A stretch of DNA of 43,860 nucleotides from Actinomycetota bacterium. Its GTDB lineage: Bacteria > Actinomycetota > Acidimicrobiia > Spongiisociales > UBA4744. Below, piece after piece: positions 1 through 43,860 of this stretch; positions within the stretch are counted from its first letter, which is position 1; every line of letters starts with the position of its first letter. The notes beneath the pieces are model-generated. The model was not told the DNA's origin, made no database searches, and saw only the letters and a program-made list of their open reading frames with translations. The translations under genes were made by a program, and so were the position numbers. The stretch covers positions 1 to 43,860 of the forward strand of contig JAADGS010000035.1 in NCBI GenBank assembly GCA_013152275.1, read 5' to 3'.

Positions 1-533
1 CAACGGCGCTTCGGCATGCCCGACGTGCGGTGGCTCGACTCGAAGATCCCACGCCTACGAACGTCCTGTCGGTGGTTGCGGGCTCGTTCTTCGAGGAGAT
101 GGGCGGTGCTGCAGGGGCGCTGTTCGGAAGTTTCTTCCGGTCTGCCGCTCTCAGTTGTGCCGGTCATTCCACGATCGGTACGGCACAGCTCGCCGATGCC
201 ATCGAGGCAGGTACCGAGATGGTCGCACGGCGTGGCAACGCACACGCCGGCGACAAGACCATGATGGATGCCCTGTTACCGGCAGCCGGGGCCGGCCGAG
301 CCGCCGCCATCGCCGATATCCCGATCGGCGCCGCACTCGACAGGGTTGCAGCAGCGGCACGCCGCGGTGCGGCATCCACCACGACGATGGTCGCCTCGCT
401 GGGTCGCGCCCGCTATGCGGAAGGCAAGTCGGTTGGCATACAGGATCCGGGAGCCACCACGGTTGCGTTGATCATCGAGGCGTGGGCGGCTGCGGCCGGG
501 ACCGAGGAAGAGGGTGAACGTGAATCTCTCTGA
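1..533 (+). CDS. dhaL: Dihydroxyacetone kinase L-subunit (DAK2) domain protein, 5' truncated by the window edge
   Basis: Motifs MGGAAGALFGSFF, GDKTMMDAL, GRARY and DPGA are typical of DAK2. The frame is open to the window start. Confidence 0.85.
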   Translation, partial: TALRHARRAVARLEDPTPTNVLSVVAGSFFEEMGGAAGALFGSFFRSAALSCAGHSTIGTAQLADAIEAGTEMVARRGNAHAGDKTMMDALLPAAGAGRAAAIADIPIGAALDRVAAAARRGAASTTTMVASLGRARYAEGKSVGIQDPGATTVALIIEAWAAAAGTEEEGERESL

Positions 534-1968
534 CCGACCACGCCTGAGAATCGGCTACGTGGGTGTCGCATTCACCTCGTACTTCGGCGAGGAGTACAAC
601 CAGTACGAACGGGCGATCGACGGTCTCACGACGCTGTCGGAGCGCCTCGACTTCGATCTCGTACCGATCCGGCGACCAGTGACCGACATCGCCCTCGCCG
701 AGCAGGCCGCCGGTGAGCTGAGGGCAGGAGACATCGACTATCTCCTGATCCAGTGTGCCACGGTGGCCTCGGGAGAACTGCTCCCTCCGCTGGCCTCGGT
801 GGTGCCTCGCGTCGGCGTCTGGGGAACTCCGGACCCTCATCAGGAGGGGCCGATCGAGATCCACTCCCTTGTTGCGGTGAACCATTACACATCGATCATC
901 CGGCGCTACCTGGGTGCGCAAGGGCCGGTGTACAAGTGGTTCTTCGGGCATGTGGACGATGACCGGTTCGTTCGCCGCTTCGAGATCACCGTTCGAGCCC
1001 TCCGTGCCATCAAGGCGATGTCGACGGCTCGGGTCGGTTGGATAGGGGGGAACTCTCCCGGCTTCTACAACATGAACTTCGATGAAGAAGCCGTGAGCGC
1101 ACGCCTTGGCACCCGTGTCGTCGCTCACGACTTCTCGGAGATCGTCGATCTCACCGCCACCATTGACAGGGACGAAGCCCGGACCGTTGTCGCCGAACTC
1201 GCCGCCGCGGCGTCCGAGGTGCTGACGAGCGACGACTTCATGGAGCGGGGTGCGAGGTTGTACCTGGCGCTCAAGGAGTTCGCGCGAAGGAACGGGTATG
1301 CGGCCCTCGCCGTCCAGTGCTGGCCGAAGTTCCAGGACATCATGGCCATTGCGCCCTGCATGGCCTATGGCTGGCTCGGATCCGAGGACGGTTTCCCCGT
1401 GTCCTGTGAAGGCGACGTCCCCGGGGCGCTTTCGATGCTGCTGCTCAATGAGCTGAGCGACAACCCCGGGTCGTCGACCCTGCTGGACATGACGGCATTG
1501 GATCCGGCGGCGGAATCGATGCTCATGTGGCATTGTGGAGTCGCTCCCCGGCATTTCGCCGACGCCGACGGCATCCGCTGGGTCGACCATCCGACCCTCG
1601 GCCGCAAGTCGTCGGTGACGTACGGCGTCGCCGGCGATCAGGTGTTTGCGGCTCAGGATGCCACGATCGCCTACGTCGGTGACGATGCCTCGGAGTTACT
1701 GGTGGTTCGTGCCCGAATCGAGGAGCGCGACGTCAAGGGTTTCGACGGCACCCGGGGCTGGTTCACCGGATTCGAGCTCAACGGCGAACCGACCGAGCTC
1801 GTCGACCTCGTGAACACTCTGATGGTCGGTGGGCACGAGCACCACTACGCCGTCGCCCAGGGTGACCTCACAGACGAGCTGCTCGAAGTTGCAGCTTGGC
1901 TCGGCATGAGAACCGTCGACCGGGTCGCTCACAAGGTTTACCTACAACGACAGGGGGTGAACGTCTGA
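514..1968 (+). CDS. L-fucose/L-arabinose isomerase family protein
   Basis: 484 aa ORF with motifs ALAVQCWP, SCEGDVPGALSM, MWHCG and HEHHYAV, characteristic of FucI/AraA-like isomerases. Confidence 0.8.
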   Translation: MNVNLSDRPRLRIGYVGVAFTSYFGEEYNQYERAIDGLTTLSERLDFDLVPIRRPVTDIALAEQAAGELRAGDIDYLLIQCATVASGELLPPLASVVPRVGVWGTPDPHQEGPIEIHSLVAVNHYTSIIRRYLGAQGPVYKWFFGHVDDDRFVRRFEITVRALRAIKAMSTARVGWIGGNSPGFYNMNFDEEAVSARLGTRVVAHDFSEIVDLTATIDRDEARTVVAELAAAASEVLTSDDFMERGARLYLALKEFARRNGYAALAVQCWPKFQDIMAIAPCMAYGWLGSEDGFPVSCEGDVPGALSMLLLNELSDNPGSSTLLDMTALDPAAESMLMWHCGVAPRHFADADGIRWVDHPTLGRKSSVTYGVAGDQVFAAQDATIAYVGDDASELLVVRARIEERDVKGFDGTRGWFTGFELNGEPTELVDLVNTLMVGGHEHHYAVAQGDLTDELLEVAAWLGMRTVDRVAHKVYLQRQGVNV

Positions 1969-2104
1969 CGGTGAAGGGAGGTCGATTATCGGTCTAACAG
2001 CCGAGAAAGAGACAACAGGGTCTCACAGACATAGCCCCGATCCAAGCGGTGAAATTGCCGGGAGATCGGGACCACTCCAGCTTGGTAGCAAGGAGGAGAA
2101 ATAC

Positions 2105-3457
2105 ATGATACATCACAAGAGTGGCGGGAAAATCCTGCTGATGGTGATCGCCTTTGCTCTCGTGGTCGCCGCGTGCGGTACCAGCAGCGAGACGGCCACC
2201 ACGACGGCTCCGGCGGTCAGCCAAACGACTACGACATCGGGCGGCAATGACGTCACAACCACTGCGGCGCCCGCCGAAACGACCACGGCTCCATCCGGCG
2301 AGCCGATCGACGTTCCCGGATTCTCCACATGGGAAGAGGTGCTGGCGGCTGCCGACGGCACCACGGTGAACTGGTTCATGTGGGGTGGCAACGACAAGCT
2401 CAACGCGGACGTCGACAACGACATCGGCAAGGTCCTCAAGGAGCGCTACAACCTCACGCTGAACCGCGTGCCGATCACGGACACCGCCGACGCGGTGAAC
2501 AAGGTGCTCGATGAGGCCGCTGCGGGTGTCGACACCAACGGCACCGTCGACCTCATCTGGATCAATGGCGAGAACTTCCGCACGCTCAAGAGTGCGGGGC
2601 TGCTGTACGGGTCGTGGGCGGAGTCGCTGCCGAACGCAAAGTACGTCCCGTGGGACGATCCGGCGATCGCCAACGACTTCGGTGAACCGGTCGACGGTCT
2701 CGAATCGCCGTGGGGTCACGCCCAGTTCGTGTTCGAGTACGACACGGACTTCGTGTCCGAGGCACCGACCACGTTCGAGAAGCTCCAAGCCTGGGTCGAG
2801 GCGAATCCCGGTGGATTCACCTATCCGGCGATACCCGACTTCACGGGGAGCGTGTTCGTCCGCCAGGTCTTCTACTGGGTGGCCGGTGGTCCAGAACCGT
2901 TCCTCGGAGCGTTCGACCAGTCCGTGTTCGATCAGTATGCGCCCAAGGTGTGGGAGTACCTGAACGGTCTCGAGCCGAATCTGTGGCGGAACGGCGAGAC
3001 ATACCCGGAGTCCGCGGCCATGCAGGATCTCTTGGCCAACCAGGAGATCCACTTCAACATGACCTACAACCCGGCGCGTGCGTCGACGAAGATCGCAGAC
3101 GGGAGCTACCCGGAATCGATCAGGACTTTCGTGTTCGATACGGGAACCCTCTCCAACAACAACTATGTGACGATCCCGTTCAACGCACCCAATCCGGCTG
3201 GAGCGATGGTCCTCGCCAACTACATCATCTCGCCGGAGTTCCAGCTGATCATGGCGGACCCGGACCAGTGGGGATGGCTGATCCCGACCGATCCGACGAC
3301 GTGGCCGGCCAAGGATCAGGAGATCCTCGCGTCATACGGCACCGGTATCGCCACGCTCCCGGCCTCTGTGCTGACCGCACACGCCCTGCCCGAGCCGGCC
3401 GGTGACTGGGTGACGGCCATGGAGGCGGGCTGGATCAAGAACGTCCTCGAGAAATAA
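2105..3457 (+). CDS. ABC transporter substrate-binding lipoprotein, YnjB-like
   Basis: RBS AAGGAGG; lipobox LVVAAC; Thr-rich linker; YnjB-like motifs VNWFMWGG, DLIWINGENF, ESPWGHAQF and FTYPAIPDFTG. Confidence 0.85.
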   Translation: MIHHKSGGKILLMVIAFALVVAACGTSSETATTTAPAVSQTTTTSGGNDVTTTAAPAETTTAPSGEPIDVPGFSTWEEVLAAADGTTVNWFMWGGNDKLNADVDNDIGKVLKERYNLTLNRVPITDTADAVNKVLDEAAAGVDTNGTVDLIWINGENFRTLKSAGLLYGSWAESLPNAKYVPWDDPAIANDFGEPVDGLESPWGHAQFVFEYDTDFVSEAPTTFEKLQAWVEANPGGFTYPAIPDFTGSVFVRQVFYWVAGGPEPFLGAFDQSVFDQYAPKVWEYLNGLEPNLWRNGETYPESAAMQDLLANQEIHFNMTYNPARASTKIADGSYPESIRTFVFDTGTLSNNNYVTIPFNAPNPAGAMVLANYIISPEFQLIMADPDQWGWLIPTDPTTWPAKDQEILASYGTGIATLPASVLTAHALPEPAGDWVTAMEAGWIKNVLEK

Positions 3458-3467
3458 CACGCCAATC

Positions 3468-3502
3468 GGTGGGGGCGCGCTCGCGTCGGGCGCGCCCCCA
3501 CC
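3468..3502 (+). terminator. GC-rich intergenic hairpin after the SBP gene (mRNA stabiliser or partial terminator)
   Basis: 13-bp arms GGTGGGGGCGCGC / GCGCGCCCCCACC; no U-tract. Confidence 0.6.
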
Positions 3503-3526
3503 CCAACCCGAGGGAGACGAGACAGA

Positions 3527-4408
3527 TTGAACGGGCCACACACCATCCAACGTGTGAAAGATGGGCTCAGAATCCCGTTGATGTTGACGCCGGCTCTCGG
3601 TCTCGTGGTGCTGCTGTTCGGGGGTGGTCTCCTGGTCGGATTCGGACAGAGCCTCGGCTACTTTCCGGCGATCGGCCTGCATGATTTCACGCTCCGCTAC
3701 TACTTCTCGGTGTTCACCGACAAGAACTTCCTCCAATCGCTTTGGCTGACCTTCCGCATCGCCGCCGTGACCACCGTGCTGTCGAGTGTGCTGGCGGTGG
3801 GATTCACCCTCGTGCTCCGACAGAAATTCGCCGGGAGCCGAGTCGCAACATTCCTGTTTCAGGTGCCGCTTCCGGTTCCCCATCTCGTTGCCGCGAGCGG
3901 GATCGTCCTTCTCGTCACACAGAGCGGGCTGATAGCCCGCTTCTTGGCCGCCCTCGGTCTGATCAATGTCCCTGCGGACTTTCCGGCCCTCGTTTTCGAC
4001 AGGGCCGGGATCAGCATCGTGCTGACGTTTCTATGGAAAGAGGTTCCGTTCATCGGACTCGTCGTACTGGCGATTCTCCAGAGTGTCGGCCCGCAGTACG
4101 AGGAGCTGGCCCGAACTCTCGGCGCCAACGCGCGACAGCGCTTCTTCTCGGTGCTGCTGCCGCTCATCATGCCCGGGATCCTGTCGACATCGATCATCAT
4201 CTTCGCCTTCACCTTCGGCAACTACGAGATCCCGCTGTTGCTGGGTGTGCGTTTTCCGGCCACGCTTCCCGTGGTCGCGTACCGCCAGTACCAGGACCCC
4301 GATCTCGCGCTGAGACCCGAGGCGATGGCGATCAGCATCATCCTCGCCGTCGTCGCGGTATTACTGCTCGTGGCCTACCGGCGCCTCGCCCGATATGCGG
4401 TGAGGTGA
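3527..4408 (+). CDS. ABC transporter permease
   Basis: Hydrophobic helices and EAA loop YEELARTLGA. Start uncertain. Confidence 0.85.
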   Translation: MNGPHTIQRVKDGLRIPLMLTPALGLVVLLFGGGLLVGFGQSLGYFPAIGLHDFTLRYYFSVFTDKNFLQSLWLTFRIAAVTTVLSSVLAVGFTLVLRQKFAGSRVATFLFQVPLPVPHLVAASGIVLLVTQSGLIARFLAALGLINVPADFPALVFDRAGISIVLTFLWKEVPFIGLVVLAILQSVGPQYEELARTLGANARQRFFSVLLPLIMPGILSTSIIIFAFTFGNYEIPLLLGVRFPATLPVVAYRQYQDPDLALRPEAMAISIILAVVAVLLLVAYRRLARYAVR

Positions 4409-4412
4409 TCCT

Positions 4413-5297
4413 GTGACACTCGACACGAAGTCCCCAGAGGCGCCGCCGGCCGAACCGCAAAGCTACGTCGATCCCGCAGAGGCACCGTCGATGGCCACAC
4501 GATGGGTGCGCCGGCTCACGGTCGCCTCGATCGCCCTGATCGTGGTCCTCCCGATGGGAACGCTCGTCGTGTGGTCCTTCGCATTTCGATGGAACTTTCC
4601 CAACCTGCTCCCGACCGAGTGGGGCATGAGGGCCTGGACCTACGTCGCCAACGACTCCTCTCGAGTTCTGGAGGGCCTCTGGAACAGCAGCAAGGTCGGT
4701 GCGCTCGTGACGATCATGTCGATTGCCGTGGGGCTTCCGGCCTCGCGGGCGCTGGGACAGCATGAGTTTCGGGGAAAGTCGCTCGTCGAATGGCTGCTGC
4801 TCATGCCGATCATCGTGCCGACGCTCGTGGCGACGATGGGAATCCACCAGATCTTCATCCGACTTCGGCTGACCGAGACGCTGTTCGGTGTGGCGCTCGT
4901 GCACCTGATACCGGCGATCCCGTATTTCGTGCTCGTCATGGCGAGTGTCTTCGCCAACTACGGCACTGCCCTCGAAGAGACCGCACGAACCCTGGGAGCA
5001 AGCAAGTTGCGCGTGTTCCGCCATGTGACGCTGCCGGCGATCTCGTCGGGTCTGTTGGTGGCCTCCATGTTCACCTTCCTGATCTCGTGGGGTCAGTACG
5101 TCACGACGTTGCTGATCGGAGGTGGCACGTTCATCACGCTTCCGCTCGTGTTGTTCCCGTTCCTGAGTGGGGGGAACCATGCAACCGCGGCGGCCATCAG
5201 CCTCGTCTTTATCGCTCCAGCGGTCGCCGTGCTCGTGATGACGTCGCGTCAGCTCAGCCGTGAGTCCACTGTTATGGGAGGTTTTGGAAAGTTATGA
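4413..5297 (+). CDS. ABC transporter permease
   Basis: Hydrophobic helices and EAA loop LEETARTLGAS. Confidence 0.85.
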   Translation: MTLDTKSPEAPPAEPQSYVDPAEAPSMATRWVRRLTVASIALIVVLPMGTLVVWSFAFRWNFPNLLPTEWGMRAWTYVANDSSRVLEGLWNSSKVGALVTIMSIAVGLPASRALGQHEFRGKSLVEWLLLMPIIVPTLVATMGIHQIFIRLRLTETLFGVALVHLIPAIPYFVLVMASVFANYGTALEETARTLGASKLRVFRHVTLPAISSGLLVASMFTFLISWGQYVTTLLIGGGTFITLPLVLFPFLSGGNHATAAAISLVFIAPAVAVLVMTSRQLSRESTVMGGFGKL

Positions 5298-6406
5298 CAG
5301 ACGTTTCACTTCGGCAGCTCTCTCGCAGATTCGGTGACCACGTTGCCGTCCAAGAACTCAATCTCGACATCGAATCGGGTGAGATGGTGGCGTTCCTCGG
5401 TCCGTCCGGGTGTGGGAAGACGACCACACTGCGCATGATCACCGGGCTCATCCGGCCAACGTCGGGTGACGTCCTCTTTGGTGGCAGGTCGGTGCTCGGA
5501 GTGCCGACCGAGCGGCGCGGCGCCGTACTGATGTTCCAGAAGCATCTCCTGTTTCCGACGATGAATGTGGCCCAGAACGTCGGGTTCGGCTTGAAGATGG
5601 CCGGTGTCGACAAGGCCGAGATCGCCAGACGGGTGAGCGAGATGCTCGAACTCGTCGAGCTTCCCGGGCTGGAGACGCGCAAGGCCCATGAGTTGTCGGG
5701 CGGTCAGCAGCAGCGGGTCGCGCTCGCCCGGGCTCTTGTGGTCGGTCCCGAGGTCCTCCTGCTCGACGAGCCGTTGGCGAACCTCGACGCCAACCTGCGC
5801 ATCACGATGCGTCAGCTCATTCGCTCCATACAACGCGAACTGGGGATCACCGCCATCTTCGTCACCCATGACCAGGAGGAGGCGGTGATGCTGGCCGATC
5901 GGGTCGCCCTCATGTTCGACGGAGTCCTCCAGCAGGTTGGTGCGCCCGATGCGTTCTTCCGTTGTCCCCGAACGATCGGTGTGGCCCACTTCTTTCGCAA
6001 CACCAACTTCCTCAGAGGACGTCGCACGGGTTCGACGGTGCACACCGAGGTGGGCGCCATCGAGGTCGATTCATCCAAGGTGCCGGCAGGAAACGGGCCG
6101 GTCGTGTTGACGGTCCGACCCGAAGAAGTTCAATTGGTCACGGGTGAAACCGGTCGGAACAACGTCGTCCCGGCCACGGTGACCTCACTCATCTATATGG
6201 GATCCTTCACACAGCTCGTCGTGGAGATCGGTGGCTCGACATGGCACGTTCAGGGTCCGGCGACACTCCGGGTCGACGAGGGAGACAGAATCCATCTCTG
6301 TCTCCCACGCGAGCACATCTGGATCGTGGAGGACGACTCGAGCGCCGTCGATGGTGACCAGGAGGTCCCCACTTCCTTCGCAGACGAGAAATCGGTCTCG
6401 ATGTGA
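5294..6406 (+). CDS. ABC transporter ATP-binding protein (PotA-like, C-terminal TOBE region)
   Basis: GPSGCGKT, LSGGQQQRV, LLLDEP, VTHD; ATGA overlap with the upstream gene. Confidence 0.92.
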   Translation: MTDVSLRQLSRRFGDHVAVQELNLDIESGEMVAFLGPSGCGKTTTLRMITGLIRPTSGDVLFGGRSVLGVPTERRGAVLMFQKHLLFPTMNVAQNVGFGLKMAGVDKAEIARRVSEMLELVELPGLETRKAHELSGGQQQRVALARALVVGPEVLLLDEPLANLDANLRITMRQLIRSIQRELGITAIFVTHDQEEAVMLADRVALMFDGVLQQVGAPDAFFRCPRTIGVAHFFRNTNFLRGRRTGSTVHTEVGAIEVDSSKVPAGNGPVVLTVRPEEVQLVTGETGRNNVVPATVTSLIYMGSFTQLVVEIGGSTWHVQGPATLRVDEGDRIHLCLPREHIWIVEDDSSAVDGDQEVPTSFADEKSVSM

Positions 6407-7368
6407 CGGTCACACTCGAAGGCGCCAAACCCGATGCGCGAGGCGGCCTGCCGCTCGGGAAACGAAGAGGTCTCCAGGTGATGTCCACGCCTGAGAAGGT
6501 GTTTGCGATCCTTGCGATCGACCACATAGGGGCACTCTCGTCGATCGTCCGTCCTCACGATCCCGCCTCCATGACGCGCCAGGAACTGATCTCCATCAAG
6601 GTTCGGCTCGTCGACTCGATCGCGGATCTTGCGTCAGGCGTGCTGATCGATCCCGTTCTCGGCCTCGGCCCGATCATCGATGGGAATGTGCTGCCCGGCG
6701 ATACCGGATTGCTGGTCGCCCTGGAAGACGGCGACTATGCATCCCTCGACAACGCACCAAGACTCTTCGAGGACTGGAACGTTGCTCGCGCCGCGAGGTC
6801 TGGAGCAACGGCGATCAAGTGCTCGTTCCTGTACGACCCGTTCTCGCCGTCCGATGCCGTGCACGAATTCGTATCGAGCCTTGTGGCCGACTGCGAACGC
6901 CTCGGCCTTCCGTTGTTCGCGGAGCCGCTTACGCCGCACGCGTTGCAGGCCGATCGTCGTTCGGTCGTCGTTCAGGCGGCTCGCAAGATCGGCGCCCTGG
7001 GCGTCGACGTTCTCAAACTCGAGTTTCCTATCGATGGGTCGTCGGACGAACACGAATGGCGGGACGCGTGCCTCGAACTCACGGACGCGAGCCCGAAGCC
7101 GTGGACGCTGCTGTCGGCGGGCGAGGATTTCGAGACCTTTGGACGGCAACTCGAGGTCGCATGCGGGGCGGGCGCATCGGGATACGTGGCAGGGCGCACC
7201 GTATGGAAAGACCTCGTGGCCGGCACCCGGTCCGGCGCCGACGACGCAACGCGCGAGGCGAAGCGACGGTTTCGACATCTCACCGACATCGCCGTGGGGC
7301 ACGCAACACCGTGGACAGCGCGGTTCGAGGGGTCTTCGGTGAGCAGCAAACCCAACGACAGGCGATGA
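6403..7368 (+). CDS. Class I aldolase, tagatose-1,6-bisphosphate (LacD)/sulfofructosephosphate aldolase family
   Basis: LAIDH, DVLKLEFP (Schiff-base Lys), WTLLSAG and GASGYVAGRTVW. Confidence 0.8.
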   Translation: MTVTLEGAKPDARGGLPLGKRRGLQVMSTPEKVFAILAIDHIGALSSIVRPHDPASMTRQELISIKVRLVDSIADLASGVLIDPVLGLGPIIDGNVLPGDTGLLVALEDGDYASLDNAPRLFEDWNVARAARSGATAIKCSFLYDPFSPSDAVHEFVSSLVADCERLGLPLFAEPLTPHALQADRRSVVVQAARKIGALGVDVLKLEFPIDGSSDEHEWRDACLELTDASPKPWTLLSAGEDFETFGRQLEVACGAGASGYVAGRTVWKDLVAGTRSGADDATREAKRRFRHLTDIAVGHATPWTARFEGSSVSSKPNDRR

Positions 7369-7381
7369 GAAAGAGGAGCGA

Positions 7382-8485
7382 ATGACCATGAAGACGGTGT
7401 TCCCCGAGGTTCCGGCGGAGCTGCGCTCGCGGTTCCTCGAGCCGCCGACCGGTCGGGTCCGTGTCGTCATCGACACGGATGCCGCGAACGAGATCGACGA
7501 TCAGTTTGCGATCGCCTGGGCGCTGCAGTCCCCGGATCGGCTCGAGATAGAAGCGGTGCTCGCGGAGCCATACTCGTTCAGGCACCTTCGTGACGGTCTC
7601 CTCGAGGCGGCGGCCCTCATCGACGGCAAACAGCAGACGACCGAGGCCGAAAGCGCCTTGATCGACTCCTACAGCAGCTGGGTCCTCGGCCTGCGGGAGG
7701 CGGGCATCGACCCTCACCGGCTCGAGTTCGTCGGCCCCGACGAAGGTATGCAGCTCAGCTACGAAGAGATACTCCGGGTGTTCGAACGGACCGGCGTGGC
7801 GTCGGAGGGCAAGGTGTTTCGGGGGTCGGACGGCTATCTGCCGTCTGTGGACGAGCCGCTCGACAGCCCGGCGGTCGACCGGCTCATCGAACTCGCCATG
7901 GCGCCCGGCGACGATCCGCTGTACGTCGTTGCGATCGGTTGTGTCACCAACGTGGCGTCCGCCATCCTCAAGGCGCCGGAGATCATCAAGAAGATCGTGG
8001 TTCTCTGGACATCGGGCTACCCGACGTGGTGCCCGCAGTCCAACGCCCACTCTCTCAACTTCGTGCAGGACATTCCGGCTTCCCGACTCCTGTTCGACAG
8101 CGGCGTGCCGCTCGTCTACTTCCCGGGCTACTACATCGGGGCCCAACTGCGGATCTCGCTTCCCGAAATGGAGAGATGGGTTCGCGGACGTGGCGCGATA
8201 GGTGACTACCTCCACCATCTCTATGTCGACAATCCCATCTATGCGCAGCGTGGAATCCGCGATCACTTCGGTCGAACCTGGGTGATCTGGGACATGATCA
8301 CGCTGGCCTGGCTCATCGAGCCGACATGGGTACCGACCACGGTGATCCCGACCCCGACGCTCGACGACGACCTCTGCTGGTCACCCAGGCCCGGGTCGCA
8401 GTGGCCGATGCGAGAGGCGCATGGCATCGATCGGGACGCGATATTCCGTGATTTCTTCCGCAGACTCGAGCGTGCCTCGCGATGA
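7382..8485 (+). CDS. Nucleoside hydrolase (IU-NH family)
   Basis: DTDAANEIDDQFA (DxDxxxDD-like), IGCVTNVA and VIWD; RBS GAGGAG. Confidence 0.85.
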   Translation: MTMKTVFPEVPAELRSRFLEPPTGRVRVVIDTDAANEIDDQFAIAWALQSPDRLEIEAVLAEPYSFRHLRDGLLEAAALIDGKQQTTEAESALIDSYSSWVLGLREAGIDPHRLEFVGPDEGMQLSYEEILRVFERTGVASEGKVFRGSDGYLPSVDEPLDSPAVDRLIELAMAPGDDPLYVVAIGCVTNVASAILKAPEIIKKIVVLWTSGYPTWCPQSNAHSLNFVQDIPASRLLFDSGVPLVYFPGYYIGAQLRISLPEMERWVRGRGAIGDYLHHLYVDNPIYAQRGIRDHFGRTWVIWDMITLAWLIEPTWVPTTVIPTPTLDDDLCWSPRPGSQWPMREAHGIDRDAIFRDFFRRLERASR

Positions 8486-9249
8486 GTGATGGCGTGTCCG
8501 CCGCACGGTCCATCCTGGACATGAGTCCCGATGCGTGGCAGCACGCCCTCCAGCTCCCCGATGACGATCTGCCCATTGCCGTCATCAGCGAGGGCTCGTG
8601 GTGGCGCGAGCAGCGAACCCGCTGGAGGCTCGGCGCACTCGACGGCGTCCGTGAACTGACGTTTCCCGACATGTTCCTCGGGCGATGGCGAGATCGGCCC
8701 GTCGTCTACTGCTGCGCCTACGGGGCACCCCGAACCGTCGAGGTGGTGCACCTCTTCGGGGCTCTCGGTGCACGCCTCGCGATACAGATCGGAACCTGTG
8801 GTGGTCTGCAAGGCGTGCTGCAACCCGGAGACGTCGTCGTGCCGGACAAGGCCGCGTGTCAGGAGGGCATCGCCCGGATCTACGGTGCCGGAGACCACAC
8901 ACCGGCGAACCCCGAATGGAGCGATCGGGCACGTTCGCTGCTCACGACACGGGGCCACACCGTTCACAAGGGTACGAACTTGACGTGGTTCTCCATCTTC
9001 GCCCAGAGCGGAGCGATGGTCGAGGCCTGGCACGATGCCGGGTACCTCTCGGTGGACATGGAAACGGCCACGACGTTGGCCGTCTCCCGATACTTCGACA
9101 TGCCGGCCGTGTCGATGCTCGTCGTGTGGGACGAGCTGCTCCAAGGGCGCAGCTTCCTCGATCCGCTCGAACCGGCCGCACAACGAAGGCTCGACGACGC
9201 CAACGAGGCGGTCTTCGAGGTCGCTCTGGATCTCGTTCAGGCCCTCTGA
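8482..9249 (+). CDS. Nucleoside phosphorylase (PNP/UDP_1 family)
   Basis: YGAP, IQIGTCGGL, GDVVVP and SVDMETA. Confidence 0.8.
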   Translation: MSDGVSAARSILDMSPDAWQHALQLPDDDLPIAVISEGSWWREQRTRWRLGALDGVRELTFPDMFLGRWRDRPVVYCCAYGAPRTVEVVHLFGALGARLAIQIGTCGGLQGVLQPGDVVVPDKAACQEGIARIYGAGDHTPANPEWSDRARSLLTTRGHTVHKGTNLTWFSIFAQSGAMVEAWHDAGYLSVDMETATTLAVSRYFDMPAVSMLVVWDELLQGRSFLDPLEPAAQRRLDDANEAVFEVALDLVQAL

Positions 9250-9333
9250 CATGACCGCCCATCACCAACACGAATCGCTGCGGCGGGCCTCTCATGGCAC
9301 GCCGGCGGCGACTACCGCACAGGGGAGAGATAC

Positions 9334-10299
9334 ATGATGACACTTGGGAGTGACACCCTCACCGGGTTGTGGGAACGTATGGTCCGTATCCGGATCTTCG
9401 AGGCGCGGGTGAGTGCTGTCGCCGAGGCCAAGCTGGTCGACGGATACCTGCACACCTACGCCGGGCAGGAAGCCGTCGCGTGCGGGATCATCCCGCTCCT
9501 TCGCGAGGACGACTGGTTCACCTCCACCTACCGCAACCACGGCCACGCCATCGCCCGCGACATCCCACTCGACGCGATCGCTGGAGAGATCTACGGCAAG
9601 GCAACCGGAGTGTGTGGTGGGAAAGGCGGTTCGATGCACGTCGCGGACCAGACCCGGGGGATGATCGGCGGCATGGGCATCGTTGCCGGAGGTCTGCCCA
9701 TCGCCACCGGAGCGGCCCTCGCATCACGGTATCTCGGTCGAGATTCGGTGGCGGTGGCATTCTTCGGCGACGGTGCGGTCCACCAGGGGGCATGGCACGA
9801 GGCTCTCGATTTCGCAGGTCTCTTTCAGTGTCCTGTGATCTTCGTCTGCGAGAACAACCTCTACGCGGAGACCACCGCCGTGGACTACCACCTCCTTGCC
9901 GGATCGGTGGCGGCGATGACCGCGCCGTACGGCATCCCTTCGGTGCAGGTCGACGGCATGGATGTCTTCTCCGTACGGGAGGCCGGGGAGGAGGCGATCG
10001 CACGTGCCCGCGGCGGGGAGGGCCCGAGTCTCATCGAGGCGATGACCTACCGCTATGGCGGACAGTACGAGGGCGACACACAGACGTACAAGCCTCCGAA
10101 GGAGGTGGCCTGGTGGCGTGATCGGGATCCGTTGCTCAGGTTCCGGGCATCCGTGGCAGGCCGAGTCGACTCCACCGTTCTGGACACCATCGAGCGCACG
10201 GTCGCCGAGGAGGTTGCCGCGGCGTTCGACGCAGCCGAACGTGCACCCTGGCCGGATCTGACCCAGGTCACCGCCGACGTGTACACCCCTACTGCATGA
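9334..10299 (+). CDS. acoA: ThDP-dependent dehydrogenase E1 alpha, acetoin dehydrogenase-like
   Basis: HTYAGQEA, GKGGSMH and GDGA...CENN ThDP-binding motif. Substrate not established. Confidence 0.8.
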   Translation: MMTLGSDTLTGLWERMVRIRIFEARVSAVAEAKLVDGYLHTYAGQEAVACGIIPLLREDDWFTSTYRNHGHAIARDIPLDAIAGEIYGKATGVCGGKGGSMHVADQTRGMIGGMGIVAGGLPIATGAALASRYLGRDSVAVAFFGDGAVHQGAWHEALDFAGLFQCPVIFVCENNLYAETTAVDYHLLAGSVAAMTAPYGIPSVQVDGMDVFSVREAGEEAIARARGGEGPSLIEAMTYRYGGQYEGDTQTYKPPKEVAWWRDRDPLLRFRASVAGRVDSTVLDTIERTVAEEVAAAFDAAERAPWPDLTQVTADVYTPTA

Positions 10300-10309
10300 G
10301 GAGCAGCTC

Positions 10310-11341
10310 GTGACACGAAGACTCAACATCAAAGATGCCATCAACGAGGCACTGCGGCAAGAGATGGCAGCCGATGACAGGGTGATTCTGATGGGTGAGG
10401 ACATCGCCGGAGGAGCAGGACGCGACGACACCTATCCGGAAGCCGCCGACGCCTGGGGCGGACCGTTCGGAGTCACCAAGGGCCTCCTCCCTCGGTTCGG
10501 GCGCAACCGGGTGATGGACACCGCCATCGCAGAGACGGGTTTCGTCGGAGCGGCGATCGGAGCCGCCATCGCGGGACTTCGACCGGTGGTCGAGATCATG
10601 TACGTCGACTTCATCGGGACGTCGTTCGACCAGCTTCTCAACCATGCGGCCAAGCTTCGGTACGTGTACGGGGGAAAGGTGTCTGTCCCCCTGGTCGTGC
10701 GAACCGTCGCCGGCGCCGGGTTTCGAGCGGCCGCAGAGCACTCTCAGACCCTCTACTCGCTCTACACCCACGTTCCCGGTCTCAAGGTGGTGGCACCTTC
10801 GACCGCCGCCGACGCCAAGGGGCTGCTCATCGCCGCGATTCGTGACCCCGATCCGGTCATCTTCATCGAGCACAAGCGTCTCTACATGTACGACGAACCG
10901 GTCCCGGAGGAGCCCTACACGATCCCCTTCGGAGTGGCACGGATCGTCCGCTCGGGGAGCGACGTCACGATCGTCGGCGTTCAGAAGATGGTGCACACGG
11001 CTCTGGACGCGGCAAAGGTACTCGCGTCGGAAGGTATCGAAGCCGAGGTGATCGACCCGCGCACGTACTCCCCGCTCGACGAGCAGACCATCCTGAGTTC
11101 GGTGGAGAAGACCGGACGCCTGGTCGTGGTGGACGAGTCGCACCCACGCTGCTCGCTCGCCACGGACATCGCTGCGCTCGTGGCCGAGTCCGCCTTCGAC
11201 GCTCTCCGCGGCCCCATCCGGATGGTGACCGGTGCCCACGCCCCCGTCCCGTTCAGCCCACCGCTCGAGGACGCGTACGTCCCCGATGCGGCCCGCGTGG
11301 TGGCGGCGGTGCGAAGCGGGCTCGAGACGACCGGTAGCTGA
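10310..11341 (+). CDS. acoB: ThDP-dependent dehydrogenase E1 beta, acetoin dehydrogenase-like
   Basis: MGEDIAGG, AWGGPFGVTKGL, DTAIAE, EHSQ and FIEHK. Confidence 0.82.
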   Translation: MTRRLNIKDAINEALRQEMAADDRVILMGEDIAGGAGRDDTYPEAADAWGGPFGVTKGLLPRFGRNRVMDTAIAETGFVGAAIGAAIAGLRPVVEIMYVDFIGTSFDQLLNHAAKLRYVYGGKVSVPLVVRTVAGAGFRAAAEHSQTLYSLYTHVPGLKVVAPSTAADAKGLLIAAIRDPDPVIFIEHKRLYMYDEPVPEEPYTIPFGVARIVRSGSDVTIVGVQKMVHTALDAAKVLASEGIEAEVIDPRTYSPLDEQTILSSVEKTGRLVVVDESHPRCSLATDIAALVAESAFDALRGPIRMVTGAHAPVPFSPPLEDAYVPDAARVVAAVRSGLETTGS

Positions 11342-11441
11342 CGGGGGACCCCGCGTACGCGGGACGCGACGCAACAAGCTGCGGTTGCGGCCAAGTTGGA
11401 CCCGGGCGGTCGGTACGCCAGGTGGCGCGCCGGCAGCGGAT

Positions 11442-12272
11442 TCACCGTCCGCAGTGCGGGTCGGGGCGACCGTGCCCCTCGAGGAGGTCCGCGGCCAGAT
11501 CCCGGAGTGCGTCGGCGGCACCCCGGTTCGCCGCGAGCACAGGCTTGCCGTTGGTCAGCGATCCGTCGCGCACGAAGCTGGTCGACCAGCCACCCGCCTC
11601 ACGAACGAGAACCTCGCCTGCCAGAGCGTCCCATGCGCGAAGGTCCGATTCGAAGAATCCGACCAGCCGTCCGGCGGCGACGTACGCGAGAGCGAGCGCG
11701 GCCGATCCCGAGTTGTAGAACAGACCCCCTGCGGCGAAGAGCCTGTGGAGAAACGTCAGGGTGGGCTCGTCCGATGCGTTGCGCGGATGTCCCACGCCGA
11801 CCAGCCCGTCGGTGATCCCTTTGTCGGGGACCGAGACGCCGTGACCGTTGATGGTGAGCCCGTGACCTTCCAGTGCCGAGAACGTCTCGGCTCCACCGGG
11901 ATCGTGTACGACGCCCAGGAACGGATGGCCGGACTCGTCGAGACAGGCAATCGAGACACACCAGCTCGGCAGACCCGAAACGAAACAGGTCGTGCCGTCG
12001 ATAGGATCTACGACCCATGTGGCGTGTGCCGCTTCGGTGTGAGGGGCGACGTCGCCGCCTTCTTCCCCGAGGACGCGGTCATGCGGGAAGGTTTGGGCGA
12101 TCCGGCGCCGGATCAGACGCTCGGTCGCGAGGTCGGCTTCGGTCACCCAGTCGAGGACACCTTTCGACCGGACGTCCAAATCGTCCCGGCCCCGATAGGA
12201 CAACGCCAACCGTCCGGCGTCGACGGCCAGCTCCTCTGCAAAGCCGTGTCGCTCGATGGTGTCGGCAACCAT
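11442..12272 (-). CDS. Inositol monophosphatase family protein
   Basis: VTEAD, LGEE, WVVDPIDGT and WDALAG; RBS AGGAG. Confidence 0.88.
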   Translation of the reverse strand: MVADTIERHGFAEELAVDAGRLALSYRGRDDLDVRSKGVLDWVTEADLATERLIRRRIAQTFPHDRVLGEEGGDVAPHTEAAHATWVVDPIDGTTCFVSGLPSWCVSIACLDESGHPFLGVVHDPGGAETFSALEGHGLTINGHGVSVPDKGITDGLVGVGHPRNASDEPTLTFLHRLFAAGGLFYNSGSAALALAYVAAGRLVGFFESDLRAWDALAGEVLVREAGGWSTSFVRDGSLTNGKPVLAANRGAADALRDLAADLLEGHGRPDPHCGR

Positions 12273-12297
12273 GCTGTTGGGCTCCTGACTGCGCGGG

Positions 12298-12564
12298 TTA
12301 TCTCACATACGGGGTGGGAAGCATGAAGCGTTCACGGATGACCCGGATCGACTCGCGGGTTGAAGCGACGAAACCGTGTGCCGTGCGGAGGCCGGCCCCG
12401 CGGGCATCGAGTGTTTCGGCGGTCGTCGTGTCCCCGTCATGCGCCATGCGCACGACGGGCATCCGGTCGTGCAGCTCTTCTACGGGGCACGAGCCATTCC
12501 CGGAATCTGCCGGGCAGATGCCGGCCGTCTCGCGTGGATGACTCTTGTGGGTGGTCTCGAGCAT
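12298..12564 (-). pseudogene. Short ORF with strong RBS; probable collapsed remnant of a sugar-isomerase TIM-barrel gene
   Basis: AAGGAG lies 9 nt before the ATG, and the 88-aa ORF fills the gap between iolA and the IMPase. Resemblance to xylose-isomerase-like segments is weak (PVEELHDRMPVVRMAH; ESIRVIRE). Confidence 0.35.
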
Positions 12565-12590
12565 GTTGCTCGCTCCTTGCTGTCATCGAC

Positions 12591-14084
12591 TCAGTCGTGC
12601 TGGGGGAAGCCGAGATCCACGCCGCGGTGGATCGGGTCCGGCCAGCGGGTGATGACGACCTTGGGCCGCGTGTAGAAGTGGACACCTTCGGGGCCGTAGA
12701 TGGCGTGCGAGCCGAAGATCGAGTCCTTCCAACCCCCAAAGCTGTAGAACGACAGCGGCACGGGGATAGGAACGTTGATGCCGACCATCCCGACCTGGAT
12801 CTCGTTCTGGAACTTGCGTGCCGCTCCACCGTCGTTGGTGAAGATCGCGGTGCCGTTCCCGTAGGGATTGTCGTTGATGAGCCTGATCGCATCTTCGTAG
12901 TGATCGACCCGCACCACCGAGAGGACCGGCCCGAAGATCTCGTCGGTGTAGATGGACATGTCGGTCGTGACATTGTCGAAGAGGCTCGGACCGATGAAGA
13001 ACCCGTCTTCGGACCCTCTCACCTGCAGATCACGTCCGTCGACGACAAGGGTTGCCCCCTCCGACTCGCCGGCCGCGACGTAGGACGCCACCTTGTCGAG
13101 ATGCTGACGAGTTACGAGCGGTCCCATCTGGGCGCCTTCCTCGTCACCGGGACCGATCTTCAGTTCGGCGATCCTCTCCCGGATCTTCGGGAGCAGGACA
13201 TCGGCGGCACTACCCACGGCGACCACGACGGAGATCGCCATGCATCGCTCTCCGGCCGAGCCGAAACCCGCGGACACCGCAGCATCGGCCGCCAGGTCCA
13301 TATCCGCGTCGGGCAGCACGATCATGTGGTTCTTCGCACCACCGAGGGCCTGGACACGCTTGCCGTTGGCGGTTCCGGTCGTGTGGATGTAGCGAGCGAT
13401 CGGTGTTGAACCGACAAAGGAGATCGCCGTGACGTCGGGATGTGTCAGCAGGGCGTCGACAGCCTCCTTGTCGCCGTGAACGACGTTGAACACGCCGTTC
13501 GGCAATCCCGCTTCGGCGAGCAGCTCGGCGACCATCAGCGACGTCGACGGGTCCTTCTCCGACGGCTTGAGCACGAAGGTGTTCCCGCAGGCGATCGCGA
13601 TGGGGTACATCCACATCGGGACCATGACAGGAAAGTTGAACGGGGTGATTCCGGCCACGACTCCCAGGGGCTGTCGAATCATGTAGGTATCGACTCCGGT
13701 CGATACCTGTTCGGAGTAGTCGCCCTTGAGCAGGTGGGCGATGTTGCAGGCGAACTCGATGATCTCGAGTCCCCGTTGCACTTCACCGAGGGCGTCGTCG
13801 ACCGTCTTGCCGTGCTCGGCGGTCAGCGCCCTTGCCAGCTCGTGCCGGTTCTCTGCCACGAGCTCGCGAAAGGCGAACATGATGTTCTGGCGGCGTGTCA
13901 GCGACGAGTTGCTCCAGGGCTCGTAGGCGCGTTTCGCCGCGGCGACCGCAAGAGCGACGTCGTCGCCGGACGCCATCGCCACCTCCGCGGTTTGGATGCC
14001 CGTTGCCGGGTTGAAGACCGGGCCCGTGCGACTCGGCGTCGTGGTGACAGAGCCTCCGTCGATCCAGGCGTTGATGAGTTTCAT
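12591..14084 (-). CDS. iolA: CoA-acylating (methyl)malonate-semialdehyde dehydrogenase
   Basis: ITPFNFP, LKPSEKDP, FVGSTP, GGAKNH, GERCMA and GINVPIPVP. Start moved to ATG 14084, which has GGAG upstream. Confidence 0.92.
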   Translation of the reverse strand: MKLINAWIDGGSVTTTPSRTGPVFNPATGIQTAEVAMASGDDVALAVAAAKRAYEPWSNSSLTRRQNIMFAFRELVAENRHELARALTAEHGKTVDDALGEVQRGLEIIEFACNIAHLLKGDYSEQVSTGVDTYMIRQPLGVVAGITPFNFPVMVPMWMYPIAIACGNTFVLKPSEKDPSTSLMVAELLAEAGLPNGVFNVVHGDKEAVDALLTHPDVTAISFVGSTPIARYIHTTGTANGKRVQALGGAKNHMIVLPDADMDLAADAAVSAGFGSAGERCMAISVVVAVGSAADVLLPKIRERIAELKIGPGDEEGAQMGPLVTRQHLDKVASYVAAGESEGATLVVDGRDLQVRGSEDGFFIGPSLFDNVTTDMSIYTDEIFGPVLSVVRVDHYEDAIRLINDNPYGNGTAIFTNDGGAARKFQNEIQVGMVGINVPIPVPLSFYSFGGWKDSIFGSHAIYGPEGVHFYTRPKVVITRWPDPIHRGVDLGFPQHD

Positions 14085-14107
14085 GGTTTCTGCTCCGATC
14101 GCTGTCG

Positions 14108-15109
14108 TCAAAGAGACGGTGGACCGGTCGACTCTCGTACAACCAGCTTTGGTGAGAGGACAACGTGGCGGGCGGTCGTGCGTTCTTCCCCTATCTTCTC
14201 GAAGATGAGCCCGGCGGCCATGCGCCCCATGTCGTGTCGGGGCTGATCCACCGTCGTCAAGTCCATTCGGTGACTGGCCGCAAGGTCGGTGTTGTCGTAG
14301 CCGGCGACCGAGATGTCGCCCGGGACGTCCAGCCCCTCGGCGTCGAGTACTTCGAGCACACCGATCGCTGCAAGGTCGTTGGCGACGAAGACGGCGGTCG
14401 GTCGGGTGCCTTCGGCGAGGAGGGTTCGCATCCCGGTGCTGCCGCCTTCTTCGGTGAAGCCGCCGCGCACCGATCGGATCTCGCTCTCGAGCCCATGCCG
14501 TCGCATGGCACGCGTGTAGCCGGTCCGGCGGGGCCGGGCGCCGGCACCGAAACCGCCGTCGATATGTGCGATGCGGCGGTGTCCGAGTTCCACGAGGTGG
14601 TCCACGACCATCTCGGCACCACGGCGGTCGTCGTTGGTGACACTGTCGACCGTAGACGCTCTCGTCGCCTTGCCCACGACGACCGTTGGAACCGAGTGTG
14701 ACACCTCGATGACGTACTCCCTGTGGAGGGCGGGTGAAACCAGGATCAGGCCGTCCGCCCGCAGCTCGAGCAGCGTTTCGACCGCAAGACGCTCCCGTTC
14801 CGATATGCGGTTGCCGGTGGTCAGGATCGAGCGATACCCGGCGTCCATGACCGCCACGTCGATGCCGGCGATCACGTCGGTGAAGAACGGGTTGTGGAGA
14901 TTCGAAACCATCGCACCGATGACATTGGAGCGTTGCCGCACCATCGTGCGCGCTGCCGCATTGGGGAGATACCCGAGTTTCTTTGCCGCCTCCAGCACTG
15001 CTTTCCGACTCGATGGGCTGACCCGGCCCGAACCCCTCATGACGAGAGAGACCAGTGACTTCGACACGCCGGCTTCGTCGGCGACATCCAGGATTGTTGG
15101 GCGTTTCAT
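14108..15109 (-). CDS. LacI family transcriptional regulator of the iol locus
   Basis: HTH TILDVADEAGVSKSLVS, YLPNAAAR, FVANDLAA and LTTVDQP. Start set at MKRPT. Confidence 0.92.
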   Translation of the reverse strand: MKRPTILDVADEAGVSKSLVSLVMRGSGRVSPSSRKAVLEAAKKLGYLPNAAARTMVRQRSNVIGAMVSNLHNPFFTDVIAGIDVAVMDAGYRSILTTGNRISERERLAVETLLELRADGLILVSPALHREYVIEVSHSVPTVVVGKATRASTVDSVTNDDRRGAEMVVDHLVELGHRRIAHIDGGFGAGARPRRTGYTRAMRRHGLESEIRSVRGGFTEEGGSTGMRTLLAEGTRPTAVFVANDLAAIGVLEVLDAEGLDVPGDISVAGYDNTDLAASHRMDLTTVDQPRHDMGRMAAGLIFEKIGEERTTARHVVLSPKLVVRESTGPPSL

Positions 15110-15135
15110 TTGGCCATTATGATAGCTGGGTCGGA

Positions 15136-15149
15136 TTGGAACGTTCCAA
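15136..15149. promoter_or_regulatory. LacI-type operator TTGGAACGTTCCAA (autoregulatory)
   Basis: Perfect 14-bp palindrome with central CG, located over the predicted -35 region of the lacI-family gene. An identical copy lies at 17448. Confidence 0.85.
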
Positions 15150-15241
15150 GACTTGCCTGGTCCGCACACCGACCGACGGTGGGGGGTACTTCCAAGACCG
15201 GCACGATCTTGTCGGTGAATGGGCCGGTTCCGGATCACCGC

Positions 15242-17092
15242 TCACGGTCTGCCCCAGATCCCGACGCTCTGGTGCTTGCGCTCGGCGTCCCACTCGGCTC
15301 GCGCCACGAGCACTTGATCGCGTTCGGACACCTCTGGAACACCCACCTCCCACCAGGCGCCGCCCTCGGTCCATTCGTACGGGTGGGTGTCGATCACGAT
15401 GACGTAGCTTCGGTCCGCCGCCTTGGCCCGGCGGAAAGCTGCTCGTAGCTCGCCGATTCCCGTGACCTTCTCGGCGATGGCACCCAGCGATTCGGCATGT
15501 TTGACGAAATCGACGCGGGTGTCGTCGACCCTTCTCGTGTGCTGCAGAAGGTTGTTGAACTCTTCGCCGCCCGTGTTCACCTGAAGTCGATTGATGACTG
15601 CGAAGCCGCCGTTGTCACAGACGATGAAGATCACCTTGTGGCCGGTCGCGACGGTCGAGTGGATATCCGAGTTCATCATGAGGTAGGAACCGTCGCCGAC
15701 CCAGGAGATGACCTCGCGCTCGGGCAGCGCCATCTTTGCTCCCCAGGCGCCGGCGATCTCGTATCCCATGCACGAGTAGCCGTACTCCACGTCGAAGGAA
15801 CCGACCGATTTCGCTCGCCATCCCATGTTGATCTCGCCAGGAAGGCCTCCGGCGGCGGCCACCTGGTAATCGGTGTCGCCGGCCAGGTCGTTGATCGCCC
15901 GTATGACCTGAGCGTATGTCGGCACGTCGAAGTCGCGGGCGACATAGCCGTCGAGGTAGTCGTACCAGTCGCGGCGCTCGTCGCCGGCGCGCCGTAGCCA
16001 CTCGGTGGGGGCGCGATAGGCGCCGAGGGCCTCATCGAGCGCTTCGAGCGATGCTCGGGCATCGCCGACAACCGATATCGCATGGTGCTTGGTGGCATCG
16101 AATCGTCCGACGTTGATCGACACCAGATGCATCCGCGGGTTCTTGAACGCCGTCCATGATCCCGTGGTGAAGTCTTGGAGGCGGGTTCCCACCGCCACGA
16201 CCACGTCGGCATCGGCGGCGAGCGCATTGGCCGAGGTGCTTCCGGTGACTCCGATCGGGCCGGCGAAGTTCGGATGGTCGTACACGAGTGTCGATTTGCC
16301 CGCCACCGTCTCTACCACCGGGATCCCCCGGGTGACCGCAAAGGCCGTGAGCTCATCCACTGCGCCGGAGTAGTGGACGCCTCCTCCGGCGATGAGCAGT
16401 GGCTTGTCCGCCGCGGCGAGCACCGTCGCGGCGGCCTCGATATCGCGGGCATCGGGGCCGGGGCGGCGAATGTAGTGGTGAGTCTCGTCGAAGAACTGCA
16501 CGGGGAAGTCGTACGCCTCGGCGGCAATGTCCTGGGGCAACCCGATGTACGCCGGTCCACACTCGGCCGGATCGAGCATGATGGCCAGTGCCTGGGGCAG
16601 GGTCTGGATGATCTGTTCCGGGCGAGTGATACGGTCCCAGAAGCGGGTAACCGTCCGAAACGCGTCACTCACCGTTGTCGAGGGGCTGCCGAACTGCTCG
16701 ATCTGTTGCAGGACGGGGTCCACGATGCGATGTTGGAACGTATCGCCGCTGATCAGCAGGAGCGGCAGCCGGTTGGCGTGAGCGACCGCGGCGGCGGTCA
16801 CCATGTTGGTCGATCCCGGGCCCACCGACGAGGTGGCGATCATGATCTGGCGCCGCCGCTTCGCCTTGGCGAACGCGACGGCGGCCAGCGCCATGGATTG
16901 TTCGTTGTGTCCTCGCCAGGTCGGCAGCTCATCCTGGACCCGGGCAAGCGCCTCGGCGAGGGACACCACATTCCCGTGGCCGAAGATCCCGAACACACCG
17001 GGGAAGACGGGTACCTCCACACCGTCGATCTCGGTTCGCTGCGCAATCAGCCAGCGCACGATTGCCTGCCCCGTGGTGAGTCGTATCTGCAT
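15242..17092 (-). CDS. iolD: 3D-(3,5/4)-trihydroxycyclohexane-1,2-dione acylhydrolase
   Basis: GIFGHGNV, HNEQSMA, TSSVGPGSTN, EYGYSCMGYE, GDGSYLM and WWEVGVPE; AAGGAG lies 5 nt before ATG 17092. Confidence 0.95.
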   Translation of the reverse strand: MQIRLTTGQAIVRWLIAQRTEIDGVEVPVFPGVFGIFGHGNVVSLAEALARVQDELPTWRGHNEQSMALAAVAFAKAKRRRQIMIATSSVGPGSTNMVTAAAVAHANRLPLLLISGDTFQHRIVDPVLQQIEQFGSPSTTVSDAFRTVTRFWDRITRPEQIIQTLPQALAIMLDPAECGPAYIGLPQDIAAEAYDFPVQFFDETHHYIRRPGPDARDIEAAATVLAAADKPLLIAGGGVHYSGAVDELTAFAVTRGIPVVETVAGKSTLVYDHPNFAGPIGVTGSTSANALAADADVVVAVGTRLQDFTTGSWTAFKNPRMHLVSINVGRFDATKHHAISVVGDARASLEALDEALGAYRAPTEWLRRAGDERRDWYDYLDGYVARDFDVPTYAQVIRAINDLAGDTDYQVAAAGGLPGEINMGWRAKSVGSFDVEYGYSCMGYEIAGAWGAKMALPEREVISWVGDGSYLMMNSDIHSTVATGHKVIFIVCDNGGFAVINRLQVNTGGEEFNNLLQHTRRVDDTRVDFVKHAESLGAIAEKVTGIGELRAAFRRAKAADRSYVIVIDTHPYEWTEGGAWWEVGVPEVSERDQVLVARAEWDAERKHQSVGIWGRP

Positions 17093-17411
17093 CGTCACTC
17101 CTTGCTCATGAGCTGCGTACCGATCGTAGGGAGCCTTGCACTGCCGGCCTTCTGGAACGATCCGGACACGGGTGGCCGCTTCTCGCGTACGTGGTTGCCG
17201 GCACCCGATGATCGCGACTTGCAGGACTGCACATGCGAGCGCATCCGCGGCGCGTCACGACGGCATCCTCGCCATCCGGCGATGGGCGCGCAACGACGTG
17301 TGATGGCAGGGTCTGTTGGAACCTCGGGTGGTACATACGTGCTCCCATCGCCTGGAACAACGGGGCTGTCCCGTGCAGCCGGCGAGACCGGAGGCGCTTC
17401 TCGGCAACGCT

Positions 17412-17440
17412 TTGACATCGACTTGGCGCAAGTATAGCGT
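17412..17440 (+). promoter_or_regulatory. Sigma70-type promoter TTGACA-N17-TAGCGT for the iolE-iolC-iolB operon
   Basis: Perfect -35 box, 17-nt spacer and TAnnnT -10 box; operator immediately downstream. Confidence 0.75.
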
Positions 17441-17447
17441 TGGATGG

Positions 17448-17461
17448 TTGGAACGTTCCAA
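17448..17461. promoter_or_regulatory. LacI-type operator TTGGAACGTTCCAA
   Basis: Perfect palindrome at the predicted transcription start; identical to 15136-15149. Confidence 0.85.
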
Positions 17462-17497
17462 TGGATTCAACCGGTTTGGGAGAGAGGGAAGCCCAGG

Positions 17498-17608
17498 GTG
17501 AAAGTGGGCATCATCGGCACGGGATGCGTCGGTGCGGTCGACGCCGACGATCCGGGGTGCCGGTCGGGTGTTTGCGCCATCCTGGTGACCCGGGAGGAGG
17601 CGGCATGA
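17498..17608 (+). pseudogene. 36-codon remnant of a Gfo/Idh/MocA oxidoreductase (iolG-like)
   Basis: GTG-started MKVGIIGTGCVGAV (Rossmann beta1-GxGxxG). First ORF after the promoter; its TGA overlaps the iolE ATG (ATGA). Confidence 0.65.
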
Positions 17609-18609
17609 CGTTGCTGAGCCGTGTCGGCGGTGCGCCGATCACGTGGGGCGTGGACGGGTCTCCCGGCTGGGGCCATCTCATGGACCGGGAACGTGTCCTC
17701 TCCGAGATGCGGCAGGTCGGCCTGTCTGCCACCGAGCTGGGCCCCGAGGGGTACCTCCCCGGAGACGCAGGCGAGCTGCGGGCGCTGCTGGATCGTTTCG
17801 GCCTTGCGCTCATAGGCGGCTTCGTGCCGGCGGTGCTCTATCGGCCCGAGTTGGTTTCCGAAAGCCTTGCCAACATAGATCGAGCAGCCGCGACCCTCGC
17901 CGGCACGGGTGCCTCGGTCATGGTGCTCGCGCCCGACTCGCTTCATCCTGGTTACGATCGCCAGATAGACCTGACCGAGGCCGAATGGGACACGCTTCTG
18001 ACCAGTCTCGATCGCGCCGCCCAGATTGCCTCGGGGCACGGGTTGAGGACGGTGCTCCACCCGCACTGGGGTATGGCGGTCGTGGGCCAGGATCACGTCG
18101 AGCGTGTGCTCGACCGATCTCGGGTGGATCTGTGCATCGACACGGGACATCTCGCTCTGGCCGGGGCCGATCCCGTTGCCGTCGCGAAGGCCGCCGCCGG
18201 CCGGGTGGCTCACGTCCACCTCAAGGATCTCGACGAGGACCTGGCGCGGCAGGTTCGCTCCGGCGCCTTGGCGTTTCGTCAGGCCGTGATCGACGGCCTG
18301 TTCCTTCCGCTTGGCGACGGCAGTGTGGACATTCGGGGTTTGGTCGAGACACTCGAGGCGCAGGGCTACGGGGGCTGGTACGTTATCGAGCAAGATGTGG
18401 TGCTGGAGGCCGAGCCCGAATCCGGTGAGGGCCCGATCCGTGCCGCGGCGCGAAGTTTCGCATTCTTGGAAGATCTTGCAGGCGGCCTGCGAGTTCCACG
18501 CGGGAGCTCCCCCGGGTGCCACCGAGAGGATGCGCACCGCCTCGTGGGGGAGATGCCATGTTCGGGAGAGGACCGGTTGGAGCCGGATATCGAGGGTCGT
18601 TCCGGGTGA
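17605..18609 (+). CDS. iolE: Myo-inosose-2 dehydratase-like TIM barrel protein
   Basis: GAPITWG, ATELGP, LHPHWG, CIDTGH, HVHLKD and WYVIEQD; RBS GGAGGAGG. Confidence 0.8.
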   Translation: MTLLSRVGGAPITWGVDGSPGWGHLMDRERVLSEMRQVGLSATELGPEGYLPGDAGELRALLDRFGLALIGGFVPAVLYRPELVSESLANIDRAAATLAGTGASVMVLAPDSLHPGYDRQIDLTEAEWDTLLTSLDRAAQIASGHGLRTVLHPHWGMAVVGQDHVERVLDRSRVDLCIDTGHLALAGADPVAVAKAAAGRVAHVHLKDLDEDLARQVRSGALAFRQAVIDGLFLPLGDGSVDIRGLVETLEAQGYGGWYVIEQDVVLEAEPESGEGPIRAAARSFAFLEDLAGGLRVPRGSSPGCHREDAHRLVGEMPCSGEDRLEPDIEGRSG

Positions 18610-19613
18610 CTGACAGTTCCTTCGAGCTGCTGACGATCGGCCGTGTCGGTGTCGACCTGTACCCGTCGGAGATCGCGTTACCGCTGTCGGAGGTCACATC
18701 CTTCGACAAGTTCCTCGGCGGGAGCCCGACGAACGTTGCCGTCGCCGCGTCACGCTACGGTCACCGTTGCGCGGTGATCACTCGCGTCGGAGACGACGGA
18801 TTCGGTGAGTATGTGCGGGTCGCCCTGCGCGGCTTTGGGGTGGACGACAGGTACGTTGGCACCGACCCCGTGCTCCGCACCCCGCTCGTGTTCCCGGAGA
18901 TCTACCCGCCTGATCACTTCCCACTCCTCTTCTACCGGGAGCCGAAAGCGCCGGACATGAACATTGCGGCCCAGGATCTCGATCTCGATGCGATCCGGCG
19001 CGCCGACATTCTTTGGACCACCGGAATCGGGCTGTCCGATGAGCCGAGCCGGTCTGCCACGTTCGCGGCTCTGGAAGAGCGCGGACGCAGGCGACACACG
19101 GTCCACGACCTCGACTATCGAGCGGGTTTCTGGTCTTCGCTCGAAGATGCCGGGAGGTATCAGCGAATCGCCCTGGGTCTGGCCTCGGCGGCGGTGGGCA
19201 ATCAGGAAGAATGCGCGGTCGCCGTCGGACCCGGTACGCCGGAGGAGCAGGCGGCACGACTGCTCGATCTGGGGCTCGAACTTGCCGTCGTCAAGATGGG
19301 TCCCGCCGGAGTCCTCATCATGTCGTCCGAGGGCACCGAACGGGTCGCCCCCCTCGATATCGACGTCGTGAACGGGTTGGGAGCCGGCGACGCGTTCGGC
19401 GGTGCCCTGTGTCACGGACTGCTGCTTGGCTGGGACGCCGTCTCGATACTGCATTTCGCCAACGCGGCGGGCGCCTACGTGGCGACACAACTGGCCTGTG
19501 CCGACGCAATGCCGACCGAACGACAGGTGCGAGCGTTGATGGATGATGTCGCATCTCGCATCGACACGTGCCGTGGGGCACGTGTCGCCGACCGAAGGGA
19601 GCATGCGTCGTGA
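18606..19613 (+). CDS. iolC: 5-dehydro-2-deoxygluconokinase (PfkB family)
   Basis: GRVGVDLYP, GGSPTNVAVA, PPDHFPLLFYR, DLDYR and GLGAGDAFG; GTGA overlap with iolE. Confidence 0.93.
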   Translation: MTDSSFELLTIGRVGVDLYPSEIALPLSEVTSFDKFLGGSPTNVAVAASRYGHRCAVITRVGDDGFGEYVRVALRGFGVDDRYVGTDPVLRTPLVFPEIYPPDHFPLLFYREPKAPDMNIAAQDLDLDAIRRADILWTTGIGLSDEPSRSATFAALEERGRRRHTVHDLDYRAGFWSSLEDAGRYQRIALGLASAAVGNQEECAVAVGPGTPEEQAARLLDLGLELAVVKMGPAGVLIMSSEGTERVAPLDIDVVNGLGAGDAFGGALCHGLLLGWDAVSILHFANAAGAYVATQLACADAMPTERQVRALMDDVASRIDTCRGARVADRREHAS

Positions 19614-19957
19614 TCTGTGATGGAACCTTCGATCGTCTGGTGCACGTCCCCTCGGGGCAGCGCGGTACGGTCGCCGACACGATGGCGGCACGCCGTGGAG
19701 CCGGCACCGTCGAGCGGGTCATGGCGGCAACGACCGTTCCCGCCGTCCTCGGTGCCGAGCCGGAGAATGACCCCGACGTCACGCGCGAGGGCCGGCGGCA
19801 GGCCCTGCGAATCCCGCTCGTGTGTGGCCTTGTCGAGGGAGGGGCTCTGCTCGATCCCAAGGGTGACGATGTCCCGACTGCCGTCGAACGTGCGGTCCGA
19901 TTACTTGAAGGAGGACGACATGGCCAGACGTTTCTATCCGGCAGAATCCAGTGGTAG
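19610..19957 (+). pseudogene. Internally deleted remnant of the actinobacterial iol-cluster aldolase (Cgl0159-like)
   Basis: GTGA-coupled to iolC. About 115 aa carrying the family C-terminus in degenerate form (ERVMAATTVP, ALRIPLVCGLVEGGALLDPKGDDVPTAV), at the usual position between iolC and iolB. Confidence 0.7.
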
Positions 19958-20789
19958 CGAGACGAACACGGTGGAGATCACCGCAACCCGGGCAGGGTGG
20001 CGGTACTCGGGCCTGCGTGTCTTGCGCCTGGCGGCCGACACGACACACGAGTTGACCACCGGGACCACCGAGATGGCGATACTTCCGCTCTCCGGTGGGT
20101 TGACGGTCGAGGTGGAGTCGCGCTCCTTCCACCTCGATGGGAGAGCCGGTGTGTTCGCCGCGGTCACCGATTTCGCCTATGTGCCGATCGATACCGACCT
20201 GCGGATGACCACGCGCGGGCCGTGCGAGGTCGCTCTTTGTACCGCCGAGGCCACCCGGCGCATCGACCCGTATCGAGTCGCCGCTCAGGACGTCCGGATC
20301 GAGGTGAGGGGAGGGGGCGCCGGGACTCGCCAGATCAACAACTTCCTCAGCGCAGACGTAGCCGATGCCGACAAGCTCATCGCCGTGGAAGTGCTGACGC
20401 CTGAAGGTGGCTGGTCGTCGTATCCACCGCACAGGCACGACCGGACGAACGAGGCGGAGATCGAACTCGAGGAGATCTACTACTTCCGTATCGACGGCGA
20501 GAGCGGGTTCGGGTTCTTCAGCTGTTACACCGGCGACGGCGAGATCGACGACACGCTGAAGGTGCACGATGGCGACGTGTATCTCGTCCCACGGGGTTTT
20601 CACGGTCCGGCTGCGGCCGCTCCACGGCACCACATGTACTACCTCAACGTGATGGCGGGCCCATCTCCGGAACGCGCATGGCGATTCTGTGACGACCCCC
20701 GGCATGCATGGGTCCGCGACGCCCTGGAGCGACTTCCGGCGGACCCGCGTCTCCCGATGACCGGCGCCGAACCTGCTCGAAACCTCTGA
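19920..20789 (+). CDS. iolB: 5-deoxy-glucuronate isomerase
   Basis: EVLTPEGGWSSYPPHRHD, LEEIYYF, GFHGP and YYLNVMAGP; RBS AAGGAGG. Confidence 0.94.
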   Translation: MARRFYPAESSGSETNTVEITATRAGWRYSGLRVLRLAADTTHELTTGTTEMAILPLSGGLTVEVESRSFHLDGRAGVFAAVTDFAYVPIDTDLRMTTRGPCEVALCTAEATRRIDPYRVAAQDVRIEVRGGGAGTRQINNFLSADVADADKLIAVEVLTPEGGWSSYPPHRHDRTNEAEIELEEIYYFRIDGESGFGFFSCYTGDGEIDDTLKVHDGDVYLVPRGFHGPAAAAPRHHMYYLNVMAGPSPERAWRFCDDPRHAWVRDALERLPADPRLPMTGAEPARNL

Positions 20790-20888
20790 TGGAATGAAGA
20801 AACGGGACCTCCGCCATGCCCTCCCGTCGAGCGCAGGAGGGCAGAATCGGTGTGAGAGATCTTCTGCATCCCGATGCCGGCGGAGATC

Positions 20889-20921
20889 GGTGAGAGACCG
20901 TTCGCGAATCTGTCTCTCACC
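20889..20921. repeat. Inverted repeat between iolB and recQ
   Basis: Arms GGTGAGAGAC / GTCTCTCACC flank an inner TTCGCGAA palindrome, just upstream of a TAGGTT hexamer (20927-20932). Confidence 0.6.
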
Positions 20922-20938
20922 ATGGGTAGGTTGACGCC

Positions 20939-23002
20939 ATGACCGAAGAGATCCAGGAGCTGCGGGACCGGGCGCTGGCCGTGCTCGCCCGCCTTGTCGG
21001 TGACGGGGCCACGTTTCGCCCCGGCCAGTGGGAGGCGATTCGCGCCGTCGTCGCCGACCGCAGGAAGACGCTCGTCGTGCAGCGAACCGGCTGGGGGAAG
21101 AGTGCCGTCTACCTGATAGCGACGAAGCTGCTGCGCGAATCGGGGAGCGGCCCCACCGTCATCGTGTCGCCTCTGTTGGCTCTGATGCGCAACCAACTCG
21201 AGATGGCCGACGCACTGGAGCTGAGGAGCGAGACGGTGAACTCGTCGAATCGAGACGAGTGGGATCGGGTCTACTCGGCCATCTCCGACGGCACGATCGA
21301 TCTGCTGCTCATCTCACCGGAACGGCTGAACAATCCGACGTTCCGTAGCGAAGCCCTTCCCCGGCTGGCTCGCGACCTCGGGCTGCTCGTCGTCGACGAG
21401 GTCCACTGCATCTCCGACTGGGGCCATGACTTCCGTCCCGACTACCGGCGGCTGGGGAAGGTGGTGGCTTCGCTGCCGCACAACGTTGCGGTTCTGGGTA
21501 CGACCGCCACTGCGAACGACCGTGTCGTCGAGGACGTGAAGCTGCAGCTTGGAGGGGACCTGGTCGAGATTCGTGGAGGGCTCGACCGCGAGAGCCTCAT
21601 GCTCCAGATCATCGCCCTTCCCGATCGGGCCGACCGGCTCGCATGGCTCGCTGCGACGATCCCGCGTCTGGAGGGTTCAGGCATCGTCTACTGCCTCACG
21701 ATCCGGGACGCCGAGCGTGTGGGCCGCTGGCTGGTCGGCAGGGGCATCGAGGCGGCCACGTACACGAGCCGCTCGGACGATGAGGCGCGCCTCGCCATCG
21801 AGGATCGGCTCCGGCATGGAACGCTGGACGTGGTCGTCGCCACTTCGGCTCTCGGGATGGGATACGACAACCCCAACATCCGCTTTGTCATCCACTATCA
21901 GTCGCCGGGCTCACCGGTCGCGTACTACCAGCAGGTCGGACGGGCCGGGCGCGCCGTCGACACGGCGTACGGGGTGCTGCTCACCGGCGAGGAGGACCGG
22001 GACATTCAGGACTACTTCATCCGTGTCGCCTTCCCCGGCGCCGAGGACGTGGATGCGGTGCTCACGCATCTCGGTGGGGCGGGCGGTGCCACGCTGACGA
22101 ACCTCGAGAGCGTCGTCAACGTGCAGCGCACCCGCCTTGCGGGCCTGCTGAAGATCCTCGAGGTCGAAGGCGCCGTCTATCAGGAGGCAAGCAGGTGGTA
22201 CCGGTCGGCGTCTCGCTGGACGTATCCGGTCGAGCGCATCGCCGGTGTGACGGCGGCGCGGCGCGCCGAGCAGGAAGCCATGGTGGAGTACGCGTCGACC
22301 GACCGGTGTCTCATGCAGTTCCTGCGACGCCGGCTCGACGATGCATCCGCCGAACCGTGCGGCCGGTGCGCGAACTGCGCGGGCAGTCCACTGCCGGAGG
22401 ACATCCCGGCGGAGCTTCGATCCGAGGCGCTCCGGTTCCTCGATCGTATCGGTCTTCCGATTCCGCCCCGCAAGCGGTGGCCGCCCAAGATCGACGGGGC
22501 GGACGGGCTGCGCGAAACGCTGGAGGAGGGACGGGTCCTGTCGGTGTGGGGTGACCCGGGCTGGGCTCGAATGGCGCGCTCGGACAAGGACAAGGACCGG
22601 CGGTTCTCCGACGATCTCGTCGAGGCGCTCGCGGCGATGGTGGACGGTTGGGATATGGATCCGGCTCCGGCGTGGCTCACCTGGGTGCCGGCATTCGGAG
22701 GTGGGGGCCCGGTCGCCGACTTCGCCCTCCGCCTGGCCGCCAGGCTGGGCCTTCCGGCGGTGCCCGCCGTGAGAAAGGTCGTGGAGACACCGCTGCAGAA
22801 GACGATGCGCAACAGTTTCCAGCAGGCCCGCAACGTGCTGCACGCCTTCGAAGTGACACAGGTACGTGCCGATCCGGTGCTGCTGTTCGACGACACGGTC
22901 GATACGCGCTGGACCTTCACCGCGGTCGGGGCCCGGCTTCTGCACGCCGGTTCCGGCCCGGTCTACCCTGTGGCTCTCGTGGACACTTCGGGGGCACGTT
23001 GA
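20939..23002 (+). CDS. recQ: RecQ-family ATP-dependent helicase with C-terminal PRTase-like domain
   Basis: QRTGWGKS, SPLLALM, DEVHCISDWGHDFRP, YYQQVGRAGR, Zn site C...CGRCANC and C-terminal VLLFDDTVDTRWT. Confidence 0.92.
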   Translation: MTEEIQELRDRALAVLARLVGDGATFRPGQWEAIRAVVADRRKTLVVQRTGWGKSAVYLIATKLLRESGSGPTVIVSPLLALMRNQLEMADALELRSETVNSSNRDEWDRVYSAISDGTIDLLLISPERLNNPTFRSEALPRLARDLGLLVVDEVHCISDWGHDFRPDYRRLGKVVASLPHNVAVLGTTATANDRVVEDVKLQLGGDLVEIRGGLDRESLMLQIIALPDRADRLAWLAATIPRLEGSGIVYCLTIRDAERVGRWLVGRGIEAATYTSRSDDEARLAIEDRLRHGTLDVVVATSALGMGYDNPNIRFVIHYQSPGSPVAYYQQVGRAGRAVDTAYGVLLTGEEDRDIQDYFIRVAFPGAEDVDAVLTHLGGAGGATLTNLESVVNVQRTRLAGLLKILEVEGAVYQEASRWYRSASRWTYPVERIAGVTAARRAEQEAMVEYASTDRCLMQFLRRRLDDASAEPCGRCANCAGSPLPEDIPAELRSEALRFLDRIGLPIPPRKRWPPKIDGADGLRETLEEGRVLSVWGDPGWARMARSDKDKDRRFSDDLVEALAAMVDGWDMDPAPAWLTWVPAFGGGGPVADFALRLAARLGLPAVPAVRKVVETPLQKTMRNSFQQARNVLHAFEVTQVRADPVLLFDDTVDTRWTFTAVGARLLHAGSGPVYPVALVDTSGAR

Positions 23003-23949
23003 TGACGATGACCGAGGATGCCAAGGCCGCCGTGGTCTTGGCATCGTCGCTCGGTCGGCGGGACCGTCCCGCCTTGCCGCCGGCGCTGTGGCGTCGTCTC
23101 GTGCAGGCCCTACAGGATGCCGGGTTGCGCCCCGGGGACCTGTTTCGCTCCGACGTCGACGCGATCGGCAAGGCCGCGATCCCCGAGGAGCTCGCCGAAC
23201 GGATCCGCGTGCTCATCGAGGACACCGTCGCCGTCGTTGTCGAGATCGACACGCTGGCGGGCAAGGGGATCCGACCGGTCACGATCGAGGACGCCGCCTA
23301 TCCGGACCGGTACAGGTCGAAGTTGGGCACCCAGGCTCCACCGGTGCTGTTCGTGGTCGGCGACCGGACGCTTCTCGAGCGCGACGGGGTCGGAATCGTC
23401 GGGTCCCGCAACGTGGACGAGGACGGCGCCGGCGTCGCCGGGAGGCTGGCCGAAGAGGCCGCCCGGGCGGGGCGGACGGTCATCTCGGGTGGCGCGAGAG
23501 GCGTCGACCGGTTGGCGATGGCTGCGGCGTTCGAGGCCGGCGGTTCGGTCGTCGGCGTCCTCGCGGACTCCCTGGCGGGCCGGATCCGAAAGCCCGATAC
23601 GCTGCGTGCGCTCGACAGCGGCCGGATCTGCCTGATCACCCACCAGCACCCCGGTGCAGGGTTCGGTGCCGGCGCCGCGGTGGCCCGCAACAAGCTGATC
23701 TACGCCCTCGCGAAGCTGACGGTGGTCGTGGCCGCAGACAGGGGGCGCGGTGGCACGTGGGAGGGTGCGAGCGAGGCCCTGCGGTCCGGCTACGGGAGGG
23801 TGGCGGTGTGGCGCGGCGGCGGCGAGGGGCCGGGCAACGCGGCGCTGCAGGAGCGTGGTGCCGAGCCGATTCGGGCCGTGGGGGAGCTCTGTGACCTCGT
23901 TGATGCCGACACTCCGGAACCGCCCGCGCAGATGTCGATGCTCGAGTGA
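23002..23949 (+). CDS. dprA: DprA/Smf-like DNA-processing protein
   Basis: YP...APPVLF, GIVGSR, ISGGARGVD, ARNKLIYAL and GGTWEG; TGATG coupling to recQ. Confidence 0.88.
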   Translation: MTMTEDAKAAVVLASSLGRRDRPALPPALWRRLVQALQDAGLRPGDLFRSDVDAIGKAAIPEELAERIRVLIEDTVAVVVEIDTLAGKGIRPVTIEDAAYPDRYRSKLGTQAPPVLFVVGDRTLLERDGVGIVGSRNVDEDGAGVAGRLAEEAARAGRTVISGGARGVDRLAMAAAFEAGGSVVGVLADSLAGRIRKPDTLRALDSGRICLITHQHPGAGFGAGAAVARNKLIYALAKLTVVVAADRGRGGTWEGASEALRSGYGRVAVWRGGGEGPGNAALQERGAEPIRAVGELCDLVDADTPEPPAQMSMLE

Positions 23950-24272
23950 ACCTCCGACACGTGGGCGATGCGGGAATCCTGCCGTTCGGTCATGATGCCA
24001 TGGCGCCCGAAAGGTCGGTGGAGCCGTCGACCCGTTCGATGCGGCCGTCCTGCCTGCGGCGATCGGCTCGGGCCGGGTGATGATCGGCGTTCGGAACGGG
24101 GGAGGCTCGACCCTCGTTGATCGAGCGACGTGGCCGCCTGGGGTGCGGAGTTGCCGGGAGGGTCACCTGTGAAGCAGGTCCATGTCTTCCCGCCCGCCTC
24201 ACGCCGTGGGCTGCGCGGGATTCCTCACATGTGTGCCGTGGAGGCGATCCCATCACAGCATTTCTGATACTC

Positions 24273-24292
24273 ATTATCTATAGTGCAATCAT
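24273..24292. promoter_or_regulatory. Putative MarR operator ATTATCTATAGTGCAATCAT
   Basis: AT-rich imperfect 20-bp palindrome; related sequences recur at 31001, 31031, 32855, 32873, 40006 and 40024. Confidence 0.55.
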
Positions 24293-24357
24293 CGTTGTAA
24301 GACCCTATGATCGTCGATGACAGGTGATGAGGTGGCAGTGACCGGAAGCGAGCAGTA

Positions 24358-25542
24358 ATGGGAGGCTTCGTCGCACCCGGGTTCGAGCCGGTATCCGAGG
24401 TGTTCGCTCGGCACCTCAGGGATGGCATCGAGAAAGGCGCAGCGGTGGCGCTGTACCGCCATGGCCGGCTGGTCGTCGACCTCTGGGGTGGTGAGGCCCG
24501 GCCGGGTGAGCGTTGGGCCGAGGACACCGTCGTGCCCGTCTTCTCCACATCCAAGGGAGCGGTGGCGCTGGTGGTCCAACTCCTGTGCGATCGCGGCGTC
24601 CTGGCGGTGGATCGGCCTGTGGCGGCCTACTGGCCGGAGTTCGGGGTCAACGGCAAGTCGACGATCACCCTCGAGCATGTTCTGACCCACACCGCCGGTC
24701 TGCCCTCGGTCCCCGACTACCAGGAGATCGTCACCCACGACTCGCCCGAGGGGTGGGATCGTCGTGAAGAGATCGTCTCCCGACTCGCCGCGGCAGCCCC
24801 CGAATGGGAGCCGGGATCGCGGCCCGGGTATCACGCCATCACCTTCGGGTGGCTCATCGGTGAAGTGGTGCGACGGGTGACGGGGCGTCCGATCGGAGAC
24901 GTGTTCGCCACCGAGATCGCCCGGCCGCTCGGAATGGACACCTGGCTCGGGATACCGGCGGAGATCACTGATCGGGTCGGCCATCTCATCGCGCCGCTTC
25001 CCCCCTCCGACCCCGAAGAGGCCGAGCTGCTCGCCCGGGTGCTGAGCCCGGAAACGGTTACCGCGCGCGCCCTCATGGTCGGCCCGAGCGGCGGGCTCGA
25101 TCACGTCGCCGAAGTGGCCAACAGCCCGCTCTTCCTGCAGGCGGAGATACCCGCCGGCAACATGGTCACCGACGCCCGGAGCGTTGCCCGCATGTACGCC
25201 ATGCTCGTGGCCGGCGGTTCCCTCGACGGGGTTCGGATCGTGTCCGAAGACTCGATCACCGAACACACCCGGGTTCGGGTGGAAGCCTACGATGAGGTGC
25301 TCATGAAGGACCGGCGCTACGCCCTGGGATACATGCTCCAGGCCGAGCCGATCGGGCGGTTCGGTCCCAACCCAAACGCTTTCGGTCATCCCGGAATGGG
25401 AGGGTCGGTCGGATTCGCCGACCCTCGAGCCGGGGTGAGCTTCGCATATGTGATGACCCAGATGGTTCCGGCGCTCGACACGGACGAACGGTCGCGGGCC
25501 CTGGTGGATGCCGTCTACGAAAGCCTGGAGGCCGAGAGGTGA
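24358..25542 (+). CDS. Serine hydrolase, beta-lactamase/family VIII esterase type
   Basis: FSTSK (SxxK), LTHTAGL, GYHAITFGW and FGHPGMGGSVGFADP. Confidence 0.9.
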   Translation: MGGFVAPGFEPVSEVFARHLRDGIEKGAAVALYRHGRLVVDLWGGEARPGERWAEDTVVPVFSTSKGAVALVVQLLCDRGVLAVDRPVAAYWPEFGVNGKSTITLEHVLTHTAGLPSVPDYQEIVTHDSPEGWDRREEIVSRLAAAAPEWEPGSRPGYHAITFGWLIGEVVRRVTGRPIGDVFATEIARPLGMDTWLGIPAEITDRVGHLIAPLPPSDPEEAELLARVLSPETVTARALMVGPSGGLDHVAEVANSPLFLQAEIPAGNMVTDARSVARMYAMLVAGGSLDGVRIVSEDSITEHTRVRVEAYDEVLMKDRRYALGYMLQAEPIGRFGPNPNAFGHPGMGGSVGFADPRAGVSFAYVMTQMVPALDTDERSRALVDAVYESLEAER

Positions 25543-25549
25543 ACCGACC

Positions 25550-26569
25550 ATGAAGATGCGGATGAACCAGGCCATCGCCCGGGCGTTGGCCGACGAGATG
25601 CGAGCCGACCCGTCCGTGGTCGTGTTCGGGGAAGACGTGGCCGAGGCCGGCGGCGTCTTCAAGACGAGCGTGGGACTGCTCGACGAGTTCGGTCCCATGC
25701 GGGTGCGAAACACCCCGATCTCGGAGCTGGCGATCGCCGGAGCGGCCGTCGGAGCCGCCGCCGCCGGGCTGCGGCCGGTGGCCGAGATCATGTTCGTCGA
25801 CTTCATCGGGCTGGCCCTGGACCCGATCGTCACCCAGGGCGCGTTCATGCACTACCTCTCCAACGGATCGGTCACTGCCCCGCTGGTCATCAGAACCACG
25901 GTGGGATCCGGTCGGGGCATGGGAGCGACCCACTCCCGCACGCTGGAGTCCTGGTTCCTGCAGGCGCCGGGACTGAAGGTGGCGGCGGTATCGAGCCCCC
26001 GGACCGCCTACGGGTTGTTACGAGCCGCCATCCGCGATGACGCTCCGGTGGTGATGCTCGAGCCAAAGATGCTCTACGGGAAACGAGAGGACTTCGAGCC
26101 CGGAGACGACGCCATCATCCCCCTCGGCCGCGGCGAGGTCGTTCGCTCCGGGAGCGACGCCACCGTGGTCACGCTCGGACCGACCGTCGATGTCGGGACA
26201 CGGGTGGCCGATGAATCGGCAGCCTCGCTGGAGGTGATCGACCTCCGGTCGATCCGGCCGTGGGACGAGGATCTCGTTTGTACATCGGTGCGCAAGACGG
26301 GCCGGCTCGTGATCGTGGAAGAAGGCCCCCACACCGGCGGCTGGAGCAACACCGTGGCCGCAACCGTCGGCGTCGAGCTGTTCGGAGAGATGAGGGCACC
26401 CATCTTCCGCATCACCAGCCCGGACGTTCCGGTTCCTTTCGCCCGGCGGCTCGAGACCGAGATGTACTTCCCGTCGCCGACCTGGGTGGGACCGGCCGTG
26501 GAGCGATTCCTCGACACCGACCAGGTGCCGCCCTTGTGGTGGCAAACCGAGCGAGGGGAGGCGAGCTGA
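25550..26569 (+). CDS. ThDP-dependent dehydrogenase E1 beta subunit
   Basis: FGEDVAEAGGVF, NTPISE, AEIMFVDF, THSR and EVIDLRSIRPWD. Confidence 0.9.
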   Translation: MKMRMNQAIARALADEMRADPSVVVFGEDVAEAGGVFKTSVGLLDEFGPMRVRNTPISELAIAGAAVGAAAAGLRPVAEIMFVDFIGLALDPIVTQGAFMHYLSNGSVTAPLVIRTTVGSGRGMGATHSRTLESWFLQAPGLKVAAVSSPRTAYGLLRAAIRDDAPVVMLEPKMLYGKREDFEPGDDAIIPLGRGEVVRSGSDATVVTLGPTVDVGTRVADESAASLEVIDLRSIRPWDEDLVCTSVRKTGRLVIVEEGPHTGGWSNTVAATVGVELFGEMRAPIFRITSPDVPVPFARRLETEMYFPSPTWVGPAVERFLDTDQVPPLWWQTERGEAS

Positions 26570-27606
26570 TGGCCATCATCGCCAAGACGGGGCCGAGCAG
26601 CACGTTCGATGGTTCATCGGCCCTCGAGCGGAGGGAAGCGGTGCGGTCCGACCGGGTCGCCCGATACGAGCGTATGGTCGAGATTCGCCTGGTGGAGCAA
26701 CGCATCAGAGACCTGCTGACGGAGGGACACGCCTGGGGCACCACCCACTCGTGTGACGGGCAGGAAGCGGTCGCCGTCGGCATCGCGGCCGCGGCCCGTC
26801 CGACGGACCTGGTGGTCGGCTCCCACCGCGCCCATGGGCTGGGAATGGCTCTCGGGATGTCACCCGAGGCGATCATCGCCGAGATAATGGGGAAGAGCGA
26901 CGGCGCAGTGGGCGGGACCGGTGGGTCCGCCCATCTCACCGACACGACGATCGGCCTGCTGTACACGGTGACCCTCATGGGCGCCGGCATCCCGGTGACC
27001 GTCGGGAACGCCATGGCCATTCAGGTGACGGGGAGCGACGCCGTGGCGATCTCGGTGTTCGGGGACGGTGCCGCCAACATCGGGGCGTTTCACGAAGGTC
27101 TCAACCTGGCGTCGGTGTGGAAAGTGCCGGCGGTGTTCGTGTGTGAGAACAACCATTACGGCGAGTACTCGCGGTATGACAAGACCACGCCGATCACCAT
27201 CATCGCCAAGCGGGCCGAGTCGTATGCGATGCCCTGGCTCCATGTGGATGGTCAGGACGTCGATGCGGTCGCCGCGGCCATCGAAGAGGCGATCGACCGG
27301 GCTCGCCGAGGCGGCGGTCCAACGCTCGTGGAGGCAAAGACGTACCGCTACCAGGGACACAACCGCACCGATCGGGCCGTCTACCGGCCCGAAGGCGAGT
27401 TGGAGGAATGGCTGGCACGTGATCCGATCACGATCCTGGGTGAGCGACTCGTCACCGAGGGTCTGCTGGATGCTGCCGGCATCGACGAGATCCGGGCCCG
27501 CGGCGAGCAGCGGGTCGAAGCCGCGGTGGAGTTCGCATTCGCCAGTCCCGAGCCGGACACCGCGGCGATGTTCCGCTACGTGTATCCGAAGGAGGTGGAC
27601 GCATGA
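26569..27606 (+). CDS. ThDP-dependent dehydrogenase E1 alpha subunit
   Basis: HSCDGQEA, GTGGSAH, FGDGA...CENN and TYRYQGH; TGATG coupling to the beta gene. Confidence 0.9.
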   Translation: MAIIAKTGPSSTFDGSSALERREAVRSDRVARYERMVEIRLVEQRIRDLLTEGHAWGTTHSCDGQEAVAVGIAAAARPTDLVVGSHRAHGLGMALGMSPEAIIAEIMGKSDGAVGGTGGSAHLTDTTIGLLYTVTLMGAGIPVTVGNAMAIQVTGSDAVAISVFGDGAANIGAFHEGLNLASVWKVPAVFVCENNHYGEYSRYDKTTPITIIAKRAESYAMPWLHVDGQDVDAVAAAIEEAIDRARRGGGPTLVEAKTYRYQGHNRTDRAVYRPEGELEEWLARDPITILGERLVTEGLLDAAGIDEIRARGEQRVEAAVEFAFASPEPDTAAMFRYVYPKEVDA

Positions 27607-27842
27607 TGGTGACCGTCAAGCTGCCCAAGCTCGGTGAACTCGCCGAGCGGGCGGTACTCCTCGAGTGGTGTTGCGCTCCCGGCGACGTCGTCGAGGTGGG
27701 TCAGGTGCTTGCCGAACTCGAGACCGACAAGGCAACGAGCGAGCTTCCCGCCCCCGTGGCGGGGAAAGTGGTCGAGCTGCTTGCCGCGATCGATGACGAG
27801 CTGACGGTGGGGGACCCGTTGGTCAGGATCGAGGCCGCATGA
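27603..27842 (+). CDS. Stand-alone lipoyl-carrier domain protein
   Basis: 79 aa with VKLPKLGE, GDVV, ETDKA (lipoyl-Lys) and PAPVAG; ATGA overlaps at both ends. Confidence 0.88.
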   Translation: MMVTVKLPKLGELAERAVLLEWCCAPGDVVEVGQVLAELETDKATSELPAPVAGKVVELLAAIDDELTVGDPLVRIEAA

Positions 27843-28642
27843 GTGATCGGATGACAGGCCGCATCGCCCTGATCACCGGAGGTGGGTCCGGCATCGGGGC
27901 CGCCACCGCCCGGCTCTTGGCCCGTGAGGGTGCCGACGTCGTGGTGGTCGAGCACCCCGATCGCTATTCCCAGGCTCTGCCCGTGGCCGAGGACATACGC
28001 CGGACGGGTCGGCGGGCGCTGATCGCCCTGGCCGACGTCGCCGACGAGAAGGCGGTCCGTGACGTGTTCGAGACCGCCGCCGGCGAACTCGGAGTTCCCG
28101 ATTGCGTGGTGGCTGCCGCGGGAGTGGCCGGCCACCCCGATCATGCCGGTCTCGGCTCCCTGGTGGACCTGGATACGGAACAGTGGCAGTTCGTTCTCGA
28201 CATCAACCTCAACGGCGTGTTCTTCACCATCCGTGAGGGTGCCCGGCGGATGATCGATGCCTCACGACCCGGTTCGATCGTGACGCTGGCCTCGGTGGCC
28301 GCAAAGATCCCGACTGCCGGGGTCTACTCGGTATCGAAGGCTGCGGTGTGGATGCTGACCAAGGCCCTGGCACTCGAGACCGCTCCTCACGGAGTGCGGG
28401 TGAATGCCGTCGGCCCCGGGTATATTCGGACGCCGATGCTGGACGATGCCGCCCGGCTCCGTGGTGGTGTCGCCGAAGACTGGTTCACCGAATGGAAGTC
28501 ACGAATCCCGATCGGGCGACTGGGAGAGCCCGAAGACGTTGCGCTCACCGTCCTCTTTCTGGCGAGCGACGACGCACGCTACCTGACGGGCTCCCTGCTG
28601 CATCCCGACGGTGGCATAACGGCGAGGTATGCCGGTGGCTAG
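27839..28642 (+). CDS. SDR family NAD(P)-dependent oxidoreductase
   Basis: TGGGSGIG, YSVSK and VNAVGPGYIRT. Confidence 0.92.
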   Translation: MSDRMTGRIALITGGGSGIGAATARLLAREGADVVVVEHPDRYSQALPVAEDIRRTGRRALIALADVADEKAVRDVFETAAGELGVPDCVVAAAGVAGHPDHAGLGSLVDLDTEQWQFVLDINLNGVFFTIREGARRMIDASRPGSIVTLASVAAKIPTAGVYSVSKAAVWMLTKALALETAPHGVRVNAVGPGYIRTPMLDDAARLRGGVAEDWFTEWKSRIPIGRLGEPEDVALTVLFLASDDARYLTGSLLHPDGGITARYAGG

Positions 28643-28658
28643 AGGAGGGGAATCGCCC

Positions 28659-29732
28659 ATGACCGATGCCTTGATCGTCTGGATCGCCGACCTCGGCGAG
28701 GATGGGGTGGGAGTCGCCGGGTCGAAGATCGCCAAGCTCGGGTCTCTGCGGACGCTGGGAGTGAAGGTTCCCAGGGGTTTCGCGCTCACCACCCATGCCT
28801 ACCTGCAGTTCATACGCGAAACGGGGCTTCGCAACGCCATCGAGAGATTCCTCGGCGAGGTTGACGATCCCGATGATATCGACCAGGTGGAAGCGGCCGC
28901 CGAGTCCATCCGCCGGGCGTTCCACGCGGCGCCGATCCCGCCCATCATCGGCGCCGCCGTCGAGGAGGCGTACGAGCTGTTGTCGGATGAATGCCGTGAT
29001 CTCAACGTTCCGGTGGCGGTGCGCAGCTCCGCAACCGGTGAGGACGGGGCAGAGGCCTCGTTCGCCGGGCAGTTCGAGACGGTTCTCGGAGTGAGCGGCG
29101 TCGGGGACGTTCTCGACGCGGTGAAGGTCTGCTGGGCCAGCTTGTACAACGGTCGAGCCGTCTCGTACCGGTTGCACCATGACCTGGACCACGCGTCGAG
29201 TCCGATGGCCGTGGGGATCATCGAGCTGATCCACGCCCGCTCGTCGGGAGTGGCGTTCTCGATCCACCCGGTCAGCGGCAAGCGCGACAGGATGGTCATC
29301 GAGGCGAACTGGGGATGGGGCGAAGCGGTCGTTCAAGGTTTGGTGACCCCGGATCATGTCGAGATCGGCAAGAGCGACCGGAGGGTGCTCACCTATCAGG
29401 AGCACACCAAGGTCGTGGTCTCCAGTTTCGACTATTCCCAGGGGAGGGTGGTGCAGGTGCCGATGCCGAGCCGCCTGGCGAACCGGCGCGTCCTGGACGA
29501 GGAGGAACTGGACACCATCGTCGACGCGGTCCTCGAGATCGAGGCGCACTACGGCTACCCGGTCGACGTCGAATGGGTGATCGGGCGCTACCGGCGGGTT
29601 GGTGAGCCGGTCGTGATCGTGCAGACCCGGCCGGAGACCGTCCACGCTCCGGCACCGTCCCGGGCTCGGCTGGGCTTCGATGTCGCCTCGATCGCTCGCC
29701 GTACCGTGTTGAGCCGTTCCGAGGATGGTTGA
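28659..29732 (+). CDS. PEP-synthase N-terminal ATP-grasp domain protein (phenylphosphate synthase PpsB-like kinase subunit)
   Basis: GSKIAKLG, VPRGFA, VAVRSSATGED...ASFAGQFET, WGWGEAVVQG, VDVEW and VQTRPET. The ORF ends after the ATP domain; RBS GAGGAGG. Confidence 0.88.
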   Translation: MTDALIVWIADLGEDGVGVAGSKIAKLGSLRTLGVKVPRGFALTTHAYLQFIRETGLRNAIERFLGEVDDPDDIDQVEAAAESIRRAFHAAPIPPIIGAAVEEAYELLSDECRDLNVPVAVRSSATGEDGAEASFAGQFETVLGVSGVGDVLDAVKVCWASLYNGRAVSYRLHHDLDHASSPMAVGIIELIHARSSGVAFSIHPVSGKRDRMVIEANWGWGEAVVQGLVTPDHVEIGKSDRRVLTYQEHTKVVVSSFDYSQGRVVQVPMPSRLANRRVLDEEELDTIVDAVLEIEAHYGYPVDVEWVIGRYRRVGEPVVIVQTRPETVHAPAPSRARLGFDVASIARRTVLSRSEDG

Positions 29733-30543
29733 TCGCCCGATCGGCCGAGCCGACATCGCCGGGTATCGGGGCATCCTGTGTGATCTGGACGGTGTCGTGC
29801 TTCGGGGCGGCCGGCTCCTCGACGGAGCGGTGCGGTTCGCCGAGATCGTCGCCGACCTCGGGGTGCCGCTGGTATTCGTCACCAACGGTTCCTGGCCGAA
29901 GGAGCAGGTCGTCGGCGAACTGGCTGCGGCCGGGTGGTCGATCGAGCCCCACGACATCGTGAATTCGGGCGACAGCATCGCCTTGGAAGCCAAAGGCTCG
30001 AATCAACCGCTGGTGGCGGCGGGGGGACCGGGCCTGCCGGTGGCGCTGGCTGCGGCCGGGATCGTCGTCGCGGCGCCCGAGGAGTTCCCACTCACCGGCG
30101 TGTCCGGGCCGATCGTATACGCGGTCACCGGAGAGCAGTTGTTCTCCTACGAATCGTTGACCTGGATCTACCGGCTGGTCGACGCCGGCCTGGAGCTCCT
30201 CTTCCCATCGGATGAGCGGTACTTTCCGCTGGCAGACGGCCTCGGTCCGGGCGGGGGACCGTTTCTCGCCGCACTCCGGGAGATGGTGCCCGGGGCCCGG
30301 GTCCGGATCTGCGGCAAACCGCACCCGCCGATGGTGGCCGCGGTCGGGAACCGGCTCGGGGGCGAAGGCCCCTTCTTGATGATCGGGGACAACCCCGATG
30401 TCGATCTCGTGTTTGCGCACGCCAACGGCTGGGACTGTCTGCTGGTCGCCACCGGAGCGGGGACGCCGGAGCGCATCGCCGCGTCGACGGCCCGCTTCAC
30501 CGCGGCCGGGCTGGCCGCGGTGGCCGACACCCTCGAGGCGTGA
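29725..30543 (+). CDS. HAD-IIA family phosphatase
   Basis: DLDGV, VTN, GKP and GDNPDVD. Confidence 0.88.
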   Translation: MVDRPIGRADIAGYRGILCDLDGVVLRGGRLLDGAVRFAEIVADLGVPLVFVTNGSWPKEQVVGELAAAGWSIEPHDIVNSGDSIALEAKGSNQPLVAAGGPGLPVALAAAGIVVAAPEEFPLTGVSGPIVYAVTGEQLFSYESLTWIYRLVDAGLELLFPSDERYFPLADGLGPGGGPFLAALREMVPGARVRICGKPHPPMVAAVGNRLGGEGPFLMIGDNPDVDLVFAHANGWDCLLVATGAGTPERIAASTARFTAAGLAAVADTLEA

Positions 30544-30978
30544 TCAGGCTCCGAGCATCTCCCGGAGGGCGTCGCGTCGCGCCGCGTCGACGAGCTCGAG
30601 GGTGACTCCCGACGGGAGCGTGACGTACACGAAGCTCGTGGGCCGGTCTTCGGGGCCCTCGTAACGCAGGGTGACGGTGGCCCCCCGATCGACCATGTGC
30701 CGGGTGGCGGCGGGGAGATCCTGCACCCAGTAGCCGAGATGCCAGGTCGTGGGCGCCAGCTTGCCTCCGGCGGGGGCGTCCACCAGCTCGATGTGGGGCG
30801 GGCCTTCGAGCGAGTAGACGAAGCGCAGTTCGGCGTCGAAGGGGCCGTCGGGGCTCATCATCGGTCGGTTCCTGGTTTGGATCGGCGTCCACCGTATGCC
30901 GAAGTCTTCGAGGTCGGCCATGGCCGCTTCCAGATCCTCGACTCCGACCCCGATGTGATACGGGCCTTCGAATTCCAT
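30544..30978 (-). CDS. VOC (glyoxalase/epimerase-like) family protein
   Basis: YHIGVGV, HIELV, WHLGYWV and TLELV give an H/E/H/E metal ligand pattern. Confidence 0.82.
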   Translation of the reverse strand: MEFEGPYHIGVGVEDLEAAMADLEDFGIRWTPIQTRNRPMMSPDGPFDAELRFVYSLEGPPHIELVDAPAGGKLAPTTWHLGYWVQDLPAATRHMVDRGATVTLRYEGPEDRPTSFVYVTLPSGVTLELVDAARRDALREMLGA

Positions 30979-31000
30979 CGTGTTCTGCTTTCCTTCCGAC

Positions 31001-31050
31001 AGTGTTGCTATAGAAATGATATGATCCTACATGATTACTATGGCATGTAG
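31001..31050. promoter_or_regulatory. Divergent promoter region with two putative MarR operators
   Basis: AGTGTTGCTATAGAAATGAT (31001-31020) and ATGATTACTATGGCATGTAG (31031-31050). Confidence 0.55.
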
Positions 31051-31079
31051 TCGATAGAGCCCTCGGAAGGAGGCTGCGG

Positions 31080-32798
31080 ATGCCGAAAGTCGTGCCCGTC
31101 GACGAGTTTGTTGATCCGGAGTGGTACCCGGGGTGGCGAGATCTCGAACCAGGTATCAAGGTCTTTGACGCGATCGGCCCGTTCCGAAAGGAGGATGAAG
31201 CAGGGTTCTGGATCCTCGACTTCCATCATCCCTACGGTTTCTGCCCGCTCTCCTTCGGGCTCCTCGAGGTGGGCGCCAAGCTCACCCAGATCGTTGCGGA
31301 GCGCATCCCGCTGCCACCGGGTCGTGGCTTGACGGTACGGATGGCCGGGGTTCACTCATATGCCAGCGAGGTGCCCGTCACCTCTCCGTGGCTCATCGGT
31401 GAGCGAGCCAAGCGAGCGATGAAGTCCATCCCCGCCATGATCGCCTCCTTTCCGGACGACTGGGCGGCGGCGGTGGAGGAGCTGAAAGCCGGGCTGGAGC
31501 GGTTCGAGTCGCTCGACGTCGACTCGCTCGACCCCGCCGAGCTGGCCGCCTACCTCACTGAGGCATACGACTTCCTCGAGCGGGCATGGGAGATCCACTT
31601 CGAGCTGATGTACCCGCTGCTGGCGAACTACGCCGGCTTCCTCGGGGTGTGCGCCGAGCTCGGGATCGACGCCAGCCAGGCTCCGGCGTTTCTCCAGGGC
31701 GAAGACACCAAGATCATGGCGGTCGACCGCGAGTTGTGGAACCTCGCCGACCGGGCCCGCGAGGAGGGGATCGATTCGATCTTCGCCGCGCACGAGGCGG
31801 AAGAGCTGAAGGCGGCTCTCGAGGCGGACCCGGCTGCCGCGACCTGGCTGGCGGAGTTCAACGAGTTCCTCCAGCGGGACGGGTGGCGGATCGAGGGCAT
31901 CGTCAACCCGATGCTTGCCCCGTGGATCGAGGATCCCACCCCGCCGCTCGGTACGATCAAGACCTTCCTCGGCGCCGAGGAACGGTTCGACTTCGACGCG
32001 GCGCGGGAAGCGACGATCGCCGAGCGTGAGCAGCTCGTGGCGGAGACGCGCGATCGGCTCACCGTCGAAGAGCGGGAGGTCTTCGACGGGGCCCTGGCCG
32101 CGGTTCGGGCGGTCAACTTCGTCTGGTGGAACGAAGAGCACAACTACTACATCGACCTGCGCGCCCACATTCCCTACCGGCGTCTGGCGATGGCGGTGGT
32201 CACCGCCGCCGGTGCTCCCGATCCCGACGATGCGTTCTATTTGTTCGTTCAGGAGCTGCACGAGCTGGCGGCGGGTCGACGCCGGTGGAGCGAGCTGGCG
32301 GATCTGGTTGCGGCCCGCCGCACGTTCTACGCCGATTCGATCGCCAAGCGGGCCGAGATGCCGAAGATACTCGGCACCGTGCCCGAGACCATCACCGATC
32401 CGGTGGTGGCGGAGATCTACGGCATGGGGGACGCCTTCTTCGCCGCCCTGGATGCGGACGGGAGCGACGTCTCGGAGCTGGTCGGGATACCCGCCGCCCC
32501 CGGCAAGGTGCGGGGAAGGGTGCGGGTGCTCCACAGCGCCCAGGAACTCCATCGGATCGAGGAGGGAGAGGTTCTCGTGTGTGAGGCCACGTCCCCCAAC
32601 TGGACTCCGGCCTTCGGAAAGATCGCCGGCTGTGTCTGTGACACCGGTGGAAGCCTGACCCACGCGGCCATCGTCAGTCGCGAGTACCGGATCCCGGCAG
32701 TCACCGGATGTGCGGTGGCGACCCAGGCCCTCGGTGATGGTGATCTCGTCGAAGTCGACGGCACCGCCGGAGTGGTGCGGATCATCGAACGCGCCTGA
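31080..32798 (+). CDS. Phospho-His swivel-domain kinase subunit (phenylphosphate synthase PpsA-like)
   Basis: C-terminal GEVLVCEATSPNWTP and GGSLTHAAIVSREYRIPAV; large helical N-terminal region with AWEIHF and NEEHNYYID; no ATP-grasp or pyruvate-binding domain. Confidence 0.85.
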   Translation: MPKVVPVDEFVDPEWYPGWRDLEPGIKVFDAIGPFRKEDEAGFWILDFHHPYGFCPLSFGLLEVGAKLTQIVAERIPLPPGRGLTVRMAGVHSYASEVPVTSPWLIGERAKRAMKSIPAMIASFPDDWAAAVEELKAGLERFESLDVDSLDPAELAAYLTEAYDFLERAWEIHFELMYPLLANYAGFLGVCAELGIDASQAPAFLQGEDTKIMAVDRELWNLADRAREEGIDSIFAAHEAEELKAALEADPAAATWLAEFNEFLQRDGWRIEGIVNPMLAPWIEDPTPPLGTIKTFLGAEERFDFDAAREATIAEREQLVAETRDRLTVEEREVFDGALAAVRAVNFVWWNEEHNYYIDLRAHIPYRRLAMAVVTAAGAPDPDDAFYLFVQELHELAAGRRRWSELADLVAARRTFYADSIAKRAEMPKILGTVPETITDPVVAEIYGMGDAFFAALDADGSDVSELVGIPAAPGKVRGRVRVLHSAQELHRIEEGEVLVCEATSPNWTPAFGKIAGCVCDTGGSLTHAAIVSREYRIPAVTGCAVATQALGDGDLVEVDGTAGVVRIIERA

Positions 32799-32854
32799 CG
32801 AATACGCCGGCAGTGACATGAGATCTTTCGCGACGATTTCGTGGGCGAAACAAA

Positions 32855-32892
32855 ATGATTCCTATATGGACCATCATCATGACAGTGATATG
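32855..32892. promoter_or_regulatory. Tandem putative MarR operators upstream of the ABC importer
   Basis: ATGATTCCTATATGGACCAT and ATCATCATGACAGTGATATG, offset by 18 bp. Confidence 0.55.
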
Positions 32893-32936
32893 TGTAGGAT
32901 AGATACATGTTGTACCCGTCTTGGAGGAGGCGAGCC

Positions 32937-34220
32937 ATGAAACGACCCGCGAAATGGGCTCTGCTGCTGGTATTCGTGCTGGTGGCGGCGGCCTGCGGAG
33001 GAGCCGCCGAGAGCACCGGATCCACCGATACCACTGCCGCAACCGACACCACCGCCGCAACCGACACCACCGCCGCAACTACCGAATCGACTGCCGAGAC
33101 GGCCGCTGCGGCGCCGGTCGAGCTGCCGACCGTCAAGATCGGCTCCGTCAACAGCCTGACCGGGCCGTTTCCGTTCCCGGAGGCCTCGGCGGCGGCTGCG
33201 GCGGTATTCGATCGGTACAACGATGATCCGGCACGCGCCTTCGACATCGAGTACATCATCGAGGACGACGCAGCCGACCCGGCAATCGCCACCCAGGCGG
33301 CTCGCAAGATCGTGTCCCAAGACGGCGTGGTACTCGTGGCGGGGGGTGCCAGCCTGCTCGATTGCATCGTGGACGGCGCCTACTACGCCGAGAACGGTGT
33401 CTACTCGATCCCGGGAACCGGCGTCGACGAAGGGTGTTTTGCATCCCGGAACATCGCCCCGGTCAACACCGGTCCCTGGCTGGGCCTGGTGGTATCGCTC
33501 TATTTCACGTCCGAGATCCTCGGTCATGACAAGATCTGTTACGTCCAGTTCGACACCGGCTCGGGCGCCGAAGCCCGAGCGGCCGCGGTGGCCCGTTGGG
33601 AGGCGATCACCGGCAAGACGCTGGCGTCTCTCGACCTCTACCCGCCCGGCGACGACCTGACTCCGTATGTGGTCAAGGCCATGGACACCGGCTGTACGGC
33701 TGTGTTCGAAGGCGGCCTCGACTTCACCGCCATCGCCTGGGACCAGGCCGTGGCCACCCAGGGCGCCACGTTCGATTCGGTGCACTTCACGTCGGCGTAC
33801 ACGTCGGGGGTGGCCGAAGCCATCCCGAATCCGGCCACACCGACGTACGCCAACTCGGAGTTCGAGCCGTTCACCGAGGTCGACTCTCCGGCACTGGCCG
33901 ATTGGCGCGGACTCATGGAATCCGCGGACGTCCCGCTCACCTCGTTCGCCGAGGGCGGGTACCTGGCAGGCTTGATCGCGATCGACGTCATCGAGAGCGC
34001 CGGCATCACCGCCGACGACGACACGGCGACGCAACGCTCCAAGATCGAGCAGGCGTTGCTGACGATGAAGCCGTTCGAGCATCCGATGCTCGGCGTTCCG
34101 TTCGTGTTCGGCGATGCCGAGAAGCACAACCCGAACTACGCGTCGAAGTTCGTTCAGCTCGTCGATGGCGAGTGGGTGACGGTTACCGACGAGTTCGTCG
34201 TACTACCGGATGAATCCTGA
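32937..34220 (+). CDS. ABC transporter substrate-binding lipoprotein (LivJ/branched-chain type)
   Basis: RBS GGAGGAGG; lipobox VAAAC; Thr-rich linker; KIGSVNSLTGP and IEDDAADP. Confidence 0.85.
   Translation: MKRPAKWALLLVFVLVAAACGGAAESTGSTDTTAATDTTAATDTTAATTESTAETAAAAPVELPTVKIGSVNSLTGPFPFPEASAAAAAVFDRYNDDPARAFDIEYIIEDDAADPAIATQAARKIVSQDGVVLVAGGASLLDCIVDGAYYAENGVYSIPGTGVDEGCFASRNIAPVNTGPWLGLVVSLYFTSEILGHDKICYVQFDTGSGAEARAAAVARWEAITGKTLASLDLYPPGDDLTPYVVKAMDTGCTAVFEGGLDFTAIAWDQAVATQGATFDSVHFTSAYTSGVAEAIPNPATPTYANSEFEPFTEVDSPALADWRGLMESADVPLTSFAEGGYLAGLIAIDVIESAGITADDDTATQRSKIEQALLTMKPFEHPMLGVPFVFGDAEKHNPNYASKFVQLVDGEWVTVTDEFVVLPDES
33024..33077 (+). repeat. In-frame 18-bp tandem repeat x3 (TDTTAA linker)
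   Basis: ACCGAYACCACYGCCGCA occurs three times. Confidence 0.85.
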
Positions 34221-34270
34221 GCCGGTGGACCGGGGAGGGCCGGCGTTGAACCGGCCCTCCCCGGACCGGC
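34221..34270 (+). terminator. Strong hairpin after the SBP gene (stabiliser or partial terminator)
   Basis: 14-bp arms CCGGGGAGGGCCGG / CCGGCCCTCCCCGG plus outer arms GCCGGT / ACCGGC. Confidence 0.65.
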
Positions 34271-34288
34271 ACGGAGAAGTGCTCCAGC

Positions 34289-35146
34289 ATGTTTGATGCT
34301 GCCATATCCGGCATTCCGTCAGGGGGAGCCTATGCCCTCATCGGGGTGACCGTCGTCCTGCTGTATCGGATGACGGGCACGCTCAACTTTGCGGCCGCCG
34401 TCACCGGTGCCTTCGGGGCGTTCACCGTCGTGGCGATCAACGGCGCCGGCGTCGGTCTCGGGGTGGCCGTCCTCGTCGGGATGATCGTTGGTGGCATCGT
34501 TTCCGGGCTGCTGGGCGTCGTGGCAGCCTTTCTCTTCTCCGACCACGACGAGATCTCGCGTTCGGTCGTCACGATCGCCATGGCGATCGGGCTGTTCGCC
34601 GTGGCGTTTCGTATCTTCGGAGACCAACCGCGGGCCTTTCCCCCGCTGTTCGGAGGATCGAACATCACTGTCGGAGGTGTCGTCCTGCCGACCTCGAACC
34701 TCGTGTCGGCGGCTCTTGCCCTCGGGCTTGCGGTTGGGATCAACGCCGTGTTGACTCGCACCCGTCTCGGCCTCAAGTACCAGGCACTGAGCGTTCGGGC
34801 GGCGACGGCCGAGGGTCTCGGTGTGCCGGTGCGGGGCCTGCTCGTCGGGGCCTGGGCCTTCTCCGGGTTCGTCGCGGCGTTCGCCCTCACCCTGGCGGCC
34901 CCGACCCGGCAGGCGGACATGACCTCACTCGGTCTCCTCGTGATTCCGGCGTTCGCCGCTGCCCTGATAGGTGGCTTCCGGTCGTTCACCTGGATCGCCG
35001 TCGGTGGGATCACCCTGGGTGTGTTCGAGGCGCTGGTGATACGCGTGAGGCCGCTCGCGACGTACCGCAGCGCGCTTCCGTTCGTCGTGATCGTCGCGCT
35101 GTTGCTGTGGACCCAGCGCCGGGCGATCTGGGATGAGGCTCGATGA
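34289..35146 (+). CDS. Branched-chain-type ABC permease (LivH-like)
   Basis: GGAYALIG, TGTLNFA, TRLG and FAAALIGG. Confidence 0.85.
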   Translation: MFDAAISGIPSGGAYALIGVTVVLLYRMTGTLNFAAAVTGAFGAFTVVAINGAGVGLGVAVLVGMIVGGIVSGLLGVVAAFLFSDHDEISRSVVTIAMAIGLFAVAFRIFGDQPRAFPPLFGGSNITVGGVVLPTSNLVSAALALGLAVGINAVLTRTRLGLKYQALSVRAATAEGLGVPVRGLLVGAWAFSGFVAAFALTLAAPTRQADMTSLGLLVIPAFAAALIGGFRSFTWIAVGGITLGVFEALVIRVRPLATYRSALPFVVIVALLLWTQRRAIWDEAR

Positions 35147-36894
35147 TCGGATCACTGTCTGCCCGCGTGCCGATCCGGCCGACGCATCCCATCGGCCTGG
35201 CCCTGGGAGTGGCCGCCGTCGGGTTCGTGATCTGGCTTCCGGAGTTCTGGACGTACCTGTTCATCGGGGCGGTGGTCAGCGCGCTCGTCGCGGCGAGTGT
35301 CGGCGTGGTCTACGGCAGCGCCGGGCTGGTATCACTCTGCCAGCTCACGTTTGCGGCAATTGGAGCCTGGACGATCGGGTGGCTGAACGTTCATACCGGG
35401 ATCCCGTTTCTGGCCTTGTTGTTGATCGGCGGAATCGCCGCGGTGCCGGTCGGGTTGGTGATCGGCCTGCTGTCCCTTCGTCTCCGGGGGATACACCTGG
35501 CCGTCGTCACCATGAGTTTCGCCGTGGCGAGCACGGTGGTGCTCCGCCAGATCGAGTTCCCCGGATCGCTGAGCAACCAACCCGTCCGACGCCCCGAGCT
35601 GTTCGCCAGTGAGAACGGGTACTTCCTGCTGGCGGTGGCCGTTCTGGTCGTGATCTTTGTCGCCCTGAACGCGATGCGGAAGAGGCCGGTCGGTCTCGCC
35701 TGGCGTGCCGTGCGCCACAGCGAGCGTGCGGCGGCGGCGTTGGGTTTGAACGTTCCCCTCTCCAAGCTGATCGCCTTCGCGGTGGGGGCATTCATCGCCG
35801 GAGTTGCCGGAGGTCTCCTTGTCGGTCAGAACGGCACCGTCAGCTTGCGGAGCTTCGAGGTGCTCGACTCGCTCGTCATCTTCACGGTCGCAGTCATGGT
35901 CGGGGCCGACTATCTCGAGGGTGCGGTCATGGCGGGGTTGTTCGCGACAGTCGTTCCCGAGCTCTTCCGGAACTGGAGCATTCCGCTGGACGTGGTTCCG
36001 ATCCTGTTCGCCATCGGCGCCATCGATATTCTTCGCCGGGGAGGGGACGGGATCAGCGGGCAGCTTCGCCGGCGCATGCGAACCTGGCGAGGTGCCGCAA
36101 CACGGGAAGAGGCGGTGGCCGGGGAGCCGGCACCAGCCGGTGTCATCGTGCCGGTGCAGGACGGTCCGGTCGGCGCGGCACGGCCGCCGGAGCTGACGAT
36201 CGAGGGCCTGAGCGTGAGGTTCGGGGCGGTGCGAGCACTCGACGGCGTGAGCCTCACCGTGCCGGCCGAATCTGTCGTCGGCCTGATTGGGCCAAACGGG
36301 GCGGGAAAATCTACGCTGGTCGATGTAGTGACCGGGTTCGTTCGCGGCGAACACGGTGTGGTCATGCTCGGGGGACGCTCACTGAATGGCCTCCCTGCAC
36401 ACTCCCGCGCGAGGAGCGGTTTGCGACGCACGTTTCAACAGGGAAGGGCGATTCCGGGGCTGACGGTCGAGCAGTACCTTCGCCTCGGCTCGAACGGGAG
36501 CGCCACCGACGCCGACCTCGATCGGGTCATCGACGCGCTCGGCTGCCCCGGCCGATCGGTGCGTATCGAGGAGATCGACATGCCGACTCGCCGCCTGGTG
36601 GAGGCCGCGGCCTGTTTTGTCGCAAGTCCGAAACTGGTCCTCCTGGACGAACCGGCGGCGGGTCTCGGTGAGGCGGAATCGGCCCGGCTCGCCAGGAGCA
36701 TTGCCTCGCTCCCGGAGCTGTTCGGCTGTTCCGTTCTCCTGATCGAGCACGATGTGGAAGTCGTCCACGCCGCCTGTGACTATGTCACCGTGCTGGATTT
36801 CGGGAAGGTGATCGCCCAGGGCCCACCCGCGGAAGTCTTCTCATCTCCCGAGGTGATGAGCGCGTTCCTCGGAAAAGTCGGGGTGGCGCCATGA
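35143..36894 (+). CDS. Fused ABC permease/ATPase (LivM-LivG-like)
   Basis: N-terminal AGLVSLCQ and LRLRGIHLAVVT; C-terminal GPNGAGKS, LLDEP and IEHD. Confidence 0.88.
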   Translation: MIGSLSARVPIRPTHPIGLALGVAAVGFVIWLPEFWTYLFIGAVVSALVAASVGVVYGSAGLVSLCQLTFAAIGAWTIGWLNVHTGIPFLALLLIGGIAAVPVGLVIGLLSLRLRGIHLAVVTMSFAVASTVVLRQIEFPGSLSNQPVRRPELFASENGYFLLAVAVLVVIFVALNAMRKRPVGLAWRAVRHSERAAAALGLNVPLSKLIAFAVGAFIAGVAGGLLVGQNGTVSLRSFEVLDSLVIFTVAVMVGADYLEGAVMAGLFATVVPELFRNWSIPLDVVPILFAIGAIDILRRGGDGISGQLRRRMRTWRGAATREEAVAGEPAPAGVIVPVQDGPVGAARPPELTIEGLSVRFGAVRALDGVSLTVPAESVVGLIGPNGAGKSTLVDVVTGFVRGEHGVVMLGGRSLNGLPAHSRARSGLRRTFQQGRAIPGLTVEQYLRLGSNGSATDADLDRVIDALGCPGRSVRIEEIDMPTRRLVEAAACFVASPKLVLLDEPAAGLGEAESARLARSIASLPELFGCSVLLIEHDVEVVHAACDYVTVLDFGKVIAQGPPAEVFSSPEVMSAFLGKVGVAP

Positions 36895-37661
36895 GCGCTC
36901 TGCTCCGGGTCGAGGATCTTCACGTGGACCGGGGAGGATTCCCGGTCGTCCGGGGGGTGGGGCTCGAAGTGTGCGAAGGATCGATCGCCGTTCTCCTCGG
37001 GAACAACGGTGCCGGCAAGTCGACCACCCTCGACGGGATCGCCGGGGCAATTCCGGTGGCCGGGGGCCGGGTGACCCTGTCCGGGCTCGAGATCACCCAG
37101 AGCCGGCCCTACCAGCGAGCCCGGTTGGGACTCGCCTATGTCGAGCAGGGGAAAGCGGTCTTTCCCGCCCTCACCGCCGAAGAGAACGTCATGGTGGCGG
37201 CTCCCCGAGGGCGGGCGCTCGAAGCCTTGGCGATGTTTCCGGAGCTTCACGATCGACGGAGGACTCCGGCCGGTTTGTTGAGCGGCGGCGAGCAGCAGAT
37301 GCTGGTTGTCGCCCGAGCTCTCTCGCTGCAACCCCGGGTCCTGCTCCTCGACGAGATCTCCTTCGGGCTTGCCCCGGTTATCGTGCTCCGGCTGATGGCG
37401 GCGGTGCGCCGCCTGGCCGACGACGGCATGGCGGTGCTCCTGGTCGAGCAGTTCGCCTCGCTGGCCCTCGAGGTGGGCGATCGGGCGTACGTCCTCAACA
37501 AGGGCACGATCGAGTACGAGGGTCCCTGCCGAACTCTCATCGAACATCCGGAGATACTCCACACCGCCTACCTGGGAATCTCCCCGGTGGCGCTCTCCGC
37601 CGATGCCGGTTTCGACGCCGACTCGGGTCGGGTCGGGTCCCGGTCGACTGGGGGTGCGTGA
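36891..37661 (+). CDS. ABC ATPase (LivF-like)
   Basis: GNNGAGKS, LSGGEQQM, LLDE and LVEQ. Confidence 0.9.
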   Translation: MSALLRVEDLHVDRGGFPVVRGVGLEVCEGSIAVLLGNNGAGKSTTLDGIAGAIPVAGGRVTLSGLEITQSRPYQRARLGLAYVEQGKAVFPALTAEENVMVAAPRGRALEALAMFPELHDRRRTPAGLLSGGEQQMLVVARALSLQPRVLLLDEISFGLAPVIVLRLMAAVRRLADDGMAVLLVEQFASLALEVGDRAYVLNKGTIEYEGPCRTLIEHPEILHTAYLGISPVALSADAGFDADSGRVGSRSTGGA

Positions 37662-39107
37662 GTGGAGCGTCGAGGTGTCTTCATCGCCGGGGACTGGGCG
37701 GGATCGGGGCCGCCGGTCGAGATTCGTGATCCCGCGGATGCTCGTGTTGTCGTCGCGACGGTCATGACCGGATCGCCCGATGATCTCCGAAATGCGGTCG
37801 CAGCCGCCCAGGCGGCGGTCTCCTGGCAGGTGACGTCCCCTCAGGAGCGCGCCGGCTACCTGTCGACGGCCGCCCGGCTGCTGCGCGAACGGGCGGAAAG
37901 GATCGCGGCCGAACTGGTCTCGGAGGAGGGCAAGACGCTCCGCGAAGCCGGCGGAGAGGTCATCCGGTCCGCCGCCACCCTCGAATACCACGCCGGTCAA
38001 GCCCTCCGGGCCCAAGGTGAGGTGCTCGCTCCGATCCGGCCGGGGGCGTTGACCGTGACGCGGCGCCGACCGGTGGGACCGGTGGCGGTGATCTCACCGT
38101 TCAACTTCCCGATGCTGGTTCCCGCATGGAAGATCGGGCCGGCGCTGGCCCACGGCAACACCGTCGTCTGGAAGCCTTCTTCACTGACACCCCTGACCGC
38201 CATCAACTTGACAGAAGCGTTCCACGACGCCGGTCTTCCCCCCGGTGTACTCAACATGGTGGTGGCCTCCGGCAAGGCCGCGGCAGGGAGCCTCATCGGT
38301 GCTCCCGGTATCAAGGCGTTGACATTCACCGGTTCCACCACGGCCGGACGCACCATCCAAGCGCGCCTCGGCGGGCTCGACACCAGAGTGCAGCTCGAGA
38401 TGGGGGGGAACAACGCGGCGATCGTGTTCGACGGCGTCGACGTTGCCCAGGTGGCGGCCGAGATCATCAAGGGAGCGCTGGCGGGATCGGGTCAGCGCTG
38501 CACCGGAATCCGGCGTGTCATCATCGCCGGTCGGGTCGCGGGAATCGAGGACGCGTTGGTGGCAGAAGCCGGCAGGTGGCGCGTCGGACCGGGGATGGAC
38601 CCGAACTCCGACATGGGCCCGCTGGTGAGCGCCGCGGCCCGGCGTGATGTCCTCGCCGGGCTGGAGCGGCTGGTGGGGGCAGGTGCCACGATCGTCACGG
38701 CGGACCGTACGGTCGAGGACGAGGTTTGGGAGCATGGCCATTTCGTGGCGCCGGCGATTGTCTCCAATCTGGATCCGGACGACGATCTGGCGTGCGAGGA
38801 GATCTTCGGTCCCGTCTTGAGCCTGTATCGGGCGGATACTCGGGACGAAGCCTTCCGACTGGCCAACGCCACCCCGTTCGGGCTCTCCCATGCCGTGTTC
38901 TCTCCCGAGATCGACGATGCCCTCGCCGCGGCGGATTCCCTCGAGGCGGGCATGGTCCATGTGAATGCGTCAGGCGGGGTCGCCCCCCACGTTCCCTTCG
39001 TCGGGTGGGGTGATTCCGGGTTCGGTCCGGCCGAGCAAGGCGAGACCGCCGTCGAATTCTTTACGCGAACTCAGGTCATCAATGTTCACGGTGCCCGGTT
39101 TGTCTGA
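37662..39107 (+). CDS. Aldehyde dehydrogenase
   Basis: SPFNFP, FTGST, LEMGG, GQRCT (catalytic Cys) and EEIFGP. Confidence 0.92.
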   Translation: MERRGVFIAGDWAGSGPPVEIRDPADARVVVATVMTGSPDDLRNAVAAAQAAVSWQVTSPQERAGYLSTAARLLRERAERIAAELVSEEGKTLREAGGEVIRSAATLEYHAGQALRAQGEVLAPIRPGALTVTRRRPVGPVAVISPFNFPMLVPAWKIGPALAHGNTVVWKPSSLTPLTAINLTEAFHDAGLPPGVLNMVVASGKAAAGSLIGAPGIKALTFTGSTTAGRTIQARLGGLDTRVQLEMGGNNAAIVFDGVDVAQVAAEIIKGALAGSGQRCTGIRRVIIAGRVAGIEDALVAEAGRWRVGPGMDPNSDMGPLVSAAARRDVLAGLERLVGAGATIVTADRTVEDEVWEHGHFVAPAIVSNLDPDDDLACEEIFGPVLSLYRADTRDEAFRLANATPFGLSHAVFSPEIDDALAAADSLEAGMVHVNASGGVAPHVPFVGWGDSGFGPAEQGETAVEFFTRTQVINVHGARFV

Positions 39108-39912
39108 GTCCGCCGTGGCACTTCTCGGAGCCGGCCGTTACCGGACCGTCCTGTTCGATCTCGACGGCACCGTATACATCGACGGCAAGGCGCTTCCGGG
39201 CGTCCCCGCCTTTGTGGAGGAGGCGCGCCGAGCGGGGCATCGAGTCGGCTTTCTCACCAACATGTCCTATCGATCCCGGGAGTGGTGCTTGGACGTCCTC
39301 CACCAGGTCCAGGTCGAAGCGAAACCGGATGAACTGATAACCACCGTGGACGTGATGGTGGAAGTTCTCCGCTCCAGAGGGATGAAGAAGGTGGCCGCCA
39401 TCGGCTCAGACGAGTTCCGGTCGCAACTCTCCCGGGCGGGGGTGCAGGTCGGAGACCTTCTCGCGGGGCCGATCCACGATCCGGATGCACTCGTTGTCGG
39501 AATGTGGCCGGGAGCCTCCCGGGAGTCGATCGCCGCTGCGGTCGGCCTGATCAGCAACGCGGTTCCGGTCTTCGCGACGTCGGGAGTCGGATCGTTGCCC
39601 ACCTCGAACGGGTTGGTGTCGGGAGCGGCCGGCATCGTCCGTCGACTCCGGGAGGGCTCCGGCATGCCGGTGACGATCACCGGGAAACCGGGTCGACTCT
39701 TCAGCGATGTCGTCAAGCGTCGTCTCGACCTCGTCGATCCGGTGCTGGTGGTCGGAGACACCATCGAGGTCGACATCGTCATGGCAGACAGCAACGGTTG
39801 GGACTCGCTGCTGGTGCTCACCGGTGCCTCCAGCGACCACCAGGCCCAGGCGATGACGGGGGGAGGAGGGCCCACGTATGTCGCACGCACGCTCGACGAC
39901 GTCGAGATGTGA
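39100..39912 (+). CDS. HAD-IIA family phosphatase
   Basis: DLDGT, LTN, GKP and GDTIEVD. Start uncertain (TTG 39100 or ATG 39082). Confidence 0.85.
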   Translation: MSESAVALLGAGRYRTVLFDLDGTVYIDGKALPGVPAFVEEARRAGHRVGFLTNMSYRSREWCLDVLHQVQVEAKPDELITTVDVMVEVLRSRGMKKVAAIGSDEFRSQLSRAGVQVGDLLAGPIHDPDALVVGMWPGASRESIAAAVGLISNAVPVFATSGVGSLPTSNGLVSGAAGIVRRLREGSGMPVTITGKPGRLFSDVVKRRLDLVDPVLVVGDTIEVDIVMADSNGWDSLLVLTGASSDHQAQAMTGGGGPTYVARTLDDVEM

Positions 39913-40005
39913 GAGATCCGGCCGGTGCTCGTCACCGTTTCGGCTGCCGGTGTGGCTGCCGTCCGGGACGGTTGACGGCGACGGTGTTGGTAGTTCCTGT
40001 GGTCT

Positions 40006-40043
40006 AATATTATTGTGGCAATAACAATCACAGTAGGAATAAT
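40006..40043. promoter_or_regulatory. Tandem putative autoregulatory MarR operators
   Basis: AATATTATTGTGGCAATAAC and ACAATCACAGTAGGAATAAT, offset by 18 bp, directly before marR. Confidence 0.6.
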
Positions 40044-40052
40044 CAACACACC

Positions 40053-40523
40053 ATGATGAATCAAGAATATGACCCACTCGAGCGGGGTTTCGAGCGCTCG
40101 GTTCCGATGATGTTCTACCGGGCACTGGACGCGGTCCTTCCCCCGTTCCGGGAGATCTTCGCCAAGTTCAACATCACCCAACCCCAGTGGCGTGTTCTCC
40201 GGGTCCTGTGGGACGAGGACGGCCAGAACCTCACCTCGATTGCCGAGCGAACGCTCATCGTGCCCACGGTGCTCGTTGGGATCGTCGACCGGCTCGAGCG
40301 CGATGGCAGGGTCGAACGGCGGCGGTCGCACAAGGACCGACGACGCGTGCACGTTTGCCTGACCGAGAGCGGGCGGGCGCTCAAAGACGATGTGGTGCCG
40401 CTCGTGCGTGACGTCTACGTTCAGTTACAGGCAGCCCTCGAACCGGAAGAGTGGGCAAACCTCTACGACGCCATCGACAAACTCATCGAGGCCGAAAACA
40501 ACGCCCGCGCGACTTCTGTGTGA
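40053..40523 (+). CDS. MarR family regulator, HpaR-like
   Basis: ITQPQWRVLRVL, IVDRLERDG and DRRRVHVCLTESG. Confidence 0.9.
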   Translation: MMNQEYDPLERGFERSVPMMFYRALDAVLPPFREIFAKFNITQPQWRVLRVLWDEDGQNLTSIAERTLIVPTVLVGIVDRLERDGRVERRRSHKDRRRVHVCLTESGRALKDDVVPLVRDVYVQLQAALEPEEWANLYDAIDKLIEAENNARATSV

Positions 40524-40734
40524 CCTCGGACCGACGCGGCGGACATCCGCACGCGTGAGCATCCGATGCTGCACGAGACTGCGTAGGCCGGCCGGTCCGG
40601 CTCGGTTGGCCCCCGGCCCAACGCGATCGGGACACACCGACTGATGAGACGAAGGGGCGGGGCCGAGCGTCTCGCGGGCGCAGGGTTCGCCGCCGGCAAG
40701 ACGGGCGTGCCGACCAAGTGCCGCGTGCAGCCGG

Positions 40735-41367
40735 TCACGGTGACCACTCTCGTTTGTTGATCGCCTCGATGACCTGTCTCGGGGCGATGTGGTTGAGGTA
40801 CCGGTCGGTGGTGGCGAGCGACGCGTGGCCGAGCTGACGCTGAATGATCGGCATCTCGACGCCTTCCATGGCCAGCTCGTAGGCGTGCGTGTGGCGGAAA
40901 CCGTGCGGATGAACCCGCTTGGTGATTCCGGCGGCTTCGGCGAGTCGGCACAGGAGCGTGCGCAGGTAGGAATGGTGCAGGTGGCGCCCCTGCAACGTGC
41001 AGAAGAGTGTCTGCTCGGCTCCGAATCCGAGTGAGGCCCGGCGTTCGAGCCACGCTTGGACGATCCGGCCTCCACCGGAGTCGATGCCGACGGTTCGGCG
41101 ACGATCACCCTTGCCGTGAAGGACGGTGACCGATCCTGCGGCGAGGTCGACGTCCTTGGGCCGCAGGTCGAGGGCTTCGGCGTGACGCAGGCCCGTTCGG
41201 TAGAGGAGCGTGATCAGTGCCCTGTTGCGAAGTCCCAGGGATGAGGTCGTCGGGATTTGGGCGAGGAGCGCCCGCATCTCGTCGGGCGTGAGGATCTCGG
41301 CCGGGTAGGTCTTGCCCTTGTTGGCGGGCGTCCGACCTTTGCGCAGTTGGGAGAACTCGGACCGCAT
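40735..41367 (-). CDS. Short (210 aa) tyrosine recombinase, catalytic domain only
   Basis: TGLRHAE, GKGDRRR, HGFRH, LGH and TDRY provide the full R-K-H-R-H-Y set. ATG lies 6 nt after TACCGT. Confidence 0.88.
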   Translation of the reverse strand: MRSEFSQLRKGRTPANKGKTYPAEILTPDEMRALLAQIPTTSSLGLRNRALITLLYRTGLRHAEALDLRPKDVDLAAGSVTVLHGKGDRRRTVGIDSGGGRIVQAWLERRASLGFGAEQTLFCTLQGRHLHHSYLRTLLCRLAEAAGITKRVHPHGFRHTHAYELAMEGVEMPIIQRQLGHASLATTDRYLNHIAPRQVIEAINKREWSP

Positions 41368-41531
41368 GCCGACACGGTATGGCACGGGTGTGACAGAACC
41401 GCCGCGCCGGTCGGCCGTAGACACCAGATCGCGAAACTCCAGACCGGTGGGTCGATCGTGTGGGCGTATGTTCGCGGGGGCACGTCGTGGGCGGCCGACA
41501 CTCGCAGCATGGGTATGGCACAGCGTATGGC

Positions 41532-41762
41532 ATGAAACATACGACGATCTACCTCCCTGAGGATCTGAAGCGGCGCCTCGAGCAGGTCGCTCGCCGGGAG
41601 CGGCGGACCGAGGCCGACGTGATCCGCGAGGCGTTGGCGGACGCGCCGGCCATGCGGGAGCGTCCCCGACCGACGGTCCCCCTGTCCGAGGCGGGGCTGG
41701 GCGATCCGACGATCGCCGAACGGGTCGATGAGCTGCTCGCCGAGGGATTCGGGCGGTCGTGA
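41532..41762 (+). CDS. vapB: Ribbon-helix-helix (CopG-like) antitoxin
   Basis: MKHTTIYLPEDLKRRL...ADVIREAL; GTGA overlap with the PIN gene. Confidence 0.82.
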   Translation: MKHTTIYLPEDLKRRLEQVARRERRTEADVIREALADAPAMRERPRPTVPLSEAGLGDPTIAERVDELLAEGFGRS

Positions 41763-42178
41763 TCATCCTCGAAACCAGCGGTGTGCTCGCCGCGCCGTTC
41801 CCCGACCAGCGGGACCATGCGAGCGCCCGCGCTGCGCTCGAGGCAGCCGACGGTCCCCTTGTGCTGTCACCCTTCGTCTTGGCCGAGCTGGGCTACTTCG
41901 TTGCGGGCAGGGCCGGCGTCGACATCGAGCAGCGCCTGCTCGCCGACGTCGCTGCCGGCGCGTACACGCTCGCCTCCTTCGGATCTGCCGACGTGGCTGC
42001 GGCGAGCGAGGTGATCGCACGGTACGCAGATCTTGGTCTCGGCCTCACGGATGCTTCGTTGGTTGTGCTCGCCGACCGGTTCGACACCGATCGGATCCTC
42101 ACGCTGGACCACCGACGGTTCCGGACGGTGACGGGCAGGGCGGGGAAGCCGTTCCGGCTGCTGCCGGCCGACGCTTGA
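41759..42178 (+). CDS. vapC: PIN-domain toxin
   Basis: 139 aa with IILETS, VLAELGY, LTDAS and TLDHRRF. Confidence 0.85.
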   Translation: MIILETSGVLAAPFPDQRDHASARAALEAADGPLVLSPFVLAELGYFVAGRAGVDIEQRLLADVAAGAYTLASFGSADVAAASEVIARYADLGLGLTDASLVVLADRFDTDRILTLDHRRFRTVTGRAGKPFRLLPADA

Positions 42179-42307
42179 AACCGCTGCACCGGAGATCGTG
42201 ATGTCGGTCATCGAGTGTCGATGGGCGCGGGCTGTTGCTGTCCATCGACGCCGCACCTGTGGTCGCAGCAGCGGCAGAGAACCCGCGCAGGACGCGGAGG
42301 TCACCCG

Positions 42308-43612
42308 TCACCAAGGTCTGCGGGCGATCGCCTCGATCGGTTTCATGCCCTGTCCGAATCGGGCAATGGCCTCGCGGTTCTTCTTCAGCTCGCTGTAGGC
42401 GATGAAGTGAACGTCCAACACATCGACCACGTGGCTGAAGGCGGGACGCTTCAACTGGTCCCGAGCTGCAGCCTCGCGGGAATCGGGGGCGACCAGGAAC
42501 AGCGACAGCCGGTCGTGTTTCAGGCCGAGCGCCAGGTCCGACATCCGCAGGATCCCGGAGTAGATCGAGGTCGTATGCTCGACCTCGAAGGCGGCTACGA
42601 CGCGGCCGGTCGTCGAGTCGACCCAGAGCACGTCGATCAGCCGGATCGCATCGAATGACGGCGTCTCCTCCAACGCGTTCGGGAGGCATTCGAGGCAGCC
42701 GTCGGCCAGGCGCCCTCCGTCGTAGTGACGGTTCACGTCGTTGGCGGCGATCCACACGTCGAATCCCACGGCTTTCCCCAGATCCCGTAGCCATCCCTGG
42801 ATCTCGGTATGGGTGAGGTCCTCCTCGTGGGCGGCCTGAATCGCGCGGTCGGCGCGGTCCGACTCGGCACGGACCCGGGCGAGGTCCTCCTCCCATCGAG
42901 CACGCGCCGCGTCATCCAACTCGCGCGGCGGTGGCGGATACCTCCCGGAGCCGACATCGAACAAGAAACCGCCGATCGCCCCGAGGTCGTTGGAGAGAAG
43001 ATCCCTGTACTTCGAATTCAGCTCCAGGATGCCGAGGCGCATGGCAAGGTACCCGTCCCAGCGGCCCATCCTCACTTTCGCCCCGGTCACGGCGTTGTAG
43101 CCCTTCACGATCGCGGTATTGAAAGGCGGGACCACGGTCGGGTGGAGAAAGTAGAGGATGTTGGAGGCGGCGGGACCGAGACCCTTGATCGCTGCGCGAT
43201 CCAGGGTCCGGATGGCCCCAAGGACCTCCGACTCCTCGCCGGAGCAGCAGGCGCACGTCTGGAGGAACCGGCCGAAAGCGAGCTGGTTCGCGCGATTCTC
43301 GTAGATGTCGGGGATACGTAGTTTCGGTTTCCAGAGGAAGGCGTGGTCGGCGCCCCGGAAGATCTGCCTCTGTTCGGCGATGGACTTCACGACCGTTTCG
43401 AGCGAGGAGCCCTTGTAGACGTTCCCGAACGTGCCTGCTTCGATCTCGTCGACCACGGCGGAAATGCCCTGCCCGATGGAACGGAAGTTCTTCAGCCGCT
43501 CTTCCCAGAGGAACCAGGTGCGGTAGGTGCCCAGCGGGTCCTCTCGCCAACGAGTGAGGAGACGCCGAAGGGGGTCGATCTCGGAGAGTGGCGGGTCGGT
43601 CGGGTCGTTCAA
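42308..43612 (-). CDS. Restriction-endonuclease-like protein (C-terminal PD-(D/E)xK-variant domain)
   Basis: RBS GAGGAG before TTG; HTEIQ, IDVLW and AFEVEHTTSIYSGILR resemble the D..ExE variant of the nuclease fold. Confidence 0.6.
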   Translation of the reverse strand: MNDPTDPPLSEIDPLRRLLTRWREDPLGTYRTWFLWEERLKNFRSIGQGISAVVDEIEAGTFGNVYKGSSLETVVKSIAEQRQIFRGADHAFLWKPKLRIPDIYENRANQLAFGRFLQTCACCSGEESEVLGAIRTLDRAAIKGLGPAASNILYFLHPTVVPPFNTAIVKGYNAVTGAKVRMGRWDGYLAMRLGILELNSKYRDLLSNDLGAIGGFLFDVGSGRYPPPPRELDDAARARWEEDLARVRAESDRADRAIQAAHEEDLTHTEIQGWLRDLGKAVGFDVWIAANDVNRHYDGGRLADGCLECLPNALEETPSFDAIRLIDVLWVDSTTGRVVAAFEVEHTTSIYSGILRMSDLALGLKHDRLSLFLVAPDSREAAARDQLKRPAFSHVVDVLDVHFIAYSELKKNREAIARFGQGMKPIEAIARRPW

Positions 43613-43860
43613 CTTGCTCCTCTACGAACCATGAAATGGCATGGCAGATGCCAGTCGGAGAGTACACCGCCCGTCCGCCTTATGACCGTGAACGTGTCCA
43701 TCCATTCGAGTGCCGGGTCCTTCGTCGTGGCAGAAGGCGGAGCCCTTGATGCCGTGCTTTCCCGGTCCGTGTCGGCGGCACTCTCTGGGTATGTCGCATC
43801 TTGTCGCGACAGTCGCCGCTGTCTTCGCTTGGGTGGTTTGCAGCGTCGGGCTTCGGACGG

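Follow-up and report, generated by a model that had tools for sequence, protein, structure and literature searches.

Three types of pathway that open with a two-component phenol dikinase, Pps, Cre and Hpe/Acv, are described in the literature. For these relatives, the dikinase mechanism is established: an ATP-grasp subunit is paired with a substrate-binding and swivel subunit that contains the catalytic histidine (PMC9618137, PMC12167813). PpsA, CreH and HpeH are about 45% identical to one another (PMC12167813), and the Hpe carboxylase requires the phosphate (PMC9618137); the reason why such catabolic routes begin with phosphorylation is stated as unclear in PMC12167813. HpeD and AcvF are phosphatases of the NagD/HAD type (PMC9618137, bioRxiv 2022.04.28.489975), whereas in a plasmid cluster (L301) that follows the cre gene order (PMC7764795) an HD-domain protein, not a HAD, occupies the creD position. 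The first-pass annotation of the locus described here, which assigned a HAD phosphatase to both Cre and Hpe, was thus right for Hpe and probably wrong for Cre.

The locus occupies positions 24273-40523 of the window (the whole 43,860-nucleotide stretch of DNA that was analysed). All 16 genes are intact, in frame and equipped with their catalytic motifs (ORFs, Pfam, NCBIfam), which confirms every gene originally named in this span:

24358-25542, + strand: serine hydrolase, beta-lactamase fold, family VIII esterase-like (PF00144, 232 bits)
25547-26569, + strand: ThDP E1 beta subunit (PF02779 and PF02780)
26569-27606, + strand: ThDP E1 alpha subunit (PF00676)
27603-27842, + strand: stand-alone lipoyl domain, 79 aa (PF00364, DKA motif)
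27839-28642, + strand: SDR dehydrogenase (PF13561, YSVSK)
28659-29732, + strand: KinI, putative ATP-grasp subunit of a two-component dikinase (PF01326 only, 320 bits)
29725-30543, + strand: HAD-IIA phosphatase 1 (PF13344, DLDG)
30544-30978, - strand: single-domain VOC protein (PF13669)
31080-32798, + strand: KinH, putative substrate-binding and phospho-His (His528) subunit (PF00391 at the C-terminus, GGSLTH)
32937-37661, + strand: Liv-type ABC importer as a whole (Pfam), comprising the following four genes
32937-34220, + strand: importer binding protein (Pfam)
34289-35146, + strand: importer permease (Pfam)
35143-36894, + strand: importer permease-ATPase fusion (Pfam)
36891-37661, + strand: importer ATPase (Pfam)
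37662-39107, + strand: aldehyde dehydrogenase, ALDH (PF00171)
39082-39912, + strand: HAD-IIA phosphatase 2 (passes TIGR01460, 104.8 vs 100.15)
40053-40523, + strand: MarR regulator, HpaR-like (TIGR02337, 94.6, under 121.2)

As first annotated, Pfam finds no P450 or carboxylase gene inside the cluster, and tblastn of the host genome with two P450s, one UbiD, PpcA and PpcB gave no match; two biotin-carboxylase matches in that genome lie on contigs other than that of the cluster. An HD-type phosphohydrolase is likewise absent from the cluster, and an HD query had no match in the host genome. An assembly artefact is unsupported as the cause of the cluster: contigs from a public run, possibly the source sample of the assembly, cover every one of the 30 bins to a depth of about 30-44x and show no indel to the left of position 41449. 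The four intergenic regions searched for a common operator share no 10-, 12- or 14-mer at 1-3 mismatches.

The KinI and KinH genes are 1.35 kb apart, with HAD 1 and the VOC gene in between. A frameshifted single PEP synthase is ruled out, as these are two separate intact genes, neighbouring in H-then-I order in relatives. Their architecture is that of two-component small-molecule dikinases of the RPH superfamily: KinI is a separate ATP-grasp subunit without other domains, and KinH joins an RPH-type substrate domain to a C-terminal swivel domain with the xxGGxxxH motif (CDTGGSLTH, His528), which begins with Cys where PMC12167813 gives T/S. KinI is 38% identical to Pps/Cre/Hpe-type I subunits and 59% to its cluster orthologues, and scores 151 bits against HpeI (PDB ID: 9GOJ). 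The best Foldseek match of the KinH structure model (pLDDT 91) is RPH (PDB ID: 5fbt, TM 0.65).

KinH was compared with three proxies, chosen by gene order to stand in for the characterised PpsA, CreH and HpeH. Its identity to them is 27-29%, compared with 43-45% among the proxies; all three pass the cut-off of 578 bits of the PRK08296 subfamily model NF006153 (745, 809 and 772), which KinH fails (231). A quick tree of 59 rows preceded a careful one of 37, from which 23 rows were removed (four long branches as well as near-duplicates) and in which G901 was included; in the careful tree the KinH clade (100/99) stands apart from the proxy clade (100/100), and their join is weak (97/67). On identity, subfamily model and monophyly alike, KinH falls outside the PpsA/CreH/HpeH clade; judged from its sequence, it is a member of a separate, uncharacterised clade and not an orthologue, so that of the original assignment to the PpsAB/CreHI/HpeHI kind the architecture and shared residues hold and the orthology does not. 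The kinase trees in Figs S3-S4 of PMC9618137 could include this clade.

A grouping with non-phenolic kinases, which would have undone the first-pass reading, is not observed: KinH stands apart from RPH and PigC-type enzymes, and its scores on PRK08296 models are twice those on RPH or PigC models. In the alignment, Trp44, His49, His173 and His354 are common to KinH and the proxies and absent in the RPH-like row; Glu352 is also shared with the proxies. At E ≤ 0.001, KinH relatives number 388 protein clusters, and identities are 48-92% for the best 120 of them; genes for P450s, Rieske oxygenases, biotin carboxylases and ring cleavage occur among the neighbours in the clade. Of 89 KinH-clade loci of at least 12 kb, 64 contain a gene for a ring oxygenase or for meta-cleavage, vs 0 of 16 control loci, a count in which the marker genes were picked from the same loci, many of them close kin. 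Among the 160 loci found with KinH, just one has E1 next to the kinase. Because KinH is no PpsA/CreH/HpeH orthologue, it is from the shared residues and these neighbours that we infer phosphorylation of a phenolic hydroxyl by KinI/KinH, which would mark an unstudied kinase clade tied to aromatic catabolism in Actinomycetota.

The E1 subunits retain the ThDP motif (GDGA..NN) and the lipoyl domain its DKA motif (Lys43), as expected of 2-oxoacid/acetoin dehydrogenases. The operon lacks a cognate E2 acyltransferase and E3; elsewhere in the host genome, three E2 domains and a single E3 pass their cut-offs, and LipA is encoded as well. E1 alpha is below the cut-off of PDH models (298.8, cut-off 393.85). 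It contains Trp56 and, before the conserved Arg, a His where PDH has Tyr, which we take to be an AcoA-like motif. Kinase-linked E1-alphas form one clade (support 0.999), whose Acidimicrobiia members branch as they do in the tree of KinH, and the four best non-self matches (62-80%) in 401 genomes of the order are all kinase-linked. E1 beta is 61-76% identical to its cluster orthologues, and the lipoyl domain 50-81% in five other genomes. The best plasmid match adjoins an AcoC-type E2, and neither vanillate nor 4-hydroxybenzoate is a substrate of AcvAB (bioRxiv 2022.04.28.489975). Because of these two observations and the E1 alpha His, a neutral ketol or diol substrate is rated somewhat above 4-hydroxyphenylpyruvate or -lactate. 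The serine hydrolase (S63-x-x-K, STSK), whose best PDB matches are carboxylesterases and whose orthologues in G261, G276 and G901 are 49-57% identical, is a candidate esterase, or a candidate thioesterase for an acyl-lipoyl intermediate. A possible Haloferax precedent for an E1 with a free lipoyl domain was unconfirmed, the word 'lipoyl' being absent from PMC3235422.

The remaining enzymes are compatible with side-chain oxidation and dephosphorylation. The SDR, with PDB matches that include R-specific alcohol dehydrogenases, probably acts on a secondary alcohol. The ALDH (best NCBIfam model GucD, below cut-off) has 42-50% identity to its counterparts in E1 clusters, and 46% to those of L131 and L140, which are P450/hpa-linked, and is a candidate (phospho)aryl-acetaldehyde dehydrogenase. 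Both HADs contain DLDG motifs; HAD 1 and its orthologues in G210 and G261 form a group of their own, and HAD 2 belongs to a second group that includes the single HAD of G901. The VOC metal ligands (His/Glu/His/Glu) are conserved in four correctly framed alignment rows, with orthologues in G261, G276, G639 and L023, and the protein is a candidate isomerase, epimerase or glyoxalase-type enzyme; its single-sequence fold prediction is of low confidence (pLDDT 45). PDB sequence searches with the VOC protein and the importer binding protein gave no match. Matches in the Atlas bear generic family names only. Importer proteins are 44-85% identical in orthologous clusters; plasmid neighbours of binding-protein homologues are dehydrogenases and an amidohydrolase, and indicate no ligand. 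The description of the regulator as HpaR-like is borne out in that HpaR is its best model, not by the TIGR02337 cut-off (94.6 vs 121.2); a MarR gene ends the cluster in G210, G276 and G261.

The neighbourhood, whose absence from other genomes would have undone the first-pass reading, is conserved: it recurs, rearranged, in G210, G276 and G261 (same taxonomic order, two other families; G210 and G276 represent one genus) and in G901 (another class), and partially in G639 and L023. Matched cluster genes are 16 of 16 in G261 and G276, 14 in G210 and 13 distinct ones in G901, where about 9 kb of unrelated genes separate the importer/esterase block from the kinase/E1 block. The cluster is common to several uncultured lineages and one distant actinobacterial lineage.

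In G210, G276 and G901, the cluster adjoins 4-hydroxyphenylacetate (hpa) genes, through two unrelated hpa sets. The G901 importer begins 360 bp from a divergent hpa operon with scores above cut-off throughout (HpaB 658/480, HpaD 396/321, HpaE 725/638, HpaG 332/276, HpaI 406/397). In G210 and G276, HpaB-like and LigB-type HpaD-like genes are interleaved with the cluster, joined in G276 only by HpaE-like, FAA hydrolase and MppR-like genes (that MppR-like proteins act in the homoprotocatechuate route found no confirmation in the literature search); G261 has an hpa-like block of this type on a separate contig. The hpa-like genes of these three genomes are all below cut-offs. L131, the nearest P450-linked kinase cluster, encodes an HpaF-type isomerase and an HpaR that exceeds its cut-off. 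The hpa linkage seen in G210, G276 and G901 suggests a product of the C6-C2 type, 4-hydroxyphenylacetate. Substrates that have a benzylic CH2 are hence preferred to hydroxyphenylglyoxylate and to Hibbert diketones conjugated with the ring, from which C6-C1 products would arise. The pathway first suggested is thus supported in part: the logic of phosphorylation, cleavage and dephosphorylation is kept, and the aryl-glyoxylate and Hibbert diketone examples become less likely.

Our main reading, to which we give roughly even odds (about 0.5), is that the cluster phosphorylates a phenolic oxygen, oxidises the side chain of a C6-C3 or longer compound, cleaves it by E1/lipoyl chemistry and removes the phosphate to yield 4-hydroxyphenylacetate. 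The substrate would be a 4-hydroxyphenyl compound with an oxygenated side chain of at least three carbons (Ar-CH2-C-C...), such as a diol, ketol/acyloin, lactate or pyruvate, perhaps freed from an ester, and the product 4-hydroxyphenylacetate or a 3-substituted analogue. After Liv-type import and, where needed, ester hydrolysis, KinI would move the ATP beta-phosphate to His528 of KinH and on to the phenolic hydroxyl, with release of AMP and Pi, so that the ring is trapped and protected. The SDR and VOC protein might then take the side chain to the 2-oxo or ketol state. E1 would cut the C-C bond beside the carbonyl and transfer the fragment bound to ThDP, with its oxidation, to the free lipoyl domain; the serine hydrolase or a housekeeping E2 would then unload this domain, and a housekeeping E3 would reoxidise it. 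Any aryl-acetaldehyde released would be oxidised by the ALDH, and a HAD would take off the phosphate. Several observations weigh against this reading: the host shows no evident use for 4-hydroxyphenylacetate, the hpa-like genes of G210, G276 and G261 score below cut-offs, G210 and G276 count as one genus, the G901 cluster is split, KinH has low identity to the characterised type with a weak join of the two clades, and E1 is rarely found next to the kinase among KinH loci. The reading also leaves the need for a second HAD and the VOC protein in the cluster unexplained.

The host's own gene set makes C6-C1 substrates the first rival. Here a ring-borne carbonyl or carbinol (4-hydroxyphenylglyoxylate, -mandelate, -glycol, 2,4'-dihydroxyacetophenone or Ar-CH(OH)-CO-CH3 Hibbert ketones) would be phosphorylated and cleaved by E1, with 4-hydroxybenzoate passing to 4-hydroxybenzoyl-CoA reductase. 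On one host contig lie genes resembling those for Hcr (alpha subunit 882, cut-off 995) and Bcr, together with PaaK-family ligase genes, NarG is above cut-off, and Hcr-like genes (790-863) also occur in G210, G276, G261 and G639. This reading offers the clearest chemical reason for the phosphate, which would prevent the carbonyl from being deactivated through conjugation with the phenolate, and the VOC protein and thioesterase could form a glyoxalase pair on an aryl-glyoxal. We nevertheless regard it as unlikely: none of the cluster loci examined has hcr, pobA or pca genes linked to it, three are linked to hpa genes through two non-orthologous sets, and an Hcr-like gene is absent from G901, where the best match scores 496 bits.

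A rather unlikely proposal, which concerns the role in the host (G000) only and is compatible with the 4-hydroxyphenylacetate pathway, is a recently acquired island from which side-chain fragment and NADH are harvested while the aromatic acid is excreted, or a mere passenger. The host cluster is 69-85% identical to those of G639 (another family) and L023, yet 19 same-family genomes contain no KinH orthologue or close E1-alpha. To the right of the cluster lie an RHH/PIN pair and a gene for a tyrosine recombinase, to the left RecQ-DprA. In the host (100% complete by markers, 100 contigs), searches for HpaB, LigB, PaaA/C, flavin phenol hydroxylase and COX1 gave no match, and no Pad system by which arylacetates could be oxidised anaerobically was recognised; 4-hydroxyphenylacetate therefore has no evident use there, although a lower pathway may be unassembled or unrecognised. 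The 16 intact frames (GC3 0.77-0.85) and the small difference in GC (0.665 vs 0.638 for the genome) argue against this proposal.

Quite improbable is a non-ring hydroxyl as kinase target (a side-chain alcohol, a PEP-synthase-like aryl-pyruvate enol or a small polyol, with the HADs acting on such esters): the NF006153 failure of KinH, sister E1 and lipoyl modules in sugar-acid or amidohydrolase contexts, an ALDH closest to 2,5-dioxovalerate dehydrogenases, and a fold that also serves prodigiosin ligases and the phosphorylation of rifampin, at an aliphatic hydroxyl, would suit it, but the shared His/Trp residues, the twofold PRK08296 scores and the aromatic neighbours of the clade speak against it.

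The combination of kinase, ThDP cleavage and phosphatase appears new, as first suggested: no described counterpart, and no pathway matching gene for gene, was found in the literature (most subscription papers lay outside the search). Under the 4-hydroxyphenylacetate reading, ThDP cleavage after phosphorylation offers a direct test of substrate trapping vs chemical protection, through the phosphate dependence of E1, and would allow O2-independent shortening of phenolic side chains, useful for lignin-derived monomers. More tentatively, the cluster may represent a fourth phosphate-protected phenol chemistry, an O2-independent aryl-ketol cleavage by ThDP and a free lipoyl domain, with a serine hydrolase for E2 and a sister-clade kinase. 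KinH would then be the first representative of an extensive, uncharacterised clade, sister to the Pps/Cre/Hpe kinases, that supplies plug-in kinases for many phenolics (with P450, Rieske and biotin-carboxylase partners).

Among known systems, AcoABC(L) and 2-oxoacid dehydrogenases share the alpha/beta ThDP E1 and lipoyl carrier, but here the lipoyl domain is free, the E2 catalytic domain and E3 are absent from the cluster, and the E1 forms its own clade with Trp56. RPH, the only solved structure spanning all of KinH (TM 0.65-0.68, 17-18% identity), is a single chain, matches in sequence over 314 residues only and lacks the shared His residues of KinH. PpsAB(C) with phenylphosphate carboxylase (Thauera, Azoarcus) has the same architecture and phospho-His motif, but KinH is 29% identical to the Pps-type proxy (L302), and the UbiD-family carboxylase is absent from the cluster and from the genome by tblastn. 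Hpe (Rhodococcus rhodochrous GD02) and Acv (Sphingobium SYK-6) resemble the locus in their ATP-grasp and substrate/swivel subunits with a catalytic His, NagD-type HAD phosphatase and net side-chain C-C cleavage (PMC9618137, PMC12167813). They differ in that KinH is 28% and the HADs 24-25% identical to Hpe-type proxies, Leu replaces Met two residues before the His, and the window contains no three-component biotin carboxylase, CoA ligase or beta-ketoacyl-CoA hydrolase, nor the cluster a carboxyltransferase; the carrier has the lipoyl DKA, and cleavage would be ThDP/lipoyl-dependent. From Cre (Corynebacterium glutamicum; CreHI kinase, CreJ P450, CreG/CreC dehydrogenases, CreD phosphohydrolase) the locus differs by 28% identity of KinH to the Cre-type proxy, HAD-IIA in place of an HD-domain phosphatase, the lack of a class I P450 system (P450, ferredoxin, reductase), and the additional ThDP E1, lipoyl domain, VOC protein, esterase and ABC importer; it shares with Cre the two-component dikinase, SDR and ALDH side-chain oxidation on the phosphorylated phenol and dephosphorylation as the last step (PMC7764795).

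The cluster at 24358-40523 holds a full complement of 16 genes, and the families proposed for them in the first-pass annotation were confirmed for all 16 by ORF, Pfam and NCBIfam calls. A first plus-strand run extends from a serine hydrolase to a HAD-IIA phosphatase, with intergenic gaps of -8 to +16 bases; the VOC gene lies on the minus strand, divergent from the phospho-His subunit gene, and a second run leads from the binding protein to another HAD-IIA phosphatase, followed by the MarR gene.

28659-29732, plus strand, ATP-grasp kinase subunit (KinI)
29725-30543, plus strand, HAD-IIA phosphatase ending the first run (HAD1)
30544-30978, minus strand, VOC protein
31080-32798, plus strand, substrate-binding and phospho-His kinase subunit (KinH)
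39082-39912, HAD-IIA phosphatase ending the second run (HAD2)
40053-40523, HpaR-like MarR regulator

The catalytic motifs are unbroken, and contigs from one public run span 30 of 30 bins of 23900-43860, with no indels within the cluster. At least half of the sampled words are present in three runs of a single study labelled "hydrothermal vent metagenome", which is possibly the source of this DNA. The host assembly (G000) amounts to 3.07 Mb in 100 contigs. By Pfam, window positions 2105-11341 encode a sugar-type ABC importer, a DeoC-like aldolase, a nucleoside hydrolase, a phosphorylase and another E1 alpha/beta pair without a lipoyl gene. An inositol catabolism-type set (monophosphatase, ALDH, LacI, ThDP enzyme, TIM-barrel isomerase, PfkB kinase and IolB) occupies 11442-20789. 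The left flank (20939-23949) contains a RecQ-like helicase and DprA, and the right flank (40735-43612) a short tyrosine-recombinase gene, an RHH/PIN pair and a 434-aa ORF with zero Pfam matches.

Conservation of the neighbourhood, which the first-pass annotation proposed to check, was borne out: the cluster recurs, reordered, in the genomes G210, G276, G261 and G901, and in part in G639. Among 401 class genomes, KinH at an identity of at least 45% occurs in four others, namely G210, G276 and G261 (53-54%), which carry the cluster, and G328 (45%), from which it is absent. The top four E1-alpha matches among 401 order genomes belong to G639 (80%), G261, G276 and G210. A 4.3-kb contig of G639 (72% complete) carries E1, lipoyl, SDR, KinI and VOC genes; a close KinH was not found in this incomplete genome. 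Of 400 other phylum genomes, one, G901 from another class, has the cluster, with the E1-alpha and SDR genes each present twice; among 250 additional genomes from that class, a close KinH is missing throughout. P0041, a protein that NCBI lists under Gaiella occulta, is nearly identical to the kinase of G901. Matches to all 16 cluster genes are present in G261 and G276 (two contigs; MarR weak), to 14 in G210 and to 13 distinct genes in G901; 0 of 19 same-family genomes have an orthologous KinH or E1-alpha. Gene order varies between genomes; therefore, the set has been held together through reshuffling. The cluster is real, conserved and rare.

ATP-grasp is the sole Pfam domain of KinI, while KinH contains the phospho-His domain and is predicted to adopt an RPH-like fold over its full length (structure model and Foldseek). 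This two-subunit architecture is the same as that outlined for HpeHI (PMC12167813). The likening of the kinase to known phenol dikinases stands in architecture; it does not extend to clade membership. Characterised H subunits were represented by plasmid clusters picked by gene order: L301 has the cre order, L302 adjoins annotated ppc genes and L303 has the hpe/acv order (by the L301 gene order, CreD is presumably an HD-type phosphohydrolase). Their H proteins share 43-45% mutual identity and score 745, 809 and 772 with NF006153, all above the cut-off of 578; KinH scores 231 and is 27-29% identical to these three. In a careful tree, KinH falls inside a 24-row clade (support 100/99), the Pps/Cre/Hpe clade comprises 11 rows (100/100), and the node joining them has support of 97/67. 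Because these are two separate clades, KinH is placed by sequence outside the Pps/Cre/Hpe clade, as judged against the gene-order proxies. In the alignment, W44, H49, H173 and H354 are invariant in 15 of 15 rows from both clades and not retained in the RPH-like row; KinH also scores higher with the PRK08296 models (231) than with those for RPH (108) and PigC (106). For both reasons, its mode of action is probably like that of the Pps/Cre/Hpe kinases.

The wider surroundings were surveyed in 160 loci of KinH relatives (80 out of 180 from metagenomes and 80 out of 161 from genomes), with KinI present in 123 and a phosphatase in 114. Ring-oxygenase or meta-cleavage genes occur in 64 of 89 loci of at least 12 kb versus 0 of 16 control loci; since these markers were derived from the same loci that they score, and many loci are closely related, the association of the clade with aromatic catabolism is a strong trend and not a statistic. 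E1 adjoins the kinase in a single locus of the 160 (L127, from G276). Other combinations include a Rieske oxygenase with HAD and meta-cleavage genes (Actinomycetospora, Pseudonocardia), an inositol-monophosphatase-family protein with a methionine-synthase-like protein and LigAB (Streptosporangiaceae), P450 with Zn-ADH (L035, L128, L131, L140), biotin carboxylase with HAD (L025-L027, L110), and phenol hydroxylase (L029, L031). Every such combination (loci within L024-L182) may represent an undescribed pathway.

The kinase-linked E1-alphas group in a single clade (FastTree 0.999) and have Trp at position 56 in 7 of 7 cases, a residue absent from 20 other rows. Sister E1 modules (41-59% identical), most of them accompanied by a short free-standing lipoyl ORF, are located in sugar or amidohydrolase settings, with KinH or KinI in 0 of 16. 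As sister modules occur without a kinase, the pairing of E1 with a free lipoyl domain serves these bacteria as a cleavage module of general use, and one lineage of this module has become coupled to the kinase. The E1-alpha has His at the position of human PDH Tyr before the conserved Arg, a replacement that we take to be linked to AcoA, and the best plasmid match adjoins an AcoC-type E2 gene. E2, E3 and LipA are encoded in the host genome. G901:C4 (191230-194570; L327:15231-18570) has a single E1 beta gene, a pair of diverged E1 alpha genes and one lipoyl domain in succession, an arrangement that may give the one beta subunit two specificities.

The product would be 4-hydroxyphenylacetate or a 3-substituted analogue, mainly because the cluster is linked to two unrelated sets of 4-hydroxyphenylacetate (hpa) genes. 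In G210, it continues into HpaB-like and LigB-type HpaD-like genes ahead of HAD2 and MarR; G276 additionally has an HpaE-like ALDH, an MppR-like protein, a FAA hydrolase and a PaaK-family ligase, and G261 has the same hpa-like block on a separate contig. The scores in G210 and G276 are below cut-offs (HpaB 358/480, HpaD 157/316, HpaE 509/638), and the closest solved relatives of the HpaB-like and HpaD-like proteins are 4-hydroxyphenylacetate 3-hydroxylase and 3,4-dihydroxyphenylacetate 2,3-dioxygenase. G901 has a different hpa operon with a VOC-type HpaD, five cut-offs passed and an HpaB 36% identical to that of G210; it is divergent from the importer, 360 bp apart, and the kinase/E1 block lies about 9 kb beyond the importer/esterase block. 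The importer block there also holds an acyl-CoA ligase, an alpha/beta hydrolase and an AcuI/YhdH-family reductase. In L131, a P450-linked relative of the cluster, the encoded HpaR passes its cut-off; an HpaF-type isomerase is present too, as is an ALDH with 46% identity to the one in the window.

Searches of the host genome returned no HpaB, LigB, PaaA/C or COX1 match (nor was COX1 matched in two same-genus genomes), no flavin phenol hydroxylase at E <= 1e-15, and a single small match for VOC. NarG is above cut-off, and contig C76 (L309, L329) has Hcr-like, Bcr-like and PaaK-family ligase genes below cut-off, along with a Liv importer; by its gene content, the host appears to be an anaerobe that respires nitrate and can reduce 4-hydroxybenzoyl-CoA. 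A Pad-type system was not found among five molybdopterin and two 2-oxoacid:acceptor oxidoreductase matches. Three alternatives are considered here. The product could instead be 4-hydroxybenzoate, consistent with Hcr-like genes in G210, G276, G261 and G639 besides the host, but no such gene is present in G901. Otherwise, the host could have gained the upper pathway alone, or genes could be missing from its assembly.

Two further phosphorylation-type loci were encountered. G261:C9 (L218) combines a Pps/Cre/Hpe-clade kinase with one UbiD, UbiX, HAD-IIA, a PaaK-family ligase, Hcr-like and Bcr-like genes, likely an Acidimicrobiia version of the anaerobic carboxylation of phenol; kinases of that clade also occur in G060, G031 and G639. 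The host itself has a second cluster (C59, ~3000-22300; L227, L315) with E1 alpha/beta, a Liv-type importer, a UPF0261 protein, a PEP-hydrolase-like protein, a KinH-like phospho-His protein, GntR, a xanthine-dehydrogenase-type trio, a cyclase, Zn-ADH and LMW phosphatase. UPF0261 is described as the MarK aromatic-kinase family (PMC12624787). No ATP-grasp partner lies near this KinH-like protein, the KinI query matching the window only, and similar loci are found elsewhere in the family and the order.

For 4-hydroxyphenylacetate as the product, we infer every step of the following scheme. After import and optional ester hydrolysis, the phenolic hydroxyl would be phosphorylated via His528 of KinH, and SDR and VOC would convert the side chain into its ketol or 2-oxo form. 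Cleavage by E1 would then follow, one fragment being oxidised onto the lipoyl domain, which would be discharged by the serine hydrolase or a housekeeping E2 and reoxidised by E3; ALDH would oxidise the aryl-acetaldehyde and HAD strip the phosphate. The two HADs represent distinct orthologue groups, both retained in G000, G210, G276 and G261. As the substrate, a neutral ketol or diol has a slight edge because of the His-for-Tyr replacement, the AcoC-type E2 beside the plasmid match and the rejection of phenolic acids by AcvAB, as given in bioRxiv 2022.04.28.489975. 4-hydroxyphenylpyruvate or -lactate, which fits a Liv-type importer, is a slightly less likely alternative.

A literature search of accessible main texts found no pathway in which such a kinase is accompanied by E1 and a lipoyl domain, and no characterised pathway matching gene for gene, in line with the earlier suggestion of novelty. 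Already known are the phosphorylation-first principle and the families of all cluster parts. We regard the cluster as a variant of phenol catabolism that starts with phosphorylation, one in which both the kinase clade and the module acting downstream are new.
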